Notes under the pieces: generated by a model
What the model was told of the DNA's origin: nothing
Databases searched by the model: none
Seen by the model: the letters and a program-made list of their open reading frames with translations, nothing else
Assembly (NCBI GenBank): GCA_016200585.1
Contig: JACQEN010000195.1
Location: 3,939-67,938, forward strand
Reading direction: 5' to 3'
Source of the DNA: Deltaproteobacteria bacterium
GTDB lineage: Bacteria; Desulfobacterota; Binatia; HRBIN30
Length of the DNA stretch: 64,000 bases
Shown: piece after piece, positions 1 through 64,000 of the stretch
Layout of the letters: each line of letters begins with the position of its first letter
Numbering within the stretch: position 1 is the stretch's first letter
Made by a program: the position numbers and the translations under genes

Positions 1-836
1 ACGATCGCCCCGGGGACCAGCGGGATCGTCGCCGGACGGAGGTTCAAGATGTAAGGCCCGTAGGTGCCGCCGGCTCCGCTGGCGCGCAACACGTAGGTGT
101 CGGTCGCGGGGAGCGTGAGATTTTGAATCAGAGCGTTCTTTCCCGGTCCGGCAGGCAGGTTGGAACCGCTGTCGTCGTCGACCGCGACGACAAAGCCCCG
201 TGAGTCTTGCAACTCGAGATACGGATCGAGCGTAGATGAACCGTCCTGCTGGTTCGGGATCCGACTCATAGCGATGCTGACAACCTGACCGGCGTTGCCT
301 GCGAAGTGCCAGAGGTCGGCGCCGCCGCCGGACATGATCGCCGGCGCGGCGTTGATCGGCGCGGCGCCTTGAGCCGAGCCAAACGAGGTCGTGACCGTCA
401 GTGGGACGGTGCTGGCGGCGAAATCAAAGACGGTGTCGAGCGAGCACGTGATCTGCGCGCACTGCGCTTGGCAGTTGCTCAACGTTGCTTGTGGAGTGCC
501 GGTTGAAACGCTGGCACCGAGCAGGCTGTTGCCTTCGAGCGTGACCAGACAAGTGGTGCCGGCGTAGCAGGTTGCCGACGTGACTTTGGTGATCGAGGGC
601 GCCTGCAGCGGGCAGGACGGTGCACCGCGTTCGATCGAAAGAATATTGCCGACGGCGTCGTAGTTGTAGGTGGCGGCGTTGCCTTGCGCGTCGATCACTT
701 GGTGCAAGCGGCCGAGATCGTCGTAGAGGTACCGGATGCTTTGTGCCTGCGCTGCGAAACCGCTGAGACCTATCACTAAGGCGGCCGCGGCGAACATCGA
801 CGTCCAGATGGCAGAACGCAATCGTCCTGTATCCAT
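1..836 (-). CDS. Secreted YD-repeat / PPC-like (pre-peptidase C-terminal type) domain protein; partial, 3' end runs off the window
   Basis: Absent from the ORF track because it is edge-truncated. My own minus-strand translation from the ATG at 836..834 gives MDTGRLRSAIWTSMFAAAALVIGLSGFAAQAQS (signal peptide). This is followed by IRYLYDDLGRLHQVIDAQGNAATYNYDAVGNILSIE (YD repeats) and then ADLWHFAGNAGQVVSIAMSR..DPYLELQDSRGFVVAVDDDSG..TDTYVLRASG (PPC-like pattern). The frame stays open to position 1. Confidence 0.7.
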   Translation of the reverse strand, partial: MDTGRLRSAIWTSMFAAAALVIGLSGFAAQAQSIRYLYDDLGRLHQVIDAQGNAATYNYDAVGNILSIERGAPSCPLQAPSITKVTSATCYAGTTCLVTLEGNSLLGASVSTGTPQATLSNCQAQCAQITCSLDTVFDFAASTVPLTVTTSFGSAQGAAPINAAPAIMSGGGADLWHFAGNAGQVVSIAMSRIPNQQDGSSTLDPYLELQDSRGFVVAVDDDSGSNLPAGPGKNALIQNLTLPATDTYVLRASGAGGTYGPYILNLRPATIPLVPGAI

Positions 837-969
837 TCGGGTGAGCATCCCGATCAGGGTCTGCAGATTCGACCGATCGAGATTTGTCCGTCCGCTGCCT
901 ATCGTTGTCGTCTGCATTCTCAAATTCTTTCAATTGCGGGATACAGAGCCCCGGCGAGAAATCTCCCGA

Positions 970-1461
970 TCATTGCTCTCCGGTCACCGCATGGACGTAG
1001 AGTGGTCGACCAATATCGATCGCCGAACCGATGATCTGTTGTACATAGAGCTCCTTTGCCTTCACCCCCCATGTGCGCGGGCTCGTCAGGGGGTTGAAGT
1101 TGTTTCCTCCAACAGGAACAGATGCCCCGACAACCTCGGTAGCTGTCTCGGCAACTTTGAAACCACCGAGCGCCGCCCCGGCGGCCGTATCGATGAGAAT
1201 GTCTTGGACGGTTTTGTGTCCCCCGAGGAGGTTCGCGGTGACGTCGTATGAGAGGCCTCCGGCAGCTCCGGATAGCGTCGGGCTCTTTGAAAAGACCGCG
1301 ACCGCAACCGACACCACAGCGCTTGCGGCCCCGGCAACCGCACCGCGCAGCACCGCTTGAGCAAAGGCGGCGTCAAACCGGTGACCGCACTTGTAGGCGT
1401 CGTAGCCCTCCGATATCGCACCCGCGATTGCCCCGATTCCGGCGACGATCAATAGCGGGTT
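970..1461 (-). other. Variable C-terminal (toxin) domain of the RHS protein: 163 aa after the DPSGQ core boundary, glycine-zipper/hydrophobic character
   Basis: The DPSGQ codons are at 1462..1476 (checked on the DNA). The tail is NPLLIVAGIGAIAGAISEG..LRGAVAGAASAVVSVAVAVF..SGAAGGLSYD..DTAAGAALGGF, with repeated small-xxx-small (G/A) spacing in hydrophobic stretches. Confidence 0.6.
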
Positions 1462-4400
1462 CTGTCCAGATGGGTCCGTCAGGTTGACCGGATTGTTCAA
1501 CGCGTAGCCGTAGAGATTGGCGCCTCCGCCAAGGAACCCGACTCGGTCTTCACTGATGAAGCGCCCCAGTGTCGGGGAGTAGAAACGAGTCCGGTTGAAG
1601 TACAGTCCGGTCTCGTCGTATTCGCGTCCTGTGAAGGCGAGTGCGTTGTCGGAGACCGACGGGCTGACTTGCGTCTCTCCGAATGGCCCGAAGGTATACT
1701 GTTCCTGAACAACACCCGTCCGATCGGCCAATCCGAGAGTACTGCCAAGCGCATCCGCAACGTAGTACTCGCTCCCACCACGGACCAAGGGTTCATCTGT
1801 AGCCGTACCTTGTAGGATTCCGACCGAGAGTCCGTTGCGGATTGTTTCGGAGATATCGATTCCGTCGTAGGCAAATTGTGTCGTGGTGCCGTTGATCGTC
1901 TTTTGCAGCCGGCGGCCGAGCGCATCATAAACAAACGACGCTTGGACTGTCCGGCTGGCGAAGCCGACGAGCCGGTCGCGGGCATCCCATGTCAGCGCGG
2001 TCTCACTAGCGGAGTCCCTGATCGACGTGAGATTGCCGTTGGCATCGAAGTCCATCATGTGATCGCCGAACTGGCGTTGTCGGTTCGCGTCATCGTACTT
2101 CGTCGAGGCGGCTGCGACTGGATCGGGGAGTGATGTGCGTGCGAAAGAACCGTCGATACCGACTCGATTCCCTGCCGCGTCGTAGCTGTAGCGCAGGTCG
2201 CCGAGCATGCTGTTACCGTTGCGGTAGGCCAGTTGCGTGAGCTGAGAAGCCGTATCGTAGGCATATTCCGCACTGATACCGTTCGGCAGCATCAGCATCC
2301 TGCGGCGGCCGAGAAGGTCGTATTCGAAGCCGACGAGCTGGTTGCCCTGGGCGATGCTGGTCACCCGCGAGTTGGTGTCGTAGCTGTACTGCACGGAGGG
2401 TTGACCGCTGGCGATCATTGTCGTGCGCCGGCCGGCGAGATCGTAAGCGTAGTCGACCACACCGCTCGGGCTCGCCTCTTCGACCAGGCGGTTGACCAGA
2501 TCGTAGCTGCGATGGATCACGCCGCCGGCAGAGTCGCCCGCCTGCACGAGCTGGCTGCGCGCGTCGTAAACGAAGCTGGTCGACGAGCCGTCGGCGAAAT
2601 TGGCTTGGATCAAGCGATTGAGCGCGTCGGCGGTAAAGGTGCTCTGTTGACCCTTGCGATCGACGCGTCGCACCAGGTTCGAGCTCTTGTCGTACTCGAA
2701 CGATTCCGTCGCTCCGAGCGCATCGGTGCGTTTCCTCAGGCGATTCGAGTTGTCGTACTCGTACGCCGTCTGATGCCCCAGGGCATCGACCAAGCTGACC
2801 AGGTTGCCGTTCGCATCGTAGCTGAACTGGGTTTTGCCGTTCGCCGCGTCGACCATCTCGCGAATGCGATCGAGATTGTCGTACGCAATCTGGGTGCTGC
2901 GTCCACGCGCGTCGGTGGCGGTGGTGACGCGTGCCACCGCGTCGTACGTCAAGGTGCTGGCATTTCCCAGCGGGTCGACGATGCTGGTGAGGTTGCCGAG
3001 ACCGTCGTAGCCGAACTGCCGGACGTTGCCGAGGGCGTCGGTCACCGAAGTCAGTAGCCCGGTCGCATCGTAGGCGAACGTCGTCGTTGCTCCGCCGGGA
3101 TCGGCAACGGTTTGCAAATTGCCGCGAGCGTCGTAGGCGAGTGTGCTGACGTGGCCGAGCGGATCGGTGATCGACGTCACTTTGTTGAAGATCGGATCGT
3201 AGGTGAACGAGGTCGTCGCGCCGAGGGCATCGGTTCTGGTCATCACGTTGCCAAAAGCATCGCGCGTGAACGTGACGTCTCCGGGGCCGGCGCCGCAGAC
3301 GTTGCAGGATGCGGTGCCGTGGATGGCCATCAACTGATTGGTCCCGGGCTCGCGTTCGAAGACCTGTGTCTGACCCAGCGCATCGGTTGCGTCGATCAGA
3401 AAGCCCTGCGGGTTGAAGTGGTAGACGGTGGTGTTGCCGCGGGGATCGGTCAGCTTGGTTTGCAAGATCGGGCTGACCGCCGCGGCGGCGGGATTGAGGA
3501 GGGTGTATTCGAAGTTGAGGGTGCCATCCGCCAGGGTTTGCTGACGGACGCGGCCGTTCTGGTCGTAGGTGTTCTGCTCCGTTGTGATTCCTCTGGGGTC
3601 GACGACCTGAGTGAGTCGGTTTTGGGTGTCGTAGGTATAGGTCGAGACGCCGCCGGCAGGATCGGTGACCGTCTTCAACGTGCCCTGGGAGTAGTAGGAG
3701 TACTGCACCTTTCTGCCGATGGGGTCGACGATCGAGGTGATGCGATTGGCGTTGTCGTAACTGAGCGTCAATGCCCGTCCGCTCGGATCGACGACCTGCG
3801 TGATCTGCGTCGCATCCGACCCATGCACCAGCGAAACGACGTTGCCATTCGCATCGGTGATCGAAACCAGTCCGGTGAGACGTCCGAAGGTCTGGAAGCC
3901 GAAGACCGTGCCGTCCTTCCAACGTAAACTGAACGTGCCGCCTCCACCGACGCTCAGAACCGCGCCGCGCAGCAAAGGTACGGTCGAATTGGTGTACGTT
4001 CCGTCTCCCTGTTGATTGAGCGGAAACTGATTGCCGTCGGGCATGACCAGCCCGACGACTCCTTGCGCCGGAGTAAACGGCACGACGATGTTCAGCTGGA
4101 AACCGTAGTTGTGGCTCGTTCCGATTCCGAACGGCCCAGCGTTGTTCGAGCCGCTGCCATAGCTTCGTTTGATCCCGATCGGTCCACGGCGGTCGTTGAT
4201 CGCTAGGTCGGTTGCCGTGATCACTTCCAGGCCGGAAGATAGATCGACTGGATTGCACGTCTTGGGGCCGTTCGGATCCGGGCTCGGATTGATTCCATTC
4301 GGCGGCGGTGCCGTCGGGCCGTGCCAGTCAAAGTGGGTCAGGCCGTATTTGTGCCCCGGATGCGCCGAGTCCGCATCGGGTAGGATCTGCGTGCCGTCGT

Positions 4401-6267
4401 TCGACACCTTTCCGGTGCCGTACGGGACCATCTGACCTTGCGTCGGATCGAGCGTGAAGAGCGTGATGCTCGTTCCAGGCGGCGAATTGAGCGAGTTCGG
4501 AAAGGTCACCGCAACCGGCTGGCTGGCGCTGGCGTTTGCCGGCTGGAAGGCCACGATGAACACGAGCAACTTGCTGCCACTCTGTGCCTGCGGTGAGAAT
4601 TCCTCGGGCAGACGATCGACCGGAACCTGCACCGCCGTAAGCGGAAATGGATCCGGTTGCGTGCCGTCTTGCAGGCTGAGGACGGTTCCCGCGTAGACTG
4701 TGAGGGAGAGGGAAGGGATCGTCTTGAAGGTGAAGGTTTGATCGATAGGGAAGTTCTGCTTCACCATCACCGTTTCCTGCCCTTCGATGCGCGGCAGGTG
4801 CACCAATACCGGCGACACGACCACTTGGTGCGGGACGATTTCGTAGACCAGATCGACGCCGGCGTGTTGGCCGGGTGGTGAGGTTGCGGTTGTACCGTCG
4901 TATCGGATGAGCTGCGGCCCGGCGCATTCGTCCGGAAGATTCGTAAACGCGAAGTTGCCGGCCGCATCGGAAACCGTTTGATAACCGACACAATCGGTGG
5001 CATGGCCATTCGGTGCCATTCCAAGGAAACGAATGGTGACACCCGCCAGCGGCGTTTCCATTGTGTCACCTTCGACGGTACGTCCGAGGAACGATGTCGT
5101 GACCGGTTGGACCGACAGCATCGCCACGGCCGACCGGGTCGTCATTGTGCCGAGGACACTGGCGGAAGCCGACACGGTGAAGTGCACGTTGCCCGTGGCC
5201 TGGCCGGCTGCGGCGGTAATCTTGACGATTGCAGTTTGACCGGCGGTCACTTGCGCCGGCGTGATGGTAGCGGTCAAGTCCGCCGGCAGATCCAGTACTT
5301 GAAGGCTTGCCAGCCGTGAAAAGCCGTCGCTGCTGATGAGCTTCACAGCATAGGCAGTCGACTGACCTTGAAGAACGGTGGCGTTCGCAGGAACCAAGCT
5401 GACTGAGAACGTCGACGGCGTCAGGACGCTAAACGAGCTCGACGAGACGAGATTCCCGGCGGGGGCGTTGATGGTAATGGGTCCGCTGGTGGCCCCGCTT
5501 GGAACGGTTGTCGTAATTTGATTTGGCGCGACAACCCGAAACGTTGTTGCCACTCCGTTGAACGATACTCCGGTGACCGCCGAAAAACCGGCGCCCGAGA
5601 TAGTTACTGTGGTGCCGGTCGGCCCACTCATTGGCGAGAACAGGCTCAGGATCGGAGGGCAGCTGCAGTTCTGGAGGCACTTCCCGGCACAGGCCGAGTC
5701 GGCGGGGGGATCGCATTCCTCGGGGCTGGTGAGAACCCCGTCGCCGCACCTGGCGGCGGCGGGTGTCGTCGGTGTCGGCACATTCGTCATTGTCGGCGAT
5801 ACGCTGCGCGTCAGCGTCGGCGTTGGCGTCGTGGATCGAGTGGGTGTCAGCGTCGACGTGGGCTTTGGTGTGGGCGAGACGGTTGCGCTGGCCGTCGCTG
5901 TTGCCGTACTCACGCTTGGGCAGGCGTTGAGCGCAAATCCGACGGCCTGAATGATTTCATCGATGGTAACGTCGCCGTCGCCATTCGCGTCCCCCGCCAG
6001 ACACGCGGCGACCGGAGTATTGCCGAGGGCGATGTTTACCATCGTGATCAGCTCATCGATGGCGACCTCCCCGTCTGTCGGGTTGCAGTCGCCGGTGCAA
6101 ACGGCCGCGGAGGGTGCCGGCGTGAACAGCAGTGAGAGGGTCAGTGTGGCGGTGGCTAGGATCCCGAGCGCCTGGCGCAAACAGGTCGCACGTCTGCTGG
6201 CTCCAAGACACTTTCCGCCCGACCCGATCACCGATATTGCCCCCTTCGAAACAGGTAGGGCGCTCAC
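970..6267 (-). CDS. Giant secreted RHS/YD-repeat polymorphic-toxin protein (1765 aa)
   Basis: ORF track. There are many YD repeats (e.g. YDANGNLVSLVDALGHQTAYEYDNSNRL, YSYDAAGNRV). The RHS core ends FTGREYDETGLYFNRTRFYSPTLGRFISEDRVGFLGGGANLYGYALNNPVNLTDPSGQ. The N-terminal leader is LGILATATLTLSLLFTPAPSAA. Following it are a dockerin-like module, a PT linker, a Cys-rich repeat (RCGDGVLTSPEECD), an IPT/TIG-like segment (PILSLFSPMSGPTGTTVTISGAGF) and a carboxypeptidase-regulatory-like segment (AGVTIRFLG..SDAAGNFAFTNLP). Confidence 0.93.
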   Translation of the reverse strand: MSALPVSKGAISVIGSGGKCLGASRRATCLRQALGILATATLTLSLLFTPAPSAAVCTGDCNPTDGEVAIDELITMVNIALGNTPVAACLAGDANGDGDVTIDEIIQAVGFALNACPSVSTATATASATVSPTPKPTSTLTPTRSTTPTPTLTRSVSPTMTNVPTPTTPAAARCGDGVLTSPEECDPPADSACAGKCLQNCSCPPILSLFSPMSGPTGTTVTISGAGFSAVTGVSFNGVATTFRVVAPNQITTTVPSGATSGPITINAPAGNLVSSSSFSVLTPSTFSVSLVPANATVLQGQSTAYAVKLISSDGFSRLASLQVLDLPADLTATITPAQVTAGQTAIVKITAAAGQATGNVHFTVSASASVLGTMTTRSAVAMLSVQPVTTSFLGRTVEGDTMETPLAGVTIRFLGMAPNGHATDCVGYQTVSDAAGNFAFTNLPDECAGPQLIRYDGTTATSPPGQHAGVDLVYEIVPHQVVVSPVLVHLPRIEGQETVMVKQNFPIDQTFTFKTIPSLSLTVYAGTVLSLQDGTQPDPFPLTAVQVPVDRLPEEFSPQAQSGSKLLVFIVAFQPANASASQPVAVTFPNSLNSPPGTSITLFTLDPTQGQMVPYGTGKVSNDGTQILPDADSAHPGHKYGLTHFDWHGPTAPPPNGINPSPDPNGPKTCNPVDLSSGLEVITATDLAINDRRGPIGIKRSYGSGSNNAGPFGIGTSHNYGFQLNIVVPFTPAQGVVGLVMPDGNQFPLNQQGDGTYTNSTVPLLRGAVLSVGGGGTFSLRWKDGTVFGFQTFGRLTGLVSITDANGNVVSLVHGSDATQITQVVDPSGRALTLSYDNANRITSIVDPIGRKVQYSYYSQGTLKTVTDPAGGVSTYTYDTQNRLTQVVDPRGITTEQNTYDQNGRVRQQTLADGTLNFEYTLLNPAAAAVSPILQTKLTDPRGNTTVYHFNPQGFLIDATDALGQTQVFEREPGTNQLMAIHGTASCNVCGAGPGDVTFTRDAFGNVMTRTDALGATTSFTYDPIFNKVTSITDPLGHVSTLAYDARGNLQTVADPGGATTTFAYDATGLLTSVTDALGNVRQFGYDGLGNLTSIVDPLGNASTLTYDAVARVTTATDARGRSTQIAYDNLDRIREMVDAANGKTQFSYDANGNLVSLVDALGHQTAYEYDNSNRLRKRTDALGATESFEYDKSSNLVRRVDRKGQQSTFTADALNRLIQANFADGSSTSFVYDARSQLVQAGDSAGGVIHRSYDLVNRLVEEASPSGVVDYAYDLAGRRTTMIASGQPSVQYSYDTNSRVTSIAQGNQLVGFEYDLLGRRRMLMLPNGISAEYAYDTASQLTQLAYRNGNSMLGDLRYSYDAAGNRVGIDGSFARTSLPDPVAAASTKYDDANRQRQFGDHMMDFDANGNLTSIRDSASETALTWDARDRLVGFASRTVQASFVYDALGRRLQKTINGTTTQFAYDGIDISETIRNGLSVGILQGTATDEPLVRGGSEYYVADALGSTLGLADRTGVVQEQYTFGPFGETQVSPSVSDNALAFTGREYDETGLYFNRTRFYSPTLGRFISEDRVGFLGGGANLYGYALNNPVNLTDPSGQNPLLIVAGIGAIAGAISEGYDAYKCGHRFDAAFAQAVLRGAVAGAASAVVSVAVAVFSKSPTLSGAAGGLSYDVTANLLGGHKTVQDILIDTAAGAALGGFKVAETATEVVGASVPVGGNNFNPLTSPRTWGVKAKELYVQQIIGSAIDIGRPLYVHAVTGEQ
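5752..5919 (-). repeat. Thr/Pro/Ser-rich linker within the RHS protein
   Basis: Residues 117-172: PSVSTATATASATVSPTPKPTSTLTPTRSTTPTPTLTRSVSPTMTNVPTPTTPA. Confidence 0.8.
5920..6099 (-). other. Dockerin-like double Ca-binding-loop module (RHS protein)
   Basis: CTGDCNPTDGEVAIDELITMVNIALGNTPVAACLAGDANGDGDVTIDEIIQAVGFALNACP. It has two D-x-[DN]-x-D-G..[IV]D[ED][LI]I segments framed by four Cys, directly after the signal peptide. Confidence 0.6.
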
Positions 6268-6353
6268 TAGTCTCGCTGGGTCGGGAAAGTCAACAAAAAA
6301 TCCTCATCCAGAATGCTAGTCACCGGGCAGGTTTCACATACATACTGCCGCTC

Positions 6354-7367
6354 ATGAAACTACGCACGCTCTTGTCACTGATCGGCAGCGGACGGCTGCC
6401 GGTGCTATTGCCGATGATGCGGCTGGTTCAATCGTACCATCGACTGGCATTTCTCGCTGCCGGTCTGGCGAGTGGAATCTTGCGTAGGCTGGCTGGCGGC
6501 AAGCACACGCTCGACGAGCTTACCGCCGCTCTCAACGCCGACCCGTCGATGCGCGATGGGCTGGCGGCCTGGCTTCAAGTTGGGACGGCGCTCGGGGAGT
6601 TGCGCTGCGAAGCGGACGGGTACTCGTTGCACGGCAAGCTGGCGCGGCAACTCGCCGACCCCGCGAACGAGGCCGCAGCAGCCTTCGTCGAAGAGGTGGC
6701 GTTCCTGCACAACCTGATCATCACGCAAACGCCGCAACGGCTCGGGCCGGCGCGACCGTTCTCCCTCAACGACCAGGACGACCGCATGATCGCGCAGTCG
6801 TCGCGCCTGGCCGAGCCGTTCATCTGTGAGGCGATTGATCAGGTCGTCCCGCGCGTCGGCGCGCTACGCTTGTTCGAGATCGGCTGCGGCACGGCCGCCT
6901 ACATTCGCTATGCGGCGAGTCGCAATCACGAGCTGACCGCGCTCGGTCTCGATCTGCAACCGGGCGCCGCCGCGTTGGCGACCCAGAACGTCAAGAGTTG
7001 GAATCTAGCCGCACGCGTCACGATCGAGACCGGAAATGTCTTGCAGCGCGATCCGCAGCCGACTTTCGACGTCGCGACGCTGCACCAGAATATCTACTAC
7101 TTTCCGCTCGAGCGTCGCGTCGATGTGTTGCGACACGTCGGCGGTTTCCTCAAACCGGGTGGCCGCCTGTTGCTGACGACCTTTTGCCAAGGCGGCGGGG
7201 TAGGCGGCGAAGTGCTCAATTTGTGGGGCGCGATGACCGAAGGCTGCGGTCGCCTGCCGACGGCGGAAGAGATGGTGGCCCAAATGCAGCAGGCCGGCTT
7301 CGTCGACGTCCGCAGCCGCAGCCTCATTCCGGGCGAAGGCTTCTACTCGTTCGTCGGGGTTCTTTAG
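6354..7367 (+). CDS. Class I SAM-dependent methyltransferase (O-methyltransferase-like, with an N-terminal helical/dimerisation-type region)
   Basis: The ORF track frame is 6132..7367. I place the start at ATG 6354 (MKLRTLLSLIG), because the upstream extension overlaps the divergent RHS start. The SAM-binding motif is LFEIGCGTAAYIRY, followed by FLKPGGRLLL. Confidence 0.8.
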   Translation: MKLRTLLSLIGSGRLPVLLPMMRLVQSYHRLAFLAAGLASGILRRLAGGKHTLDELTAALNADPSMRDGLAAWLQVGTALGELRCEADGYSLHGKLARQLADPANEAAAAFVEEVAFLHNLIITQTPQRLGPARPFSLNDQDDRMIAQSSRLAEPFICEAIDQVVPRVGALRLFEIGCGTAAYIRYAASRNHELTALGLDLQPGAAALATQNVKSWNLAARVTIETGNVLQRDPQPTFDVATLHQNIYYFPLERRVDVLRHVGGFLKPGGRLLLTTFCQGGGVGGEVLNLWGAMTEGCGRLPTAEEMVAQMQQAGFVDVRSRSLIPGEGFYSFVGVL

Positions 7368-7500
7368 CGCGCCTGCCAATTTGACATTGGTCGAGAGTCG
7401 ACAGTTCCAGGCCTGGCGCAAACTGTCGACGGTAGACTGTAGTGAACCATCGACCTGAAGCGCGGCTTCGCAGTATGATTTGTCATCGGAAGGATCGTTC

Positions 7501-9009
7501 ATGGTGATTGCCGCCGCACGCGATGCGCTCGAAACCTCACGCTTGACCGTTGTCGACCCGGCTCGGGGAACGATCGTCGACGAGTTGCCCATCGACGACG
7601 CGACGGCTGTGGCCGCGGCGGTGCAACGCGCACGGGCAGCGCAACCGGCTTGGGCGGCGCTCGGCGCGCGCCGGCGGGCTCGGCTTCTCAAGCGGGCGCG
7701 GCGCGAGATGGTGCGCGGGCGCGCGACGATCTTGGATCACCTCGAGCGTGAAACCGGCAAGGCGCGCTTCGACGTCGTCGGCGAGCTCATGGGCGTGTGC
7801 ATGAACCTCGGCTATCTGGTGCGCCGCGCGCCAGGCTGGTTGCGGCCGCAGAAAGTCAGCACGCGGCCGTTGTTCGGCAAACGCGGCCGCGTCGTGTTCA
7901 AACCGCACGGAATCGTCGGCGTCATCAGTCCGTGGAACGCACCGCTCAACCTGGCCCTCGGCGATGCCTTCCCGGCCCTGCTCGCGGGCAATGCCGTGCT
8001 CATCAAGCCGTCGGAGTTGACGCCGCTGGCCGTGCGGCTCGCCGTCGAGGCGCTGAATCGCGTCTTGCCCGCCGGCGTCCTGCAAGTTCTCATCGGCGCG
8101 GGCGACACCGGCGAAGCGCTCGTCGATCGCGTCGACCTGATCTGCGTGACCGGTTCGCCGCAAACCGGGCGTCGGGTGATGCAGCGCGCCAGTCAACGCC
8201 TGACGCCGGTGCTGCTCGAGCTCGGCGGCAAGGACCCGATGATCGTCCTGCGCGATGCCGACCTCGAGCGCGCCGCCAACGCCGCGGCGTGGGGCGGCTG
8301 CATGATGACCGGCCAGGTCTGCATGTCGGTGGAGCGCGTCTACGTCGAGGCGCCGGTCGCCCAGGCCTTCACCCAAAAGCTGGTCGAGCGCGTGCAAGCC
8401 TTGCGCACCGGGTTCAACGGTGCGGATGCCGACATCGACTTCGGACCCTTCACCAGCCCGCGCCAGATCGACATCGTCGAACGCCACCTTGCGGATGCTG
8501 TGGCAAAGGGCGCAAAGATTCTCACCGGCGGATCTCGCCGCGCCGGCGAGTCGGGGATTTTCTTCGAGCCGACCGTCGTCAGCAACGTCGATGATTCCAT
8601 GTTGCTCATGCAGGAAGAGACGTTCGGTCCGATCATTCCCGTGATGCCGGTGCGCGACGCCGACGAGGCGGTGCGCTACGCCAATCAAAGCGTCTATGGG
8701 CTCAGTGCCAGCGTCTGGACAGCCGACGTGCAACGCGGCATCGAGCTGGCGCAACGCCTCGACAGCGGCAACGCCTGCGTCAACGAATGCGTCGTCTCTG
8801 CCGGCATTCCGTCGCTGCCGTTCGGTGGTGTCAAACAGAGCGGCGTCGGCAGCCGGCACGGCGGCGCTGACGGTCTGCGCCAGTTCTGCATCCGTCAGGC
8901 CATCCTCATCGAGCCGCGCAAGCGCAAAACGGAGCCGAACTGGTTTCCGTACTCGAGTAGGCGGGCGCGGCAGATCGATCGCTTGATCGGATTGATGTTC
9001 GGCTGGTGA
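7501..9009 (+). CDS. NAD(P)-dependent aldehyde dehydrogenase family protein
   Basis: The ORF track frame is 7480..9009 with a TTG start. ATG 7501 is preceded by GGAAGGA. Family motifs are ELGGKDP, the catalytic-Cys region GQVCMSVERVYV, and EETFGP. Confidence 0.9.
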   Translation: MVIAAARDALETSRLTVVDPARGTIVDELPIDDATAVAAAVQRARAAQPAWAALGARRRARLLKRARREMVRGRATILDHLERETGKARFDVVGELMGVCMNLGYLVRRAPGWLRPQKVSTRPLFGKRGRVVFKPHGIVGVISPWNAPLNLALGDAFPALLAGNAVLIKPSELTPLAVRLAVEALNRVLPAGVLQVLIGAGDTGEALVDRVDLICVTGSPQTGRRVMQRASQRLTPVLLELGGKDPMIVLRDADLERAANAAAWGGCMMTGQVCMSVERVYVEAPVAQAFTQKLVERVQALRTGFNGADADIDFGPFTSPRQIDIVERHLADAVAKGAKILTGGSRRAGESGIFFEPTVVSNVDDSMLLMQEETFGPIIPVMPVRDADEAVRYANQSVYGLSASVWTADVQRGIELAQRLDSGNACVNECVVSAGIPSLPFGGVKQSGVGSRHGGADGLRQFCIRQAILIEPRKRKTEPNWFPYSSRRARQIDRLIGLMFGW

Positions 9010-9154
9010 GTGCCACTGTCCTACGGCGATTCGCAGGAAAGGTACGGTGGGGATTTGCCAGTCATGAGAAACCCGGGCCCGGCAGGGCCCATTCTCTGCG
9101 GATCGAACGGCGTGGCGGCACTGTTGCTGGCCAGGTGAAGGCGCGGAGGGAAGC

Positions 9155-10819
9155 ATGTCGGAACCACAACGGGAGCAGTGGGACGCGATCGTCATCGGGT
9201 CGGGTTTGGGAGGTCTGGCTTGTGCCGCTTACCTTTGCGCCGCCGGCAAGCGCACCTTGGTGCTGGAGGCGCACTACGTCGCCGGCGGCAACTCGCAGGT
9301 GTTTCGTCGCGGCAAACATGGGCGCAAGTACGAGTTCGACGTCGGCCTGCACTACATCGGCGAGTGCGGCAAGGAGGGTTCGATCACTCGAATCCTACGG
9401 ACCGCCGGCCTGGCCGATAGAGTCAGCTTCCGGCAGCTCGATCCCGCCGGCTATACGACGCTGATCTTTCCCGACTTCCAATTTCGCGTGCCGGCGGGAT
9501 GGGATCGCTACCGGGCGCGCCTGCTGGAAACCTTCCCCGCGGAAGCGGAGGTGCTGGGCCAGGTCGTCGACATTCTGTGCGAGGTTGCGGAAGGCGGTCG
9601 CCGCTTCCAGAACCGCGAGATCGACATGCAGGCTGTTGCCGCCGAAGCGCCGCGGTTCCTGCAATGGGGTTTGCGTCCGGTGACCGAGCTGTTCCATGAG
9701 TACGGAATTTCGCCGCAAGCCGCGGCGGTGCTGCTTGGCGAACAAGGTGACTACGCCGTGCGGCCTTCACGGACGCCGGTGGCGTTGGCGGCCGGCCTCA
9801 CGGATCACTATATGCGCGGCGCTTTCTATCCGCAGGGTGGCGGACAGATGATTGCTGCGCGCTTGATCGAGGCGATTCGCAGCTACGGCGGCGAAGTGCG
9901 CACACGCTCCCCGGTGTCGCGTGTACGGGTGGACAAGGGACGCGTCGTCGGCGTCGCGCTCGCTACGGGCGGCGAGATCGATGCGCCGGTGGTCGTCTCC
10001 AACGCTGATCTGAAACGCACGGTGACCGACCTGGTCGGAGAGCAGCACTTCTCGGCCGCCACGGTCGAACGGGTACGCGCTTTCCGAATGACGGTACCGC
10101 TATTCGTCGTTTACCTCGGCATCGACGTCGATCTCGTTGCCCAGGGCCTGCCCAACACGAACTACTTCGTCTGGGGCGACTACGATCTGGAAGCAATCTA
10201 CGACGAGCTCGAAGCGGGTCGCTTGCCGGAAAAAGAGTTCCTCTATGTGACGGTGGCTTCGTTGAAGGACCCGACCAGTCAACGCCTGGCGCCCCCGGGA
10301 TATACCAACTTGCAAATCATGACGTTGGTGCCGCGCGAGTACGGTCTGTGGAACGTCGGCGACGATGGTGCGCAAGAAGGCGCCTACCATCGCGACCCGG
10401 AGTATCGCCGCCGCAAGGAGGCGCTGGCCGAGCACTTGATCGCCTCGGCCGAACGCATCATTCCCGGCTTGTCCGATTTGCGTGCGCACATCGATTGGCA
10501 GGAGTCCGCCACACCCGTGACTCAAGAACGGTTCACCCACTCGACCGGCGGAACTTCGTACGGCATCGAGTTCGCTTGCGATCAGATGGGGCCGCTGCGG
10601 ATCGGTCCCGAAACCGAGATCGGCGGCTTGTTCCTGTGCGGTGCCAGCACACCTTCGGGTCATGGGATCGGCGGCGTCTTGCGCGGCGGCGTGATCACCG
10701 CGTCGGCCGTGCTCGGCAGCGATCTGATGTCGCGGGTCATCCGTGGCGACGTGCTGGGAGATCCGCAGCGCTTGCCGCCGCTGCACGACGACTGGGACCC
10801 GTGGCGTGAGAGCCACTGA
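9155..10819 (+). CDS. FAD-dependent oxidoreductase, phytoene-desaturase (CrtI/CrtISO/RetSat-like) family
   Basis: The N-terminal dinucleotide fold is WDAIVIGSGLGGLACAAYLCAAGKRTLVLEAHYVAGGN. The C-terminal family motif is IGGLFLCGASTPSGHGIGGV. Length is 554 aa. Confidence 0.85.
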   Translation: MSEPQREQWDAIVIGSGLGGLACAAYLCAAGKRTLVLEAHYVAGGNSQVFRRGKHGRKYEFDVGLHYIGECGKEGSITRILRTAGLADRVSFRQLDPAGYTTLIFPDFQFRVPAGWDRYRARLLETFPAEAEVLGQVVDILCEVAEGGRRFQNREIDMQAVAAEAPRFLQWGLRPVTELFHEYGISPQAAAVLLGEQGDYAVRPSRTPVALAAGLTDHYMRGAFYPQGGGQMIAARLIEAIRSYGGEVRTRSPVSRVRVDKGRVVGVALATGGEIDAPVVVSNADLKRTVTDLVGEQHFSAATVERVRAFRMTVPLFVVYLGIDVDLVAQGLPNTNYFVWGDYDLEAIYDELEAGRLPEKEFLYVTVASLKDPTSQRLAPPGYTNLQIMTLVPREYGLWNVGDDGAQEGAYHRDPEYRRRKEALAEHLIASAERIIPGLSDLRAHIDWQESATPVTQERFTHSTGGTSYGIEFACDQMGPLRIGPETEIGGLFLCGASTPSGHGIGGVLRGGVITASAVLGSDLMSRVIRGDVLGDPQRLPPLHDDWDPWRESH

Positions 10820-10918
10820 CTCGTTGGGGTGACCGGGCGTAGGGCGAAAGGAATCTGTCCGGGTTGCGAAGAGTCGGAACCTTTGTCCGACGTATCCTGG
10901 TCAGCGGGCGATTGCTGG

Positions 10919-12712
10919 TCAGTCCGCTGTCTTGATTGCCTTGACCGTGGTTTGTCCCGTCGCCGGCACGAGGGTGACGAGGATGATGCTGTCGGGCGGT
11001 GCTTGAATGTCCAGCTGTGCCGAGTGGTTTGCGACCGTCAGACTTGAAGCGCTGGTGGCAATGGCAGCGGAGTCGATCGGCTGGATGGCTGTGGTGCAAT
11101 CGACGCGTTGTTGCACGACCCGATAAGCGCCGTTGCCGAGGCCATCGAGGTCGAGTGTGGCACTGACGGCACGGCTGCCGTCGCAGTAGGGCGGCGCGGC
11201 CACAGCCGGATCGTAGGCGACGAAGTTGTAGAGCAGGATCGTCGCCCGCTGTGTGCTGCTGTCGATTGCGGCGACGAGATTCTGACCGTAGCGCGTTTGC
11301 GACGTCTGGTCGCGCTGTTGTGAATCGCTGTCCAAAAGCTCCACGGCGACGCGTGTCGCGGCCATCTCATGCCACAGCTTGGCGCTGAAGAACGCCGGGC
11401 GTACCTGGCCGTCGTTGGTGAACCAACCCCAGTTGCCGCCGGCGCCGTTACCAGCCGGAGCAGTATCCCACGTGAAGAAGCGTGCGGCGCGATCCAGTCG
11501 CGAATCCTGCATCGCATGCAAAGCCGCCGTGCTGCAGGCCGCAGCGTAGGCGGTGTCCATGCGCCCATCGTAAAAGGCGTTGACGTTCCACTCGTCGATC
11601 CACAGGAGCGGATGCAAATCAGCGCGCTGCGACAGGTAAGGCGCGATCCAATGGCGCACCGCTTCGGTGTCTTCGGCATAGGTGCCGGCGTGGAGCAGCG
11701 GGTCGGGCTGCTGGCCAAACGGGTTGTTGGCGTAGCGGTGCCACGAGATGAAGTCGACGCGCAGCGCCGGGTTCTTCACGGCGACGTTGAGCAGCGCGGT
11801 GACCCAGGATTGGTGCGGGACGAAGCTCGCCGGACCGCCCAGGTGCAAGGTTCCGGAAGGCAGGGCGAGCTGCTGCTCGGCTCGCAGCAACCGATCGTTG
11901 CAGACGCTGTAGAGGTCGAGATAGTTGCGCAAGGAGCCGGCGAAGAAGAAGCCGTCGGGTTCGTTCCACACTTCGAAATCGGTGACCCCGTAGCGGCTGT
12001 AGGTGTGAACGATCATGGCTTCGACGAGGTCGCCGTACTTTGTGCTGTCGGCCGGTGGACAGTGTTGCGCGCCGGTGCCGTTGCCGTTGGTCGCGGCGCA
12101 CGCCGGGGCGACCAACGCCAGCGGCGTATAGTCGATGATCAATTGCGGTGTGGCCCCGGCCGACTGTGCCAACGCCAATCGCTCATCGAGGCGGCAGTGA
12201 TTGAACGTGTTGGAAGCCGAGTCGTAGAGCGGACCGTGGACGCTGCCATCGGGGCAATCGTTGTCTTCGAAGCCGACGTCGATGCGCATGCGCAGCGGGC
12301 CGATCGCAGCGCGCACGAGCTGGTTCACTTGGGGCAGGGGAGAAGGCGTGTCGCTGCCGACGAGCTCCTGGTTGATGGGCTCGCGTGTCTGGTCGAAGCG
12401 TACACGGGCATGCAACGCCAGCACGTCGACGGGGCAGCTGCCGAGAGCGTTGCCGACGGCGCGGATGATTTCGTCGATGCGGATCATCCCATCGCCGTCG
12501 GCGTCGCCAGCCGCACAAGATGAAATTGCGGCCTGGCCCAGGGCGATGCGTACCATGGTGATGAGATCGTCGACGGCGACCGACCCGTGTCCGCCACAGT
12601 CGCCGACGCAGGAAGTGGACGATGCTGCCGAATACGTTGCCGGCACGAGCAACAACGCCGACGCCGTCGTCAACATGATGAAGCGAACGCCAAGGTACGA
12701 GTGCCGCAACAT
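10919..12712 (-). CDS. Secreted clan GH-A glycoside hydrolase (GH39-like) with an N-terminal dockerin-like module
   Basis: ORF track 10919..12748. The likely start is MLRHSYLG..LLLVPATYSAASS, which forms the signal peptide. The candidate acid/base motif is FEVWNEPDGFFF, with FISWHRY and the candidate nucleophile LLWIDEWN. The GH family assignment is by motif only. Confidence 0.7.
   Translation of the reverse strand: MLRHSYLGVRFIMLTTASALLLVPATYSAASSTSCVGDCGGHGSVAVDDLITMVRIALGQAAISSCAAGDADGDGMIRIDEIIRAVGNALGSCPVDVLALHARVRFDQTREPINQELVGSDTPSPLPQVNQLVRAAIGPLRMRIDVGFEDNDCPDGSVHGPLYDSASNTFNHCRLDERLALAQSAGATPQLIIDYTPLALVAPACAATNGNGTGAQHCPPADSTKYGDLVEAMIVHTYSRYGVTDFEVWNEPDGFFFAGSLRNYLDLYSVCNDRLLRAEQQLALPSGTLHLGGPASFVPHQSWVTALLNVAVKNPALRVDFISWHRYANNPFGQQPDPLLHAGTYAEDTEAVRHWIAPYLSQRADLHPLLWIDEWNVNAFYDGRMDTAYAAACSTAALHAMQDSRLDRAARFFTWDTAPAGNGAGGNWGWFTNDGQVRPAFFSAKLWHEMAATRVAVELLDSDSQQRDQTSQTRYGQNLVAAIDSSTQRATILLYNFVAYDPAVAAPPYCDGSRAVSATLDLDGLGNGAYRVVQQRVDCTTAIQPIDSAAIATSASSLTVANHSAQLDIQAPPDSIILVTLVPATGQTTVKAIKTAD
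12431..12610 (-). other. Dockerin-like double Ca-binding-loop module (glycoside hydrolase)
   Basis: CVGDCGGHGSVAVDDLITMVRIALGQAAISSCAAGDADGDGMIRIDEIIRAVGNALGSCP. It aligns residue-for-residue with the RHS module, including all four Cys. Confidence 0.6.
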
Positions 12713-12911
12713 GCGGGGAGCCGTACCAGAGCTACCGCATTGCCTCAAACCGGCGATTCCTCGAATTTGCTTCGCGGCTCAAGTCGGAGAGCGCGCTACC
12801 AGGCTTGAGAATCGTGGACGATCCCGGCTTACCTTGCGACGCTGGAACCCTTGTCCGTGAGGCTCGAAGCGCCTGGCGCATGATTCGCTACTGATTCGTT
12901 GCAGCCATGGA

Positions 12912-14531
12912 TTGGTGCGAGACATGCGCGACTACGACGCGATTGTAATCGGATCCGGATGTGGTGGCCTGACGGCGGCGCTGGCGCTGGCCCGTGCCGG
13001 GCGGCGCGTGGTTGTCTTCGAGCAACACTACCTTCCGGGTGGTTACAGCCAGTCGTTCACCTTGAAGGGTTTCCGTTTCAGCCCGGGCGTGCACTACGTT
13101 GGTGCGCTCGGCCCCGGCGGTGGACTGCGGCACATCTACGAGGGCCTCGGAGTTGCCAACGATCTGGTGTTCCTTGAGCTTAATCCTGACGGCTACGACA
13201 ACGCCGTCGTCGGCGACCAGCGCTTCGCCATCCCGAAGGGCAAGGATCGTTTCGCGGCGAAGCTGAAGCAACGGTTTCCGTCCGAAGCCGACGGCATCGA
13301 TCGCTACTTCGAAATCATCGGACGCATGGGTGCTGAGCTCGGATACGCCGCGCCGATTCACACCTTGAGTGATGCCGCCAAAGTGCCCCTGCACATGCCC
13401 ACGGTGCTGCTGCACGGTTTGCAGCCGCTCAGCCGTTTCCTCGACAGCTGTACGGCCGATCCGTTGCTGCGTGCCATCCTCTCGATCCAATCGGGAGACC
13501 ACGGCATGGCTCCGTCACGTGCGCCGGCGGCGCTGCACGCCGGCTTGCAAGGGTACTACTTCGACGGCGGGTGCTATCCGCGCGGTGGCGGCCACCATAT
13601 CGCCGACACCCTGGTGCGCCACATCCGTCAACACGGCGGTGAGGTGAAGTTGAGCAGCGCCGTCGGCCGCATCTTGATCGAGGACGGCCGGGTGCTCGGC
13701 GTTCAACTGGCGGATGGCAGCGACGTACGCGCCGACATTGTGGTGTCGAACGCCGATCCGGGTGTCACCTGGGGGCGTTTGATTGCGCCGGAACATCTCA
13801 CCTGGCGGCTACGCCGGCGCATCGAGAAGATGCACTATTCGGTTTCGACGATCAGCCTGTTCATGGCGGTCGACATGGATCTGCGCGCCGCTGGACTCGA
13901 CTCCGGGAACATCTGGTTCAGTCGCACGGCCGACGTCGATGCGGTCTACAAGTTTGCCGAACGCCGCGAGCTCTCCGGCAACGAGACGGTTCCCGGCCTT
14001 TTCTTCAACGTCACGACCTTGAAGGATCCATCGATGCGCCACGACGGCTTGCACACGGTCGAAGCCATGACGCTGTCCTGTGAAGACGCCTTTGCGCGCT
14101 GGAAGGCCTACGCACCTTCCGAGCGCTCATCTGACTACGCGCGACTGAAGGACGCTCTCGCCGAGCGCATCCTCGATGCGGTCGATTGCTTCGTGCCGGG
14201 GCTGCACGAGCGCACGGTCTTCCGTGCCGTCGGCACGCCGCTGACCAACGAGCACTTTCTGCAGGCGACCCGCGGCGCGATCTACGGCACCGAGAAGACG
14301 CTCGGCAATCTCGGGCCTTTCAGCTTCGCGGTCGACACGCACATCGGCGGTTTGTACCAGTGTGGCGCGAGTACGATTGCGCCGGGCATCAACGGCGTGA
14401 CCAACTCCGGCCTCAGTGCGGCAGCGGCGGCGCTCGGATGCAGCCGCGACGAGCTCCTGACGGCGACCGGGCAGTCGCTGCGCATCTACCCGTCCGATCA
14501 TCCGGAGGTTTGGCCGGAGGATCTCCGCTGA
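12912..14531 (+). CDS. FAD-dependent oxidoreductase, phytoene-desaturase (CrtI-like) family; paralog of 9155..10819
   Basis: YDAIVIGSGCGGLTAALALARAGRRVVVFEQHYLPGGY at the N-terminus and IGGLYQCGASTIAPGINGV at the C-terminus. It is collinear with the 9155 product (e.g. GG.YP.GG, VVSNADP). Confidence 0.85.
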   Translation: MVRDMRDYDAIVIGSGCGGLTAALALARAGRRVVVFEQHYLPGGYSQSFTLKGFRFSPGVHYVGALGPGGGLRHIYEGLGVANDLVFLELNPDGYDNAVVGDQRFAIPKGKDRFAAKLKQRFPSEADGIDRYFEIIGRMGAELGYAAPIHTLSDAAKVPLHMPTVLLHGLQPLSRFLDSCTADPLLRAILSIQSGDHGMAPSRAPAALHAGLQGYYFDGGCYPRGGGHHIADTLVRHIRQHGGEVKLSSAVGRILIEDGRVLGVQLADGSDVRADIVVSNADPGVTWGRLIAPEHLTWRLRRRIEKMHYSVSTISLFMAVDMDLRAAGLDSGNIWFSRTADVDAVYKFAERRELSGNETVPGLFFNVTTLKDPSMRHDGLHTVEAMTLSCEDAFARWKAYAPSERSSDYARLKDALAERILDAVDCFVPGLHERTVFRAVGTPLTNEHFLQATRGAIYGTEKTLGNLGPFSFAVDTHIGGLYQCGASTIAPGINGVTNSGLSAAAAALGCSRDELLTATGQSLRIYPSDHPEVWPEDLR

Positions 14532-14585
14532 GAGCGGCATGGGCGTGTCCGCGAGGCAATAGACATTCTTCAAAGGGAGGAAGCA

Positions 14586-15857
14586 ATGAACGATTTCATG
14601 CTCGACGAACAGGGAAGAGCGCTACAGGACAAGGCGCGCGAGTTCGTCAAGAACGATGTCGACTCGGAATATCTACGGCGGATGGACCGCGACGAAATTC
14701 GCTTCCCGCGCCAGCTTTACGAGGGGTACGCGAAGCATCATCTGCTCGGCCTGCGCTTTCCGATCGCCTACGGCGGCCAGGCGACGAGTTGGGTCAACGA
14801 ATGCGCCAGCATGGGGGAAGTCGGCGCTCTTGGGATGGCGGCGGGTTGTGCCTACGTGATGCCGTCGATCGTCGGCGAGGCGCTGAATGCCTTCGGAAGT
14901 GAAGAGCAGAAGCAGCGCTATCTGAAGCCGATGCTGGCCGGCAAGCTGGTGTCGGCGGAAGCGCTGACCGAGCCGCGCGGCGGTTCGGATTTCTTCGGCG
15001 CCAGCAGCCGCGCCGAGGACAAGGGCGACCATTTCGTCGTCCGTGGCATGAAGCGTTTCATCGTCGGGGCCGAAGGGGCCGACTATTTCCTCGCCTACGT
15101 CCGCACCAACCTCGCCGACGACGCGCCGGCGCAGCAGCGTATCAGCGCCATGATCATCGACCGCGGCCCCGGCGTCGAGGTGAAGTATCTCTACGGGTTG
15201 ATGGGGACGCGCGGCGGCGGCACTGGACGCGTCGTCTTCCGCGACGTCAAGGTTCCCAAGGCAAATCTCATCGGACCGTTGCACGGCGGCGCCATGGTCT
15301 TTCACACCATGATGATTCCCGAGCGTCTGTGCAGCGCCGCGCCGTGTACGGGAATGATGCAGGCGTGCATCGACGTTGCCATGAGCTACGCCGACCGTCG
15401 CAAGGCGTTCGGCGCGCCGATCCGCAAATTCCAGGCGGTGAGCTTCATGATCGCCAAGGCTCAAATGCTACTCGATGCCAGCCAGGCGATGATCTACCAG
15501 GCGGCGCGTGCCGCCGACTGCGGTGCTCCGAACGTGAGGCGCATCGTTTCGGAGACCAAGAAGTTCGTCACCGAAGCGGCGTGGGATGTCGCCAATCTCG
15601 CCATGCAGATCACCGGCGGCATCGGTTACACCGACGTCTACCCGATCGAACGGGCGGTGCGCGACACGCGTCTGGCGCAGATCTGGACCGGCACCAACGA
15701 AGTCATGAGCGCTATGATCCAGCACGATCTCTATCAAGAGTTTCGCGCCAGCCGCGGTCGCTACCGCGACTTCGAAGGCGACGCCATGCACGCCGACGAC
15801 AGCGAGAAGATCTTCGACGACGACGATATGTGGAAGGTCTACGACCTGCAGAAGTGA
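14586..15857 (+). CDS. Acyl-CoA dehydrogenase
   Basis: ALTEPRGGSDF and GGIGYTDVYPIERAVRDTRLAQIWTGTNEVM. Length is 423 aa. A GGAGG-type RBS (gggaggaag) lies upstream of ATG 14586. Confidence 0.9.
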   Translation: MNDFMLDEQGRALQDKAREFVKNDVDSEYLRRMDRDEIRFPRQLYEGYAKHHLLGLRFPIAYGGQATSWVNECASMGEVGALGMAAGCAYVMPSIVGEALNAFGSEEQKQRYLKPMLAGKLVSAEALTEPRGGSDFFGASSRAEDKGDHFVVRGMKRFIVGAEGADYFLAYVRTNLADDAPAQQRISAMIIDRGPGVEVKYLYGLMGTRGGGTGRVVFRDVKVPKANLIGPLHGGAMVFHTMMIPERLCSAAPCTGMMQACIDVAMSYADRRKAFGAPIRKFQAVSFMIAKAQMLLDASQAMIYQAARAADCGAPNVRRIVSETKKFVTEAAWDVANLAMQITGGIGYTDVYPIERAVRDTRLAQIWTGTNEVMSAMIQHDLYQEFRASRGRYRDFEGDAMHADDSEKIFDDDDMWKVYDLQK

Positions 15858-15927
15858 GCGCCAGCGGCGCTAGGCACCGCGAAAGCCTCGACATCCTCTC
15901 CGCAACGCGGCGCTTTACAGGCTTGCA

Positions 15928-17090
15928 TCAAAACAACTCCCCCGCAGTGAGGCGGGATGAAAAGTCTGCAAATGGTAGGATGAGGATGCCATCGTCGGTC
16001 TTGCGGGTTTCGGATTCGCGGCAAACCAGGATGCGGCGCTGCACGCGCGGATGATCCTGCACGAGCGAGCGCAGGCCCTTCAGGTGATCGGCGGTGGCTT
16101 TCGCCGTCGACTTGGCTTCGATGGCGACGCGCATATCGTCGATGATGAAGTCCACCTCGATGCCACTGGCAACCCGCCAATAGCTCAGACGGACATCGCT
16201 CTCCGAGTACGCGTCGTGCGCGCTCAACTCGTGAAAGACCCAGTTCTCGAAGGCGGCACCGAACAACTGCGAGCCGGCTTCCAACACTCCGCGACGTGCC
16301 AGGTGGTTCACCACACCGACATCCGAGAAATAGAACTTCGGGGCCTGGATCACCTTGCGCTTCGGTCGCTTTGTGTACGATGGCAGCCAACGTCCCAGCA
16401 GCGTGTCGGTGAGGATGTCAAAGTACCCCTTCACCGTGTGGCTGGATACGCCGCACTCGCGTGCCACGGTAGAGAAGTTCACCAGCCCGCCGTCCGACAG
16501 TCCGGCGACATTGAGGAACTCTGAGAACACCGGAAGGTTGCGCACCAACCCTTCGGCGGCAACCTCCTCTTTCAGGTAGTCGGCCACGTAGGCTGCCAGC
16601 AGTCGCCGCGGCCTGGCGGAGACATATACGTTGGGGAGGTAGCCGTGATTGAGGATTCGTTCGAGATCAAAGCTCTGCCTCAACTCCGACGCAGTGAGAC
16701 CATGCAGCTCGTGAGACCATGCAGCTCGTAGCGCACGGCACGTCCTCCGAGCAGGTTGGCGCGTCCGCGTTTCACCTTGCGAGCACTGGATCCACACAGC
16801 GCGAAGCGAATGCCGCGATTCTCGTGAAGCCAGTGCACCTCGTCGAGCAGCTGCGGCACCTTTTGCACTTCATCGATGACCACCATCGGCGCCGGCCGCG
16901 CCTCCAGTTCTTGGCGCAGACGTTCTGGGTTTTGCAGGTAACGGCGATACTCCTCGGCCTTGAGGAGATCGATCCATTTTGCGTCGGGATAGGCCTGTCG
17001 CAGGAGCGTCGTCTTGCCTGTCTGACGTGGTCCCCAGAGAAAGAACGTCTCCTCACCCGGAGGTGGGAGCCGTAATGACCTTTCGAACAT
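15928..17090 (-). pseudogene. AAA+ ATPase (AAA_14 + DUF4143-type) disrupted by a 17-bp tandem duplication
   Basis: The gene is split into ORFs 16680..17171(-) and 15928..16797(-). Walker A is GPRQTGKTTLL and Walker B is VVIDEVQ. Both fragments contain ELHGLT at the break. Removing one copy of the duplicated 17-mer restores ..GGRAVRYELHGLTASELRQSFDLERILNHGYLP.. in one frame. The likely start is MFERSL at 17090. Confidence 0.75.
16694..16727. repeat. Perfect 17-bp tandem duplication, gtgagaccatgcagctc x2
   Basis: Read directly: copy 1 is 16694..16710 and copy 2 is 16711..16727. Because 17 is not a multiple of 3, it causes a frameshift in the ATPase gene. Confidence 0.95.
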
Positions 17091-17382
17091 GTACTTCAAA
17101 CTATCATGATCAAATGAAGCCTCAAGGCCTGTTGGTGGCGTTATGAATGCGCCTGTCTTGTCCCGCACCACATAACACGCGGGTTCTGTCAGTCGTTCAC
17201 AACCCGAGGCGGACGTCCTCCCGCGAGCCCTCGGTTCCTTGGGTGCCGGGTATTCGGTTGTCGCTGTGCCACGCCGCTTGCATCATGATCCGCGTCACGC
17301 GGATTCCTGATCCAGATTCTCCGCAGCCTTCCGACCGTCCGGTAGGTAGACGGTGCGATCGCCAAATTCGTGCACTCTCGGT

Positions 17383-17391
17383 GGGAAGGAG
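17383..17391 (+). promoter_or_regulatory. Shine-Dalgarno (gggaaggag) for the molybdoenzyme beta subunit
   Basis: Lies 7 nt upstream of ATG 17399. Confidence 0.6.
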
Positions 17392-17398
17392 CAACGAC

Positions 17399-18436
17399 AT
17401 GGGAACGGTGGTGCCTTCAAAACGCCAACTGGCTTGGGCGTTTGATCTGAACAAGTGCATCGGTTGTCAAACTTGCTCCGTCGCTTGCAAGGTGCTGTGG
17501 CCGGGTGACGATCCGGGCACGGAGCAGATGTGGTGGATGACCGTCAACACCCAACCGGGGCGTGGTACGCCGCGCGACTGGGAGTCGATGGGTGGTGGCT
17601 ACGACGCCGACGACAAGCTGCAGCTCGGGCGCATCGCCACGGAAGAAGAAATCGGCGGCGGCTGGAACTTCAATTACGATGAAGTTCTGCACAGCGGCCG
17701 CGGCCGGGATGTGCACCTGGAAAAAGTCTCCGGCAGCAAGAGCTGGGGAATGAACTGGGATGAGGACGAAGGCGCCGGTTCGTTTCCCAACGCCTATTTT
17801 TTCTACCTGCCGCGCCTGTGCAACCACTGCACGCAACCCGCCTGCCTCGAAGCGTGTCCCAACGACGCGATCTTCAAACACGCCGATACCGGCCTGGTGC
17901 TGCGCGACGAGGAAAAATGCAAGGGCGCGCAAATGTGCCGCCGCGCTTGCCCGTACAAGAAGATCTACTTCAACAAGATGCGCAACGTCAGCCAACACTG
18001 CATCGGCTGCTTTCCGCGCATCGAGCAGGGCGTCGCACCGGCGTGCGTCCGCCAGTGTCCTGGACGTGCGGCGTTCGTCGGGTTCCTCGACGACGCTGGC
18101 AGCATCGTTCACAAGCTCGTCAGCAAGTGGAAGGTGGCGTTGCCGCTGCACCCGGAGTTCGGTACTCACCCCAACGTCTACTACGTGCCGCCTCTGTCGC
18201 CGGCGCCGCTGCACGAGGACGGCAGCTTCAACGCGGCGGGGCAGCGCATACCGCCCGACTATCTCGAGAAGCTCTTCGGGAGCGATGTCCATGGCGCGTT
18301 GGACGTCCTGCGCTCCGAGCTCGACAAGAAGCGGCGTGGGCAGGACTCCGACGTGATGGACGCACTCATTCTGTACCGCTGGAAGGACGCGCTCGGTCAC
18401 CTGACTCGCGACCCAGCCGAGATCGTGTGGAAGTGA
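17399..18436 (+). CDS. Four-cluster Fe-S (beta) subunit of a type-II DMSO-reductase-family molybdoenzyme (NarH/EbdB/DdhB/SerB-like)
   Basis: ORF track 17147..18436. The real start is MGTVVPSKRQLAWAFDLNKCIGCQTCSVACKVLW at 17399. Cys groups are CIGCQTCSVAC, CNHCTQPACLEACP, CKGAQMCRRACPY and CIGCFPRIEQGVAPACVRQCP. At about 345 aa it matches the short (non-NarH) beta subunits. Confidence 0.85.
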   Translation: MGTVVPSKRQLAWAFDLNKCIGCQTCSVACKVLWPGDDPGTEQMWWMTVNTQPGRGTPRDWESMGGGYDADDKLQLGRIATEEEIGGGWNFNYDEVLHSGRGRDVHLEKVSGSKSWGMNWDEDEGAGSFPNAYFFYLPRLCNHCTQPACLEACPNDAIFKHADTGLVLRDEEKCKGAQMCRRACPYKKIYFNKMRNVSQHCIGCFPRIEQGVAPACVRQCPGRAAFVGFLDDAGSIVHKLVSKWKVALPLHPEFGTHPNVYYVPPLSPAPLHEDGSFNAAGQRIPPDYLEKLFGSDVHGALDVLRSELDKKRRGQDSDVMDALILYRWKDALGHLTRDPAEIVWK

Positions 18437-18440
18437 GCCG

Positions 18441-18446
18441 AGGAGG
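18441..18446 (+). promoter_or_regulatory. Shine-Dalgarno (aggagg) for the molybdoenzyme alpha subunit
   Basis: Lies 7 nt upstream of ATG 18454 and just after the beta-subunit stop at 18436. Confidence 0.7.
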
Positions 18447-18453
18447 AATCGCC

Positions 18454-21222
18454 ATGGCACAGATCAAAGGGCAATGGGCTGACAGCTACCGGCAAAAGTG
18501 GACGTGGGATCGAGTGACCTGGGGAAGTCACTCCGTCGACTGTTACCCCGGCGGTTGTCCGTGGCGCGTCTACACCAAGGACGGCAAGGTCATCCGCGAG
18601 GAGCAAGCCGGAGTGTTCACGCCGATCGAGGCCGGCGTGCCCGACATGAACCCCATGGGTTGCCAGAAGGGCGCTTGCTGGAGCGAGCTGCTCGACGCGC
18701 CGGATCGCATCACCGAGCCGCTCAAGCGGGTCGGCAAACGCGGCGAGGGTAAGTTCGAGCCGGTCTCGTGGGACGTGGCGCTGAACGACATCGCCGACGC
18801 CATGCTCGATGCGATCAAGGATCAAGGCTCAGAGTCGATCATTACGCTGATGACCCCCGAGTTCGCCGCCGCCGGTGCCCGCTCCTTCAGCGACGCTTTG
18901 GGAACGCCGACGACCGACGGCAACGCCGAGTTCCAAGACTTTAGCCCCGGCTTTCATCTGACCTTCGGGTTGTACAACCCGGTGGCGTCGATGGACGATT
19001 GGTTCCTGGCCGAGCTGACGCTCATCTGGCACGCCAACCCGGTGTACACCAACATCCACTGGTACCACTACGTTGCCGAGTCGCGCTACAACGGCGGTGA
19101 GGTCGTCACCATCTCTCCCGACTACAGCCCGTCGGCGATCCATGCGGATTACCACGTTCCGGTTCGCATCGGCACCGATGCCGCGTTCTCCCTCGCCATG
19201 TGCAAGACGATCATCGACGCCGGCCTCTACAACAAGAAATTCGTCCAGGAGCAGACCGATCTACCGCTGCTCGTGCGCAAAGACAGCGGCCGCTTTCTGC
19301 GCGGCAACGATCTTGCCGACGACGATCGTGAAGATCAGTTCTTCTGGGCCGACGAAAATGGCGGCGTCGTGACGCCGGCGCCACGACACACGTTGGCGGC
19401 GGCAGGAGTGAGCCCGGCGCTCGAAGGCACGTACCAGGTCATGCTCAAGGACGGGAACACCGTCGAGGTGGAGCCGGTCTTCCAGCGGTTGCAGCGTCAG
19501 CTGGAGAACTTCACCCCGGAGAAGGCGAGCAAGATCTGTGAGGTTCACCCGGACAACATCCGCGAGCTGGCCCGCAAAGTCGCGACGCGCAAGACCAAGA
19601 TCTTCATCGGTTGGAATTCCGGGAAGTACTACCACGGCGACTTGATGGAGCGTTCGATGGCGCTGCTGCTGGCGCTCACCGGCAATTGGGGGAAGAAGGG
19701 GACCGGAACACGTTCGTGGGCGGCCGGCGGGTGGGACGGGATGGCGTTCATGGCGGACAAGGGGATGCCGGGACAAGACGCCGCTCGGATGGCGCACCAA
19801 GCGCGCACTCTCATGCGGCGCCTGATGACGATGGACGATCCGACGCGCACCTTGGAGCAGATCACCAACCACGTGTCGGCGATGAATCCCGAGCTCGGCG
19901 GTTTTGGCGCCATGATCCCACCGGCGTTCCTGTGGTACTACCAGTACGGCTACAAGGAACGCTGGAACAACCGCGAGAACAACGACCCGTCGATGAAACG
20001 CAGCTTCGACGAGTACGTCAACGAGGCGATCGACAAAGGATGGTTCGGTTCCTACTGCTCGGAGGCATATCGCGACGTCGAGCCGCGCGTTCTCTTCGAG
20101 TCGGGCGGCAACATGCTGCGGCGGCAGCGCGGTGGTCAGAAGTTGTTGCTCGACAAGCTGTGGCCGAAGCTCAAGATGATCGTCTCGGTGGACTTTCGTC
20201 TCAACACCACGGGCATGTACTCCGACTACGTTTTGCCCGCCGCCCAGCACTACGAAAAGCTCGGGCAGAGCATGCCGTCGGTGCATCACCTCAACTGGGT
20301 GCTCACCGACCGTGCCGTACCACCGCCGGGCAATGCGCTGAGCGAGCACGACATCGGCATCAAGATCCTCGAAGCGATTGAGCGCCGTGCCGCGGCGCGC
20401 GGTATGACCGACTTCACCGATCGCAAAGGGATGACGCGCGCGCTCACCGGTCTGGTGGCCAAGGCCACGCTCAACGGTGCGATGCGTGACGAAGAGAAGT
20501 TCTACGACGAGGCGGTGCGCGACAACGCCGTCTACGGCATCCTGCCGGAGGGTACGTCGCTCGCAACGTTGCGGGAGAAGGGTTACGTGCGCTGGACCGG
20601 CTGGGGCATGGCGGGCCATGGTGAATCGCAGGCGTCGACGATCAAGGCGGATGAAGTCCACAACCCGCTGCGCTGGCACACCGAAGACAAGCTGCCGTAC
20701 GCCACACTCGTGCGCCGGGCACAATTCTACATCGACCACGAATGGTTTCTCGAAGCCGGCGAGGAGCTACCGACGCACAAAGAGACGCCGCCGCACGGCG
20801 GTCGCAATCGGCGCTTTCAGATGACCAGCGGGCACAATCGTTGGAGCATTCATTCGATGAACATGACCAACCGCAACCTGCTCAACACCCATCGCGGCGA
20901 ACCCTTCGTGTTCATCAACGACAAGGATGCGGTGAGTCTCGACATCATCAACGGCGAGCACGTGAAGCTCGTCAGCGACGTCGGCGAAACCATCCTTCAA
21001 GCCAAGATCACACCGGCGTGCCGGCCGGGACAAGTGATCGTGTACAACGGCTTCGAGCCGTTCATGCACAAAAACTGGTATGGCCAAGCCGATATCGAAC
21101 CCGGCCACGTCAAGTGGCTCGGCCTCGCCGCCGGCTACGGACATCTCACCTACCGTCCGACGTCGTGGCAACCGATCCCGGCCGACCGGGCGGTGCGTGT
21201 TGATGTGCAGAAAGTTGCGTAG
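18454..21222 (+). CDS. Molybdopterin (bis-MGD) catalytic alpha subunit, type-II DMSO-reductase family, no Tat signal
   Basis: ORF track 17818..21222. The real start is MAQIKGQWADSYRQKWTWDRVTWGSHSVDCYPGGCPWRVYTKDGKVIREEQ, which is NarG-like N-terminal logic with an FS0-type His/Cys group. Length is 923 aa. There is no twin-arginine leader. Confidence 0.85.
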   Translation: MAQIKGQWADSYRQKWTWDRVTWGSHSVDCYPGGCPWRVYTKDGKVIREEQAGVFTPIEAGVPDMNPMGCQKGACWSELLDAPDRITEPLKRVGKRGEGKFEPVSWDVALNDIADAMLDAIKDQGSESIITLMTPEFAAAGARSFSDALGTPTTDGNAEFQDFSPGFHLTFGLYNPVASMDDWFLAELTLIWHANPVYTNIHWYHYVAESRYNGGEVVTISPDYSPSAIHADYHVPVRIGTDAAFSLAMCKTIIDAGLYNKKFVQEQTDLPLLVRKDSGRFLRGNDLADDDREDQFFWADENGGVVTPAPRHTLAAAGVSPALEGTYQVMLKDGNTVEVEPVFQRLQRQLENFTPEKASKICEVHPDNIRELARKVATRKTKIFIGWNSGKYYHGDLMERSMALLLALTGNWGKKGTGTRSWAAGGWDGMAFMADKGMPGQDAARMAHQARTLMRRLMTMDDPTRTLEQITNHVSAMNPELGGFGAMIPPAFLWYYQYGYKERWNNRENNDPSMKRSFDEYVNEAIDKGWFGSYCSEAYRDVEPRVLFESGGNMLRRQRGGQKLLLDKLWPKLKMIVSVDFRLNTTGMYSDYVLPAAQHYEKLGQSMPSVHHLNWVLTDRAVPPPGNALSEHDIGIKILEAIERRAAARGMTDFTDRKGMTRALTGLVAKATLNGAMRDEEKFYDEAVRDNAVYGILPEGTSLATLREKGYVRWTGWGMAGHGESQASTIKADEVHNPLRWHTEDKLPYATLVRRAQFYIDHEWFLEAGEELPTHKETPPHGGRNRRFQMTSGHNRWSIHSMNMTNRNLLNTHRGEPFVFINDKDAVSLDIINGEHVKLVSDVGETILQAKITPACRPGQVIVYNGFEPFMHKNWYGQADIEPGHVKWLGLAAGYGHLTYRPTSWQPIPADRAVRVDVQKVA

Positions 21223-21345
21223 GGCTAGCCCCCGGGCTAGCCCCGGAACTACGTCTGGGCCGATCCGTTGCAGAGGCCCCTTCTCGATCGACGTTCCCGA
21301 GTCTTGCGGTGCGAACTGAGCGAGTGCGAATGTTCTGGCGCTGGC

Positions 21346-22164
21346 TCACTCGCTTCCCCGGTTGAACCGTGGCCTTCTTTTCTCGAGGAACGCCATCATC
21401 CCCTCCCGCTGGTCCGGCGTCCCCATTGTCGCGAGGACCGCGCGGCGTTCCTCGGCAATGCCCTCCGCGAGCGGCTTGTCACCGGCGCCGACGATGCATC
21501 GGAGCATTCCGGCGACAGCGATTCTCGGCATATCCGCCAACTCGCGCGCCAGCGCCTGGGCGCGCTCAAACAACTCCGCGATCGGCCAGACTTCATTGAC
21601 TAGACCGATCCGCAACGCTTCGGGACCCGAGATCTTCTTCGCGCGCAGGATCATATCGAGGGCATGATCCCGTCCGACGCAACGCGTGAGGCGCGCGCTC
21701 CCGCCCCACGCGGGGACGGTGCCGAGATCCAGCTCGGGAAGCCCTATCTTGCAGCCTTCCGCCGCCGCGAGGCGGAAGTGACAGGCGAGCGGCAGCTCGA
21801 GACCGCCGCCGAGGCAATAGCCATACAACACGGCGACCACTGGCTTCGGGAGGTTTTCGATCGCGTCGAGGACACGCAGGCGTTGGTCGAACAGGGCCTC
21901 TATGCTTCCCTTTCGGTTGACTCCCTCCGGGAGCTGTTTCAGGTCCATTCCGACCGAGAAGTTCTCGGTTCCCGCGCCGCGAATAACAATGGCAAGCACG
22001 CCGGGGTCGTCCGCGACGCGTGCGACCGCGGCTTCGAGCGCGTCCATGAAGTCGAGGCTCATGCGGTTCCGCGGGTAATCGTTGATTACCAACGTCTCGA
22101 CCGGTCCGTTGTGTTCGATGAGCAACGGAGCCTCGGTCGCATTTCCGTCTGCGGACATCGGCAT
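21346..22164 (-). CDS. Enoyl-CoA hydratase/isomerase (crotonase) family protein
   Basis: ORF track 21346..22221 (GTG start). ATG 22164 (MPMSADG) is more likely. Crotonase motifs are GAGTENFSVGMDL and YGYCLGGGLELPLACHFRL. Confidence 0.85.
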   Translation of the reverse strand: MPMSADGNATEAPLLIEHNGPVETLVINDYPRNRMSLDFMDALEAAVARVADDPGVLAIVIRGAGTENFSVGMDLKQLPEGVNRKGSIEALFDQRLRVLDAIENLPKPVVAVLYGYCLGGGLELPLACHFRLAAAEGCKIGLPELDLGTVPAWGGSARLTRCVGRDHALDMILRAKKISGPEALRIGLVNEVWPIAELFERAQALARELADMPRIAVAGMLRCIVGAGDKPLAEGIAEERRAVLATMGTPDQREGMMAFLEKRRPRFNRGSE

Positions 22165-22433
22165 ACGCTTTACTACACGGTCGGCGTCGATAGCGCCAAC
22201 CCGGCCCGGCCAGGCGCGCACTGACGACTACCTGTGGACCTTTCCCAAGTAAGAGGACCGGCAGGCGTCACCGGCGAGAATTGACGATCCACCGAGCCCT
22301 CGAGTCTCCTTCTGTGGCAAGCCGTCGCAGCGCACGACCGGGCAAACGGCGCGTGATGGCGTTCTGATAGTTGCGCAACAGCGCTTCGATCCACTCGTCG
22401 CTCATAGGTGTGCCCCGATTTCGCTATCGTCGT

Positions 22434-23249
22434 TCACGCGACGCGACCTCCTGGGATGGGCGGTCCGCCGGCGTAGACGCTGTGTACGTGGATCGTTCCG
22501 GTCTTGCCGGCTTGCTCCCATCGGACTTTGGCTTGGTACGAGATTGCCTCGGCGGTCAGAACGTTGGCGGCGACGCGCCCGCCGATCACCGGGGTGGTCG
22601 GCTGTGGGCAGTGACCCAGATGCTGATCCAAGCAAACGGCCAACTGCCACTCCCCTTTCGGTTGCAGCGACAGCGCCGGGACGACGAACGGGTAGCCGTC
22701 GGTGCCGATCCAGGACATCACTTTGATCGCCGCCATGCGTCCGAACTCGCGGCGTGCTGCTGCTGGCACGCGTGCTTCAGCCCCGTCGTGCACCGCGTCG
22801 CGCAGCGCCGACAAGCGAGCCGAGGCGAAATCTCTGGCTACTTGCAGGCGCGTTAGCGAGAACGTGGCTTCGACGGTTCGTGCGCGCAGCAGGCCGGCGT
22901 TGCGAATGCCGGTGTAGGCATTGTAGCGCAGCATCTTGGCGCTGTTCTGACGTTCGACGTACGAACCGGAGCGCTGAAACTCCAGAAAGTCGGCGGTCAG
23001 AATCCAACCGTGGAGCTCAGGCGTCATCACCAGGATGCCGACACGCGGATCGGACTCGAGGTTCCTGACGCTCTTGCGCAACAGGAAATTACCGAAGAAT
23101 AGGAGGTCGCTTTCATCGCTGTCGGGCATCAGCGAGAGGCAAGGGACGACGTTCGGTTCCCATGCCGGTCCACGGGTGGCGAGGAATTTCGGTGTACGCT
23201 CGCCGCGTAGTGCCTCGAGGAGTCCTGGCGTGTCTGCGAGTAGGGACAT
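22434..23249 (-). CDS. Tandem PNPOx-like (FMN-binding split-barrel) domain protein, putative
   Basis: The two halves each have the PNPOx-like pattern (NVVPCLSLMP..LLFFGNFLLRKSVRNLESDPRVGILV and DGYPFVVPALSLQP..). This is a weak by-eye assignment. The gene sits 36 nt downstream of the GRE activase. Confidence 0.45.
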   Translation of the reverse strand: MSLLADTPGLLEALRGERTPKFLATRGPAWEPNVVPCLSLMPDSDESDLLFFGNFLLRKSVRNLESDPRVGILVMTPELHGWILTADFLEFQRSGSYVERQNSAKMLRYNAYTGIRNAGLLRARTVEATFSLTRLQVARDFASARLSALRDAVHDGAEARVPAAARREFGRMAAIKVMSWIGTDGYPFVVPALSLQPKGEWQLAVCLDQHLGHCPQPTTPVIGGRVAANVLTAEAISYQAKVRWEQAGKTGTIHVHSVYAGGPPIPGGRVA

Positions 23250-23284
23250 GGCTCGACCTTACGCTGACGGGCTCGTTGCTCTTC

Positions 23285-24265
23285 TCAACACGTCGCCCCC
23301 GACCATTGCGCTTGCGGAACGAGCTCGACCGCGACGCGCCATAGCGCTTCCATGTCACCGCGAGTGAGCAGCGCCGCGTCCTCGAGGGCGTAGGGCCGAT
23401 CGAGACGATGATACTTGGGGCGCCCGAGGTTGGTGTAGGCCAGCAGATCCCAGCGTTGTACGCTCGGCAAACAATTGCGGATGAAGTCGGCGATGGCGCG
23501 GATGTTGTCTGCATTGGCCGTGTAGCCGGGGACGAGCGGCGTACGAATCCACAGCGGCGTACCGTGCTCGGCCAGCAAACGAGCATTGTCGAGGATCAAT
23601 TCGTTGGACACGCCGGTGGCGGCTTTGCTTGCGGCTGCGTCCATGACCTTGAGGTCGTAGAGCACCAGGTCGATCCACGGCAGCACGCGACGCAAACGGT
23701 CGCTGGCGACGGCGCCGCAGGTGTCGAGGGCCACCTGCAGACCGGCGGCTTTGCACAGCGGCAGGACCTCACTCAGAAAGTCGATTTGCGTGAGAGGTTC
23801 GCCGCCGCTGAAGGTGACGCCCCCTCCCGAGGTTTCGTAGAACACTTGATCCTTGAGCAACTCGTCGAGCAGCTCTTCGGCTGTCCACTGCTTGCCGATG
23901 AGCTCGAACGCTGCCGAGGGGCAAGCACGAACGCATTTGCCGCACAGGGTGCAGCGAGCGCGGTCGATCTGCATGCCGCTCTGCGACAACGCCAGCGCCT
24001 GTTCCGGGCAGATGGAGAGACACTCGCGGGCCGCAATACAGCGCACGTCGTACCACATCAGATCGGGGGCAACGCGCATGCCCTCGGGATTGTGACACCA
24101 GGCGCAGCGCAACGGACAGCCTTTGAGGAATACCGTGGTCCGAATGCCCGGGCCGTCTTCGGTGCTGAACTGTTGGATATTGAAAGTGGTGCCGGTGACG
24201 CTGAGGTTGCGGAGCAGCGGCGCGCTTGCAGCCGCGGTTGCTGCGGCGGTTGAACTAGAGTCCAT
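23285..24265 (-). CDS. Glycyl-radical enzyme activating enzyme (radical SAM, with a ferredoxin-like two-cluster insert)
   Basis: The radical-SAM motif is GCPLRCAWCHNPEG, preceded by FSTEDGPGIRTTVFLKG. Extra clusters are CIAARECLSICP and CTLCGKCVRACP. The start MDSSST is at 24265 and overlaps the GRE stop by 11 nt; the longer ORF-track start is an extension into the GRE. Confidence 0.9.
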   Translation of the reverse strand: MDSSSTAAATAAASAPLLRNLSVTGTTFNIQQFSTEDGPGIRTTVFLKGCPLRCAWCHNPEGMRVAPDLMWYDVRCIAARECLSICPEQALALSQSGMQIDRARCTLCGKCVRACPSAAFELIGKQWTAEELLDELLKDQVFYETSGGGVTFSGGEPLTQIDFLSEVLPLCKAAGLQVALDTCGAVASDRLRRVLPWIDLVLYDLKVMDAAASKAATGVSNELILDNARLLAEHGTPLWIRTPLVPGYTANADNIRAIADFIRNCLPSVQRWDLLAYTNLGRPKYHRLDRPYALEDAALLTRGDMEALWRVAVELVPQAQWSGATC

Positions 24266-26693
24266 GTGACTCGCGGGCGATGATCTCGTCTTGAATCTCT
24301 TTGCCCAAGCCGGCGAAGTAGGCGTTGTAGCCGGTGACGCGGACCAGAAGATTGCGGTACTCGTCGGGATGTTTCTGGGCGGCGCGCAGCGTCGCCGCAT
24401 CGATGACGTTGATCTGCAAACACGTGCCGCCGACCTTGTCGTAGGCGCGCAGCAACCCTTTGAGCTTGGCACGCTGCTCGGGGTTGCGCAGCAGTGATGG
24501 GCTGAAGGACATCGTATGGCTGGCGCCGTTGGGAGCGCTGGCGAGATGGAGGTGTCCGACGCTCTTGATGACCGCCGTCGGGCCCTTGCGATCGGCGCCG
24601 TTCACCGGGCACACGGCGTTCGACAGGTACTGGCCGCGCTTGCGGCCGTCGGGTGTTGCGGCGGTCGTCGGCGCGTAGGCAATCCAGTAGTTCCACGAAA
24701 GATAGCCGCCGCGGTAGCGTTTGCCGGTGGGTGACGTGTGCTGAAACACCGCTTCGGTCCAGCAGCGACTGATGTCGCGCGCCAAGGCGTCGACGGCGGC
24801 GTCATCATTTCCGTACTTCGGGGCCTTGTGCAGCAACGTTTGTCGCAGTGGCTCGTGGCCGTCGAAGTTGGCACGCAGCGCGTCGAGCAGCTGCGGCATC
24901 TCGATCTGGTGTTCTTCGAATACCAACCTCTTCACCGCCGCGAGGCTGTCCGCCGCCGTTGCCAGCGCGATCCCTTCGACGGTGAGGAAGTTGAATCGGG
25001 CGCCACCGGCATTGCTGTCGCGGCCGCTCTGCAGGCAGCCATCGACGACGGCGCTCATGTAGGGGACGGGCTCCCAACGGCCGCGCCCGGCGTCGGCCAT
25101 GTCGTTGACGCGGATGATCCAGTCGGCGAGATGCAAGAGCTGGGCGCGGAAGGCGTGCCACAGGTCATCGAACGATTCGAAGTCGGACGCCAAACCGGTT
25201 TGCGGTCCGATCTGCTTGCCCGTCGCCGGATCGCGGCCGTCGTTCAACGCCAGCTCGATGGCTTTGGCGAGATTGAGGTTGACGTCGACCGTTCCCGAGC
25301 GGTCACAGCCGGCCAGGGTATTCTCGAGGCAGCCGACGGGGGCATAGTCCCACAGTTGCTCTTCCGGCAAACCCTGCCATCGCAGGCCGGCCATCGATGC
25401 TTCATCGAAGTTGAGCAAGAACGGCGAGCCCTGGGCTCGCGCCAGCGAGTCGACAATACGGTCGAGCAGCGGCTCCGGTGTCTTGGCGTGCAGGCGAATG
25501 TTGGGTTTCGGCTCGAGCAAGTTGATCTCGTCGATGACGTCGAGCATCAGATGGGTCAGCTCGTTTGACGCGTCGGAACCGTCGGCTTTGATGCCGCCGA
25601 GGGTGATCAGCTGTCCGAACGATGCGTTGATCCCCTGGTTCGTTCCGGTCCAGCCCTGATAGTCATAGACGTAGTTGTGCTTGATCCACCAACACTCCAG
25701 CCATTCTTTGGCGGTGTCGCGGGTCAATCGTCCGGCGGCGATGTCGGCTTCGTAGTAGGGCAGAAGGTACTGGTCGACGCGTCCCGGCGACACGCCCGGT
25801 CCGGGATAGCTCTCCGCCGCCATCAACAACATGTGCGTCGTCCACAGCGCCTGCAGCGCTTCGGGGAATGTTTCCGGCGGATTCCAGGGGACCTTACCGG
25901 CGATGCGAGCGATCTCCTGCAGCTCGGCAATCCGTGTCGGATCGTTTCCCTGCCCCGACAGCCGTCGCGCCTCGGCGGCGTTGCGGCGCATGTAGTCGCG
26001 CACGCCGTCGGCGCAAATCATCACCGCGCGGGCGAGGTCGCGTTGCGCTGCCGTCGCGTCCGGCGCTTCGGCGATGTCTCGTGCTTCATAGTAGAGCCCA
26101 CTCCAGCCGACGCGCAGCGCTTTGCGGTAGTCGGGCACCAGGTGGCCCGGAACCGCGGCACAGTTGCCGACGCCGCTGTCGTTGAGCTGGTGCCATTCGG
26201 CGAGGAAATCTCGTTCGGCATGGTCGCGCTCGCGTGCTTCACGCTTGTTCAGGCAGCGCGACAGTGCGGTGTTTAAGTGCGAACCGACGATCAATTCACC
26301 CTCGAGAATCTCGACCGGCAAGTACTGGCGCAGGACTTCACGGAAAAAGAGGGCTCGACGGACGACGAGTGGCTCTCGCCAAAAGTGATGCGGCAGTTCT
26401 ACCCGGGTCGCTGCGGCCAGCAGGTACGAACGGAACCCCGGCAGGAAAAGCGCGGTTTCCGGAACATTGGTCCACGACCACATCGAGTACACCGTGTCCC
26501 ATGCCGTGCCGGTGGTGAAGGCGCGCACCTCGTTGGTGTAGGTGCGGTCGTAGAACGACCAATACTGATCGCGCAAATGCTGGATGCGTGGCGATAGGGT
26601 CGATGCGGCTGCCCATAGATCGCCCGGGGAGAGCCCCCCCCGCGACTCGCTGACCGCCATTGTTCCGCCCCCTGGGCCGTACGAATCGAGCAT
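24255..26693 (-). CDS. Glycyl radical enzyme (PFL-family, non-PFL C-x-E type), substrate unknown
   Basis: The glycine-radical motif is LLVRVTGYNAYFAG, with the Gly codon at 24330..24332. The thiyl loop is APVGCLENT, with the Cys codon at 25329..25331, 333 residues upstream of the Gly. The start is uncertain (26693 MLDSYG or 26660 MAVSE); the ORF track extends to 26801. Confidence 0.9.
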   Translation of the reverse strand: MLDSYGPGGGTMAVSESRGGLSPGDLWAAASTLSPRIQHLRDQYWSFYDRTYTNEVRAFTTGTAWDTVYSMWSWTNVPETALFLPGFRSYLLAAATRVELPHHFWREPLVVRRALFFREVLRQYLPVEILEGELIVGSHLNTALSRCLNKREARERDHAERDFLAEWHQLNDSGVGNCAAVPGHLVPDYRKALRVGWSGLYYEARDIAEAPDATAAQRDLARAVMICADGVRDYMRRNAAEARRLSGQGNDPTRIAELQEIARIAGKVPWNPPETFPEALQALWTTHMLLMAAESYPGPGVSPGRVDQYLLPYYEADIAAGRLTRDTAKEWLECWWIKHNYVYDYQGWTGTNQGINASFGQLITLGGIKADGSDASNELTHLMLDVIDEINLLEPKPNIRLHAKTPEPLLDRIVDSLARAQGSPFLLNFDEASMAGLRWQGLPEEQLWDYAPVGCLENTLAGCDRSGTVDVNLNLAKAIELALNDGRDPATGKQIGPQTGLASDFESFDDLWHAFRAQLLHLADWIIRVNDMADAGRGRWEPVPYMSAVVDGCLQSGRDSNAGGARFNFLTVEGIALATAADSLAAVKRLVFEEHQIEMPQLLDALRANFDGHEPLRQTLLHKAPKYGNDDAAVDALARDISRCWTEAVFQHTSPTGKRYRGGYLSWNYWIAYAPTTAATPDGRKRGQYLSNAVCPVNGADRKGPTAVIKSVGHLHLASAPNGASHTMSFSPSLLRNPEQRAKLKGLLRAYDKVGGTCLQINVIDAATLRAAQKHPDEYRNLLVRVTGYNAYFAGLGKEIQDEIIARESHGL

Positions 26694-26987
26694 CGATTTA
26701 ACCCAGGTGCAAATTGAGAGCCGTCGCCGCGGTTCAAAGAGTCTGAGAAACTTCTTGAAGGAATTTCCGGATCGTGGGAGAGGCGGAAGCTTGCGAAACA
26801 TGAGTCTGTTCGCGCACTCTGGGATTCGTAGATTGGGTCGACAGCAAATTTCTCCAACTTCTCCGATGGTCAGAGTTGTTAGTTTCGTGTTCAGGCGAGT
26901 CCGTAGCGAGCAGCGCCGGTCGATTCACCAATATCCATTTGCGACCTGGCGTCGTGACGTGAAATAGTTTTGCTCGAGGACGAATCG

Positions 26988-27538
26988 ATGCCCGCGCCAC
27001 CCACAACCTTGCCGTTCGATCTCGCCGCAGCGACTCAGTGCCTGAGCGAAAACGATGCCTGTCTGAAACGTTTGATCGCCGAGCTGCCGGCCTTCGAAAT
27101 CGATCTCAAGGAAGCGGTGTCGCCCTACGAAGCGCTGCTCGAAGCGATTGCCTATCAATCGATTTCCGGCAAGGCCGCGGCCACGATCTTCGGGCGTGTC
27201 AAAGCTCTGAGCGGCGGCGACCGCGTGACGACCTCGTCGAACGGATCGTTTCGGTGCGCGGCATCGGCGCGTGGACGGTCGAGATGTTCTTGATCTTCCG
27301 CCTCGGGCGTCCCGACGTGCTGCCGATTCACGACCTCGGCGTCAAGAAGGGATGGTCGATCGCCTACGGCAAGAAACACATGCCGAAGCCGAGAGAGTTG
27401 CTCGCGTTCGGCGAACGGTGGCGACCCTATCGAACCGTCGCCAGTTGGTACATGTGGCGTGCCTTCGAACGTGCTGGGTACGCCGCTACCAACCGGATCC
27501 GGGCGGCCAAGACGCGTGCGCTGCGCAAGGCTGAGTAG
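26988..27538 (+). pseudogene. HhH-GPD DNA-3-methyladenine glycosylase II (AlkA/Mag-like) with an internal deletion and frameshift
   Basis: The N-terminal part is in the frame of 26970..27293 (..SPYEALLEAIAYQSISGKAAATIFGRVKALSGG). The C-terminal part is in another frame, 27038..27538 (DDLVERIVSVRGIGAWTVEMFLIFRLGRPDVLPIHDLGV..). The junction is at about 27210..27227. The region normally found between these two parts appears to be missing. Confidence 0.6.
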
Positions 27539-27733
27539 ATCTGCATCGTCGGCAGATGGCTCCATTTCACAAGACCTGCTTGAGCTCGCAAAATCTCTGG
27601 TCAATGGCTCGGAGGTCGTGGTAAGGGCCTCTCCTCAAAGAGCCGTATTGATTCCGGGATCTGCCGCCCGGAGCCGAGGACGGGGGATTTTGGGTCTCGA
27701 CTCGCGGCTGGTTCGGTCTTGAGAGGGGGCGAT

Positions 27734-30700
27734 GTGCCGCGATTGCACGCGAGAGTGTTTTTCGCCGTCAGCCTGATTGCGACGGCTGCGAGTGCCAGTT
27801 TCACGACGTTTGAAAGCGGGCAGGTTCGTCCGTTGGCGCTGTCGCCCGACGGGACCAAACTGTTTGCCGTCAACACACCCGACAATCGGCTCGAGATCTT
27901 TTCGATTGGCGGCGGCACGCTGGTTCACACGTCGTCGGTGCCGGTGGGTCTCGAACCTGTCGCCGTGGCGGCTCGCGGCAACTCCGAAGTCTGGGTCGTC
28001 AACCACCTCTCCGACAGCGTCAGTATCGTCGACGTCGCTGCCAATCCGCCGCAGGTGAAACGCACGTTGCTCGTCGGAGATGAGCCGCGCGATCTGGTGT
28101 TTGCCGGCAGCAGCGGAAACCGTGCCTTCATTACTTGTGCCCACCGTGGTCAAAACAATCCAACCGATCCGCAGCTGACGACGCCCGGCGTCGGCCGTGC
28201 CGACGTTTGGGTGTTCGACGCCAACAATCTCGGGACCTCGCTCGGTGGGACGCGCCTGACGGTGGTCACTCTGTTCGCCGATACGCCGCGCGCTTTGGCG
28301 GTTGCGCCGGGAGGCGGCACCGTTTACGCGGCCGCCTTCCATTCGGGCAACCGCACAACCGCAGTTAATGAACAGCTCGTCTGCGACGGCGGCGCCAGTG
28401 CCGGCTCCTGCGTGGTGAGCGGGACGACCTACCCAGGCGGCCTGCCGGCGCCCAATGCCAACATTCCCGAGGGCATCGCCGGTCCCGAAACCGGGTTGAT
28501 CGTAAAGTACAACGGTTCGCACTGGGTCGATACCCTGGGACGCAGCTGGGACAACGCGGTGCGCTTCAGCCTTCCCGACAAGGACGTGTTTGCGATCAAC
28601 GCCAACGCCAATCCCCCGGTTCAGCTGTCTGGCACCTCGGGGTTCTTTAGCGGCGTCGGTACGGTTCTCTTCAACATGGCCGTCAACCCGGTCAGCGGTA
28701 AGATCTATGTCAGCAACACCGACGCGAAAAACGAGGTGCGCTTCGAGGGACCGGGCGGCGGCGGCAGTACGGTTCGCGGCCATCTCGCCGAATCGCGCAT
28801 CACGGTGATCAATCCGAGCGCGCCAAGTGTTACCTCACGCCATCTCAACAAGCATATCAACTACAGCACGGTTCCGAGTCCCGCCGGCACCAGTGACGCG
28901 AGCCTGGCGACGCCGACGGGTGTCGCCGTCAGCGGCAACGGCCAGACGCTCTACGTTGCGGCGTTTGGATCGAGCAAGATCGGCGTCTTTGACACCGCGC
29001 AGCTGGAGAACAACACGTTCACACCGAGCCCAGCGAATCATATTTCGGTCAGCGGCGGCGGTCCGAACGGTCTGGTGCTCGATGAGGCACACCAGCGTTT
29101 GTACGCGCTGACGCGCTTCGACAACGGCGTTGCCGTCATCGACACGACTTCGACAGCCTGGCGTGGGATCTCGGCAACCCGGACGATACGGTGTTGAACA
29201 ATCCCAATCCGTTCCGCATTGGGCCGCTCGGCGACCCCAACTTCCATCCGCTGAAGGGTCCGATGACGACGCAGAGCTTGCGCGGCATGTCGACGCATGG
29301 CCCGATGCACTGGCGCGGCGATCGCACCGGCGGCAACGATCCCGGCGGGGATGCGCTCGACGAGGTGGCGGCTTTCAATAAATTCAACGTCGCGTTCGTC
29401 GGTCTGATCGGGCGCAGCGCTCAGCTGTCGACGTCGGAGATGCAGGCGTTCACGGATTTCATTCTGCAGGTGCAGTACCCGCCGAATCCGATTCGTGCGC
29501 TCGACAACAGCCTGACGGCGGACCAGAGCGCCGGCCGCACGCTGTACTTCAACTCCAAGCTCGACGGCGGCTTGGTGCCGTGCAACACCTGTCACGTGCT
29601 CGATCCGTTGCAAGGATCGTTCGGTGCCGACGGTTTCTCGAGCTTCGAAGGCGAGACGCAGCACTTCAAGATCGCCCATCTGCGGAACGTCTACCAGAAG
29701 GTCGGAATGTTCGGCATGCCGGCTTCGCCCGGCATCTCCGGCGGCGGCAGCAATTCCAACCTCGGGGATCAAATCCGCGGCTTTGGATTTCTGCATGATG
29801 GTTCGGTGGACACCGTGTTTCGGTTTCTCAGCGCTTCGGTATTTCAGTTCGCGAACACGACGCAGAAGCGCCAGGTCGAGAGCTTCGTCCTCGCTTTCGA
29901 CTCGAACCTGGCGCCGATCGTTGGGCAACAGATCACGCTCAACGATACCAATGCCGCCGTGGTCGGCCCGCGTATCGACCTGCTGCTGGCGCGTGCCACA
30001 GCGGGCGAGTGCGACGTGGTGGTGAAGGGTACGGCGAGCGGCCTGGCGCGCGGCTGGTATCGCACGGCTACGGGCGTCTTCCAAAGCGATCGCTTCAGCG
30101 AAGCGCCGCTCAGCGATGCCGGCTTGCGCGCGCTGGCGGCGACACCCGGGCAGCCTCTGACGTACACATGCGCTCCTCCCGGGTCGGCGCTGCGTATGGG
30201 GGTCGATCGTGACGAAGACGGTTTCTTCGATCGCGACGAGCTCGACTTCGGGAGCGACCCAAGCGATCCCAACAGCGCGCCACCCACCAGCCCGACGCCG
30301 ACTCGAACCGCGACGAGCACCCCCACCAATACCGCGACGGTAACCAATACCATGACGCCGTCCTGGACGTGGACGCCAACCGTAACGCCGCCGCCGACCG
30401 CGACAGAAACTTCTACCAGCACGTTGACGGCCACGGTGACGCCAACTTCCACCCTGACGCCGACCCCGAGCGCAACGCCGACGTCGACGCTCCCTCCTGG
30501 CGTGCCGACGTATACGCCGACGGAAACTCCGACGGTGACGCCAACCGAGACGGCGCTTGCGTCGCTGACGCCGACGCCAGCTCCTACCGTATTCTGCGTC
30601 GGTGGTGGTTCGATCGATCGGCCGAAGCTGCGCGTCACCCGTAACCTCGATCCGGCGGGTGACGAGAATCTGAGCATCAGTGGGCGGTGGGTGTTGACGT

Positions 30701-31128
30701 CGTTTCCAGTCAATCCCGCCATGAACGGATTCCGGTTTGCGGTCTACAGCCTCAACGGAGGCTTGCTCTTCGAACGCGTCATCCCCGGCGGAGTAGCGCC
30801 GGTAGCCGGGCAGCCGGGTTGGTTCGTTGGGCGTGGCGGTTCGACGGTGAAGTTCATCGACAAAGCGGGAACGACCGCTGGTGGCGTCACGCGTGTGGTC
30901 GTACGCACATCGACGCGGACCCCTGGCTTGTACTCGTTCTCCCTCAGCGGCAAGAACAGCGATTTTCAAGTTGCGGTGGCGGAAACGCCGGTGCAGGTCA
31001 CGATCGTGCTGGGTGGGCAGGAGCAGGCAAGTATCGGTCAATGTGCTGTCATATCTTTCCAGCCAAGCAGCGGTGTTCGGCCGCGCTGCATGATGTCGCC
31101 GACCGGAGGCAGCCTGACCTGCCGCTGA
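27734..31128 (+). pseudogene. Secreted beta-propeller + haem-c (CxxCH) peroxidase-like + PT linker + C-terminal domain protein, interrupted by a frameshift near 29145
   Basis: ORFs 27719..29197 and 29191..31128 are in different frames. The first has signal [21 protein letters not shown] (GTG 27734 after gagaggggg) and repeated blades ([61 protein letters not shown]). The second frame is open from 29086 and reads ..[39 protein letters not shown]. Confidence 0.6.
30277..30590 (+). repeat. Thr/Pro-rich linker (about 105 aa)
   Basis: [90 protein letters not shown].. Confidence 0.8.
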
Positions 31129-31236
31129 CCTCGACCGCCGTAGCCGCGCCGGTCGGGTGGTGCCGTTAGCCATTGACGAAATCCTTGTCGCGATGATCTA
31201 CCGGAGGGCCAAGCAAACCGGGAGAGGGGAGCGATC

Positions 31237-32334
31237 GTGAGTCTGGAGCAACCGCAAGCCGTTTTGTCGTATCTGGTATCGCCGGTTTTCGACGGAGTCG
31301 AACAGCTGCGCCTGCGGTTGGGGCGTGAGGTCGTGTCTTTGGTTTCGACCGACCCCGAGCCCGACATGCGAGCGTTCGCCGTGCCAGCGGGAGACCCGGG
31401 CTTGTTCGCACCCGACAGCCCAGCTTGGGAAGTGCACGCCGACGCGTCGATGTTCGTCGGCGGCATCCGAGCCTTGCTGCTCCAAGCCATGCATCCTTTG
31501 GCGATGGCCGGTGTAGCGGAACACTCCGACTACAAGCGACAACCTTTGCGCCGCTTGCAGCGCACCGCCGAGTTCATCCGCGATACGACCTATGGCAACC
31601 GGCGCCAGGTCAGAGAGGCGACTCGTCGAGTTCGGCAGATTCATAAGCACGTGAAGGGAATCGCGCCCGACGGGCGGCGCTACTCGGCGTCGGACCCGGA
31701 GCTGTTGCGTTGGGTGCACGCGGCCGAAGTCGACTCGTTCCTCACCGCCTACGAGCGCTACGGTGCAAAGCCGATCACGCGTGCGCGGGCCGATCGCTAT
31801 CTCGACGAAATGGCGGAGGTGGCGATCCTGCTTGGGGCCGACTGGGTGCCGCGCAGCCAGCGCGAATTGAAGAAGTACCTACGCGACGTGCGGCCTGATC
31901 TGGTGGCCGGCGAACAAGCACGCGAGACGGCGGAATGGTTGCTGCGAACTCCGGCTCATGCCCGCGGCTGGCTACCGCAGATGATTCTCAACGTCGCTGC
32001 CATTGGCTTGTTGCCGGCGTGGGTGCGGCGCGAGCTCGGCCTGGTTCCGGTGCCGTTCGTCGATCCGTTGCTCGTGGTCGACCCATTGATCGTACGCCCC
32101 ACTGCGACCGCTCTGGTGCGTACCTTGGGTTGGGCGTTGGCACCGAACATCGTACGCGAAGCAGCGCAGCAACGTTGGAAGCGCAAGACGAAGGTGCGAC
32201 GCACCAAGACGCCGCGTGCCAAGGCACCGCGTGCCAAGGCACCGCGTGCTGGAGCGAAGGTCGCGAATGCGTCGGGGGGCAGGGAGCGGCGTGCGAAGAT
32301 CGCGTCGACCTCGCCGGCGCTGAGCCTGGCGTAA
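31237..32334 (+). CDS. Oxygenase MpaB-family / DUF2236 protein
   Basis: FAPDSPAWEVHADASMFVGGIRALLLQAMHPLAMAGVAEHSDY..RLQRTAEFI..TYG..VRQIHKHVKG..YSASDPELLRWVH. The GTG start at 31237 follows gggagagggga. Confidence 0.75.
   Translation: MSLEQPQAVLSYLVSPVFDGVEQLRLRLGREVVSLVSTDPEPDMRAFAVPAGDPGLFAPDSPAWEVHADASMFVGGIRALLLQAMHPLAMAGVAEHSDYKRQPLRRLQRTAEFIRDTTYGNRRQVREATRRVRQIHKHVKGIAPDGRRYSASDPELLRWVHAAEVDSFLTAYERYGAKPITRARADRYLDEMAEVAILLGADWVPRSQRELKKYLRDVRPDLVAGEQARETAEWLLRTPAHARGWLPQMILNVAAIGLLPAWVRRELGLVPVPFVDPLLVVDPLIVRPTATALVRTLGWALAPNIVREAAQQRWKRKTKVRRTKTPRAKAPRAKAPRAGAKVANASGGRERRAKIASTSPALSLA
32212..32249 (+). repeat. 15-bp tandem repeat (ccgcgtgccaaggca, about 2.5 copies) encoding a PRAKAPRAKAPRA tail
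   Basis: Read directly: copies at 32212..32226 and 32227..32241, plus a partial copy at 32242..32249. Confidence 0.9.
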
Positions 32335-32374
32335 ACCGACGGCGACACACCGGCGACCGACGCGCGTCGCGGCT

Positions 32375-33727
32375 TCAGACCCGGTTGTCGGGCGGGTTTT
32401 CCGATTCGTGCCGGTGGCTGCCGGCGATGGCATAGAAGGCGGCGCAGCCGAGCACGGCAGCGAGGGTGGAGCCCGTCAGGATGCCGATCTTGGCGGCGTC
32501 GAGAGTTTCACGCGCGAGACCGAGATTGGCGACGAACAGCGACATGGTGAACCCGATGCCGCAGAGAATGCCGCCGGCGACGACTTGGGCCCACGACACC
32601 GTCCGCGGCAAGCGGGCAATGCCCAGACGAGTTGCCAACCAGCTCAACGTCACTACGCCCACCGGCTTACCGACGAGCAGGCTGACGGCAATGCCGACGG
32701 CTACGCGATCAACGACATCGGCGAAGCTCAAGTGGACGCCGGCGTTGGCAAGGGCGAACACCGGCATGATTACGAAGCTCACCCAGGGATGAAGCTCATT
32801 TTCGAGGTACTCGAGTGGCGACACGGCCTCGCGTGCCGTACGGCGAAGGTTGTTCAGTCGCTGCGCCTTATCGGCGGCTTCTGCCTCGCTTTGGCCCTTC
32901 AGCCAATCGGCGACCCGTTCCAAAAGCTGGGCGGCGGCGCCCTCGCTGACGTCCGCTCGGGTCGGCGTCATCAACCCCAGAATGACGCCGGCGATGGTTG
33001 CGTGGACGCCCGATTTCAGCACCGCCAGCCATACCAGAGCCCCCAAGGCCCAGTAGACGCGCAGATAACGAACGCCCAACCGCGACATCAAGACGATCAG
33101 CGCGATTACACCCGCACCCAGCGTCAGCGGTACGAGCGAAATACCTGAGCTGTAACCGACCGCGATGACGAGAATGGCGCCGATGTCGTCGGCAATCGCC
33201 AGTGTGAGCAGCATCACCCGCAACGGTGCCGGGACCCTGTGTCCGAGGACGGCGACGCAGCCGACGACGAAAGCGATGTCGGTGGCCATAGGGACTCCCC
33301 AGCCATGCGCCGCCGGCGTGTGGCCGAGCAACGAAATGTAGATGCCCGCGGGGACCACCATGCCGCCGATTGCGCCCATGATCGGTAGCATCGCGGCGCG
33401 TGGATCACGCAGATCGCCGAACACCAGCTCGCGTTTCACTTCCAGGCCGACGAGGAAGAAAAACAATGCCATGAGCCCGTCGTTGACCCAGAACTCGAGC
33501 GAATGCACGAAGGAGAAGGAGCCGATCCGTAAGCCGAGCTCGGTTTGCCAGAAGTGGTGGTAGGCGTCTGCGCAGGGCGAGTTGGCAATGGCGAGGGCAA
33601 CGATCGTGCAGGCGAGCAGTACGATGCCTCCCGCCGCTTCGACGTGTAGAAAGCGCTCGAGCGGCGCGATCAAGCGATCGATGGGTCTGGACGGTCGAGG
33701 GAAGACCGGATCGTGAAGCGGGCTCAT
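32375..33727 (-). CDS. nhaA: Na+/H+ antiporter NhaA
   Basis: The start MSPLHDPVF is at 33727; the ORF track extends to 33961, overlapping acyP. It is polytopic, with FLHVEAAGGIVLL, WVNDGLMALFFFLVGLEVKRE and TLAIADDIGAILVIA. Confidence 0.9.
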   Translation of the reverse strand: MSPLHDPVFPRPSRPIDRLIAPLERFLHVEAAGGIVLLACTIVALAIANSPCADAYHHFWQTELGLRIGSFSFVHSLEFWVNDGLMALFFFLVGLEVKRELVFGDLRDPRAAMLPIMGAIGGMVVPAGIYISLLGHTPAAHGWGVPMATDIAFVVGCVAVLGHRVPAPLRVMLLTLAIADDIGAILVIAVGYSSGISLVPLTLGAGVIALIVLMSRLGVRYLRVYWALGALVWLAVLKSGVHATIAGVILGLMTPTRADVSEGAAAQLLERVADWLKGQSEAEAADKAQRLNNLRRTAREAVSPLEYLENELHPWVSFVIMPVFALANAGVHLSFADVVDRVAVGIAVSLLVGKPVGVVTLSWLATRLGIARLPRTVSWAQVVAGGILCGIGFTMSLFVANLGLARETLDAAKIGILTGSTLAAVLGCAAFYAIAGSHRHESENPPDNRV

Positions 33728-33750
33728 AGTCTCGGATACGCGGTTGCGAT

Positions 33751-34029
33751 CTAGCGACGGATTTCGAAGCGGTCGAGATCGCCGGCAGCCTCGAGCCAGC
33801 GCTCGTCGATGGCGACGACCCGTGCGCCCGGCGGACCCGAGCGCGACCACTCCAGCAGGCGGTGCAGCTGATCCTCGCCGCCTTCGGCGAGCAACTCGAC
33901 GTCGCCAGAATCCGTGTTGCGTACCCAGCCGCGCAGACCCAGTCGACGCGCTTGCTCGCAAGCCGAGTAGCGGTAGCCGACACCTTGAACGCGGCCGCGG
34001 ATGCGCAGCTCGATGCGTTTTTGAGTCAT
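33751..34029 (-). CDS. acyP: Acylphosphatase
   Basis: 92 aa, with IRGRVQGVGYRYS and GWVRNTDSGDVELLAEG. Confidence 0.9.
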   Translation of the reverse strand: MTQKRIELRIRGRVQGVGYRYSACEQARRLGLRGWVRNTDSGDVELLAEGGEDQLHRLLEWSRSGPPGARVVAIDERWLEAAGDLDRFEIRR

Positions 34030-34041
34030 GGCCGCATCGTC

Positions 34042-36072
<2,031 letters not shown>

Positions 36073-36255
36073 TTATACAGCCCATGGCGGCTTCGGCAAT
36101 TGGCGCAAGGGCCTTGCGGCGGTTTCTTGTGGGTGGGGGGCGAGAGGCTCACGAGCTCAGGGCTCGGCAAAATGGAAATTGACATTCGCGCGGTTGTCAC
36201 GGAAGCTACCGCTCCACCGCTGGTGAACGGAACACGATACGTGCTGAGTCGGTTG

Positions 36256-38982
36256 ATGGTCAAAGAAGCGCTGCAGCTCCTGCTGGCTGTAGCGGTGGGG
36301 TTGGCCGGGGTACGCCTCGGTTACGCCCAGTCCATTTGTCTCGGGGACGTGGACGGCAACAATCGAATCAACGTTGCTGATGCCGTTGCTCTGGAGTCGA
36401 TTCTTTTTCTCGACCAAGCCGATCAGATTGCCAATCCACGGGCCGATGCCAACGCCGACGGATCCGCAACGGTTGCGGATCTGACCGCGATTGTGATGAT
36501 GAACGGAGAGCCTTGTTCGTTTCCATCGTCGACGCCGACGCGCTCCCGGACTGCGACGCGCACCCCCACGGCTACGCTCACCTCTACCGTCACGCGCACA
36601 GCCACGTTCACGATAAGCCCCACCGTCCCCCCCGGCAGCACGGCCACAGCGACGCCTACGCCGACACGGCCTACGGCAACCCCGTCCATCACGCCCACGC
36701 CGACGATTTCCGCGACCTTGACGGCGACGCTGACGCCGACGGCTGTTTGCGCCGTCCAGCAGGTCGGCTTGGGCACGTTCAACGGATCGCTCGATGCGAA
36801 CGATTGTAGCCGGTCATCCGGCGGCGAGGTTCGATTCACCGACGTCTACCAAATCGTTGCTGCGCCGGGGCAGGCGATCAAGGTGGACGTTCAGCCCACC
36901 GGCGATTCCGCCATCTTGCCCTTCGTCAGCGTGATCGACGGTAACGGCCAGTTCGACCACGTCAGCGGCTACCCACCCGCAGAGTTTGTCGTGAGTGGAT
37001 CATCGCCATATCAAATTTACGTAACGACTGCCCCTCTCTCGGCGCAGATGTTGGGGGCCTACCGGCTGACGATCAGCGCTCGTCCCTGCCCAACGCCGCG
37101 GGTCATCAACTCCGCCGTCAGTTTGGCAGCGACGCTGAGCGACAGTGACTGCCCCGAGCCGAGCACGGTGTCGACAAGCGGTGCTTCCGATCCGGCCGAT
37201 ATCTACACGTTCACCGTGACGCAGGTGCCGACGCAGATCGACATCGCGATGCGCCAACAGCTCGGAGACGACGAGATCGATCCGGCGTTCGCGGTCCTCG
37301 GGCCGGATGGCTACGAGGTGATCACTACCGACCAGCTCGACGACACCGTTGGCGGCCAGTTTGGAACCGACGCCGGCGGGCGCTTCATGGCGTTGCAGAC
37401 CGGGACGTACACGATCATCGCACAGGGCGGCATCGGTCACTACATTTTGCAGGTGCTGTTTCCCGCCTGCAATCCAAAGCGCAATCTGACCAACATACCT
37501 TCCGACCGTCCGTTGGTGTGTCCTGGCCAGCCGGGCCCCGGATGCACCGGAACCTTGTACGGCGATCGAGCCTTCGGCACGTGTGGGGCGCCCTTGGCCT
37601 TACCGAACTCGATGGATGAGGTGCCGGAACCCAGTGCCGGTGCCGACCTGTATACGTTTACGGGGCAGGCCGGTGACGTGGTAAGCGTCGAATTGACCGT
37701 CCCCGACGACGACGCCTATCTCTTCCTCATCGGACCGAGCCCGGGGAACGCGGTGATCGCCTTCGACAACGATAGCGGTCCGCTCGGTTTGGTCCCTGAC
37801 GCGCAATTGGCCGCCACCCTTCCGCTGAGCGGTACGTACACGATCATTGCGTCGAATACGTCGACGCTCATGCCGCCCGACCCCCAAGACCCAAGCGTCG
37901 TTGGCGACGTGTTGCCGTACACGATGTATGTGCAAAAGTGTCCGGTTGCGGGCATCCTCGACGCAGTTTCAGGTACGCCAACCAACAGCTCGTTTTCGGT
38001 TTCGAACTGCATTGGCTTTGGTGGGGTTCCGTTCCGTAGCTACGCGGTGGCGGGCTCGGCCGGCCAGTTCCTCACGCTGACGATGCATTCCGACGCTCCA
38101 GAGATCGATCCATTCGTACGCCTCATCGGACCGGACGGCAGCGTTTCCAACAACGACAACGACCTCTTCTCGCCCGACGGACGCGACGCACGCGTCAACC
38201 GCTTCTTGCCTGCCGACGGAACCTATTTCCTCGAAGTTTCGAGTGCGTTGGCGGGCGGTAGCGTCGACACTGTGGGAAGGCCGGCTTATACGGTGCGAGC
38301 ACAGCGCTGCGCCGTCTCGTCGGTGGTTCCGGGAACCATCACCAACACCGTCGTAAACGGGATACTGCAGGACGGCGACTGTGCCCTGGACGATGGCCGC
38401 AGACTCGATGCAATTGCGGTAGCCGCGCCGACGCCAATGCGGGTTGTCAGTATCAAGCCACCGGACAACACCTGCGTCGTGGGTCTGCTCAGCAACGGAG
38501 AGAACGTGCTTGGAGACCGCTGCACCGCAGATATCGTTGATCTCCCAATGACGGCGCCTGGGACCTATGGATTTGTGATTGCCAGCAGCAGCCCGACATT
38601 CCGTGGGGCATACGCAGCGAAGCTCAACACCTGCCCGATCACCCCTTTGACCTATGGCGCTGCGCTTGACGCCTCGCTGTCCAGTTCGTCCTGTGTCGGT
38701 GTCGATGGCGTTGCCGCAGACTGGTATTTCGTTCGCGGCCCTTCGGGTTTGATACAGTTCAACGAAGGCATCAGCGGAATCGTCAGAAGTACCTTTCCCT
38801 TTGCAGGAACCTTGGTTGATCACTTCGGCCGCACGTCGCTTCACGACATCTTCTACGACGATCCAGGTAGCTTGTTCGACGACGGCACGAACCTCGGCGT
38901 TCTCGTCAAGGTGGCGAGTGATTCGCCGAACGCAACGGGCGCTTACTCCATTGCGGTCGATCAGGCTGTCTTCCGGCAGTAG
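36256..38982 (+). CDS. Secreted protein: dockerin-like module, PT linker, six tandem Cys-delimited PPC-like modules
   Basis: The start MVKEALQLLLAVAVGLAGVRLGYAQS is at 36256; the ORF-track start 35905 overlaps ligA. Modules carry the PPC-like pattern, e.g. TDVYQIVAAPGQAIKVDVQP..VSVIDGNGQ..GAYRLTISARPC; ADIYTFTVTQVPTQIDIAM..AVLGPDGYEV..GTYTIIAQ; ADLYTFTGQAGDVVSVEL..GTYTIIAS; FRSYAVAGSAGQFLTLTM..RLIGPDGSV..GTYFLEVS. Confidence 0.75.
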   Translation: MVKEALQLLLAVAVGLAGVRLGYAQSICLGDVDGNNRINVADAVALESILFLDQADQIANPRADANADGSATVADLTAIVMMNGEPCSFPSSTPTRSRTATRTPTATLTSTVTRTATFTISPTVPPGSTATATPTPTRPTATPSITPTPTISATLTATLTPTAVCAVQQVGLGTFNGSLDANDCSRSSGGEVRFTDVYQIVAAPGQAIKVDVQPTGDSAILPFVSVIDGNGQFDHVSGYPPAEFVVSGSSPYQIYVTTAPLSAQMLGAYRLTISARPCPTPRVINSAVSLAATLSDSDCPEPSTVSTSGASDPADIYTFTVTQVPTQIDIAMRQQLGDDEIDPAFAVLGPDGYEVITTDQLDDTVGGQFGTDAGGRFMALQTGTYTIIAQGGIGHYILQVLFPACNPKRNLTNIPSDRPLVCPGQPGPGCTGTLYGDRAFGTCGAPLALPNSMDEVPEPSAGADLYTFTGQAGDVVSVELTVPDDDAYLFLIGPSPGNAVIAFDNDSGPLGLVPDAQLAATLPLSGTYTIIASNTSTLMPPDPQDPSVVGDVLPYTMYVQKCPVAGILDAVSGTPTNSSFSVSNCIGFGGVPFRSYAVAGSAGQFLTLTMHSDAPEIDPFVRLIGPDGSVSNNDNDLFSPDGRDARVNRFLPADGTYFLEVSSALAGGSVDTVGRPAYTVRAQRCAVSSVVPGTITNTVVNGILQDGDCALDDGRRLDAIAVAAPTPMRVVSIKPPDNTCVVGLLSNGENVLGDRCTADIVDLPMTAPGTYGFVIASSSPTFRGAYAAKLNTCPITPLTYGAALDASLSSSSCVGVDGVAADWYFVRGPSGLIQFNEGISGIVRSTFPFAGTLVDHFGRTSLHDIFYDDPGSLFDDGTNLGVLVKVASDSPNATGAYSIAVDQAVFRQ
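36337..36516 (+). other. Dockerin-like double Ca-binding-loop module (PPC protein)
   Basis: CLGDVDGNNRINVADAVALESILFLDQADQIANPRADANADGSATVADLTAIVMMNGEPC. Confidence 0.55.
36526..36745 (+). repeat. Thr/Pro-rich linker (about 73 aa)
   Basis: STPTRSRTATRTPTATLTSTVTRTATFTISPTVPPGSTATATPTPTRPTATPSITPTPTISATLTATLTPT. Confidence 0.8.
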
Positions 38983-39092
38983 ATCACCCCGAGTCGACCG
39001 CGACCTGCGTCGCCGTTCGCCGTCGGTATTTGGCTTGACGCAGCGTTTCACCGTGGTGTATTGCGACCCTTGTCTTGGGCTGACAGGAGGGT

Positions 39093-42000
39093 GTGGTGCG
39101 GTCGTCGACAAATTCACAATTTCCGAAGCTGAGAGCCCTGCGATGGCAGACAGCTTCTGTGGTGGTTTCAATTGTGGGTTTGCTAAGCGGCTGTGGTGGG
39201 GGTGGGAGCGGCAGCACAACGAATGCTCCGGGCGGCTTGGCGCTTAGGGCTCTTTGGGAGCGATCTTCCACGGCGCATTCGTTGTTTCGGCCGAAAGCCT
39301 TCCAGGGCGGCTCGGAGCTTCCAGCCAGTGTATCGACGATCGTTGTGCGAGTCGGAGCTACGCAACGCGTCGTCGATCCGCATTGCGAAGCCGTGAACGG
39401 CGACTTCCCGTGTCGGCACGTCGAGATCGACGGATTGCAGCCAGGGCCGACGACCGTCCAGGTTGTCGGCTACGACGTGCCATTCGCAGCGGCAAGCACC
39501 ATCGATCAATTTGATCTTGCGCCTTCGTTCCGCAGCGATCGGCTCGATGTGATGATCCATGCCGGACAGGTGGCGGATGTGGAAGTTGATGTATTGGCTC
39601 AGCCGTTTGTTGCCTCGATCGACCCGTCTCCAGGCGCTACCGGGGTCTTCCGATCGACCCCGTTGAGCTTCCTTGTCGTCACCGCCGCCAACAGCATCAA
39701 CCTCAGTTCGATTCAAGTCGATGTCAATGGTTCTCGGGTCGTCGACGCCGGCGACCCGACGGATGGGGCACTGCTTGCCGATTGCAACGACTTGGATCCA
39801 GAAGCCCAACCGTGTACGCCCGGCGGCGCAAAGGGTGTGAGCGGCTTCTTGATCACCTACCAGCCGCTGGATGCATTTCCATCGACGACCCCGGTGACGG
39901 TTCGAGTGCAAGCGAGCGATTTGAACAGTCCGGCCCGCTCTGTCGACTTCTCGTATGCCTTTACGACCGGCACGCTTGCCGCAAGTCCGACACCGACGTG
40001 GACGCCGAGCTTGACTGCGACCCCGACCGCGACGCCGACGCGAACGGAAACGCCAACGCAGACACCGACGCCGACGGTTACGCCATCGAATACGCCGACC
40101 CCTTCCTTTACGGCGACGAGCACGGCTACAGAAGTACCGTCGGCGACGCCAACCAGCACGTCGACATTCACGCCGACGCAAACGGCTAGCCCGTCGGTGA
40201 CGCAAACGCCGACGGACACGCCCACCGACACACCGACCGAAACGCCGACGTTGACTCAGACGGCGACGGCGACGCCGACGGATACGCCGACCGCGACATC
40301 GACGGAGACGCCGACGTCTACAGCGACGAGCACGCCGACGGCGACCGCGACGTTGACCGAGACACCGGTCGCTTCGTTCACGCCGTCATCGACCGCGACG
40401 GAGACTGCGACGGCGACGGTGACCGATACCGCGACTGAAACCGCCACGCCGACGCCTTCGCAAACGCCGTCGTCGACGCCGACCAGCAGCGACACGCCGA
40501 CCGACACGCCGACGCCGACCAACACGGAAACACCGACGGAGACGCCGACCGTCACCGATACGCCGACCTTGACGGCGACCGAGACTCCGACGGAAACCCC
40601 GACGCAAACCGCGACGCCGACGGATACACCGACACCCACCGAAACATCGACGGCGACGGTGACGGCGACGCCAACCGAGACGCCAACGCCGACCGAAACC
40701 GCGACCGAAACGGCTACGCCGACTCAGACCGCGACCCCCAGCGACACACCGACGGTTACCGAAACACCCACGGAAACGGCGACGCCGACGGTGACCGACA
40801 CGCCGACCGAGACGCCCACCCCAAGTGAGACGCCGACGGCAACCGATACTGAGACAGTCACCGAAACACCGACCGAAACGGCAACACCGACACAGACGCC
40901 GACGGCAAGCGATACGCCTACGGCGACTCAGACATCCACCGATAGTCCCACGCCATCGGTGACGGCGACGGCGACGGAAACACCGACGGAGACGGCTACA
41001 GCGAGCGCCTCCGAAAGTCCGACCGCTACGCCAACCGAGACAGCGACGGAAACGCCGACCGACACCGCGACGGAGACGCCGACCGAGACCGTTACCGAGA
41101 CGCCGACAGAAACCGCTACGGAAACTGCGACGCCTACGGAAACGCCGACGGTCACGGCTACCGCAACGGCCACCGAAACCGCCACGGAGACGCCCACACC
41201 GACGATCACGGATACGCCCACCGAGACAGCGACCCCGAGCGTAACGGCAACGCCGACGGAGACGGCCACGCCGTCAGCGACGTCGACCGCAACGTCTACG
41301 GCCACGCCGACGGTGATCCCGCGCGCCTATGTAAGTAACGCCGGCAGCAACAGCGTGTCGGTAATCGATACGACCTCGAACACGGTGGTCAGCACCATTC
41401 CGGTTGGTACGAGCCCGTTCGGCGTTGCCGTAAGCGGTCAGGGGACGCGTGTCTATGTGACCAATCAATCCAGCAACAGTATGTCGATCATCGATGCCGG
41501 GGTGAACGCCGTCATCAATACGGTTGGCGTCGGACGCGGTCCAGTCGGATTGGCGGTGATGGCCACGGGAGACAAGGTGTACGTTGTGAACAAGATCGAC
41601 GCCAACGTGTCGGTTTACGACGTCAACAACGGGATCCTCGGCAATATCGCGGTCGGTAACTCGCCCGTCGGCATTGCGGTGAACCCAATTCAGGCAAGGG
41701 CCTATGTCGCCAACCAATTGAGTAACTCGATTTCGGTCATCGATACCAACTTCGATGTTGTCGTCGATACCTTGTCGATTGCCAGCCAGCCCTTCGGCAT
41801 CGCTGTCAGTCGCGACGGCGGTCGCTTCTACTTTACCAACCTCGGTAACAACAGCGTTGTCGAAGTGGAAACGACGACCAATACGGTTGTTCGCACCTAT
41901 CTGCTCGGCAACAACACGCGACCGTTTGGTGTTACGGTAAGCCCGGATGGAACACATGTGTACGCTGCTAATGTCCAGGGTAACTCGGTATCGGTTATCA

Positions 42001-42251
42001 ACACGGTGACGCACGCGCTGACCACGGTATCCCTCGGCACCGGTAGTGCTCCGTTCGGCGTTTCGGTGAATCCGGAAGGCACCTTGCTCTACGTTGCCAA
42101 CTCGAATCGAGGGAACGTGTCGGTGATCGACGCTTTGACGAACGCAGTCGTGCGCACGATTGCGGTTCAGTCGATGCCGACTGCGTTTGGCCAGTTCATT
42201 GAACCCGCAGCGGCCCAGTCGGGCGGTACGGGTTCGCTCATTGTGCCGTAA
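39093..42251 (+). CDS. Giant lipoprotein: lipobox, Ig-like region, about 440-aa acidic Thr/Pro stalk, C-terminal YVTN-type beta-propeller
   Basis: The signal and lipobox are [23 protein letters not shown] starts at 39093/39096 follow aggagg. Propeller repeats are [71 protein letters not shown] and [17 protein letters not shown]. The C-terminal end is MPTAFGQFI. Confidence 0.8.
39984..41313 (+). repeat. About 443-aa acidic Thr/Pro/Glu/Asp low-complexity stalk (degenerate [ED]TPT / TATPT units)
   Basis: e.g. [54 protein letters not shown]...[52 protein letters not shown]. The DNA is dominated by acg/acc-ccg-acN-gaN codon strings. Confidence 0.9.
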
Positions 42252-42268
42252 GGGTGGGGAGACCAGAC

Positions 42269-43807
42269 GTGAGGCTGCGGGTTATTCGGCGCTTCTTGGT
42301 AAGCGGTATCGTGGTGCTTGCACTATCCGCGGCGGCGCGTGCCAACGTTCGATCACAAGCTTTGTACGCGCGCGGGCTGATTCCATTTAATGCCGGCCGC
42401 TGGGCCGAATCGTTTCAATTGTTCAACCAAGCGGTGGAAGCAGACGCAAACGATGCTTTGGCTTGGTACTACCGTGGACTGACCTCGGCGCGCCAGGGCA
42501 TGACCGATGAGGCGGCGCATGACATTGAAAAGGCGCTGCAGATTTCACCCAACCTGCCGCACGCCACCCTCGATCTGGGCATCGCCTACTTCAGTGCAGG
42601 CAAGCACGCCGATGCCAAACGTACGCTGCAGAAGGCAGCGGAGCAGGGATATGAGCCGCGTACCGTTGCGTTCTTTCTTGGACTCGTCTCGTATCGGCTG
42701 GGTGAGGACAGCGAAGCGGCAAACTACTTCAAGGATGCCAAGGCTGACCCGGAGCTTCGCGGCGCCGCTCAATACTACTTGGCGTTGGTCGAAGTGAAAC
42801 AGGGCGATACGGAAGCGGCTCGATCGGAGCTCGCGGGTACGGCTCACGACCTGTCGCAGTCCGAGATCGGTCGCGCGGCGCAAGATTATATCGCCAACGG
42901 CGGTGCTGCGCCGACTCGTCCGGCGACTCGGTGGTCCCTCTACGGAGACCTGCACTTCGAGTACGACAGTAATGTTACCATCGGCCCGTCGAGCACTTTT
43001 GCCAACACTCGCGACATCAGCGGTCGATCCGATGAGCGTGTCGTCATCGGAGCCGGGGGGCGTTACAGCTTCCTCGATTCGGATGTCTGGTCGCTCGTTG
43101 GGACCTATGATTTTTCACAGAGCGTCCATTTCGATTTGACGCAGTACGACCTGCAGGGGCACCGGCTGGGTTTGGAACTGGCTTCGCACCGTGGCATCCT
43201 GCGTTATGGCATCGCCGGCAACTACGATTTCTTTGCGCTCAACTATCAGAGCTTCTATCAAGAGGGATTGGCGACCCCGTGGCTGACCTTTGATGAAGGT
43301 GGGGTCGCCGCAACCCAGCTTTACTATCGTTTGCGCGGCCGCGATTTTTTCCGAGCGCCGTACGATCCCGGGCGTGACGCGATCAATCACGCCTTCGGGC
43401 TGCGCCAATTCCTGGAGCTGGGCGATCCTGAACGCGTTTTGTTTGCCGGATACCAATTCGATATCGAAGACACCGTGTCGAATGGGCCGCAGGGAAAAAC
43501 ATTCCAGTACGAAGGTCACCAATTTGAAGTAGGGTTGATGTTGCCGATTTCCGATTCGGCTCATTCGGATGCTGCCTACCTGTTCCGGCACGACGACTAC
43601 GACTCGGTGAACAGCGGCTTCGGAAAGAAGCGCCGAGACGACGAGCACCAGGTGGTGGTCGGCCTTGGTTACACGCTTAATGCCAACTGGGCCTTCGATG
43701 TTCATTACATAGGAACCTTCAACGACTCGAACATTCGCCAGCAAAGCGTTTCGTTCTTCGACTACGACCGGCATATCGTATCGTTCGGCGCCAGGTTCAC
43801 CTACTGA
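42269..43807 (+). CDS. Outer-membrane protein with an N-terminal TPR domain and a C-terminal beta-barrel of about 14 strands (Slam/DUF560-like architecture)
   Basis: The ORF track start is 42254; GTG 42269 after ggggaga gives the signal MRLRVIRRFLVSGIVVLALSAAARA. The TPR-like helices are AESFQLFNQAVEADANDALAWYYRGLTSARQGMTDEAAHDIEKALQISPN.. I count about 13-14 alternating amphipathic strands by eye (WSLYGDLHFEYDSN .. RHIVSFGARFTY), with a terminal aromatic residue. The gene starts 2-17 nt after the lipoprotein stop. Confidence 0.7.
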   Translation: MRLRVIRRFLVSGIVVLALSAAARANVRSQALYARGLIPFNAGRWAESFQLFNQAVEADANDALAWYYRGLTSARQGMTDEAAHDIEKALQISPNLPHATLDLGIAYFSAGKHADAKRTLQKAAEQGYEPRTVAFFLGLVSYRLGEDSEAANYFKDAKADPELRGAAQYYLALVEVKQGDTEAARSELAGTAHDLSQSEIGRAAQDYIANGGAAPTRPATRWSLYGDLHFEYDSNVTIGPSSTFANTRDISGRSDERVVIGAGGRYSFLDSDVWSLVGTYDFSQSVHFDLTQYDLQGHRLGLELASHRGILRYGIAGNYDFFALNYQSFYQEGLATPWLTFDEGGVAATQLYYRLRGRDFFRAPYDPGRDAINHAFGLRQFLELGDPERVLFAGYQFDIEDTVSNGPQGKTFQYEGHQFEVGLMLPISDSAHSDAAYLFRHDDYDSVNSGFGKKRRDDEHQVVVGLGYTLNANWAFDVHYIGTFNDSNIRQQSVSFFDYDRHIVSFGARFTY

Positions 43808-43815
43808 GGCTGATT

Positions 43816-44712
43816 ATGCGGAAACCTACGAAGCGAGTTGTGGCAGTTGGTGCGGCAGTGGTGGTCGTGGTGCTCGCTCGGCAACTGCAGGCGCAAGGCG
43901 AGGCCGGTGTCTTCGCCGCCGTACAAGGCAAGGTCGAGGTTCAGCGTCGAGGTGCGTGGCAAGATGCGACCATCGGCACTCCGTTCCAGGTTGGCGACCG
44001 AATGCGGACCGGAGCGGGGGATCGCGCCAAGCTGGTGCTGCGCGACGACAGCGTTCTCGACATGGCGCCCGGATCCGAGATCGTCGTCGATGACATGGTA
44101 ACGGATCCGGCGCAGCAAAAGGTCCAGTCGGCGCTGCGGTTGTTTCAGGGGCGAGTCCGCGCCTGGGTCAGCGAAGCCTATCATCAGCCGCGGGCTCACT
44201 ATGAGATCGAGACACCGACCGCGGTTGCCGGTGTGCGCGGCACGGAGTTCATTGCGGCGTATGATATCGACACGGAGGCGACCGAAATCATAGGGTTGGT
44301 CGAGGACGTCGACGTCGTCGGCAAGATCGCGGCAATGAGCGGCGGACGCGTGAGGATCGGCCCGAATATGACCACGCGGATTCTCAAAGGACGCCTACCA
44401 ACCGTCCCGGCACGCGTAGACGAAGGCCACTTGCGCCAATACCTCGACAGCTTTGATCTCATCGGTACCGGCCGACGGGATGGACTCAATGTGTTTCATC
44501 CCGTCCTTGCGGGCCGACTCATCGAGCCCGGAGATGTTCCGGGAGGAGCCGAGGAAGCGCCGCAGGAGGCACTGCTTGGTGGCAAATCTCCCGATCTTCC
44601 CCTGGCCGATCGCCTGTCGCTTGATTCGTCCACGAACTCACAACCGCTTCAGGGATTTCGCGCCAGTCCGCCAGGGCAGGGGTCGACCGGTGGTGTCCGC
44701 GTGAATTTTTGA
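43816..44712 (+). CDS. FecR-domain periplasmic/envelope protein
   Basis: The signal is VVAVGAAVVVVVLARQLQAQG. The FecR-type core is GKVEVQRRGAWQDATIGTPFQVGDRMRTGAGDRAKLVLRDDSVLDMAPGSEIVV..YEIETPTAVAGVRGTEF. It starts 9 nt after the preceding stop. Confidence 0.8.
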   Translation: MRKPTKRVVAVGAAVVVVVLARQLQAQGEAGVFAAVQGKVEVQRRGAWQDATIGTPFQVGDRMRTGAGDRAKLVLRDDSVLDMAPGSEIVVDDMVTDPAQQKVQSALRLFQGRVRAWVSEAYHQPRAHYEIETPTAVAGVRGTEFIAAYDIDTEATEIIGLVEDVDVVGKIAAMSGGRVRIGPNMTTRILKGRLPTVPARVDEGHLRQYLDSFDLIGTGRRDGLNVFHPVLAGRLIEPGDVPGGAEEAPQEALLGGKSPDLPLADRLSLDSSTNSQPLQGFRASPPGQGSTGGVRVNF

Positions 44713-44865
44713 GAAGGATCCGGGTTTTCCTAGGTCCTAACGGTGATCGTTTCAGGTCGTGCTGACCTGCGATTGTAGTCCGAGCGGACTTGCGAGCAGG
44801 GGGCTTTTGTGCCATGAAGCATTCATACGCCATACAAGAACAGGTTGTAGGAAGGAGATAATCTT

Positions 44866-45114
44866 ATGGCAAGAGTGCGGGGTGCAGGGATCGTGGGGAT
44901 GTTGTTGCTCGCGGGTCTGGTTGCGGGTTGCGGGGCACGCAAGCCACTGATTGATCCGGACGCGGTATCTCGAATCGAAGCTGCGGCAAGCAAGGCTGAA
45001 GCGGCTGCCACCAAGGCAGAAACCGCTGCCAAGAGTGCAGCGGACGCTGCGGCACGAGCCGAAGCCGCTGCCGCCAAGGCTCAGAGCCGTTTCACCAAAG
45101 GACTCAAGAAGTAG
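44866..45114 (+). CDS. Small alanine-zipper outer-membrane lipoprotein (OprI/Lpp-like), C-terminal Lys
   Basis: 82 aa. The lipobox is LLLAGLVAGCG. The Ala-rich coiled coil is RIEAAASKAEAAATKAETAAKSAADAAARAEAAAAKAQ. The protein ends ..GLKK. The RBS gaaggaga is at 44851..44858. Confidence 0.7.
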   Translation: MARVRGAGIVGMLLLAGLVAGCGARKPLIDPDAVSRIEAAASKAEAAATKAETAAKSAADAAARAEAAAAKAQSRFTKGLKK

Positions 45115-45191
45115 GATTTTGCAAGTTAGCGCAGCGCCACTCTGCGTGGCGGTCAGGCACAAATTGGTCTCAAGGAGAAGGAGGTGACGAC

Positions 45192-45452
45192 ATGCAGTTC
45201 GGTATGAAGATGAAGGCGGCAACGGCAGTCGCAGCAGCGTTGGTTCTAGCCGGTGCCACTTCGGGGTGCGCTTGCAAGTCCAGCGCAGAAGACCAAGCCG
45301 CGGTTCAGCGAGTTGAAGCGGCGGCCAGTAAGGCCGAAATGGCAGCGAACAAGGCTGAGGCAGCCGCGAGAAGCGCTGGCGATGCCGCGCAGCGTGCTGA
45401 AGCCGCAGCGCAGAAGGCGGAAGCGATCTTCCAGAAGCACATGCGGAAGTAA
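45192..45452 (+). CDS. Small alanine-zipper outer-membrane lipoprotein (OprI/Lpp-like), tandem paralog
   Basis: 86 aa. The lipobox is LVLAGATSGCA. The coiled coil is RVEAAASKAEMAANKAEAAARSAGDAAQRAEAAAQKAEA. The protein ends ..HMRK. A strong RBS, aaggagaaggagg, is at 45172..45184. Confidence 0.7.
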   Translation: MQFGMKMKAATAVAAALVLAGATSGCACKSSAEDQAAVQRVEAAASKAEMAANKAEAAARSAGDAAQRAEAAAQKAEAIFQKHMRK

Positions 45453-45475
45453 TCTCCTTCTACGGTACGTTAACG

Positions 45476-45510
45476 ATGGGCGACTCGAGATGAGTCGCCC
45501 ATTTCTTTTG
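45476..45510 (+). terminator. Rho-independent terminator: 11-bp perfect stem, 5-nt loop, T-rich tail
   Basis: atgggcgactc (45476..45486), loop gagat, gagtcgcccat (45492..45502), then ttcttttg. It sits between convergent genes. Confidence 0.75.
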
Positions 45511-45546
45511 CGGCGAGCAAATGACGCGTCGGGCCTAGCTTCACCT

Positions 45547-46575
45547 TTACTTCGCAAAGGTGACCATGGTCTTGATGGCGCTGCGATCTTCTGCGGCAGT
45601 TCGGTAAGCCTCGGCCGCCTGCTCGAGGGCGAAACGGTGCGTTACAAGATGGCGCGCACTCACCACGCCCGATCCGATGTATTCGAGCGCCGCGCGCGTT
45701 TCTGTCGGGCCGCAGGAGTAGCTCGGAACCAGCTTGATCTCTCTGAAATAGAGGTCGTTGGTCGACACGTTCAAGCTCGTTCCGGGCGGCGTTCCCATGA
45801 ATTGAACGACCGTTGCTCCCTTCGCTGCGCAGCAAATTCCCAGCTCGATTGCGTCGACGGTGGCCGGTCCGACGATGACTACCTCGGCCCCCTCGCCGGC
45901 GGTCACTTCGGCAACGCTTTGGACCAAGTCGTGTGTCGACGCGTTGATCGTCGCATCGGCGCCGAGTTGGCGCGCATGATCACATCGCGATGCGATGAGA
46001 TCCGCCGCGATGATCTGCCGCGCTCCGCGGTGCTTGGCGAGCAGCACGTGTGTCTGGCCCATCACGCCCAAGCCAATGATCAGCACCGATGCGCCGGCAA
46101 CGTCGCCGGCACGGTTGAGAGACTTCACCACGCAAGCCGTGGGTTCGACCAGCGCCCCGTCTTCGTTGCTGACATGGTCCGGCAGCAGCAGGGTGTCGGC
46201 GAATAAATTGGTCTCCTGGACAAGGAAATATTCCGCCATCCCGCCTGGGACGATCTGGCTGGCGCGCCAAATTGGGCACTGAACAAATTCGCCCCGACGA
46301 CATGCCCTGCAATTGAGACACGGAGCGTGGTGGTGGACGAAGACGCGGTCGCCCGGTCGTAGGTGCTCGACCTCGGCGCCTACTTCAACGATCTCGCCGG
46401 CCGGTTCGTGGCCGAATACCAAAGGCGCCTTCTTGCGTATGTACCAAGCAACGACATCACCCGAGCAGATTCCGCACGCTTGGGTTCGTACCAGAGCCTC
46501 GCGAGGTCCCGGCCTCGGTACTGGATCTTCCTCGATGCGCACATCCAGGAAGTCGTAGAGACGCGCCACTTTCAT
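45547..46575 (-). CDS. Zn-dependent alcohol dehydrogenase (MDR superfamily)
   Basis: GICSGD, GHEPAGEIVEVG and the structural-Zn Cys cluster CLNCRACRRGEFVQC. The Rossmann motif is VLIIGLGVMGQ. Confidence 0.9.
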   Translation of the reverse strand: MKVARLYDFLDVRIEEDPVPRPGPREALVRTQACGICSGDVVAWYIRKKAPLVFGHEPAGEIVEVGAEVEHLRPGDRVFVHHHAPCLNCRACRRGEFVQCPIWRASQIVPGGMAEYFLVQETNLFADTLLLPDHVSNEDGALVEPTACVVKSLNRAGDVAGASVLIIGLGVMGQTHVLLAKHRGARQIIAADLIASRCDHARQLGADATINASTHDLVQSVAEVTAGEGAEVVIVGPATVDAIELGICCAAKGATVVQFMGTPPGTSLNVSTNDLYFREIKLVPSYSCGPTETRAALEYIGSGVVSARHLVTHRFALEQAAEAYRTAAEDRSAIKTMVTFAK

Positions 46576-46577
46576 GT

Positions 46578-47603
46578 CTACGGATGGATGACGAACTTGA
46601 TGCCGAGGCCCAGGCGGTGAGCCTCCAAAGCTGCCGGCAACTCCGGCAGCGGATAGGCTCCCGTGATGAGCGCGTCACCCGGCAGTTTGCCGCTGCAAAG
46701 CAACTCGTAGGCGCGGCGAACGGCCCGCGGTGTGGAATGGAACGGGCTGTAGACGCGCAACTCGTCGTAGTGCAAACGCTGCGTATCCAAACGTACGTCG
46801 GTTCCTGGCGCGCAGCCGCCGAACAGAACGACCGTTCCGCCGCGCCGCGCCAGCGATGGCGCGGCCTCCCATACCGGGACTTGGCCGGTGCACTCGATGA
46901 CGACGTCGGCGCCGCGTCCATCGGTGTAGTCGCGAACCGAAGCGGCCGCCGCTTCAACGCCACCGATGAAGACCTTTTCAGCGCCCAGACGCCGCGCGTG
47001 AGCGGCGCGCTCGGGGGAACGTCCGAGGACGGCGATACGCTGGGTGCCCAGGGCGCGCAAGGCAAGGAGATGCAGTAGACTGATCGCACCTGCGCCGATG
47101 AGAATCACCGTGTCGTCGGGCTCCAACGGGAGAGTTTCGAGCCCGTGCATGACGCACGACAGCGGTTCCAGCAATGCGGCCGCCGCAAAGGACAATTCCG
47201 GCGGCTTGGCGTAAAGGTTGTTCTTGACGACACGCTCCGGGAGCTTGATGTACTCGGCGTAAGCCCCGAGCGTGATCGTTTCCATCACCGTGTCGCAAAG
47301 GTTTTCCTGGCGACGTCGGCAGTGGTAGCAGCTGCCGCACGGCCCGGTCGGGGTGGCCATGACCGCGTCGCCGGCCCGCACTCCTTTGACCTGTGCGCCA
47401 ACTTCGGCGACCTCGCCCGCGAACTCGTGCCCGAACGGCGTCGGCATCGGGAACTTGGGGTGACCGCGTAGAAAAGCCTTTACATCGGTACCGCACGTGA
47501 GAGCGGCCCGGATACGTAAGACAACCTCACCCGGGCCGGGCGAAGGACGTAACAGCTCGCGCAATTCGATACGACCAGGTTCCACAAGAACATGAGCCAG
47601 CAT
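46578..47603 (-). CDS. Zn-dependent alcohol dehydrogenase (MDR superfamily), second copy
   Basis: The start MLAHVLVEPG is at 47603; the ORF track extends to 47687. Motifs are LTCGTDVK, GHEFAGEVAEVG and CGSCYHCRRRQENLC. The Rossmann motif is VILIGAGAISLL. The gap to the downstream ADH is 2 nt. Confidence 0.85.
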   Translation of the reverse strand: MLAHVLVEPGRIELRELLRPSPGPGEVVLRIRAALTCGTDVKAFLRGHPKFPMPTPFGHEFAGEVAEVGAQVKGVRAGDAVMATPTGPCGSCYHCRRRQENLCDTVMETITLGAYAEYIKLPERVVKNNLYAKPPELSFAAAALLEPLSCVMHGLETLPLEPDDTVILIGAGAISLLHLLALRALGTQRIAVLGRSPERAAHARRLGAEKVFIGGVEAAAASVRDYTDGRGADVVIECTGQVPVWEAAPSLARRGGTVVLFGGCAPGTDVRLDTQRLHYDELRVYSPFHSTPRAVRRAYELLCSGKLPGDALITGAYPLPELPAALEAHRLGLGIKFVIHP

Positions 47604-47749
47604 CGAAGAGCGTGTGCCGATCGTGGCGATGGCTGTGGAGGAGCGATGCATATCGGTAGGGGTATCGGTGGGTATTTGGCTTGTCAATCGTCACAGCCAA
47701 TGGCGTCACGGTCGGTGACTTCGGGCGCGCCTGTCGCTAGACTGGTTCG

Positions 47750-49162
47750 ATGAGGTCGGATGCCGCCGCTCGCGGACGCCAAGCTGAGATCGACGCCCTG
47801 CTTCAGACCGCCGCGGCCGGGAAATACAAGCCGATCTATCTCTTCACCGGCGAGCCCTTTCACACCGCGGCAGCGGCCAAGGCCGTCGTCGACGTGTTGG
47901 TCCCGGCAGCGTCACGCGACTTCAACTTCGAAAGCTACGACGGGCGCGCAACGGCGATCGGCAACGTGCTGGACAGCCTGCGGATGCGCGGATTCCTTTC
48001 GGGCGTCAAAGTCGTCTGGTTGCGCGAGGCCACGCTGTTCCTGTCAGGCGAGAAGCGCGGCGATGTGGCCAAGGCGTTGTTCCAAGAGCTGGCGGAAGGG
48101 CACGAACGAGACGCCGCCGAGAAGCTCCTCAGTCTGGTGGCCTTGGCAGGCTGGTCGCAGGAGCAATTCGCCGCTGCCGCTCGGTGGTCGGGGCTATCGA
48201 AAACACGCATCAAGGACGTTTTCGGCGACGAGCTCGATGGCCAGCAGCTGGCGTCGCTCGATGGGCTGCATCAGTTCTGCCTGGCGCGCGATCTGTTGGT
48301 TGGCGCTTACCGTGACGACAGTGGCACGTTGCTGGACTTTCTTGATGCCGGGGTGACCGAAGGCTCGGTGCTGGTGATCACGGCATCGACCGTCGACACG
48401 CGCAAGAAGCTTTTCAAGAAGGTCCAAGAGGTCGGGGCTGTGGTGGATCTCAGCGCCGAGCGCGAGCGCAGCGGCGCGCTCAGCCGTGAGAGCGTCGACG
48501 AGTTGCTGTCGCGCGTGCTCCAGTCCCACCGTAAACGAATGGCTCCGTCGGCGCACGAAATGCTCTTGCGGCGCGCCGGCGGCGATCCCGCGTTGCTCGC
48601 TGCGGAGTTGGAAAAGCTCTGCATCGCCGTCGGCGAACGCAATACGATTGATGAGGCGGACGTCGGTCGCAACGTGCTCGACATGGCAGAGTCGTGGATC
48701 TTCGACTTTACTGCCGCCCTGACGGCGCGCCAAGTGACACGGGCGCTACCGCTATTGCACGGCTTATTCGAGCAGGGAGAACCACCGCTGCGTCTTCTAG
48801 CAATGATTGTTCGCGAGGTGCGTTTGCTGCTGGTGGCGCGCGAATGTCTCGATTCTGCTCTACGCGGTACGTGGCGGGCGGATCTTCCGTACAATGCCTT
48901 TCAAAGCCGAGTGCTGCCGCAGATCGATGCGGAATCGAGCGCGGCGTTCGGCAAGTCACACCCTTTCGTGCTCTACCGGCGCTTTCAGGATGCGGCCCGA
49001 ATGTCGGCTCGGGATCTGCGTACGGCGATGATCGATCTGGCGGCCATTGACGCGCGGCTCAAGTCTTCGCGCACCGATCCGGCGTTCTTGCTCGAAGCGT
49101 TCGTCATCGGCTGGTGTCGGGGCAATGCTACGATCCGCAATCCGCCGATGGCGCGGGTCTGA
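47750..49162 (+). CDS. holA: DNA polymerase III delta subunit-like protein
   Basis: The N-terminal pattern is YKPIYLFTGEPFHTAAAAKAVVDVL..DFNFESYDG..LDSLRMRGFLSGVKVVWLRE. At 470 aa it is longer than typical HolA, so the call is moderate. Confidence 0.65.
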   Translation: MRSDAAARGRQAEIDALLQTAAAGKYKPIYLFTGEPFHTAAAAKAVVDVLVPAASRDFNFESYDGRATAIGNVLDSLRMRGFLSGVKVVWLREATLFLSGEKRGDVAKALFQELAEGHERDAAEKLLSLVALAGWSQEQFAAAARWSGLSKTRIKDVFGDELDGQQLASLDGLHQFCLARDLLVGAYRDDSGTLLDFLDAGVTEGSVLVITASTVDTRKKLFKKVQEVGAVVDLSAERERSGALSRESVDELLSRVLQSHRKRMAPSAHEMLLRRAGGDPALLAAELEKLCIAVGERNTIDEADVGRNVLDMAESWIFDFTAALTARQVTRALPLLHGLFEQGEPPLRLLAMIVREVRLLLVARECLDSALRGTWRADLPYNAFQSRVLPQIDAESSAAFGKSHPFVLYRRFQDAARMSARDLRTAMIDLAAIDARLKSSRTDPAFLLEAFVIGWCRGNATIRNPPMARV

Positions 49163-49207
49163 GACAACAGCGCGGCGAATTACGTCGGCGTACGCAGCCG
49201 ACTTTGC

Positions 49208-51562
49208 CTATGCGATCACGGCCGCGGCACGCCACGCCCCCAATTCGTCGTCCGAAACATCGAGGAGCCGCTTCAATACGTCGTCGGTGTGCTCGCCGAT
49301 CGTCGGTTCCAGGGCGCACGGTGGGCGCTGCCCTTGGTTGCGCCGCCATTCCAATTGAGGGTCTCTGCCGCAAAGATCGACGGCGGTTGCGACGACGCCT
49401 GCAGGAACTGCGGCTCGTTGTAGAGTGTTCATGACATCCGTCGGGTTTCGTTGTCGTGTCCACGCCTCGACATTTTTCGCCAAGGCGACGCGATGGCGTG
49501 CGCGGCTGGCAACCGATGCGAAGCGTTGGTCCCCTGTCCACTCTGGATGGCCGAGCGCTTCACAGAGGCGTCGCCAATCGGCCTCGTCGCGGATATCGAT
49601 GGCGCACCAGCGGTCGGCCGCCGGATCGTCGTCGTTTTCCCCCAAACAGCGAAATACACCGGAGAAGCCGTCGTTCCGCAACGACGGGTGATCAGACGGG
49701 CTTCGGCAGCCCGGCGCTTCCTCGGTTTGCGCTGGGGGGTTGAGAGCGACCATGATCTCGGCGCCGTGCAGGCTCACCAGGTTTTCGAATTGCGACAGGT
49801 CGACGAGCTGCCCCTCGCCGGTGGCTTGCCGGTGGCGAAGAGCGAGAAGGACGGCAAAGGCGCCACTCCAACCCGCCAACATGTCGGAGTAGGCGAAGCC
49901 CCAGCCAACCGGTGTGCCGGACGAGTCATGCATCAGAGAATTGAAGCCGGCTGCCGCTTGAAGGTTGGGGCCGAAGGCGACCGCGTCGCGGAGCGGGCCG
50001 TCGAGGCCGTAGGCCGACATCTTCACGCAAATGATCTCAGGGCAGATGCGGTTGAGCTGAGTGTAGTCGAACCCCCAATTCGACATCACACGCGGACTGA
50101 AGTTGTCGATGACCACGTCGGCCACGGCGACAAGCCGGCGCAGAAGCTCGCGGCCAGCGGCGTGATCGAGATCGATGGCGACACTCTGCTTGCCACGGTT
50201 CAAACCGCCGAGCCGGCTGCGCTGTCGCTGCCCGGCGGGTGCCGACTTGGGGTGCTCGATCTTGATCACTTCCGCTCCGAAGTCGGCCAACCATCTGGTG
50301 GCGACCGGGCCGGCGACGTTCCAAGTGAGATCGACGATTCGCAGACCCTTCAATCCATTGCTTGCGATCCCGGCTCTGGGATTGCTTTCTGCACGCGGCG
50401 GCTGCCCGGCGGTTGCGTTCAAGAGCTCTCGGCTGTGCTCGCCCAAAAGCGGTGGCCGGTGAACGATGCGCCAAGGGCTGCGACTAAACCGGTACGGCGC
50501 GCCGGGATATCTCAGTGCGCTACCGAGATCGTCGTGAAATACCGGTACGAAGAATTGGCGGGCCAGCAGTTGCGGATCTCCTACCAGGTGTCGGAGCGGG
50601 CGAACCGCGGCTACGGGGAGACGGCGCAGTTGCGCTGCCGCAACCAGCTCGTCAACGCGCTGCTTGCTCGTCCAAGCTTCCAACCGGTCGAACAATTCGT
50701 TGGCGTGCGCACGCCGGTAGTCCGGACTGCGCCACCGCGGGTGCTTCAGATCCGTGCCGGGATCAAGCTCCGATACCCATTCCGACCAGGTTGTCCAATC
50801 GCCAAGGCTGCTCAGCATGAGATGGCCGTCGGCTGCGCGTGCGACGCGAAAATCACGTGACCAGTGCAGGCTTCCCTGCCTTTGTGCCACGACACCTTCG
50901 CGTCGGAACAGCGTTGTCACGTGCTCGACGCTGGCAGCGACGCACTCTTGGATCGATACGTCGATGAATCGGTCCGAGGTGCCCACGTCTGCTCCGAGCA
51001 GTCGCGCCAGCGCCGCAATCGCCGCTTGCAGCCCGGCGCAGTGGAACGCTTGCGGTCCAGGACCCCGCAACGGCGGTTCGTTGGGATTTCCGTTCAACCC
51101 GGTCATCCCACCCAATGCCTGGCACACCAACTCGCTGCCGTGAAAATTTCGATAAGGGCCGCTGCGGCCGAACGGCGTGATGGAGATCCACACGAGGTCG
51201 CGATTGCTCTTCCGCACATCCGCGTAGTCGAGGTTGCGATCGGCGAGATGACCCGGTGGAAATGTTTCGATGACGAGATCACTCGAGCCCATCAGCTCGC
51301 GGAGCTGTCGGCGTGCGGTGCTGTTGTCGAGGTCGAGCACGACGCTGCGTTTGTTGGTGTTGTCGTGGGCGAACATCAGCGATTGTTCGGTCGTCGATCG
51401 ATTGCTCCAAAACGGACCTTGCCGGCGCAGCTCCGACCCGGCGGGTGGCTCAATCAGAATGACGTCGGCGCCCATATCGGCGAAGAGCTTACCGCAGTAG
51501 GCACCGGAGGCGTCGCTCAGATCGATTACACGCAAACCGGCTAGGGCGCTGGGGAGCGACAT
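49208..51562 (-). CDS. Fused tandem family-III (CaiB/BaiF/BbsEF-type) CoA-transferase, 784 aa
   Basis: There are two complete N-terminal signatures: LAGLRVIDLSDASGAYCGKLFADMGADVILIEPPAG and LKGLRIVDLTWNVAGPVATRWLADFGAEVIKIEHPKS. The start MSLPSALAG is at 51562; the ORF track extends to 51664. Confidence 0.85.
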   Translation of the reverse strand: MSLPSALAGLRVIDLSDASGAYCGKLFADMGADVILIEPPAGSELRRQGPFWSNRSTTEQSLMFAHDNTNKRSVVLDLDNSTARRQLRELMGSSDLVIETFPPGHLADRNLDYADVRKSNRDLVWISITPFGRSGPYRNFHGSELVCQALGGMTGLNGNPNEPPLRGPGPQAFHCAGLQAAIAALARLLGADVGTSDRFIDVSIQECVAASVEHVTTLFRREGVVAQRQGSLHWSRDFRVARAADGHLMLSSLGDWTTWSEWVSELDPGTDLKHPRWRSPDYRRAHANELFDRLEAWTSKQRVDELVAAAQLRRLPVAAVRPLRHLVGDPQLLARQFFVPVFHDDLGSALRYPGAPYRFSRSPWRIVHRPPLLGEHSRELLNATAGQPPRAESNPRAGIASNGLKGLRIVDLTWNVAGPVATRWLADFGAEVIKIEHPKSAPAGQRQRSRLGGLNRGKQSVAIDLDHAAGRELLRRLVAVADVVIDNFSPRVMSNWGFDYTQLNRICPEIICVKMSAYGLDGPLRDAVAFGPNLQAAAGFNSLMHDSSGTPVGWGFAYSDMLAGWSGAFAVLLALRHRQATGEGQLVDLSQFENLVSLHGAEIMVALNPPAQTEEAPGCRSPSDHPSLRNDGFSGVFRCLGENDDDPAADRWCAIDIRDEADWRRLCEALGHPEWTGDQRFASVASRARHRVALAKNVEAWTRQRNPTDVMNTLQRAAVPAGVVATAVDLCGRDPQLEWRRNQGQRPPCALEPTIGEHTDDVLKRLLDVSDDELGAWRAAAVIA

Positions 51563-51638
51563 CGTTCCCTTTTTGCGAAACAAACGAATGCGACGCAATC
51601 CCTTGGGTTTCACGCGGCGTTTCGGTAGGAGTCGACGC

Positions 51639-52469
51639 ATGCCGCGGGTTCGAGTGAGCGACATCGAGTTGAATCACGAAATCGCCGGTGAAGGCACAGC
51701 GCTGGTTCTGCTGCACGGACTGGGTGGCGATCTGCACGTTTGGGACGAAGATGTGGCGGTGTTTTCCAGGCATCATCGTGTGTTGAGACCCGACCTGCGG
51801 GGGTTCGGGGCTTCCGACAAGCCGCCGGGTCCGTATTCGCCTTCGAAGTTTGCCGCCGACCTTGCCGCCTTGCTCGATCACTGCGCCATCGACACGGCGC
51901 ACGTCTTGGGGATCTCGATGGGCGGTGTGATCGCCCAGCGCTTTGCCCTGGATCACCCGGCCCGTGTCCGTTCCCTGGTCTTGGTGAGTACATCAAGCGA
52001 GGTCGGGGCCAATGCGATTGCGGCGTGGCAGCGCCTGGCTGACAAGATTGAGCGCGAAGGCTTCGACAGCCGCACGGCCGACGCCCGACGATCGGTTTCC
52101 CCTGTTTTCGCTCAACAGCATCCCGAGGTTGTAGCGGAGCTTGGCAGACGCAACGCCTCCTGCGATCCACATGGTTATGCGGCAGCCGCCCGAGCGGTGG
52201 CCGATTACAACTGGACAGCGGAATTAGCGACAGTGACTGTCCCGGTGCTGATCCTGCAAGGTTTGGACGATCAGCTGACCCCACCCGGAGGATCGGTCAA
52301 GATGAGCCGGGTACTTCCGCAGGCGCGGCTGTTGATGGTTGCCGCAGCTGGACACAATTTACCGCTCGAGCAACCTGAGATCTTCCGCAATAGCGTCCTG
52401 GCGTTTCTTGGCGGCGTCGATATGACCTTGACCGGCGTGATTCGCGACCTCAGGCGCGTTCGCCGGTGA
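51639..52469 (+). CDS. Alpha/beta-fold hydrolase (3-oxoadipate enol-lactonase-like)
   Basis: The start is MPRVRVSDIELNHEIAGEG. Motifs are LLHGLGGD and the nucleophile elbow VLGISMGG. Confidence 0.85.
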   Translation: MPRVRVSDIELNHEIAGEGTALVLLHGLGGDLHVWDEDVAVFSRHHRVLRPDLRGFGASDKPPGPYSPSKFAADLAALLDHCAIDTAHVLGISMGGVIAQRFALDHPARVRSLVLVSTSSEVGANAIAAWQRLADKIEREGFDSRTADARRSVSPVFAQQHPEVVAELGRRNASCDPHGYAAAARAVADYNWTAELATVTVPVLILQGLDDQLTPPGGSVKMSRVLPQARLLMVAAAGHNLPLEQPEIFRNSVLAFLGGVDMTLTGVIRDLRRVRR

Positions 52470-52543
52470 AGCCTCCGTCGACGCTGCGTATTGCGGAACA
52501 AGGCTTGTTTTCAAAAGGACAGAGCTCGGCTTGAGAGGAAAAG

Positions 52544-53002
52544 ATGAAGCGACGAAATCTCATTGAAATGACCGAAGACGAACGCCGCGTGTTTCTGGCG
52601 GACGCCCGTACCATTACTTTGTCGACCATCGATCCGCGTGGCTACCCGCACTCGGTCGCTATGTGGTACGTGATGGACGGCGATTGTACGCTGATGACGA
52701 CCTACGCAAAGTCGCAGAAGACGAGAAACATCGAGCGCAATTCAAAGGTAGGGTTGATGGCCGAAACCGGGACGACCTACGATACGTTGAAGGGGGTGTT
52801 GATTCGAGGTCGCGCCGAGCTGATCCGCGAAGAAGAGAAATGCCTGGAAGTCCTCAAACGAGTACATGCAAAGATGCTGGGCTCGTTTCCCGAAGGGATC
52901 GATGAGGCGCTCCGAGCCCAGGCCCGCAAACGGGTTGTCGTCCGCGTGGTACCCGAACGCATCAGCAGCTGGGACCATTCAAAGCTAGGCGGAGTCTACT
53001 GA
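52544..53002 (+). CDS. Pyridoxamine 5'-phosphate oxidase-family (PPOX class, possibly F420/FMN-dependent) protein
   Basis: 152 aa. LADARTITLSTIDPRGYPHSVAMWY..KTRNIERNSKVGLM..VLIRGRAELI. Confidence 0.75.
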   Translation: MKRRNLIEMTEDERRVFLADARTITLSTIDPRGYPHSVAMWYVMDGDCTLMTTYAKSQKTRNIERNSKVGLMAETGTTYDTLKGVLIRGRAELIREEEKCLEVLKRVHAKMLGSFPEGIDEALRAQARKRVVVRVVPERISSWDHSKLGGVY

Positions 53003-53084
53003 GGAAGGTTCCGGCTGGCGGCGAAAACTTGCGTCGGTAATTTTCTGCGGTTTTTCCGGTCGGGAATTGAGCGAGGAACCTGGA

Positions 53085-53113
53085 TTGCAATTGCGCACCT
53101 GCCGGCGCATACA
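53085..53113 (+). promoter_or_regulatory. Candidate sigma70-type promoter, TTGCAA-N17-CATACA (weak -10)
   Basis: Read directly, about 50 nt upstream of the first stalk gene. The -10 matches only 3 of 6 positions, so confidence is low. Confidence 0.2.
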
Positions 53114-53162
53114 CGGTCGCGCGGTGTGTCGAGAAGGCGCAACGCACGGAGCCGTGGGCGTT

Positions 53163-55451
53163 GTGACAGCGAAAAGAGTAGGAATGGTACTCAGCATTGC
53201 GCTCGGCGCGGTGCTCACTCTGACCGGGGCAGGGTTGGCGTTGCAAGGCGATGCCGACTGCAACGGCACGGTCGATAGCAGCGATATCGCGGCCACGGTT
53301 GTGGCAATCTTCGAGGGATCGAGTTGTGCCGGTGGCGATGCCAACCTCGATGGTGCGCTGACGGCTGCCGATGTGAGCGCTGCGATTCGGATGGTCGGTT
53401 CGTCGCGGGCCACTGCTACGCCGACCGAGACGCCAACAGACACTCCACGCACCGAAGAGTCGCCAAGTCCGAGTGTCTCAGAAACTCCAGGTCCGTCGAC
53501 GACCGCCTCGGCGACTCCGAGCAGCAGCGCCACTGGCACCAAGGATTCAACCCAAACGCTGACCGCCACTGCGTCGCGTACGCCGACGATCGTTCCGACG
53601 ATCACTGCAACCGCTTCGAGCTCGGCCACGGCAAGTTCGACGCCCACCCTGGTGTCGTCCGCGACGCCGACGCAGTCGCCAAGTCCTTCTCCAACCGAGA
53701 GTCCGACGGATACCCCTAGTGCAACGGAATCGATACCGCCATCTGCTTCGCCAACCACTACCGCCACAGTGCCACCGACACAGAGTTCGACGGCAACTGT
53801 TTCGCCGAGTTTCACGCCGACCATTACCGTTACGTTTACGGCGAGCCGGACCGCGACGGTCACGAGAACCCTGACTTCGTCGCTGACCCCCACCGTTACC
53901 GGAACGCCTTCGTATACGATACCGCCGACGCGTACTCGCACGGAGACGCCGACGAAATCACCGACGCGTACGTGGAGCGCGACAACCACGGCGACAGGCA
54001 CGGCCACGCAGAGCCCGACCGAAACGGGGACTGCGACACGAACCGGAACGGCGACTCAAACACCGACGCGGACCGGCACTCCGACCAAAACGGCGACCCC
54101 GACGATGACGGTGACGCGCACGGCGACAGGCTCGCCAACGGAGACGGCAACCAGCACCCAGACGTCAACGCGCACGCCAACGGCAACCGAGACACCGTCA
54201 AGCACGCCGACCGTGACGACAACACCCAGTCCGACGCGGACGGTGACGGCGAGTCGGACGCCAACGTCGACTGCGACGTCGCCCGGATCTCCCACGGCGA
54301 CCGGTACACGTACGCCTACTTCGACTGGGACAGCAAGTGCCTCCCCGACGGCATCCTCAACCGCCACCCGTTCGTATACTCCGTCGCCGACTTTCACCGG
54401 CACGGCGACGGTTCCGGCGACGCGCACCGCCACCTTGACACGGTCGCCAACGCTGACTGGGACGCCGACGCGCACGGCAACGGCAAGCTCGACGCTGCAG
54501 CCGACGCTGACCGCGACGGTGACGCAAACCCCGACCGGAAGCCGCACTCCAACGGGTACTCAGACCGCCACGCCGTCACGGACAGCGACGCGCACGCCGA
54601 CGTCATCGCCCACGCTCAGCGCGACGCCAAGCTTTACGGGAACAGGAACCCGCACCCCGACGCGGACGGCGACCTTGACGGCGACCGCAACGGCAACGTT
54701 CACAACAACGCCGAGTGCTACGCTGACGCGAACCCCGACGCCGACGCCGACGCCGACACCCTCGCCGACGAAGACCGCCACACGTACCGCGACCGCTACG
54801 GCAACGGCGACGCAACCGGCGATTGGGCCGCACGTGCTGACGCTAGCGGTTGTCACCAGTTTCGATGGCTGCGTGTTCTGTTGTGAACAGAGTTGCGCGC
54901 GTACTCCTACACCAACTCCGGCCTTCGACGGACTGGGGCGGCGAATTTTCACGACGGCGAGCGGGCAGTTCGTACTCGTCGTTGAAGGTGTGGCGGGGGC
55001 TAGCGCGCGGGCGCCCGGGACGTCGCTGCAGCCGTCCTCATCCGACAACCGCCCCGATCTGTGGATCGAGAGTACCAGACCGTTGGGAAATGGCAGCACG
55101 CAAGTTTGCGATACGGGGCCGCCCTCTGCCGGTGGTGGCGGAGTTCCCGCCGTCAGCCCGCCGAGCTTTTCGTCGGGCATCCAGAGCGTTACCGACGCGC
55201 TCAACGATTTTGCCTGCCGCTTCGACCCGTCGGTCGGCGCGGCTGCTCCGTGTACGGTTTTGGATTCCACACGCGAGCCGCGGTTGATCAACTCGTCTGC
55301 TAGCGTGCAATTCTGTGACTTCGTGGCAACCACGGCGACGTTCCCGCTGGGTGACAGTGTGGTCTCGGTGGCGCTGAGAGACGTTGCCGGCAATATCGGT
55401 CCGACAGCGCAGGTGGTGGTGCACGTTGTGACGCCGACGCCCAAGCCGTGA
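53163..55451 (+). CDS. Secreted 'dockerin-like anchor / about 470-aa Thr-Pro stalk / Cys-rich head' protein, paralog A
   Basis: ORF track 53067..55451. The likely start is GTG 53163 (MTAKRVGMVLSIALGAVLTLTGAGLALQ) or ATG 53184. See the module, stalk and head sub-features. Confidence 0.8.
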   Translation: MTAKRVGMVLSIALGAVLTLTGAGLALQGDADCNGTVDSSDIAATVVAIFEGSSCAGGDANLDGALTAADVSAAIRMVGSSRATATPTETPTDTPRTEESPSPSVSETPGPSTTASATPSSSATGTKDSTQTLTATASRTPTIVPTITATASSSATASSTPTLVSSATPTQSPSPSPTESPTDTPSATESIPPSASPTTTATVPPTQSSTATVSPSFTPTITVTFTASRTATVTRTLTSSLTPTVTGTPSYTIPPTRTRTETPTKSPTRTWSATTTATGTATQSPTETGTATRTGTATQTPTRTGTPTKTATPTMTVTRTATGSPTETATSTQTSTRTPTATETPSSTPTVTTTPSPTRTVTASRTPTSTATSPGSPTATGTRTPTSTGTASASPTASSTATRSYTPSPTFTGTATVPATRTATLTRSPTLTGTPTRTATASSTLQPTLTATVTQTPTGSRTPTGTQTATPSRTATRTPTSSPTLSATPSFTGTGTRTPTRTATLTATATATFTTTPSATLTRTPTPTPTPTPSPTKTATRTATATATATQPAIGPHVLTLAVVTSFDGCVFCCEQSCARTPTPTPAFDGLGRRIFTTASGQFVLVVEGVAGASARAPGTSLQPSSSDNRPDLWIESTRPLGNGSTQVCDTGPPSAGGGGVPAVSPPSFSSGIQSVTDALNDFACRFDPSVGAAAPCTVLDSTREPRLINSSASVQFCDFVATTATFPLGDSVVSVALRDVAGNIGPTAQVVVHVVTPTPKP
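53247..53396 (+). other. Dockerin-like module (paralog A)
   Basis: GDADCNGTVDSSDIAATVVAIFEGSSCAGGDANLDGALTAADVSAAIRMV. Confidence 0.55.
53409..54817 (+). repeat. About 470-aa Thr/Pro/Ser/Ala/Arg low-complexity stalk (paralog A)
   Basis: e.g. [84 protein letters not shown]. Confidence 0.9.
54818..55448 (+). other. Conserved Cys-rich C-terminal head domain (paralog A), unrecognised family
   Basis: AIGPHVLTLAVVTSFDGCVFCCEQSC..GRRIFTTASGQFVLVVEG..RPDLWIESTRPLGNGSTQVCDTGPPSAGGGGVPAVSPPSFS..TDALNDFACRFDP..PCTVLDSTREPRL..QFCDF..FPLGDSVVSVALRDVAGNIGPTAQVVVHV. Confidence 0.7.
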
Positions 55452-58054
55452 ATCGCTCGCCTTTCAGACTCCTGACGGTCGGGATCGCACTGACGGCATT
55501 GCTGGCATCGGCTTGTCGCGCTCAGGCGGCGATTTCCGCGGATCTCAACTGCGATGGTGTAGTGGACAGCGCCGACCTAGCTGTTGCGGTTGCTGCGCTA
55601 TTTGAACCCACGGTAGGCGGTTGTGTCTCCACCGACGTCAACCTTGATGAGCGCCTCAGTGCGGCCGACGTGATATCGTTGATCCGTTCCGCATCTTTTC
55701 TTGCGCCAACTGCGACCGCCACGGATCTACCGTCGCCGACGTTGAGCCTGACTCCATCCCCCGAGGCGACTCGTACATCCGAGCCCACCGATAGCCCGAC
55801 GCCGAGTGTCACGATCTCCCCGACACCCTCGCCACTGCCGAGCTTGTCCCCGTCGGCCACCGTGACCTTCACGGCATCGTTGACCAAGCCGGCGACTCGT
55901 TCACCCACCTCAACGAGAACCTCGGCCGAGGTCCTCGCCAGTCCAACATTCACCGCCGAAGAGATCCCGTCCTCACCTTCGGTGACGCCGTCGGAGGTCG
56001 GCGGCACGGCTACTCCGTCGACCGAGCCCAGTGCCGAAACCACGTCGACCCCTTCGCCGACGGGTACGGAGTCGCCGAGTGCGACCGCCGTGGAAACGGA
56101 AACCGCGACGGCGACACCTTCCCTTTCGCCGCCCCCGACTGCAACCGCAACGGTGACCTCGAGCTGGTCGGCGACCCCGGCGCCAACCGATACGGCTACG
56201 CCGACGCCGTCCATGACCCTGAGCCCGACAATGAGCCCGACAATGAGTCCGACTGCGTCGACCTCCGCGACGCCTTCCCCGATTTTGTCTCCGACACCGT
56301 CGGGCACACCTTCGCGCACGCCATCCAAAACCAGGTCAATGACTCCTACGTCGAGTTTCACGCACACGCCGTCTGCGACGCCGACAACGTCCGCGACTCG
56401 GACATCGACGGCGACCAGCAGTCCGACGGTGACACGAACCCCGACCGAGACCCCGACGTCTACGCTCACGGCGACGCCGACAAGCACGGAAACGCCGTCG
56501 CCAACGTACAGTCCGACACGCACGGCCTCTCCCTCGCGCACACCGACTTCGAGTGCTTCGCCGAGCCACACCCCACTGCCGACGATGACTCCGACCCCGA
56601 GCTCGACCGAAACCGGCACTCGAACCGCGACGCGGACGCCAACCGCGAGCCTGACGCCGACGAGCACGATCACTCGCACCCCGACGCGCACGCCGCTGCC
56701 GAGCTTCACGCCGACGCCGACGGCCACACCGACATGGAGCCCCAGTCCGACCGTTACACCTACAGGGACGCGGTTGCCAAGTCGAACCCCGAGCCCGAGC
56801 CCGACGGGAACCGCGAGCGTCACTCCCACGGCGACGGTGACGGCTACTTCGACGCCGACTCCCTCCGCTACTTCCACACCCACGGTGTCGCCGACTCCAA
56901 CAAACACGCCAACGTTCACGGCCACGCCGACAATCACGGCGACGGCCACGCTGACTGCGACGCCGACCGTAACCCCGACGATTACGATTACGCCAACGGC
57001 GACTCCAACATCGACGGTGACCGCTACGGATTCGCCGACGGCGACCGCGACGGAAACTCCAACGCTGACTCCGTCGCCGACGGAAACCGCTACAGCGACG
57101 CAGACCCCCTCGAGAACAGGTACGTCAACCGCAACGGGATCGCCGACAAGAACGCCGACGCGAACGGCGACGGCCACCTTCACGCCGACGCTGACGCCAA
57201 CGAACACCGCCTCGTTTACCCCTACGGCTACTCGGACGCCGACTCGAACTGGCACGCCGACTCCGACCGGGACGTCCACACCCACGGCGACGACGACATT
57301 CACCCCGACCATCACGCCCACTCCGACCGGTACCCGGAGCGCCACCCCGACTCCTAGTGTGACGCCCAGCGCAACAGCGTCGTCGACGCCGACCGCCTCG
57401 GCGACGACGACGCCAACCGGACAGGGACCGCAAGTTACGTTCTTGGGCGTGCTGACTCGTTTCGACGGATGCGCGTTTTGTTGCGAGGCGAGTTGTGTCA
57501 ACGCGCCAACGCCGATCCCGGAATACGATGCTGAAGGTAGGCGCGTTTACTACGCGTTGTCGGGGCAATTCGTGGTCGTGGTGGAAGCGCGCCCAGGCCT
57601 CAGCGGTGCGGCGGTGGCGACATCACTGCAAGCGGTCCCGCCGGACTACCGACCGGACATTTGGATCGAGAGCTCGCGCGATCTGGGCAACGGCAGTGCG
57701 AAGGTTTGTGATACCGGACCGGCGAATTCGGGCGGTGGCGGCGTGCCCGGAGTCGATCCACCGAATTTCTCCCTCGACCTGCCCGCCGTGACGAATGCCT
57801 TGGTTGATTTCGGCTGCCGCTTCAATCCAGGTATCAGCGCCGCCAGTCCCTGCACCATCGTTGACGCCACCCGTGAGCCGCGGCTGCTTACGGCCGCGAC
57901 GGCTCAATTCTGTGACTTCGTTTCCAGCACGAGCACCTTCCCAAGCGGAGAATCCGTTCTGACGGTCGCCTTGCGCGATACGGTGGGAAATATCGGACCC
58001 ACGGCGCAGATCGTTGTGCGCGTCGCCACACCGACAGCCACACCGACACCCTGA
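55448..58054 (+). CDS. Secreted 'dockerin-like anchor / about 570-aa Thr-Pro stalk / Cys-rich head' protein, paralog B
   Basis: The GTG start overlaps the paralog A stop (GTGA, 55448..55451). The signal is MNRSPFRLLTVGIALTALLASACRAQA. Whether it is cut by SPase I or is a non-canonical lipobox is unclear. Confidence 0.8.
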   Translation: MNRSPFRLLTVGIALTALLASACRAQAAISADLNCDGVVDSADLAVAVAALFEPTVGGCVSTDVNLDERLSAADVISLIRSASFLAPTATATDLPSPTLSLTPSPEATRTSEPTDSPTPSVTISPTPSPLPSLSPSATVTFTASLTKPATRSPTSTRTSAEVLASPTFTAEEIPSSPSVTPSEVGGTATPSTEPSAETTSTPSPTGTESPSATAVETETATATPSLSPPPTATATVTSSWSATPAPTDTATPTPSMTLSPTMSPTMSPTASTSATPSPILSPTPSGTPSRTPSKTRSMTPTSSFTHTPSATPTTSATRTSTATSSPTVTRTPTETPTSTLTATPTSTETPSPTYSPTRTASPSRTPTSSASPSHTPLPTMTPTPSSTETGTRTATRTPTASLTPTSTITRTPTRTPLPSFTPTPTATPTWSPSPTVTPTGTRLPSRTPSPSPTGTASVTPTATVTATSTPTPSATSTPTVSPTPTNTPTFTATPTITATATLTATPTVTPTITITPTATPTSTVTATDSPTATATETPTLTPSPTETATATQTPSRTGTSTATGSPTRTPTRTATATFTPTLTPTNTASFTPTATRTPTRTGTPTPTGTSTPTATTTFTPTITPTPTGTRSATPTPSVTPSATASSTPTASATTTPTGQGPQVTFLGVLTRFDGCAFCCEASCVNAPTPIPEYDAEGRRVYYALSGQFVVVVEARPGLSGAAVATSLQAVPPDYRPDIWIESSRDLGNGSAKVCDTGPANSGGGGVPGVDPPNFSLDLPAVTNALVDFGCRFNPGISAASPCTIVDATREPRLLTAATAQFCDFVSSTSTFPSGESVLTVALRDTVGNIGPTAQIVVRVATPTATPTP
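55538..55690 (+). other. Dockerin-like module (paralog B)
   Basis: ADLNCDGVVDSADLAVAVAALFEPTVGGCVSTDVNLDERLSAADVISLIRS. Confidence 0.55.
55705..57417 (+). repeat. About 570-aa Thr/Pro/Ser low-complexity stalk (paralog B)
   Basis: e.g. TPSATPTTSATRTSTATSSPTVTRTPTETPTSTLTATPTSTETPSPTYSPTRTASPSRTPTSSASPSHTPLPTMTPTPSSTETGTRTATRTPTASLTPTSTITRTPTRTP. Confidence 0.9.
57418..58051 (+). other. Conserved Cys-rich C-terminal head domain (paralog B)
   Basis: GQGPQVTFLGVLTRFDGCAFCCEASC..GRRVYYALSGQFVVVVEA..RPDIWIESSRDLGNGSAKVCDTGPANSGGGGVPGVDPPNFS..TNALVDFGCRFNP..PCTIVDATREPRL..QFCDF..FPSGESVLTVALRDTVGNIGPTAQIVVRV. Confidence 0.7.
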
Positions 58055-58185
58055 ACCTTCCATCAACGATTGCGAAAATCGCGGCTAAAATTGCAAATTC
58101 TGGTTGTTGCAAACAGAAGAACCGGCAGGCATTGAAGGACGCGATCTCAACGCACCACAATCGCAGTCAGGTCCAAACCTATCGC

Positions 58186-61113
58186 ATGAGCTGCCGCCTA
58201 CGATCGCTGAGGATGCTCTATCTCTCGTTCGCCGTATTGGTGGTGTGCGCACTAGCGCGAGGCGGCTTCGCGCAACCGCTTCCCGGCGATGCCAACTGCG
58301 ATGGCTCGATCGATGTGGCGGACGCTGAAGCGGCGGCTCTGGCGATCTTTGAAGGATCAAACTGTGGGGCAAGCGACGCCAACGCAGATGGGAGTGCGAG
58401 TGCCGCGGATGTCGTTGCCGTGTTGCGATTGTTCGTATCGGCGCCAACTCCTACATCGACACTCGCGCTGCCGACGGCATCGGAAAGTCCAATTTCGAGC
58501 TCGACGCCGACGCTCCCGCCACCGTCACCCACGGCGACCCTACAGATTGATCCAATCGAATCGCCGTCAAGCACCATGACGCCAACGATCGTCCCCTCGG
58601 ACACGCCCACGGCGACTCCCGTGGTCACAACCGTGGTACCGAGAACCAGCACGCCGTCCTCAAGCCCGGGGTTGACCGAGACGAAGCCGCCAACTGCTTT
58701 GCCGTCTGCGACCACGACCGCGACAGCCGATTCGACCCCAATCTCGACGCCGGAAACAACCGCGAGCGCAACATCGACGGTGCCAATTCCGACAGCAACT
58801 GCAGACGAGACTCCGACGACCGAGGGGTCGGCAACCAGCACGCCGACGGTCGCGTCGCCGTCGGCAACCGAAACGCCGTTCCCCTCGCCAACACTAGCCG
58901 AATCGGCGTCGCCTTCGGTAACGTCCAGTGAGACCTCGACGCCGACGGGCACCGAGAGTCAGCGCCCGACCGCGACAAGCTCTCCGACAGCGAGCGCGCC
59001 AACCCGAACGACATCGGTTACGCGGGCGGCAACGCTGACCGCTACGGCGACGGTGACGCCATCCGAGAGTGCCAGTCCGACGCTGAGCCGCACCTCGACG
59101 AACACCGCTACTCCGACTCGATCACCCTCACCGAGCTTCACCCTGCCGCCACCGCGAACGATGACGCCGACGCGTTCTCCCAGTGCGACTGCCACCGAGA
59201 GCCCATCGCCGACTGAGTCGCCATCGGCAACAGAAACATCGACGGGGACGCCGACTCCCTCGCCGACACCGAGCCGCTCGCCGACTCATACGACAACGGA
59301 ATCCCCCACGGCGACGGAGACCACGACGGGGACGCCGACACTGACTTGGACGATTCTTCCAAGTGTGTCGCCCACGAGAACCCTGACGGCGACGCAATCT
59401 TCGACTCCTGCGCCGTCGGGAACGTCCACGCCTTCGTCTACCGCGACGACGAGCAGCACCCGAACTGCCAGTGCCACGCGCACGGGGACCTTGCCACCGA
59501 GCGCGACGCCGACCAGAACTTCGACGAACACGTCGACGAGCACGCCGACCTCGACGTCAACGCGGACGATACCCCCGACACGCAGCGCCACTCCCAGCCG
59601 CACGCCAACGGAAACCGCCACTGCGAGCGCGACACGGACGCAGTCCTCGACGCCCACGCAGACCGCCTTAGCGACGGATACGGCAAGTGCGACGCCGACA
59701 CGCACGCCAACCGGCACGCCTACCGATAGGCCGAGTGCGACGTGGACGCCGACCAGCTCTGCGACTCGTACGCCGACTGATTCACCCAGCTCTACACCGT
59801 CTCGGAGCCCGACGATCTCGCCGACCGCGTCGCCTACGTTGCAACCGTCCTCGACGACAACATCCAGCCTTACGCCAACCGACACGGCGACGGAAACCCC
59901 TTCACGCAGTCCGTCTGCGACGGCGACGGCGACTTCCTCGCCGTCGCAAACGAGCACCCAAACGCCGAAGCCGACGGCGACACCTTCGAGATCACCCACG
60001 GTGACACCAACCGAGACGTGGACCCGAACTCCCTCGGTTACTCCCAGTGAGACGCCCACGGGCACCAGTACCGCGACGCAGACAGCGACGCGAACGCCGA
60101 CAGCAAGCTCCTCGCAAACTTCAACGAGGACAGCGACGCTGACGCCGACGGAGACGGCGACGCCAACCGATACGCCGACTTGGACTCCTACTCGCACGCC
60201 GACGGCGACGCCGACCTATACTTCGACGCGAACAGCGACACTGACGCCGTCGCCGTCGGCGACGCCTACGGATGTCCCGACGCAGACGCCGACGCGTACA
60301 CCTACGTCGACGCCCACCGAAACTCCGACGCGTACCGCGGCGGCGACAGGGACGCCGACGCGGACACCCACGGAAACGCCGTCACCGACTTCGACGGCAA
60401 GTCCAACGCTGTCGCGGACGGCGACGTTTACGCCGAATGCGACGCCGACCCGTACACCCACCTCTTCGGCGATTGGTCCTCAGGTCGCCTTCTTTGGCAT
60501 CGTTCCCGCGGATGGATGTTATGCATGCAACGATCCCGGTTGCTTGTGCGGAACAACGCCGACTCCGACGCCGATGCTCGATGGCAATGGGAGGCCGGTG
60601 TTCCTCACCGCCAATGCCGGCGGTTTTTTGCTCGTGCTCGAGGCACGACCGGGTACGAATGGCGCTTCGGTGGGCACATCGGTTCCGCCACCAACACCAG
60701 GGCAAGGTGTGCGTCCAGATCTGCAGATCCAAGCATCGAGCGCCCTGGGAAACGGAAGCGCTACGATTTGTGACACGCAGCGCATCGTCGATGGCGGTGG
60801 CGGCGTTCCTGGGTTCGATCCACCGGATTTCAGTTCGTTGTCTTCGATTACCGATGCGTTGATCGATTTCGCATGCCGTTTTGATCCGCACTCGCCGTCG
60901 GTGCCGTGTACTCTCTCTGGTGATGGCAATGACGGTACAATTACAGCGAATCTTCCGATTGGTTCCGAACAGTTTTGCTACCGCACAGAGATCAACACGG
61001 CCTTCCCGTACGGCGACACTGTCTTGACGGCGCAGGTGCGTGATTCGAGTGCGGCGCACAACATCGGACCCACTGCGCAGATCGTTATCCGTCGTGTAAC
61101 GCCGCATCCATAG
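58186..61113 (+). CDS. Secreted 'dockerin-like anchor / about 675-aa Thr-Pro-Ser stalk / Cys-rich head' protein, paralog C
   Basis: ORF track 58132..61113. ATG 58186 gives MSCRLRSLRMLYLSFAVLVVCALARGGFAQP. Confidence 0.8.
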   Translation: MSCRLRSLRMLYLSFAVLVVCALARGGFAQPLPGDANCDGSIDVADAEAAALAIFEGSNCGASDANADGSASAADVVAVLRLFVSAPTPTSTLALPTASESPISSSTPTLPPPSPTATLQIDPIESPSSTMTPTIVPSDTPTATPVVTTVVPRTSTPSSSPGLTETKPPTALPSATTTATADSTPISTPETTASATSTVPIPTATADETPTTEGSATSTPTVASPSATETPFPSPTLAESASPSVTSSETSTPTGTESQRPTATSSPTASAPTRTTSVTRAATLTATATVTPSESASPTLSRTSTNTATPTRSPSPSFTLPPPRTMTPTRSPSATATESPSPTESPSATETSTGTPTPSPTPSRSPTHTTTESPTATETTTGTPTLTWTILPSVSPTRTLTATQSSTPAPSGTSTPSSTATTSSTRTASATRTGTLPPSATPTRTSTNTSTSTPTSTSTRTIPPTRSATPSRTPTETATASATRTQSSTPTQTALATDTASATPTRTPTGTPTDRPSATWTPTSSATRTPTDSPSSTPSRSPTISPTASPTLQPSSTTTSSLTPTDTATETPSRSPSATATATSSPSQTSTQTPKPTATPSRSPTVTPTETWTRTPSVTPSETPTGTSTATQTATRTPTASSSQTSTRTATLTPTETATPTDTPTWTPTRTPTATPTYTSTRTATLTPSPSATPTDVPTQTPTRTPTSTPTETPTRTAAATGTPTRTPTETPSPTSTASPTLSRTATFTPNATPTRTPTSSAIGPQVAFFGIVPADGCYACNDPGCLCGTTPTPTPMLDGNGRPVFLTANAGGFLLVLEARPGTNGASVGTSVPPPTPGQGVRPDLQIQASSALGNGSATICDTQRIVDGGGGVPGFDPPDFSSLSSITDALIDFACRFDPHSPSVPCTLSGDGNDGTITANLPIGSEQFCYRTEINTAFPYGDTVLTAQVRDSSAAHNIGPTAQIVIRRVTPHP
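58286..58434 (+). other. Dockerin-like module (paralog C)
   Basis: GDANCDGSIDVADAEAAALAIFEGSNCGASDANADGSASAADVVAVLRLF. Confidence 0.55.
58438..60462 (+). repeat. About 675-aa Thr/Pro/Ser low-complexity stalk (paralog C)
   Basis: e.g. SPSPTESPSATETSTGTPTPSPTPSRSPTHTTTESPTATETTTGTPTLTW...TRTPTATPTYTSTRTATLTPSPSATPTDVPTQTPTRTPTSTPTETPTRTAAATGTPTRTPTETPSPTSTASPT. Confidence 0.9.
60463..61110 (+). other. Conserved Cys-rich C-terminal head domain (paralog C, most divergent)
   Basis: AIGPQVAFFGIVPADGCYACNDPGCLC..GRPVFLTANAGGFLLVLEA..RPDLQIQASSALGNGSATICDT..DGGGGVPGFDPPDFS..TDALIDFACRFDP..PCTLSGDG..EQFCYR..FPYGDTVLTAQVRDSSAAHNIGPTAQIVIRRV. Confidence 0.7.
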
Positions 61114-61148
61114 TAGGCGTAATCAAGCCACAAATCTTGCGTTTCTGC

Positions 61149-61177
61149 TTGACTGGATAGGCCTTCTGCGGCATAGA
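61149..61177 (+). promoter_or_regulatory. Candidate sigma70-type promoter, TTGACT-N17-CATAGA (weak -10)
   Basis: Read directly, about 80 nt upstream of ATG 61258. It has the same TTGnnn-N17-CATAnA layout as 53085..53113. Confidence 0.2.
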
Positions 61178-61244
61178 TGGCGCGCGTCCTGCCCGGAGTC
61201 GTGTATGGTGCGGCTCAGCGTGAGCGAGACGCTTGAGTTACCGA

Positions 61245-61251
61245 AAGGAGG
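61245..61251 (+). promoter_or_regulatory. Shine-Dalgarno (aaggagg)
   Basis: Lies 6 nt upstream of ATG 61258. Confidence 0.7.
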
Positions 61252-61257
61252 CGTGCG

Positions 61258-62547
61258 ATGCGAGAGTTGATGCGGAGTCCTTGGCTGCCCGTGCTGGGGG
61301 TGCTGCTGGCAGCGACCGGGATCGTTGGGGTCGCGGGGCAGGCTAGGGCCGATGTGACGACGGACGACGCCGGGTCGATTGTAATCTACCCGAAGGTGGT
61401 GTCGGATGGCACGCGGGACACGTTGATTCAACTGAGCAACCGTTCGAACATGCCGGTGTTTGTGCACTGCTTCTACGTGAACACGGCCGGTCGATGCAGT
61501 GCGACGACGGAGCAACGATGCCGACTCGATGGCGACTGTCCCTCGGGTGAATCCTGCGCGCGCACCTGTGACGCAAACGACTTTGATGTCCTTCTGACTG
61601 CGCAGCAGCCAACCATGTGGCGTGCATCCACTGGTCGCTTGGCGTCATTGACGCCGGGGCCCTGCCGAATCGGGCAAACTTGTGGTTGCTCCATCGACGT
61701 GGCAAGTGGCCAGCAAATTTGCCCGGGGCTTGAAGCCGCACCAAGCAACTCACCGTACACGCCTGCGGTTGGCGGCGAATTCGAGGGCGAACTGAAATGC
61801 TACCAGACCGATGTCAACGGTTTTCCGATTCCCGGCAACGCAATAAAGGGCACGGCGATTCTTGAGAACGTTTCGAATGGTCAGATCAGCGAATACAACG
61901 CTCTGACCGTTTCGGCGAACGCCGATCCAGTTGTTGGCGTCAACCAGGGGCAAGATCTGCAGCTCAACTATTCTGGGGGCGGAGCGGGCGAATACAACTA
62001 TTGTCCGTCGAACCTGGTGTTCACACACTATGGCGACCAGGCGGTCGATGCATTTACGAACGCGACGGTTAGCACAGAGATCACACTGGTCCCGTGTACG
62101 GAGTTGATCGAAGAACGCGCCCCGACGCCGGTGACAGTGAGTTTTCTGGGCTTCAATGAATTCGAACAGCGCTTCAGCGCCGATGCGATCTCCTTCGATT
62201 GTTACTTCAGCCGCAGTTTGGCGGATATCCCGAGTGAGGGGCAGCCGTTGTTCGTCGCTGGTGCTGGACAATGGTGGAAAACGCGAATTACGCCGTCGGC
62301 TTCGAACATTTGTTTGACGGGAAGCAGTCGCGGTCTAACATGTGCGTCCGACGCGGATTGTCCAGGGTTCTTGACTAGTCCCGAAAACAACAGTCTGGGA
62401 TGCCGGCCTGCACCGGGAGTGCTCGGGGTTGTGGAGGAGTTCCACGCAATCGGCGGGCTCGCGGTTGGCACGGCAGCGAACAACATGCACGTCGAAGGTC
62501 AGCGGAGCGGATTCGGGGACGTCATTGTGGTGCCGTCGCTCCAATAG
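61258..62547 (+). CDS. Secreted Cys-rich protein, unrecognised family ('PKV / HCFY / FNEFEQRFS' family), paralog 1
   Basis: The signal is LPVLGVLLAATGIVGVAGQARA. Then come GSIVIYPKVVSDGTRDTLIQLSNRSNMPVFVHCFYVN and the Cys-rich inserts CSATTEQRCRLDGDCPSGESCARTC and CLTGSSRGLTCASDADCPG. Other conserved segments are ITLVPC and FLGFNEFEQRFS. Length is 429 aa. Confidence 0.75.
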   Translation: MRELMRSPWLPVLGVLLAATGIVGVAGQARADVTTDDAGSIVIYPKVVSDGTRDTLIQLSNRSNMPVFVHCFYVNTAGRCSATTEQRCRLDGDCPSGESCARTCDANDFDVLLTAQQPTMWRASTGRLASLTPGPCRIGQTCGCSIDVASGQQICPGLEAAPSNSPYTPAVGGEFEGELKCYQTDVNGFPIPGNAIKGTAILENVSNGQISEYNALTVSANADPVVGVNQGQDLQLNYSGGGAGEYNYCPSNLVFTHYGDQAVDAFTNATVSTEITLVPCTELIEERAPTPVTVSFLGFNEFEQRFSADAISFDCYFSRSLADIPSEGQPLFVAGAGQWWKTRITPSASNICLTGSSRGLTCASDADCPGFLTSPENNSLGCRPAPGVLGVVEEFHAIGGLAVGTAANNMHVEGQRSGFGDVIVVPSLQ

Positions 62548-62564
62548 TCGAGGGGACGGGAGTC

Positions 62565-63812
62565 ATGGCGACAATGAAGAGTAGGGAAAGGAGTCGGACC
62601 ATGGTGCAGACGAGACGAGTTGCCGCAGCGGTTGTGGCAGCAGTGGCAATGGCGTCGAGTGCCCAGGCGATCAGCACGAGTGACAGGCCAGCGGCAATTC
62701 AGGTTTGGCCAAAGGTCGTGGTGGATTCCGCGGGTCGATTTACGCAGGGGGTGCCCGTCAACACGCTCATCACGCTCAGTAACACGGATCATCGTGGCGA
62801 GAAGCGGGCCCATTGCTTTTACACCAACGCGAATGGGCACTGCGCCAACAACTCTGCTCAGGTCTGTCGTAGCGCAACTGACTGCACGGCCTCGGAATGT
62901 ACTCCGGGCTGGGCCGAGATGGATTTTGACGTCTATCTAACACTTGAGCAACCGCTTGGTTGGTACGCCAGTGATGGCCTCTCGCGTGGCGCGTTTCCAA
63001 AGGAAGGTCCATTCTTCTGCAACGCGCCGCTCACCCAGGTTCCGTGTACGACCGACGCGGTCTGCGGCGGCCTCGGGTGCAATGTTGGACAGAGCAATCT
63101 TGGGAGCGGTATTCCTCCGGTTCCTGAGGACCCATTTATTGGGACCCTGACTTGTATTCAGTTCACGATTGGGAGCCAGTCGAGTCCGGACCAGACGGTT
63201 GACCGCAATCGCCTCTACGGAGAGGCGACGATTCTCCAAGGGGGGCCGGTAATCGGCGCCGCCCCATTGCCTGTTGACGTAGCGAAATACAATGCCGTTG
63301 GTTTCAGGGGCCAGGGTGTAAATTTTGATCCGACAAATACCTTCCAGCTCGGCGGCGCCGGTGCTGAATACGACGGTTGTGCCTCGACCCTGATTCTCAG
63401 TCATCTGTTCGACGGTGCCATTGATCCAATATCGAACACCCGCCCGGCTTCGACAGATCTAACGCTTGTTCCGTGTGGCAACAATTTCTCGAGCCAGATC
63501 CCAGGTCGAACGACAGCCCAATTTCTGGTGTTCAATGAGTTCGAGCAAAGGTTTTCGACGAGCCGCTCCATTGATTGCCTGTTTGATGGTGCAATTTCGA
63601 CAATCGATACGCGCAACACGGCACGATCGATCTTCAGCGCTGGCGTTGCAGGTACGATTTCTGGTCAAACTCGGATTCGTGGCGTTGGTGGAAACGCAAC
63701 GGGTTATGGTTTGATCGGTACCGCGCAACTTTCCCTTGGATCGGGTTCGAGCGCCGCCTACAATCTGCACCAGCAAGGGGTTGGCGGCACGGACTTCATC
63801 ATCATTCCCTGA
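62565..63812 (+). CDS. Secreted Cys-rich protein, same unrecognised family, paralog 2
   Basis: ORF track 62400..63812. ATG 62565 after gaggggacgggag gives MATMKSRERSRTMVQTRRVAAAVVAAVAMASSAQA. Then come AAIQVWPKVVVDS..NTLITLSNTDHRGEKRAHCFYTN, HCANNSAQVCRSATDCTASEC, LTLVPC and FLVFNEFEQRFS. Confidence 0.75.
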   Translation: MATMKSRERSRTMVQTRRVAAAVVAAVAMASSAQAISTSDRPAAIQVWPKVVVDSAGRFTQGVPVNTLITLSNTDHRGEKRAHCFYTNANGHCANNSAQVCRSATDCTASECTPGWAEMDFDVYLTLEQPLGWYASDGLSRGAFPKEGPFFCNAPLTQVPCTTDAVCGGLGCNVGQSNLGSGIPPVPEDPFIGTLTCIQFTIGSQSSPDQTVDRNRLYGEATILQGGPVIGAAPLPVDVAKYNAVGFRGQGVNFDPTNTFQLGGAGAEYDGCASTLILSHLFDGAIDPISNTRPASTDLTLVPCGNNFSSQIPGRTTAQFLVFNEFEQRFSTSRSIDCLFDGAISTIDTRNTARSIFSAGVAGTISGQTRIRGVGGNATGYGLIGTAQLSLGSGSSAAYNLHQQGVGGTDFIIIP

Positions 63813-63861
63813 CGTAGCAAGCAGGATCGAATCACAAGGTTTTCTTCGAACCTGCGTAACC

Positions 63862-63869
63862 GAAGGAGG
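63862..63869 (+). promoter_or_regulatory. Shine-Dalgarno (gaaggagg)
   Basis: Lies 5 nt upstream of ATG 63875. Confidence 0.7.
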
Positions 63870-63874
63870 CAGAC

Positions 63875-64000
63875 ATGAGGGCGAGACAGGGCGGCTGGCT
63901 CTTAGCGGTCGGAATAGGAAGTTTGCTGCTGAGTGCTGTAACGGCACGAGCAGACGTAGGTGGGGACCGGCCGGGGTCGATCCTGATCTTTCCGAAGGTT
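63875..64000 (+). CDS. Secreted protein, third paralog of the 'PKV' family; partial, continues beyond the window
   Basis: My own translation gives MRARQGGWLLAVGIGSLLLSAVTARADVGGDRPGSILIFPKV. This has the same signal + GSI[VL]I[YF]PKV opening as paralog 1. Confidence 0.6.
   Translation, partial: MRARQGGWLLAVGIGSLLLSAVTARADVGGDRPGSILIFPKV

Follow-up and report, generated by a model that had tools for sequence, protein, structure and literature searches.

Cohesin-dockerin systems outside the cellulosome were reportedly surveyed by Peer et al. in 2009. 'Scaffoldin-containing' non-cellulolytic microbes have been described, and an N-terminal Doc1 was reported on a scaffoldin (PMC11557425). Dockerins of the cellulosome itself come from Firmicute hosts and usually occupy the C-terminus of their proteins. 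Bacillus subtilis WapA belongs to the Rhs/YD proteins and has wall-binding repeats at its N-terminus. PT-TG toxins with a cohesin or a dockerin are on record, and both domains already figure in lists of polymorphic-toxin trafficking domains (PMC13483458). Our literature search combining Binatia or Binatota with dockerin returned nothing relevant. Here we describe six secreted proteins encoded in a 64 kb stretch of DNA (the window) of a Binatia-like bacterium, which we regard with moderate confidence as cargo docked by a cohesin-dockerin system that lies outside the cellulosome and is probably stapled by disulfides.

The original prediction placed a dockerin-like calcium-binding module directly behind the signal peptides of six proteins. 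Translation of the ORFs agrees, with boundaries differing by a few bases: each of six signal-peptide proteins carries a two-loop module of 52-62 aa that starts 0-8 residues past the predicted cleavage site, so that the module forms the N-terminal part of the mature protein in all six.

5917..6102, minus strand: RHS module, dockerin-like, aa 56-117, four-cysteine 'CxGDC' subtype; sequence VCTGDCNPTDGEVAIDELITMVNIALGNTPVAACLAGDANGDGDVTIDEIIQAVGFALNACP
12431..12613, minus strand: GH module, dockerin-like, aa 46-106 of a TTG-started ORF, four-cysteine subtype
36334..36516, plus strand: PPC module, type-I-like dockerin in a two-cysteine frame, ICLGDVDGNNRINVAD...DANADGSATVAD...GEPC
53244..53399, plus strand: dockerin of stalk protein 1, Dockerin_1 18.1 bits, below threshold
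55535..55696, plus strand: dockerin of stalk protein 2, Dockerin_1 25.4 bits, above threshold
58282..58437, plus strand: dockerin of stalk protein 3, Dockerin_1 21.9 bits, just below threshold

When a profile HMM made from all six modules was run against the six-frame translation of the window, it recovered precisely these six (E 1e-20 to 1e-27), the next-best match having an E-value of 0.77. An HMM built from unrelated database proteins, leaving out the window sequences, matched the RHS module at 3.3e-34 and the GH module at 1.7e-31. The strict loop motif proposed originally occurs five times in the window, always within modules, and not once in 50 shuffles. Judged from sequence, the occurrence of the modules is not a matter of chance.

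Three of the carriers differ widely in their cargo.

970..6267, minus strand: Rhs/YD-repeat toxin protein, 1765 aa ORF, probable start near 6207
10919..12712, minus strand: GH39-like glycosidase, 597 aa from Met (MBI3784621.1, HY270_14600), Pfam Glyco_hydro_39 1.1e-16
36256..38982, plus strand: PPC-repeat protein, start set at Met 36256, Pfam PPC 8.5e-15 and Dockerin_1

The Rhs ORF opens with a signal-peptide-like segment (6103..6207, ending SAA), followed by the dockerin-like module, a PT linker of ~50 aa, Cys-rich repeats, IPT/TIG, DUF6531 and the RHS shell, after which come the Rhs-associated core and ~160 aa without an assigned domain. Pfam reports RHS_repeat (1.5e-94), TIG and DUF6531, and NCBIfam reports YD_repeat_2x (1.9e-73) and Rhs_assc_core (7.4e-23, residues 1527-1602). 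An RHS/YD shell, an Rhs-associated core and a variable C-terminal domain make this protein an Rhs polymorphic toxin, and one of the modules thus sits on a toxin, as had been proposed. The PPC-repeat protein consists of signal peptide, dockerin, PT linker and PPC domains. In the glycosidase the module likewise directly follows the signal peptide, and the PT linker is absent. As only a single cargo among the six is a glycosidase and the window contains no scaffoldin or CBM, the locus does not represent a cellulosome.

All modules are built as dockerins are, with two tandem segments of a 12-residue calcium loop plus helix, about 60 aa in total, and no entering helix. Scored in isolation, four of them matched Pfam Dockerin_1; the PPC (29.8 bits) and stalk protein 2 modules exceeded the gathering threshold of 22.9 bits, and those of stalk proteins 3 and 1 fell below it. 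The RHS and GH modules gave no Dockerin_1 match and reached no Pfam threshold, their matches being sub-threshold EF-hand hits to single loops (in the RHS module, loop 2 only). A profile of the four-cysteine family to which both belong found its best sequence matches in Entamoeba CaBP and calmodulin (1e-6 to 1e-3), and among 144 family members Pfam assigned EF-hand_1 to 84 and Dockerin_1 to 28 (E<=1e-3). Loop position 12 in this subtype is Glu, as in EF-hands. These observations are compatible with an autonomous, disulfide-stapled calcium-binding cap, that is, an EF-hand-like element for stability, folding or calcium sensing that has no docking partner.

The predicted structure argues otherwise. 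The AF2 model of the RHS-type module, the sole subtype modelled, has a pLDDT of 93.3, with residues 1-14 in coil and two helices at 15-25 and 47-59. The top 20 Foldseek matches of this model in the PDB are all dockerins (TM 0.58-0.66, probability up to 0.99), although the small size of the domain keeps the E-values weak (0.07-2); the first EF-hand structure appears at rank 21 with a TM of 0.33. Neither the model nor the short distance from the signal peptide leaves space for a helix ahead of loop 1, which fits the F-hand of dockerins and not an EF-hand pair. With the entering helix missing, Pfam matches confined to single loops below threshold and a mismatching fold, the modules are not calmodulin-like EF-hand pairs. 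Moreover, long flexible linkers part the module from the cargo, so that it cannot stabilise the cargo fold, and the module is found at either end of unrelated cargo and alongside cohesins. A partnerless cap is, in our view, quite improbable. The dockerin fold expected by the original prediction is supported by Pfam for four modules and by AF2 with Foldseek for the RHS type.

The modules are not one and the same, as had first been supposed. They divide into three subtypes, RHS/GH with four cysteines, PPC and stalk, with only 18-34% identity between groups; the RHS and GH modules are 57% identical, and the stalk modules 39-49% identical among themselves. Loop 1 has a one-residue insertion in the RHS module and is degenerate in the GH module (DCGGHGSVAVDD), lacking ligands at positions 3 and 5, while loop 2 of the latter (DADGDGMIRIDE) is canonical. 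Loop 1 is also degenerate in the stalk orthologues in L059 and L061; these degenerate loops are a point against the docking reading. The strict motif, originally assigned to every loop, fits five of the 12, and a relaxed EF-loop pattern fits 11. Similarly, the framing by cysteines claimed for all modules holds for RHS, GH and PPC and not for the stalk modules, which have one Cys within loop 1 and another ahead of loop 2. The conservation of cysteines, of which the RHS/GH subtype has four, hints at disulfide staples. Going by known systems, the existence of two or three dockerin subtypes implies different partners, and the idea of a single tag for all cargo is not sustained.

Beyond the window, the RHS/GH subtype forms a family of 11,108 cluster representatives at E<=1e-3 (6,674 at E<=1e-10), whose genome matches lie mostly in Candidatus Binatia MAGs, with many loci in each. 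A word-indexed homologue search with the 66 aa module as query returned only nine proteins. Conservation across 144 unrelated proteins reaches 90% or more at the four cysteines and on both helix faces, as expected of a shared binding surface, and Pfam shows that the cargo of these relatives consists mainly of beta-propellers, beta-helices, PMP repeats and unknowns. In 68 ORFs from reference genomes the module is C-terminal in 31, N-terminal in at least 15 and internal in the others; it is also C-terminal in 71 of 156 top representatives, and a single protein may hold up to five copies. The N-terminal position is therefore not a defining trait of the module. That the module lies right behind the signal peptide in six of six window proteins, usually followed by a protease-accessible PT linker, might point to a cleaved propeptide or secretion-sorting tag that directs export or keeps the cargo inactive and is removed on secretion. 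The preference of the family for the C-terminus, together with the internal and multi-copy arrangements, argues against such a role, and so do the well-folded, highly conserved surface of the module and the stalk-head homologues described below, in which its place is taken by a lipid anchor and not by another export signal. We consider a propeptide or tag very unlikely, and the sorting function included in the original prediction finds no support.

The remaining three carriers share a signal peptide, a dockerin, a long PT-rich stalk and a C-terminal head.

53163..55451, plus strand: stalk protein 1, with a ~480 aa stalk and a ~200 aa Cys-rich head (54840..55448)
55448..58054, plus strand: stalk protein 2, with a ~585 aa stalk and a head (57452..58051)
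58186..61113, plus strand: stalk protein 3, with a ~680 aa stalk and a head (60481..61110)

Their heads are 46-61% identical, showing that they are paralogues; the six carriers, described originally as unrelated, thus amount to four cargo types when the stalk proteins are counted as one. The reading frames of stalk proteins 1 and 2 share 4 nt, at the stop of the former and the GTG start of the latter. The NCBI record for stalk protein 1 covers the head alone (HY270_14755, 192 aa), and in public records the long PT-stalk genes are called wrongly. We considered that the long PT ORFs might be spurious, owing to high GC3 in another frame. That signal is an artefact of ACN/CCN/TCN/GCN codons, and the architecture is conserved in P0271 and two other genomes, indicating that the ORFs are genuine. 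The possibility that the head is a hidden cohesin, which would yield self-assembling polymers, was rejected, as the AF2 model of the stalk protein 2 head (pLDDT 93.7) had neither a cohesin nor a real PDB or viral match (TM < 0.35). A profile of the head found no match among PDB sequences. Downstream of the stalk genes lie two paralogues that are secreted and rich in Cys (61258.. and 62565..) and had no Pfam match; they were discarded as conserved partners since no homologues of them were found in syntenic Binatia loci.

A parallel with lipoproteins gives a clue to function. Three proteins sharing the head domain (P0273, P0280 and P0282) bear a lipoprotein signal where the dockerin would be, whereas L059, L061 and P0271 have the dockerin there, as the window stalk proteins do. 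The window itself encodes a comparator with the same plan of anchor, stalk and head.

39093..42251, plus strand: lipoprotein without dockerin, LLSGC lipobox, Pfam YNCE 1.3e-13

This protein has an Ig-like region and a PT/E/D stalk of ~600 aa, and its C-terminal part is a YNCE-like beta-propeller. The lipoprotein-anchored proteins use a lipidated Cys, whereas the window stalk proteins use a predicted protein-protein docking module. Replacement of the dockerin by a lipoprotein signal points to an anchoring role, which makes the tethering function proposed originally a plausible one, and the exchange of lipobox for dockerin is a concrete clue that can be tested functionally.

We looked for cohesins in the window and in relatives. 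As the original prediction stated, the window has no cohesin-like gene: Pfam found none in 36 ORFs, nor did an iterated cohesin-like HMM in all six frames of the 64 kb (best E 0.26). The further conclusion that cohesins are absent does not hold, since both the family itself and Binatia genomes include divergent cohesin domains, most of them under the Pfam threshold. Pfam Cohesin matches four of 144 family proteins; P0131 is matched at 7e-13 and P0147 at 25.9 bits. A domain of ~150 aa is common to 18 of the 147 best family members, and its profile matched nothing but cohesins in the PDB; the 14 best sequences are all cohesins (5n5p_A, 1.8e-9), and 6kgc_A is matched over the full length at 7.6e-6. 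The domain carries a Cys-rich insertion. Its carriers form the P0011/P0098/P0131 cluster; the P0048 and P0057 groups of small family proteins were rejected as carriers because Pfam found no cohesin in them. A word-indexed search with the cohesin profile returned only eight proteins.

The cohesin-like domain is fused to the four-cysteine module in the Binatia ORFs L005 and L032, and homologues are found in other Binatia MAGs (L005, L032 and L059). In a Terriglobales MAG (locus L035) a two-cohesin protein adjoins two dockerin genes, and the stalk genes of Binatia GCA_026004215.1 have as a neighbour the gene for a small, secreted protein that is cohesin-like (hhalign 89.7%, E 1.8e-6). Models of the module, of the cohesin-like domain and of the C-terminal tail of L035 are all absent from NCBIfam. 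Such fusion and adjacency in many proteins and Binatia loci are the classic signature of cohesin-dockerin pairs. They speak against the view that the modules, while dockerins in fold, bind a different partner (another dockerin, an S-layer or outer-membrane protein, or a polysaccharide), the cohesins of relatives serving only some subtypes. That view accords with the lack of a cohesin within the 64 kb window, with the strong divergence among the three subtypes and with the fact that the only nearby candidate for the stalk and PPC subtypes is one weak-scoring cohesin-like gene in another genome; strongly conserved helix faces would suit any conserved partner. We judge a non-cohesin partner unlikely, and favor docking to cohesins.

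We propose the following model, which builds on the modules observed and the fold predicted for them, on how large the family is and where it occurs taxonomically, on its positional variability and on its co-occurrence with cohesin homologues. The six proteins would be exported by Sec, leaving a dockerin-fold module with two calcium-binding loops, each followed by a helix, and probable disulfide staples as the mature N-terminus, and the module would stay on the mature protein. It would bind, in a calcium-dependent manner, divergent cohesins on other secreted or surface-anchored proteins, the genes for which we expect elsewhere in this particular genome. The Rhs toxin, the GH39-like glycosidase, the PPC-repeat protein and the three stalk proteins would thereby be tethered to one another or to the cell surface, where the cargo is presumed to reside. 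In the stalk proteins the N-terminal dockerin would substitute for a lipid anchor, holding the head out on a Pro/Thr stalk of 480-680 aa, and each of the two or three dockerin subtypes probably has cohesins of its own.

A broader reading, which we offer tentatively and at slightly less than even chances, is that Binatia and some neighbouring uncultured lineages possess a large, undescribed network of disulfide-stapled cohesins and dockerins, largely missed by Pfam and NCBIfam, that displays Rhs toxins, enzymes and long-stalked adhesin-like heads of new fold. N-terminal dockerins would be interchangeable with lipoprotein anchors in this network, and adaptors with both dockerin and cohesin would enable daisy-chained assemblies. 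If docking is true, cohesin-dockerin assembly would be a general means of surface display in Binatia, an abundant uncultured lineage of soil and groundwater, beyond Firmicute cellulosomes, with interbacterial toxins and adhesin-like heads among its cargo. The analysis also provides two profiles, a four-Cys dockerin and a Cys-insert cohesin; both largely escape current domain libraries, which leaves such systems under-annotated. For protein engineering, the two domains could offer a docking pair that is new, orthogonal and stabilised by disulfides.

Compared with described systems, the modules share canonical DxNxDG...E loops with EF-hand pairs such as calmodulin and Entamoeba CaBP, and differ from them in lacking entering helices, in predicted fold and in their extracytoplasmic, Cys-rich context. 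They resemble type I cellulosomal dockerins (PF00404; 1ohz_B, 2ccl_B, 2vn5, 6kgf_B, 4uyq_B) in their length of ~60 aa, the duplicated calcium loop and helix, the PT-rich linkers to cargo and the presence of cohesin homologues in the same lineage. Unlike those, they stand at the mature N-terminus and have conserved cysteines (four in the RHS/GH subtype, which also has Glu at loop position 12 and stays under the Pfam threshold), and they come from an uncultured Binatia-like bacterium that is presumably diderm. The Rhs protein is organised as other polymorphic toxins are, with an Rhs shell and C-terminal toxin behind an N-terminal module that decides the toxin's location, except that its proposed anchor is a dockerin instead of wall-binding repeats, PAAR or VgrG. 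The NagH/NagJ toxin-glycosidase complexes of Clostridium perfringens (2ozn) likewise have docking modules on non-cellulolytic cargo including toxins, and both 2ozn_B and the Archaeoglobus fulgidus cohesin 2xdh_A were among our structure and profile matches. Single-cohesin adaptors bearing both cohesin and dockerin are common to non-cellulosomal systems and the one described here. The known non-cellulosomal modules are recognised by Pfam, whereas here the cohesin has a Cys-rich insertion, and Pfam and NCBIfam mostly fail to recognise the commonest dockerin subtype and its cohesins.

Translation of six ORFs bore out the original prediction that six modules lie behind signal peptides. Each N-terminus looks like a signal peptide (basic residues, hydrophobic core, cleavage motif of small residues), and a module of 52-62 aa follows within 0-8 residues:

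970..6267, minus strand: Rhs toxin (module RHS)
10919..12712, minus strand: GH39-like glycosidase (module GH)
36256..38982, plus strand: PPC-repeat protein (module PPC)
53163..55451, plus strand: stalk paralogue 1, first of a tandem trio (module ST1)
55448..58054, plus strand: stalk paralogue 2, second of the trio (module ST2)
58186..61113, plus strand: stalk paralogue 3, third of the trio (module ST3)

Each stalk paralogue consists of the module, a Pro/Thr/Ser/Ala stalk of 480-680 aa and a conserved, Cys-rich head of ~200 aa. Past its Rhs-associated core, the Rhs protein ends in ~160 residues (970..1500, minus strand) that match no toxin family. Downstream of its gene, a partial ORF (3..929, minus strand) contains an RHS repeat and weakly matches PPC.

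The window (chromosomal DNA, 61-65% G+C) belongs to a MAG that NCBI lists as 'Deltaproteobacteria bacterium' (locus tags HY270_). Its abhydrolase-PNPOx-stalk gene block is also present in two Candidatus Binatia genomes, and the flanking proteins are 63-71% identical to their Binatia counterparts; on this synteny and similarity, the host most likely belongs to Binatia. A glycyl-radical enzyme (PFL-like plus Gly_radical) encoded with its radical-SAM activase at 23285..26801 (minus strand) suggests that this Binatia-like MAG has anaerobic metabolic capacity. At 17147..21222 (plus strand), the ORF of a 4Fe-4S dicluster protein shares 17818..18436 with that of a 1134 aa molybdopterin oxidoreductase in another frame, and both have coding-like GC3; the oxidoreductase probably starts further downstream, or else there is a frameshift.

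An HMM built from the six modules retrieved exactly those six from all six frames of the window (E 1e-20 to 1e-27; next E 0.77), and a profile made from unrelated database proteins alone detected RHS (3e-34) and GH (2e-31). The window holds five copies of the strict calcium-loop motif, every one within a module, and shuffled sequence holds none. The motif had been described for all modules; the strict form fits 5 of 12 loops, whereas a relaxed EF-loop pattern fits 11. In loop 1, GH misses two ligand positions and RHS has one inserted residue. Nor is it the same module on six unrelated proteins, as had been proposed. RHS and GH (57% identical) share four Cys and the consensus xCxGDCNGDGxVTVNELITMVNIALGNAxVSxCLAGDANGDGxITVDEIIxAVNxALNGC, the three stalk modules (39-49% identical) have two internal Cys, and PPC, with two framing Cys, stands as its own group; identity between groups is 18-34%. 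Since the stalk proteins are tandem paralogues, the cargo comprises four types. Together the results show one fold, with several subtypes, carried by four types of cargo.

In Pfam the modules score as dockerin or EF-hand, some of them below threshold. Pfam Dockerin_1 (threshold 22.9 bits) matches four of them, PPC at 29.8, ST2 at 25.4, ST3 at 21.9 and ST1 at 18.1 bits, and RHS and GH return only single, sub-threshold EF-hand loops; we found no NCBIfam model for the four-Cys module. Searched against PDB sequences, the profile of this subtype matched EF-hand proteins best (1e-6) and a dockerin at 3e-3. The AlphaFold model of RHS (pLDDT 93.3) begins with a coil (residues 1-14), and its two helices span 15-25 and 47-59. 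Foldseek places dockerins at all of the first 20 ranks in the PDB (TM 0.58-0.66, probability up to 0.99), with E-values that are weak, as expected with a 63-residue query, and EF-hand proteins appear from rank 21 (TM 0.33). Because the module has no room for entering helices, its modelled layout is that of an F-hand pair, as in a dockerin.

When 1.84 billion cluster representatives were searched exhaustively with a profile of the four-Cys module, 11,108 matched at E<=1e-3, of which 6,674 reached E<=1e-10; single proteins had as many as five matching stretches. Matches in species-representative genomes were mostly in Candidatus Binatia MAGs, often with at least seven loci per genome, and further ones in Myxococcales, Terriglobales, Phycisphaerae and Margulisiibacteriota MAGs. 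Of 156 top-scoring family proteins, 49 have the module in their first 70 residues, about two dozen of them clearly after a signal peptide. It is solely C-terminal in 71, and internal or multi-copy in the remainder. Likewise, 31 of 68 module-bearing ORFs from genome loci have it at the C-terminus, against at least 15 directly behind a signal peptide. N-terminal placement is thus a recurrent design and not a defining one, which speaks against both a propeptide and the proposed sorting tag at the N-terminus. In 144 family proteins that are unrelated in other respects, conservation of the four Cys and of both helix faces is 90% or higher; we therefore infer two disulfides, and the conserved faces fit a common binding surface.

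The original prediction had seen no cohesin. The window indeed has no PF00963 match among 36 ORFs, and an iterated HMM of a cohesin-like domain found nothing there (best E 0.26). Divergent cohesins do occur in the module family and in Binatia loci, so that a general absence of cohesins is not supported. Pfam Cohesin matches 4 of 144 family members, and clustering of the non-module parts revealed a repeated domain of ~150 aa. Individual proteins with Pfam Cohesin scores reach 7e-13 (P0131) and 25.9 bits (P0147); P0098, P0152, P0012, P0020 and the Binatia ORF L032 stay sub-threshold at 15-18.5 bits. The 14 best matches of the domain's profile, A5, among PDB sequences are cohesins, including 5n5p_A (1.8e-9), 6kgc_A (full length, 7.6e-6), 3ul4_A, 4uyp_A, 1g1k_A, 2vn5_A and 2xdh_A, identifying it by sequence profile as a divergent cohesin; it has a Cys-rich insertion. 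It is present in 18 of the 147 top family proteins, always together with a four-Cys dockerin. Small proteins among these (P0064, P0068) have the layout signal peptide-dockerin-cohesin, and the Binatia ORFs L005 and L032 the layout cargo-cohesin-dockerin. Two further genes encode cohesin or cohesin-like domains:

1899..3392 of Terriglobales MAG contig DASPMH010000449.1 (ORF L035): putative anchoring scaffoldin with signal peptide, two Cys-insert cohesins, PT linker and C-terminal tail
5254..5871, minus strand, of Candidatus Binatia locus L059 (GCA_026004215.1): small secreted single-cohesin-like protein

The L035 tail ('DDDDGC...AWILLIPALGLFALRRGRN': Cys, hydrophobic stretch, RRGRN) looks by eye like a Cys-containing C-terminal sorting signal and has no NCBIfam match; the gene adjoins two that end in a four-Cys dockerin. 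The L059 protein aligns with the cohesin profile (hhalign probability 89.7%, E 1.8e-6), and its gene lies beside the stalk genes and divergent to them. The minus-strand block holding it is missing from the window, where 64 bp separate PNPOx from stalk gene 1.

The stalk head domain defines a family of at least 160 proteins. The window's heads, and a stalked lipoprotein with another head, are:

54840..55448, 57452..58051 and 60481..61110: stalk heads, ~200 aa each
39093..42251, plus strand: lipoprotein (LLSGC) with Ig-like region, ~600 aa acidic PT stalk and C-terminal YNCE-like beta-propeller head

Full-length members of the head family begin with either a stalk-type dockerin (three in the window, two each in Binatia loci L059 and L061, and P0271, which has only a short linker) or a lipoprotein signal peptide (P0273 LAAC, P0280 LVGC, P0282 LSGC). 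Since these homologues and the 39093..42251 lipoprotein carry a lipoprotein signal there, the dockerin takes the membrane-anchor position in an anchor-stalk-head design. Of the proposed tethering or sorting tag, the tethering role is thus likely, and the sorting role is not supported. In the L059 and L061 modules the first loop has decayed and the second loop and Cys pair are kept, suggesting that one binding face suffices. The head, with conserved Cys, a GGGGVP motif and an NIGPTAQIV C-terminal strand, has no sequence match in Pfam or the PDB; its model (pLDDT 93.7) has no convincing match in PDB or BFVD structures (TM below 0.35) and may represent a new adhesin-like fold.

Very long PT stalks are a general trait of this organism's surface proteins, and the C-terminal part of 29191..31128 likewise has a PT linker. 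Such genes are mis-annotated publicly (window 53067..61113, L059 6080..10825, L061 6170..10798): NCBI annotates heads alone (HY270_14755, 192 aa; HY270_14770, 231 aa), and in the two Binatia genomes gene callers set minus-strand ORFs across the stalks. The seemingly high GC3 in another frame arises as an artefact from ACN/CCN/TCN/GCN codons. The stalk genes are immediately followed by genes for two secreted Cys-rich paralogues of about 415-430 aa (61258..62547 and about 62565..63812, plus strand), which have neither a Pfam match nor a homologue in the syntenic Binatia loci.

The modules are likely dockerins; their cohesin binding, Ca dependence, disulfides and localisation we infer. Dockerin proteins would be exported by Sec, fold oxidatively and load Ca, and dock on cohesin-bearing adaptor or anchor proteins, so that cargo would be shown on the surface or joined into assemblies. 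The Rhs toxin would then be held at the surface, comparable to WapA, which is wall-anchored.

The docking principle is already known, since the literature describes cohesin-dockerin pairs outside cellulosomes as well as dockerins at the N-terminus and adaptors that combine cohesin and dockerin (PMC11557425), and PDB entries 2ozn (Foldseek) and 2xdh (A5 profile) are among our matches. Trafficking domains of polymorphic toxins likewise already include dockerin and cohesin (PMC13483458). Our literature search found no paper connecting Binatia with dockerins. What appears new is a four-Cys dockerin and a Cys-insert cohesin, both mostly missed by standard models; the expansion of this dockerin subtype in Binatia; a cargo that includes an Rhs toxin and stalked heads whose fold has no match; and the exchange of lipobox and dockerin on one head domain.

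Follow-up and report, generated by a model that had tools for sequence, protein, structure and literature searches.

A glycyl radical enzyme of an uncharacterized family with its activase and a tandem split-barrel partner, read as a candidate 1,2-eliminase module

Which reaction might be served by the divergent glycyl radical enzyme (GRE) encoded in this deltaproteobacterial DNA, and which of the neighboring genes belong to it? The window, which is the whole stretch analyzed (64,000 nucleotides of contig JACQEN010000195.1), was originally predicted to carry a four-gene operon of GRE, activase, flavin-fold protein and enoyl-CoA hydratase, framed within bbs/ass-type pathways. Our best explanation, which we consider reasonably probable as a whole, is that a three-gene minus-strand module of GRE, radical-SAM activase and dedicated tandem split-barrel protein was gained by horizontal transfer, and that its GRE is a dehydratase-type 1,2-eliminase whose substrate is probably anionic and hydroxylated. 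The features on which this reading draws are as follows.

14586..15857, plus strand: acyl-CoA dehydrogenase, possibly an accessory gene; subfamily found inside the GRE operon in Dehalococcoidia
21346..22164 (start alternatively 22221), minus strand: enoyl-CoA hydratase (crotonase); ECH_1, 156 bits
22257..22275, minus strand: terminator-like hairpin between the partner and hydratase genes; weak evidence
22434..23249, minus strand: tandem split beta-barrel (PNPOx-like) partner, 271 aa; PNPOx_N, model, Foldseek, co-occurrence
23285..24265, minus strand: GRE-activating radical SAM enzyme, 326 aa; NCBIfam, Pfam
24255..26660, minus strand: GRE, 801 aa; Pfam, NCBIfam, AlphaFold model, Foldseek
24330..24332, minus strand: GGC codon of Gly777, the radical-bearing glycine in RVTGYNAYF; sequence check, family alignment
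25284..25286, minus strand: codon of invariant Asp459, at or one residue from the glycerol dehydratase Asp447 position
25323..25331, minus strand: Cys444-Leu-Glu446, the thiyl-radical Cys and C-x-E glutamate in the invariant VGCLENT loop; sequence, family and PDB alignments
26142..26144, minus strand: codon of His173, invariant in the family; PDB-chain alignments, 49 family members
26151..26660, minus strand: clade-specific N-terminal region, residues 1-170, uncovered by Pfam and solved GREs

Re-reading of the sequence returned every coordinate of the original prediction, including the glycine codon, the Cys444 codon (TGC, 25329..25331) within VGCLENT, the Cys-to-Gly spacing of 333 aa and the 11-nt overlap between the activase start (ATG 24265) and the GRE stop (24255), and Pfam agrees with the four gene classes. 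The GRE start, formerly taken as 26693 in a frame open up to 26801, is most likely ATG 26660 (MAVSESRG), since a ribosome-binding stretch, GGGGGCGG, lies there and homologues begin at this position. The product matches the Pfam PFL-like (461.6 bits) and Gly_radical (94.4 bits) profiles and is predicted to be a real, oxygen-sensitive radical enzyme. Its AlphaFold model (pLDDT 86.1, low-confidence at residues 338–348 and in the C-terminal glycine loop, 779–801) matches glycerol dehydratase 1R8W with a TM-score of 0.82 in Foldseek. Identity to all solved GREs is 25–30%, and no curated NCBIfam cut-off is reached (PFL2-3, 489.5 versus 678.2; HypD, 458 versus 1100; CutC, 392 versus 1050), in keeping with the earlier view that the substrate is open.

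The activase contains the cluster motif CPLRCAWC (24095..24118) and two ferredoxin-type cluster motifs besides, corresponding to the Radical_SAM and ferredoxin-type 4Fe-4S domains found by Pfam. It clears the general NCBIfam model TIGR02494 (337.7 bits, cut-off 174.35) and falls under the cut-off of every substrate-specific activase equivalog in NCBIfam. An activase is present in 67–69 of 80 related loci. Both parts of the original claim, a divergent C-x-E GRE and an activase belonging to it, are supported.

The atypical N-terminus noted previously is also real. The Pfam PFL-like profile matches the GRE only from profile position 127, and alignment of solved GREs begins only at about residue 170. 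The region carries the motif LSPRI..LRDQYW...YTNEVRAFTTGTAWD...WSWTNVPE, with the Trp-rich stretch starting at 26588 and EILEGELIVG at 26312, and past its first 10 residues it is mostly modeled with confidence (pLDDT 74–98). It is kept within the GRE family and in sister clades P0121–P0123, P0127, P0169 and P0233; the region is thus common in its clade, as the original prediction had allowed for, but that clade is one without a known substrate.

Alignment to PDB chains equates His173 with glycerol dehydratase His164 and HypD His160, where CutC has Asp, and Cys444/Glu446 with glycerol dehydratase Cys433/Glu435. Asp459 probably corresponds to glycerol dehydratase Asp447, which requires a one-residue shift: HMMER aligned it to the Asp of propanediol dehydratase 9RCO, whereas against 1R8W it put Val458 at Asp447 and Asp459 one residue beside. 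In contrast to these catalytic residues, the glycerol dehydratase pocket is replaced (His281/Ser282 by Pro288/Gly289, Tyr339 by Gly349 and Tyr640 by Leu654), these positions being taken from sequence alignment only, and the replacements are family-conserved; the predicted substrate is therefore not any known one. Arg454 and Arg650, invariant and clade-specific, suggest a larger, anionic hydroxylated substrate.

An eliminase mechanism, for which four conserved residues and fold similarity are the basis, would proceed as follows. Homology shows that the activase uses S-adenosylmethionine and its reduced [4Fe-4S] cluster to abstract hydrogen from Gly777. The glycyl radical would generate a thiyl radical on Cys444, which would take hydrogen from the hydroxyl-bearing carbon. 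Glu446 would deprotonate the substrate hydroxyl, while His173, probably with help from Asp459, would protonate the neighboring leaving group so that it is eliminated; the product radical would then regain hydrogen from Cys444. The reaction type would be a 1,2-elimination as in glycerol/propanediol dehydratase, or a related isomerization.

The third gene, separated from the activase by 35 nt, encodes the split-barrel partner. Its PNPOx_N match is weak in Pfam for the window's protein, and the domain is found in 58 of 58 partner family members. The model (pLDDT 92.9) appears to be a pseudo-dimer of two FMN-binding-type barrels in one chain, and in Foldseek HupZ, FMN-binding proteins and an F420 reductase each match one barrel at a time. 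FMN is the most likely cofactor; heme is less likely, although the partner's sequence, being weakly similar to those of HupZ and HutZ (E ~1e-4), would equally allow it. The 24 other triad carriers of the phylum that were searched all lack CofD, which excludes F420 as the general cofactor.

The association of this protein with the GRE is strict. It lies on the same strand in 59–61 of the 80 loci, and of 201 genomes in the window's phylum it occurs in 24, all of which have this GRE family or a sister clade, and in none of the 37 having only other GREs. A single GRE carrier of the 201 gave no partner match, the gene there lying at a contig end. Genome G150 has two copies of each, and partner homologues go with sister clades whose GREs are as little as 38% identical. 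Exceptions are loci L003, L034 and L037, where no partner is nearby despite ample flanks, the archaeal relative P0121, with neither activase nor partner within 7 kb downstream, and clades P0169 and P0233, in which the N-terminal motif is present and the partner absent. The earlier assignment of the flavin-fold gene to the GRE thus holds across loci and across genomes of the phylum. Most likely, the partner acts specifically with this GRE, as a subunit or in a next or auxiliary redox step.

By comparison, the enoyl-CoA hydratase lies outside the conserved unit, which consists of GRE, activase and the 271-aa tandem split-barrel protein. A hydratase is near the GRE in only 6–7 of 80 loci, and as these share only 28–36% identity the hydratases of different loci are not orthologues; the four-gene operon is accordingly not retained. 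In the window, the hydratase gene lies 213–270 nt from the partner gene, with a weak terminator-like hairpin in between, the count of such sites in the region being not above shuffled expectation. The hydratase, a family-III CoA-transferase and a molybdoenzyme, the latter two found in 0 of 80 GRE loci, are incidental neighbors.

Four other explanations of the locus were weighed. Fumarate addition is the reading hinted at in the original prediction and one often met in metagenome papers. Here the GRE would be an X-succinate synthase-like hydrocarbon activator, with the window's hydratase, acyl-CoA dehydrogenase and CoA-transferase processing the succinate adduct; CoA-ester enzymes within the window, an ethylbenzene-dehydrogenase-like molybdoenzyme next door and the proposal by Dong et al. 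2019 of this role for distant GREs of Chloroflexi, Actinobacteria, Bathyarchaeota and Asgard archaea speak for it. Such a role is not supported, and we regard it as very improbable. Against PFL2-type GREs of known structure, the family profile scores X-succinate synthases lowest (292–332 bits; BSS 292, MasD 332) and eliminases at 444–555 bits, neither the C-x-E glutamate nor the general acid His173 varies within the family, and the BssD-type activase model reaches 205 against a cut-off of 496. Known X-succinate synthases keep an alpha-beta-gamma architecture, while small Cys-rich subunit genes are absent from the GRE locus, as originally remarked: the GRE and activase overlap, the gap to the partner is short and the 300 nt upstream of the GRE hold no Cys-rich ORF. 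With the CoA-transferase and molybdoenzyme missing from all 80 loci and the hydratase from most, the bbs/ass-type framing is not supported. It is also unlikely that the GRE is a divergent glycerol/1,2-diol dehydratase, or a known eliminase such as HypD or CutC, with the partner irrelevant to catalysis. Glycerol dehydratase indeed has the same His, Cys, Glu and probably Asp for catalysis, 1R8W is the top fold match, and the GREs of sister clade P0123, which are 43% identical and share the active-site signature, lie beside glycerol kinase and GlpA/GlpB-like glycerol-3-phosphate dehydrogenase genes. However, the GRE stays under the PFL2-3 subfamily and all equivalog cut-offs, the glycerol-contacting residues are exchanged throughout the family, the amine-binding Asp278 of HypD and CutC Asp216 correspond to Pro288 and His173, alcohol/aldehyde dehydrogenase or microcompartment genes are not conserved nearby, and this reading offers no account of why the partner is so strictly associated.

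Of comparably low probability is a CoA-thioester substrate; the GRE would then be, for instance, an ATP-independent 2-hydroxyacyl-CoA dehydratase whose enoyl-CoA product is taken by the acyl-CoA dehydrogenase or hydratase. Acyl-CoA dehydrogenase is the commonest extra neighbor (9 of 138 operon-like neighbors, 12–13 of 80 loci), lying inside the operon in Dehalococcoidia, directly upstream in Actinomycetota and, in the window's subfamily, also close to the GRE in genomes G045 and G083. The window's enzyme is the genome's single best match to the in-operon Dehalococcoidia one (56% identity, 485 bits; next 185 bits) and is nearest to acryloyl-CoA reductase AcrC, far under its cut-off (232 versus 640 bits); three lineages have a crotonase after the partner, and a large anionic substrate would be in line with the pocket, enlarged by alignment, and its two arginines. 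Yet CoA enzymes are lacking around the GRE in about 65 of 80 loci, and the dehydrogenases fall into at least two subfamilies, of which the window's occurs in 73 of 201 phylum genomes irrespective of the GRE. The crotonases are non-orthologous, and we know of no GRE that abstracts hydrogen from a CoA ester. The AcrC-like dehydrogenase is a recurrent, not universal accessory, and the window's copy may be an accessory gene; of the CoA-enzyme pointers in the original prediction, this one survives through its recurrence in several lineages but the CoA-transferase does not. Less improbable, though still doubtful, is that the split-barrel protein replaces flavodoxin, serving solely to pass single electrons to the activase [4Fe-4S] cluster and taking no part in the GRE reaction. 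Small FMN electron carriers, among them the Desulfovibrio vulgaris FMN-binding protein, have a matching fold, the partner gene usually directly follows the activase, E. coli PFL activase needs flavodoxin, and a search of the window's genome (85% complete) gave no Flavodoxin_1 domain. Most other triad carriers have such domains, although mostly within ORFs of about 400 aa, and this comparison weighs for neither side. Against this, triad carriers often have 2–5 additional GREs, and these other GRE-activase pairs manage without an additional partner, whose copy number tracks this GRE family only. In clade P0127 the partner gene stays with, and overlaps, a GRE paralogue that lost Cys444, with no activase nearby, and in P0123 the partner genes come before the GRE and at a distance from the activase. 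A role as general reductant for activases is unlikely.

The GRE belongs to a large family. At 56–83% identity it spans Chloroflexota, deltaproteobacterial lineages, Actinomycetota and Bathyarchaeia, with more than 120 clusters at 72–83% identity and 80 genome loci over at least seven phyla; a Bathyarchaeia contig carries the full triad. A score gap sets off the sister clades sharing the N-terminus (866, 701, 697 and 489 bits in the representative search) from all else (≤ ~440). As part of our best explanation, the module has its source in a Chloroflexota-dominated clade and entered this genome horizontally. Tree placement was counted in favor of transfer, LigA confirmed the contig as belonging to its class, and the 40 further genomes searched from that class gave no family-type partner. 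The family is large, very conserved and never characterised, and almost always travels with an activase and the two-barrel flavin-type protein, so the module marks an unknown anaerobic reaction.

Among known systems, the closest parallels are glycerol dehydratase DhaB1 with its activase DhaB2 (Clostridium butyricum, 1R8W/1R9D) and the propanediol dehydratases (5I2A/5I2G, 9RCO), which have in common with the GRE the ten-stranded barrel (TM ~0.80–0.84), glycine loop, Cys-x-Glu loop, general-acid His and probably Asp; DhaB2, like the window's activase, has inserted ferredoxin-like clusters. Identity is only 26–28%, however, the first ~170 residues are rebuilt, and the GRE differs from DhaB1 in its pocket, its two clade-specific arginines, its obligate third gene and a neighborhood where diol-utilization or microcompartment genes are not conserved. 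The C-x-E motif, which defines 1,2-eliminases and isomerases among GREs (2026 superfamily review), is also found in HypD (6VXC), CutC (5FAU, 9F3W), IslA/IseG/HpsG (7KQ3, 5YMR, 6LON) and the isomerases HplG, YbiW and PflD (7VUA, 8ID7, 8ID0). These score 381–555 bits against the family profile with TM 0.76–0.82 (CutC and HypD, 0.80–0.82), but their equivalog cut-offs are not reached and the same review gives them no split-barrel partner. PFL2 of Archaeoglobus fulgidus (2F3O), of disputed function, has the His and C-x-E, but its score of 480 bits and identity of 29% do not bring it nearer than glycerol dehydratase, and its alignment starts only at residue 172. The 'PflD/AssA-like' sediment-metagenome GREs are likewise of unknown function and from uncultured anaerobes or archaea; the GREs of Dong et al. 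2019 resemble the present family in taxon range. HupZ/HutZ (heme), the D. vulgaris FMN-binding protein, Swol_0183 and MSMEG_3380 (F420), of ~120–150 aa, superpose on each partner barrel (target TM 0.67–0.80, 15–19% identity), whereas the partner fuses two barrels in a 271-aa chain that mimics their usual homodimer and adds an invariant RYNAY motif and other conserved residues of its own.

Four ORFs lie in a row on the minus strand of the window (21346..26801), comprising the following genes and catalytic codons.

24255..26660, minus strand: glycyl radical enzyme (GRE), most likely 801 aa
25329..25331, minus strand: TGC codon of Cys444 in the VGCLENT loop of the GRE
24330..24332, minus strand: GGC codon of Gly777 in the glycine-radical motif RVTGYNAYF of the GRE
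23285..24265, minus strand: radical SAM activase
22434..23249, minus strand: tandem split beta-barrel (PNPOx-like) protein, 271 aa, here called the partner
21346..22164, minus strand: enoyl-CoA hydratase

Every detail of the coordinates and motifs in the original prediction could be reproduced from the sequence, including the Cys-to-Gly distance of 333 residues, the 11-nt overlap of the activase ATG (24265) with the GRE stop (24255) and the Trp-rich stretch upstream of EILEGELIVG in the N-terminal region, with the exception of the GRE start at 26693. The start is most likely the ATG at 26660, since this codon is preceded by GGGGGCGG and homologues begin there. The glycine-radical motif conforms to the C-terminal pattern RVxG[FWY] and, like Cys444-Leu-Glu446, is invariant in a 49-member alignment of the family; in profile alignments Cys444 falls on Cys433 of the B12-independent glycerol dehydratase (GD), the catalytic Cys of the finger loop in the PFL-like barrel. 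Pfam searches returned Gly_radical at 94.4 bits (cut-off 22.2) and PFL-like at 461.6 bits, the latter matching only from profile position 127. The activase contains Radical_SAM and ferredoxin-type cluster domains and passes only one, generic, NCBIfam model (TIGR02494, 337.7 bits against a cut-off of 174.35), and the fourth ORF product matches ECH_1. The AlphaFold model of the GRE (pLDDT 86.1) superposes in Foldseek on glycerol dehydratase, propanediol dehydratase, CutC and HypD with TM scores of 0.80-0.82. We assign the window's protein to the PFL-like GRE superfamily, with a predicted glycyl radical.

Within that superfamily, the GRE falls below every curated NCBIfam cut-off. It scores 489.5 bits against 678.2 for the glycerol/diol dehydratase subfamily PFL2-3 (TIGR01774), 458 against 1100 for trans-4-Hydroxy-L-proline dehydratase HypD (NF043068), 392 against 1050 for choline trimethylamine-lyase CutC (TIGR04394), and 408 and 386 against 1000 for the C-S lyases and sulfo-diol dehydratases (IslA, IseG, HpsG, HpfG; NF048011, NF048009); the cut-offs for the sulfopropanediol enzymes, IAD, HPAD and PFL are likewise not reached. 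Identity to all solved GREs is 25-30%, with the alignment starting only at about residue 170. In a 90% cluster database, by comparison, the family comprises more than 120 clusters at 72-83% identity and ~800 aa, variously named formate C-acetyltransferase, PFL/glycerol dehydratase family or hydroxyproline dehydratase. Mean column identity is 73% in the 49-member alignment, and identities range from 56 to 83% across bacterial phyla and Bathyarchaeia from soils, peat, groundwater and sediments. The 80 loci analyzed (the best 80 of 172 relatives, one genome per species) come mainly from Anaerolineae and other Chloroflexota, the remainder from deltaproteobacterial and Thermodesulfobacteriota MAGs, Actinomycetota (Geothermincolales, Anoxymicrobiaceae), Dehalococcoidia, Acidobacteriota and Phycisphaerae; the full triad of GRE, activase and partner is also found on one Bathyarchaeia contig. 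The family is among the most conserved and most widespread GRE clades that are unassigned.

An exhaustive search of 50% representatives gave stepwise scores of 866, 701, 697 and 489 bits for sister clades that align over the N-terminus too, whereas all other GREs scored ~440 bits or less and aligned only from about residue 170. In a quick maximum-likelihood tree, a fully supported split sets the group bearing this N-terminus apart from generic GRE representatives. The atypical N-terminus is thus a character of the clade, in which no GRE of known substrate falls; this placement is based on curated cut-offs, PDB scores and a tree built without named reference GREs. The original prediction had foreseen that the N-terminal region might turn out to be common in its clade, as it did, or that the enzyme might nest in a clade of known substrate, which it did not.

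The gene neighbourhood was compared in two ways, by searching the 80 loci with the window's proteins (tblastn) and by de novo clustering of all their ORFs of 90 aa or more, and the two results agree.

Occurrence of the window's genes near related GREs
Activase: 67-69 of 80 loci
Tandem PNPOx-like partner: 59-61 of 80 loci, always downstream on the GRE strand; misses mostly at contig ends
Enoyl-CoA hydratase: 6-7 of 80 loci, 29-36% identity, not orthologous
Acyl-CoA dehydrogenase: 12-13 of 80 loci

The conserved unit is GRE, activase and partner, because the activase and partner are frequent and the hydratase is rare, the window has a partner-to-hydratase gap of 213-270 nt with a weak terminator-like hairpin, and the closest relative (83% identity, locus L001) has no hydratase at that place. 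The four-gene operon envisaged earlier is thus reduced to three genes, while the proposal that the flavin-fold gene belongs with the GRE holds. Beyond the triad, no Pfam family exceeds nine hits among 138 operon-like neighbours; acyl-CoA dehydrogenase ranks first, followed by UPF0047, C69 peptidase-like proteins, adenosine deaminase, TPP enzymes and others. C69 peptidase-like genes are found repeatedly in operons of Anaerolineae and also close to the archaeal GRE. A TPP enzyme (acetolactate-synthase/Xsc-like) stands behind the GRE in the archaeal relative P0121 (L086 4321..6993, on a contig with TFIIB), and one of the same kind behind the triad in Dehalococcoidia (L054 15562..17262). In two genomes of the phylum, a second GRE of another type (~495 bits) adjoins the family or sister GRE (G054:C6:36169-40634 and G115:C2:184873-191759).

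Residue equivalences were taken from profile alignments to solved structures and read against conservation in the 49 family members. His173, which is invariant, corresponds to His164 of GD and His160 of HypD, the general acid for the leaving group, where CutC has Asp. Cys444 and Glu446 of the invariant C-x-E correspond to Cys433 and Glu435 of GD, and Asp459, a candidate for the second acidic residue after the Cys loop (Asp447 of GD), aligns with an Asp of propanediol dehydratase in 9RCO and falls one residue beside Asp447 in 1R8W. According to a 2026 review, the C-x-E motif is common to all GRE eliminases and isomerases, and in glycerol dehydratase the Glu removes the proton of the substrate hydroxyl while His164 donates one to the hydroxyl that leaves. 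Because Glu446 and His173 have equivalents with such roles, the GRE is predicted to possess the catalytic apparatus of a dehydratase-type 1,2-eliminase, an assignment drawn from sequence and predicted-structure comparison. Glu446 would deprotonate a substrate hydroxyl and His173 would protonate the leaving group, as in glycerol dehydratase.

The substrate pocket, compared by sequence alignment, differs from those of the characterized enzymes. The glycerol-contacting residues of GD (1R9D), His281, Ser282, Tyr339 and Tyr640, are all replaced: His281/Ser282 by Pro288/Gly289 inside a clade-specific ExYPGPG loop, Tyr339 by Gly349, and Tyr640 by Leu654 within the invariant stretch Tyr649, Arg650, Gly652 to Trp659. 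Asp278 of HypD, the contact to the substrate amine, is likewise replaced by Pro288, and the position of Asp216 in CutC is occupied by His173. Arg454 and Arg650 are invariant in the family and not in generic GREs. Replacement of the pocket residues, together with these two arginines, suggests a larger, probably anionic, hydroxylated substrate. Almost the whole active-site signature is common to the sister clades represented by P0121, P0122 and P0123, so their chemistry is probably that of the family. The P0123 locus (L085 1..9594) encodes an FGGY sugar/glycerol kinase, GlpA/GlpB-like dehydrogenases, a C-terminal fragment of glycerol-3-phosphate dehydrogenase and DUF4125, a context that hints at glycerol-linked substrates and is taken as a lead only.

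Addition of fumarate by an X-succinate synthase-like enzyme would be an alternative to elimination; it is the reaction implied by the bbs/ass-type setting of the original prediction, and distant GREs of the same taxa have been proposed as fumarate-adding, hydrocarbon-activating enzymes (Dong et al. 2019). This reading is not supported. BSS (292 bits) and MasD (332 bits) are the weakest PFL2-type matches, against 444-555 bits for eliminases, the activase scores 205 bits with the BssD activase model (cut-off 496), and the pair of Glu446 and His173 is invariant in the family. In agreement with the original prediction, no BssB/BssC-like gene is seen in the window: neither inside the module nor upstream of it is there space for the small beta/gamma (delta) subunit genes that accompany the alpha subunit of X-succinate synthases, and no Cys-rich ORF lies there. 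The bbs-like genes of the window are not conserved either, the CoA-transferase occurring in 0 of 80 loci. A CoA ester as substrate or product is regarded as a minority hypothesis. In its favour, an acyl-CoA dehydrogenase gene lies between GRE and activase in four Dehalococcoidia loci, and the best match to this in-operon enzyme in the window's 5.6-Mb genome is, by a wide margin, the window copy (14586..15857; 485 bits against 185 for the next), its orthologue, at a distance of 8.4 kb from the GRE; two other genomes have a member of this subfamily near the module, at 1.6 kb and 10 kb. Against it, the subfamily is present in 73 of the 201 genomes sampled from the phylum, irrespective of the GRE, the Actinomycetota dehydrogenase is of a different type from the window's, and about 65 of the 80 loci have no acyl-CoA dehydrogenase nearby. 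The earlier pointer to this gene has some support in the orthologue link to the Dehalococcoidia operon; given its wide distribution, the subfamily is not a specific marker and is retained as a recurrent accessory only. Orthologues of the window's dehydrogenase in at least six families (f16, f17, f23, f43, f61, f64) have one in-frame stop (TGA, TAA or TAG) each within the matched region, for example at G156:C1:107534-108766, G053:C66:71368-72594 and G010:C30:23305-24528.

Two other enzymes of the window are described here in their own right; neither they nor the remaining window genes occur in any of the 80 loci.

49208..51562, minus strand: fused two-domain family-III CoA-transferase, 784 aa
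17147..18436, plus strand: Fe-S beta subunit of an ethylbenzene-dehydrogenase-like type II DMSO-reductase-family enzyme
18430..21222, plus strand: alpha subunit of the same molybdoenzyme

The best models for the first half of the CoA-transferase are succinate-glutarate and succinyl-CoA:mesaconate transferases and for the second half formyl-CoA transferase, all below cut-offs, and the fused gene is unlinked to the GRE in other genomes. The molybdoenzyme genes (17147..21222) are convergent with the hydratase gene and have the unusual order of beta before alpha. The beta subunit matches the EbdB model at 411 bits and the alpha subunit the EbdA model at 747 bits (TIGR03479, 855 against a cut-off of 985); the alpha match begins at profile position 43-62, so that no Tat leader is apparent, and no gamma or chaperone gene follows the pair.

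Association of the partner with the GRE was examined in 201 genomes sampled from the window's phylum. The partner profile matched 24 genomes, every one of which carries a GRE of the family (at least 1354 bits) or of its sister clade (~910-1000 bits), in most cases no more than 2 kb from the partner on one contig. The sole GRE carrier without a partner match has its gene at a contig end, and no partner was found in the 37 genomes holding only other GRE types. One genome (G150) has two copies of each gene, and many carriers have 2-5 extra GREs and no extra partner. The association extends to sister clades. P0122 (46% GRE identity) retains the order GRE-activase-partner, its partner homologue being detected with an hhalign probability of 99.7%, and P0123 (43%) has the partner as two separate genes (203 and 150 aa) upstream of the GRE. 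In P0127 (36-38%; partner homologue, hhalign probability 99.3%), the GRE paralogue (L083/L084 260..3669) has Phe in place of Cys444 (SGFHETT, confirmed by BLASTP) with the glycine kept, and there is no activase within 6 kb. Since the partner gene of this Cys-less, activase-less GRE still overlaps the GRE stop codon, it is the GRE body, and not the activase, that the partner tracks. The partner homologue at this locus is followed by a crotonase, a SnoaL-like protein and an ABC uptake system.

The N-terminal region of the GRE was considered as a docking site for the partner, a proposal weakened by P0169 and P0233, which share the motif and have no partner. These Firmicutes GRE-like proteins (L088-L090, with Spo0A neighbours) have neither the catalytic Cys nor a recognisable glycine-radical domain, and an activase-like radical SAM gene and an iron alcohol dehydrogenase still follow. 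In P0131, a generic GRE representative, the radical glycine is replaced by Ala (RVAAYIALF); this protein may belong to the aminoacyl radical enzymes that were described in 2024.

The window's genome, a MAG of 5.6 Mb and 85% completeness, contains no other GRE. The contig is correctly placed in its class, because its LigA is 67% identical to that of a same-order genome and 44-60% identical to those of class-mates. Among 41 genomes of the class, the family-type partner occurs in the window's genome only and a sister-type partner in four, with none in genomes of the same family or order. The tree unites the window's GRE with that of L001 and a partial protein labelled Albitalea sp. by NCBI, inside a Chloroflexota-dominated clade; base composition shows no anomaly. 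Horizontal acquisition of the module is the simplest reading. A 1765-aa RHS/YD-repeat protein with an RHS-associated core domain is also encoded in the window (970..6267, minus strand).

GREs carry out chemically difficult anaerobic reactions, and each newly assigned clade has so far led to a new pathway, for example those for choline, hydroxyproline, isethionate and anhydro-sugars. Public records label the present family pyruvate formate-lyase or hydroxyproline dehydratase. Neither label, nor a hydrocarbon-activating role, is supported, and such labels would be an unsafe basis for conclusions on the carbon cycle. The family offers a defined three-gene target for substrate discovery, and understanding the partner could uncover a new mode of assembly or regulation of radical enzymes.

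The AlphaFold model of the partner (pLDDT 92.9) contains two split beta-barrels in one chain, each of which matches HupZ, Swol_0183, the Desulfovibrio vulgaris FMN-binding protein and the F420 reductase MSMEG_3380 with a Foldseek probability of 1.00. All 58 partner members match PNPOx_N (best E-value 1.5e-14), the window's copy at 24.6 bits, below the Pfam cut-off of 28.1, and a search with the family profile reaches HupZ and HutZ (E ~1e-4). A RYNAY motif and several Lys and Arg residues are invariant. F420 is unlikely as the general cofactor, because CofD, which occurs in only 8 of the phylum's 201 sampled genomes, is missing from all 24 other triad carriers. A cofD gene occurs in the window's genome (G000:C32:3244-4152), in 5 of 5 class-mates sampled and in 2 of 195 other genomes of the phylum. 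From fold and sequence, the cofactor would be either FMN or heme. Missing flavodoxin was considered as support for the partner being the activase reductant and proved uninformative, Flavodoxin_1 being matched in 153 of 201 genomes, mostly by ~400-aa ORFs.

A constant split-barrel companion has not been described before for any GRE. Full-text literature searches returned no paper linking GREs to split-barrel/PNPOx proteins and nothing relevant on Anaerolineae GREs, and the superfamily review of June 2026, which records small subunits in HPAD, BSS and MASS, lists no flavin-type partner. It seems improbable that the partner is an obligate, cofactor-bearing third subunit, by which the enzyme would link its thiyl-radical chemistry with a redox step at a flavin or heme. 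If it were, a net reductive dehydroxylation or an oxidative transformation would be possible, for example, and its presence beside the Cys-less, activase-less GRE paralogue would imply that GRE body and partner are a functional pair by themselves. We know of no PFL-like GRE that couples radical chemistry to flavin or heme redox, class III ribonucleotide reductase being the only GRE known to us to use an external reductant. The structural relatives HupZ (heme), D. vulgaris FMN-binding protein and MSMEG_3380 (F420) are small dimeric cofactor proteins, whereas the partner combines two such barrels in a single chain.

Follow-up and report, generated by a model that had tools for sequence, protein, structure and literature searches.

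The three closely spaced genes at positions 39093 to 44712 of the window, by which we mean the whole 64,000-nucleotide stretch of DNA that was analysed, represent one instance of an outer-membrane cassette that is widespread, usually comprises three genes and occurs mostly in Binatia. The cassette encodes a lipoprotein, a protein joining TPR repeats to a beta-barrel, and a FecR-domain protein, and the host of the window is itself an uncultured Binatia bacterium. In sequence comparisons the barrel family is large and forms, within the Slam/DUF560 (type 11 secretion) superfamily, a branch that is divergent and non-proteobacterial. The cassette would put the Slam/type 11 secretion family outside the Proteobacteria, and would tie that family to CHASE2 cyclase signalling. 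Our preferred reading, to which we give about an even chance, is that of a putative Slam-type surface-display or signalling module.

All three open reading frames lie on the plus strand, coupled and positioned as the initial annotation had described them. Their conservation as neighbours, which it had proposed to check, extends beyond simple synteny: three to four non-syntenic paralogous copies of the trio occur per genome, in unrelated neighbourhoods, and the trio recurs in other phyla. The FecR gene adjoins the barrel gene directly downstream in 59 of 60 loci. The annotation had cast the giant lipoprotein as the barrel's partner, and in roughly four loci out of five the gene upstream of the barrel does encode a lipoprotein that begins C-G-G-G-G and carries a module here called lipoN, but the giant form is not general. 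Orthologous loci keep the lipoprotein gene in this position. Eight loci have the barrel and FecR genes without the lipoprotein gene, so the barrel-FecR pair can do without the lipoprotein; the partner most constantly associated with the barrel is FecR rather than the lipoprotein. Chance is excluded because the gene order repeats in dozens of independent contigs. At E<=1e-3 the barrel family gathers 2652 clusters, and it comprises at least 1377 clusters, mostly from Binatia.

Inherited synteny alone might be suspected in the orthologous group, where synteny extends over the entire neighbourhood, from ligA as far as the two alcohol dehydrogenase genes, and Foldseek does match the barrel to general porins as well. 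A generic small-molecule porin in a merely inherited gene order is nevertheless refuted by the conservation of the paralogous cassettes in unrelated neighbourhoods and other phyla, and we consider it extremely improbable. Overlaps or short gaps between the genes also recur (3-26 nt in the called-gene tables, except in L061 and L062, where 74-149 nt precede the barrel gene), and a periplasmic TPR domain is no feature of porins.

The middle gene has the following parts.

42269..43807, plus strand: TPR and 14-stranded beta-barrel outer-membrane protein, 512 aa (Pfam, AlphaFold2; alternative start 42254)
42341..42898, plus strand: periplasmic TPR domain, residues 25-210, 11 helices (Pfam, AlphaFold2)
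42932..43804, plus strand: 14-stranded beta-barrel domain with the OMP-type C-terminus FGARFTY (AlphaFold2, Foldseek)

As had been claimed, it starts 2 or 17 nt past the lipoprotein stop, depending on the choice of GTG; GTG 42269, with GGGGAG 7 nt upstream, is likelier than GTG 42254. Its product is 100% identical to a protein labelled 'MAG: Deltaproteobacteria bacterium' (P0001) and begins with a signal peptide ending in LSAAARA|NV. Pfam TPR_2, TPR_16 and TPR_19 match residues 40-200. In the AlphaFold2 model (mean pLDDT 89.5; DSSP), 11 helices occupy residues 2-210 and exactly 14 beta-strands occupy residues 222-511 (E222-233 to E501-511), settling an earlier count of 13-14. The 14-stranded proteins CymA, OmpG and FadL are among the top barrel matches in Foldseek. 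The middle protein is exported by Sec to the outer membrane and combines TPR repeats on the periplasmic side with a barrel of 14 strands, the Slam-like two-domain layout of about 510 aa that the initial annotation had recognised.

The comparison with DUF560 that it had suggested gave a divided result. The window protein itself has no match to PF04575, either as the full protein at E<=1 or as the barrel alone at E<=10; paralogues from the same type of cassette do pass. PF04575 matches 14 of 41 cassette barrel domains, and three exceed its gathering score of 22 (L023 with 36.3, L033 with 26.8 and L046 with 24.6 bits), L023 covering profile positions 2-249 of 288. These three, all from the same type of cassette, share 35-39% identity with the barrel of the window (E 1e-51 to 1e-64), and we therefore assign the family to a divergent branch of Slam/T11SS. 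Within the family, PF04575 is the longest and best-scoring barrel match. TPR_Slam (PF24575) reaches 20.2 bits on the window protein, under its cut-off of 35.2, and matches weakly in 29 of 38 distant family members. Profile comparison with three genuine roseobacter Slams, whose profile is thin (Neff 1.7), reached no significance (probability 1-2%); hhalign of the family (247 sequences) gave 2.4% and E 0.019, though collinear over 204 columns, and a metagenome scan for sequences to enrich the Slam profile returned nothing useful.

The alternative named by the initial annotation, a synthase-dependent exopolysaccharide porin of the PgaA/BcsC/PelB type with unrelated neighbours, draws on the top whole-model Foldseek match, which is E. 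coli BcsC (9b8a, E 2.5e-11, TM 0.38), on weak NCBIfam matches to PgaA, BcsC and PrsT, and on weak PF10082 (BBP2_2) matches in 14 of 41 members. However, the NCBIfam PgaA/BcsC matches span the TPR repeats only, at 16-19 bits against cut-offs of 858-1043 (for example, 18.9 versus 1043), and those to BBP2_2 are confined to the last 55-95 residues, whereas PF04575 gives the family a longer and better-scoring barrel match. The barrel has 14 strands rather than the 16-18 of PgaA/BcsC/PelB, and the syntenic loci, in which ligA, the PPC/dockerin protein, alcohol dehydrogenases and holA are present, contain no glycosyltransferase or synthase. No polysaccharide-porin family fits better than DUF560, and this alternative is largely refuted, with very little probability left to it.

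The lipoprotein gene upstream is divided as follows.

39093..42251, plus strand: giant outer-membrane lipoprotein gene, 1052 aa (ORF, translation; lipobox LLSG|C, Cys34)
39192..39992, plus strand: lipidated Cys, Gly-rich tether (CGGGGS) and lipoN module (alignment A4)
39978..41297, plus strand: acidic Thr/Pro-rich stalk, 440 aa, residues 296-735 (composition)
41298..42248, plus strand: YVTN beta-propeller, 7 repeats, residues 736-1040 (TIGR02276, PF21783)

An AGGAGG-like Shine-Dalgarno sequence lies immediately 5' of the start, and the N-terminus (...[11 protein letters not shown]|C) is followed directly after Cys34 by GGGGSGS. The earlier description of the protein, with its 1052 aa, LLSGC lipobox, acidic stalk and YVTN propeller, stands except for the stalk length, which is 440 and not 443 aa. 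The stalk consists of 44% T, 16% P, 12% A and 8% E, with 52 D+E to one K+R, a composition that agrees with strong skews in both AT and GC over 40-42 kb; its length would probably exceed what the periplasm could hold. Seven TIGR02276 repeats (E 5.5e-45) define the propeller, which PF21783 (YNCE) also matches.

Across the family this C-terminal payload varies between none, a YVTN propeller and a parallel beta-helix. Most of the lipoproteins are short, only 300-460 aa, which makes the giant form a special case. The conserved part is the Gly-rich tether together with the 270-aa lipoN module right behind the lipidated Cys, two tandem Ig-like beta-sandwich domains (Ig-Ig) of a kind typical of surface proteins, and the propeller is a variable payload. 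In alignment A4, made up of 42 lipoN sequences that each come from an independent locus, C1 and G2 are almost invariant and two Cys pairs are conserved. The AlphaFold2 model is all-beta (pLDDT 87.7, pTM 0.83), and its Foldseek matches are pilins, RAGE V-C1, FN3 and S-layer SlaB, with no TbpB or fHbp barrel among them. Pfam finds weak Big_5 matches only, in 7 of the 42 homologues, and neither PF01298 nor PF08794 in any of them. The design is cargo-like, with an invariant Cys-Gly start, a conserved N-terminal module and exchangeable C-terminal payloads. As had been anticipated, however, such a substrate is unlike TbpB-type Slam cargo: the C-terminal 8-stranded TbpB/fHbp barrel of that cargo is absent from both neighbours of the barrel gene (42 lipoprotein homologues, 49 FecR partners).

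As a Slam-type display or signalling module, the cassette might work as follows. The lipoprotein would be lipidated at Cys34 and carried to the outer membrane by Lol, where the Slam-like barrel would catch it via its TPR domain and, as the initial annotation proposed, flip it to the cell surface. In place of the 8-stranded barrel at the C-terminus of classical Slam cargo, a family-specific recognition unit may be provided by the Ig-Ig module, while the acidic 440-aa Thr/Pro stalk would keep the propeller far out from the surface. The FecR protein would remain periplasmic and dock on the complex, probably by beta-augmentation through its C-terminal strand, and would link it to an inner-membrane partner, which in 12 paralogous cassettes would be the adjacent CHASE2 adenylate/guanylate cyclase.

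The same components could also form a threaded sensor that secretes nothing, for which RcsF with OmpA/C/F is a known precedent. The Gly-rich tether would then lie inside the lumen of the 14-stranded barrel, the complex would monitor the state of the outer membrane or cell surface, and FecR would relay inward. An invariant, flexible C-G-G-G-G tether right after the lipid anchor, a constant triad of lipoprotein, barrel and periplasmic protein, and signalling enzymes beside the paralogues all suit such a sensor. We nonetheless think it unlikely: the barrel family has a secretion family among its relatives, the large variable payloads on PT stalks resemble displayed domains, and the Pfam and NCBIfam matches of the window proteins include no RcsF or IgaA homology.

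The third gene and the features beyond it are these.

43816..44712, plus strand: secreted (periplasmic) FecR-domain protein, 298 aa (ATG start; PF04773)
44686..44709, plus strand: conserved C-terminal amphipathic beta-strand of the FecR protein, TGGVRVNF (alignment A8)
44866..45114, plus strand: small Lpp-like alanine-zipper lipoprotein 1, conserved 3' of the FecR gene in orthologous loci only
45192..45452, plus strand: small Lpp-like alanine-zipper lipoprotein 2 (its L002 homologue has a weak PF11839 match)
45475..45503, plus strand: terminator-like hairpin with a 13-bp stem and T-run, likely the end of the transcription unit
35905..38982, plus strand: secreted dockerin/PT-linker/PPC-domain protein, upstream of the trio (probable start ATG 36256)

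The gap between the barrel and FecR genes measures 8 nt, where 9 had been given. The FecR protein has a cleavable signal peptide (RQLQA|QGE) and no lipobox; its FecR domain begins near residue 30, and PF04773 matches residues 61-150 (E 1.3e-15, 58.1 bits). All 49 FecR homologues contain PF04773 and no other Pfam domain. The C-terminal pattern G-x-[VLI]-x-[VI]-x-F is kept in orthologues and paralogues, and is missing exactly in the loci that lack the Ig-Ig lipoprotein gene, which suggests that the strand serves interaction with the lipoprotein rather than secretion by the barrel. The upstream protein at 35905..38982 matches Pfam PPC (E 8.5e-15) and Dockerin_1, and its gene recurs upstream in L001, L002, L006-8, L011-15, L017, L019, L020 and L049; it is part of the orthologous locus and lies outside the core cassette.

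A jackhmmer search found no CHASE2 or cyclase ORF in the 64-kb window, whereas a CHASE2 adenylate/guanylate cyclase gene adjoins 12 paralogous cassettes. The order TPR-barrel, FecR, CHASE2 cyclase is shared by these 12 Binatia-type loci, Paracoccus and Shinella. The barrel family aligns by hhalign with the alphaproteobacterial FecR-linked TPR-barrels (probability 90%, E 1.5e-6, 273 columns), hmmsearch with the family gives 20 bits (p 2e-8) on an Azospirillum protein, and PF04575 is the top match of the Paracoccus TPR-barrel among non-TPR (barrel-region) families. These comparisons support homology between the alphaproteobacterial TPR-barrel/FecR/CHASE2 cassettes and those of Binatia, and the attachment of the cyclase in both points to a signalling role, which the initial annotation had not considered.

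The alphaproteobacterial FecR proteins, encoded between barrel and cyclase, raise another possibility: that the barrel's client is FecR itself. It would be secreted, or its C-terminal strand, a minimal form of the T11SS C-terminal barrel signal, would anchor it in the outer membrane. The Ig-Ig lipoprotein would be an accessory or co-receptor, and the whole unit would serve a CHASE2-type signalling pathway as its front end at the outer membrane. In Shinella and Paracoccus (849 and 655 aa), the FecR C-termini match the full TbpB_B_D and FHBP_C profiles, at 22.1 bits against a threshold of 26, and look like those of genuine Slam cargo. FecR is also the near-invariant neighbour of the barrel, even in pairs without a lipoprotein, its terminal strand is kept in Binatia, and NCBIfam names Leptospira FecR-domain proteins as surface adhesins (Lsa33 and LipL45 matches). 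In place of an 8-stranded barrel domain, however, the Binatia proteins have a single terminal strand, and that strand is lost together with the lipoprotein; a FecR domain on the surface could not contact a periplasmic CHASE2 domain. We regard FecR as client as a lesser possibility and keep the lipoprotein as the preferred cargo.

Among known systems, the Slam proteins (Neisseria Slam1/2, Xenorhabdus NilB/HrpB) resemble the window barrel in having an N-terminal periplasmic TPR domain and 14 C-terminal strands in about 500 aa, the strand number reported for T11SS barrels (PMC8406197), and in the adjoining lipoprotein gene. A bona fide Slam encoded on an Alloyangia plasmid with the same layout has a modest PF04575 score of its own, 27.6 bits. 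T11SS has been described as proteobacterial (PMC8406197, PMC12282271), whereas the host of the window belongs to Binatota. The cassette further differs in the N-terminal, Ig-like position and fold of the conserved lipoprotein module, in its obligatory third partner with a FecR domain, and in the lack of neighbouring genes for TonB or TonB-dependent receptors. The 8-stranded cargo barrel domain is missing from T11SS cluster 3 as well (PMC12282271). PgaA, BcsC and PelB likewise fuse TPR repeats to a C-terminal outer-membrane barrel, but the window protein has only about five TPR pairs.

Like the cassette, the FecA-FecR-FecI system pairs a periplasmic PF04773 domain with an outer-membrane barrel, and by this analogy the FecR-barrel pairing plausibly follows the logic of a relay from outer to inner membrane. 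In contrast to FecIRA, the window FecR has a cleavable signal peptide in place of an N-terminal anti-sigma domain or transmembrane helix, the locus gene tables contain neither an ECF sigma factor nor a TonB-dependent transducer, and the FecA barrel has 22 strands and a plug where the cassette barrel has 14 and a TPR domain. CHASE2 cyclases are associated with a FecR-domain protein and a TPR protein in Campylobacterota (PMC9239204). In these CHASE2/FecR/TPR clusters, as in S. meliloti CyaD1-SMc02177 (PMC5498481), FecR is secreted and is not an anti-sigma factor, as in the cassette, although the window copy is without a cyclase. The proteobacterial CHASE2 cassettes lack the Ig-Ig lipoprotein, and the FecR proteins of Paracoccus and Shinella, unlike those of Binatia, are extended at the C-terminus by a long stretch that includes a weakly TbpB-like barrel. 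In S. meliloti the outer-membrane barrel NsrA functions upstream of CHASE2 cyclases (PMC7529298, PMC13001267). The NsrA-CyaK/CyaD pathway (PMC7529298) and the cassettes of Paracoccus pAMI5 and Shinella p1 also count among the closest CHASE2-type systems.

The lipoprotein, barrel and FecR genes form a compact cassette on the forward strand of the window, and all three open reading frames lie exactly where the initial annotation had placed them.

Features of the window
970..6267, - strand: 1765-aa open reading frame; dockerin-like N-terminus, YD/RHS-like repeats
35905..38982, + strand: secreted protein (signal peptide, type-I-dockerin-like EF-hand pair, PT linker, several PPC domains, PF04151); probable start ATG 36256
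39093..42251, + strand: lipoprotein gene, start ...SIVGLLSG/CGGGGSGS, the slash preceding the lipidated residue, Cys34
42269..43807, + strand: TPR and barrel gene
43816..44712, + strand: FecR gene
44866..45114, + strand: first Lpp-like 'alanine-zipper' small lipoprotein gene, with one of the lipoboxes LVAGC and TSGC
45192..45452, + strand: second such gene, likewise with one of these two lipoboxes
45475..45503: strong terminator-like hairpin directly 3′ of the Lpp-like genes
53067..55451, 55448..58054 and 58132..61113, + strand: three tandem secreted-protein genes

The 270 aa that follow the lipoprotein's Cys start gave no match in a Pfam search. They lead into a 440-aa stalk (44% T and 16% P, with 52 acidic residues and a single basic one by composition count) and a C-terminal YVTN propeller (TIGR02276, 7 repeats, E 5.5e-45). 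The barrel gene could start at GTG 42254, 2 nt past the lipoprotein stop, or at GTG 42269, 17 nt past it; the latter is likelier because it is preceded by a GGGGAG Shine-Dalgarno sequence. Its product comprises a signal peptide, TPR repeats and a 300-aa C-terminal part. The FecR gene begins 8 nt past the barrel stop; in its product a signal peptide, PF04773 domain (E 1.3e-15) and low-complexity linker lead to a C-terminus reading TGGVRVNF. The operon probably ends at the hairpin. In sequence searches, the window barrel is 100% identical to a protein of a 'Deltaproteobacteria bacterium' MAG, and its relatives mostly carry the label Candidatus Binatia, phylum Binatota.

Conservation of the three genes as neighbours, which the initial annotation named as a check, holds almost without exception for FecR and at most loci for the lipoprotein. 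Six-frame open reading frames from all loci with barrel homologues were compared with the window proteins and family HMMs. A FecR-domain gene lies 3′ of the barrel on the same strand in 59/60 barrel genes with enough downstream DNA; at L053, the one exception, the gene sits just downstream, on the opposite strand. The upstream gene encodes the 270-aa lipoprotein module at about four-fifths of the loci with enough upstream DNA, including paralogues from unrelated neighbourhoods, and the lipoprotein is clearly absent at L003/L044, L022, L028, L030, L037, L056, L057 and L059. Overlapping genes or short spacers recur across cassettes. Orthologues of the window locus do share wider synteny, running from ligA to a pair of alcohol dehydrogenase genes and taking in the dockerin/PPC protein, the trio and both Lpp-like genes, and only in these orthologous loci do the Lpp-like genes sit 3′ of FecR. 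Conservation of the trio far exceeds such inherited synteny, because it recurs in paralogues of unrelated neighbourhoods; mere synteny without a functional link is effectively excluded.

The initial annotation likened the barrel protein to the surface lipoprotein assembly modifiers (Slam, DUF560). Its strand count and two-domain layout are borne out by an AlphaFold2 model built on 54 homologues (mean pLDDT 89.5), which has 11 helices (residues 2-210) and 14 beta-strands (residues 222-511). The Pfam comparison went against it for the window copy itself: PF04575 (SlipAM) matched neither the whole protein nor the barrel alone, no Pfam family matched the C-terminal 300 aa, and PF04575 was likewise absent from the barrel domains of the 21 closest relatives. 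The link becomes visible only on scanning more distant paralogues, the closest 22 barrel domains being negative. The family is large: a cut-off of E<=1e-3 gives 2652 clusters and one of E<=1e-10 gives 1377 (clusters at 50% identity), nearly all of about 500 aa with a C-terminal barrel. Species-representative genomes yielded 54 barrel loci, with up to 4 paralogues in one genome. Among 41 barrel-only segments from paralogues, PF04575 matches 14 with the best E-value of all families, tying for the most members with PF10082 (BBP2_2; also 14/41). BBP2_2, DUF2490 and DUF2860 also match paralogue barrels, mostly over shorter stretches, those of BBP2_2 and DUF2860 being confined to the C-terminal strands.

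Three paralogue barrels exceed the curated PF04575 threshold of 22 bits: L023 (36.3 bits, E 6e-9, collinear over profile positions 2-249 of 288), L033 (26.8 bits) and L046 (24.6 bits). Two others fall just under it (L036, 21.8; L041, 21.2). Aligned with the window barrel across some 290 residues, the PF04575-positive barrels are 35-40% identical to it (E 1e-51 to 1e-69). Both neighbour genes of the window cassette are also present at L033 and L046; the L023 contig stops before the upstream gene, so only the FecR neighbour is visible. These profile matches place the barrel family within the Slam/DUF560 superfamily as a divergent branch, to which the window barrel belongs by transitive homology, since the paralogues matching PF04575 are its homologues. 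Direct alignment of the family with three genuine roseobacter-plasmid Slams (hhalign) was non-significant, the Slam profile being thin; the Alloyangia one has a TbpB-like cargo gene beside it and reaches 27.6 bits against PF04575. A metagenome scan meant to enrich this profile returned two TPR fragments only.

Structural comparison is less specific. In Foldseek against the PDB the best composite match was BcsC (TM 0.38), followed by the 14-stranded CymA, OmpG and FadL and then generic porins; the best 50 matches were generic barrels or TPR proteins, with no Slam entry among them. PDB sequence searches, whether with the protein, the full alignment or an alignment of the barrel alone, yielded TPR proteins or chance-level FadL (E 0.04) and nothing else. 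Despite the BcsC match, an EPS export porin is effectively excluded as an explanation of the barrel, for which PF04575 gives the best E-value among the paralogues.

The proposal that the lipoprotein is unlike known Slam cargo stands, as Foldseek finds no match to a TbpB, fHbp or HpuA barrel. Homologues of its N-terminus required a profile query, a single-sequence query having given one match. Across 42 aligned sequences, Cys-Gly stands almost invariably at the head of the module, mostly as C-G-G-G-G, and Cys pairs are conserved. AlphaFold2 (72 sequences) models it as all-beta (pLDDT 87.7, pTM 0.83), and the model matches two-domain Ig-like structures, namely Gram-positive pilins, RAGE V-C1, FN3 modules, the S-layer protein SlaB and Bacteroides surface lipoproteins; we therefore describe it as a tandem Ig-like (Ig-Ig) unit. 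Pfam returns a weak Big_5 match to the module and nothing else. Most database lipoproteins (300-460 aa) are essentially the module alone, and larger forms add a PT stalk and YVTN propeller, as in the window, or a parallel beta-helix. The latter occurs in a variant cassette, L071 (730..4762), where a NosD/parallel beta-helix payload replaces the propeller. The design combines a constant N-terminal unit with C-terminal payloads that can be swapped, as expected of clients of a dedicated outer-membrane machine.

Further secreted proteins are encoded nearby. The dockerin/PPC gene is conserved directly 5′ of the lipoprotein gene in orthologous loci, and its product may be a docking partner of the stalked lipoprotein, although nothing resembling a cohesin turned up. 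Each tandem protein at 53067..61113 combines a signal peptide and a dockerin-like motif with a long PT-rich linker (T+P 37-41%) and a C-terminal domain related among the three, and these PT-rich genes explain why GC and AT skew is strong at 54-60 kb. The product of 970..6267 is another large secreted or surface protein of the same MAG.

The cassette FecR proteins are secreted and are not anti-sigma factors; PF04773 is the sole domain in all 49/49 aligned homologues. Nearly all finish with an amphipathic strand, G-x-[VLI]-x-[VI]-x-F. This strand may serve interaction with the lipoprotein, because both are missing together at five loci (L003/L044, L022, L028, L030, L056), a correlation resting on few independent events, as lipoprotein-less loci represent few clades. 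Elsewhere among these loci, L057 FecR ends in ...ITIRVP, L059 is cut at the contig end and L037 retains the strand. In the lipoprotein-less clade, L003 carries a stand-alone response-regulator receiver gene 3′ of FecR (6501..6950).

At 12 paralogous loci the trio adjoins a CHASE2 + Guanylate_cyc gene, mostly directly downstream of FecR; the 64-kb window has no CHASE2 cyclase gene. Similar associations have been reported. CHASE2 adenylate cyclases of Campylobacterota cluster with FecR-domain and TPR proteins (PMC9239204), the Sinorhizobium (S.) meliloti CyaD1 gene adjoins that of the FecR-domain protein SMc02177 (PMC5498481), and the predicted outer-membrane barrel NsrA is required upstream of S. 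meliloti CHASE2 cyclases (PMC7529298, PMC13001267). Plasmid cassettes of TPR-barrel, long FecR protein and CHASE2 cyclase occur in Shinella (p1, L064, 3891..10061) and Paracoccus (pAMI5, L065, 4495..10137), and an Azospirillum plasmid pairs a TPR-barrel with a 298-aa FecR protein. Near the Shinella and Paracoccus cassettes are genes for NHLP-bacteriocin export or for a cyclic-nucleotide-binding patatin. Profile comparison indicates homology between these alphaproteobacterial barrels and the Binatia family (hhalign probability 90%, E 1.5e-6 over 273 columns; Azospirillum 20 bits by hmmsearch), and PF04575 tops the non-TPR, barrel-region families for the Paracoccus barrel (E 0.02).

The Shinella and Paracoccus FecR C-termini match TbpB_B_D/FHBP_C, profiles of the 8-stranded cargo barrel, over the whole profile, albeit sub-threshold (22.1 vs 26 bits), and their C-terminal motifs resemble genuine Slam cargo. 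These ends suggest that the FecR-domain outer-membrane proteins beside CHASE2 cyclases (PMC9239204) could be cargo of the Slam-type secretion system (T11SS). The T11SS literature searched mentions neither FecR-domain clients nor CHASE2; FecR there denotes classical iron anti-sigma factors, another type of protein. The main rival reading is that FecR is the true client and the lipoprotein an accessory: FecR is the more constant neighbour, and the Shinella and Paracoccus FecR proteins have the cargo-like ends. An RcsF-like threaded sensor is possible.

In the reading we prefer, the barrel would carry the lipoprotein to the cell surface, the Ig-Ig module would be its recognition unit, and FecR would act as a periplasmic adaptor or transducer docking through its terminal strand. 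We speculate, with low confidence, that the cassette is an unrecognised non-proteobacterial T11SS branch, with the Ig-Ig lipoprotein and FecR as clients, whose complex would form the outer-membrane entry point of an NsrA-like pathway and pass signals from outside the cell to CHASE2 receptors. If so, trans-envelope signalling and the display of surface receptors on stalks would both have co-opted a secretion barrel, and there would be a structural route to the inputs of CHASE2 domains. The frequent attachment of CHASE2 cyclases, together with homologous alphaproteobacterial cassettes bearing TbpB-like FecR ends, suggests that the published CHASE2/FecR/TPR clusters and Slam-type barrels are one story. 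This touches on how surface lipoproteins cross the outer membrane beyond Proteobacteria, and how signals from outside that membrane reach CHASE2 receptors.

Published accounts (PMC8406197, PMC12282271) describe T11SS/Slam as a system of Proteobacteria and define its cargo by an 8-stranded barrel at the C-terminus. The present family widens this range by a large divergent branch of at least 1377 clusters in Binatota and other uncultured lineages, and adds new fixed partners, an N-terminal tandem-Ig lipoprotein and a FecR-domain protein. In known T11SS cargo the N-terminus is variable and the C-terminal barrel conserved (PMC12282271), whereas the window-type lipoprotein reverses this arrangement, its conserved part being N-terminal and its variable part C-terminal.
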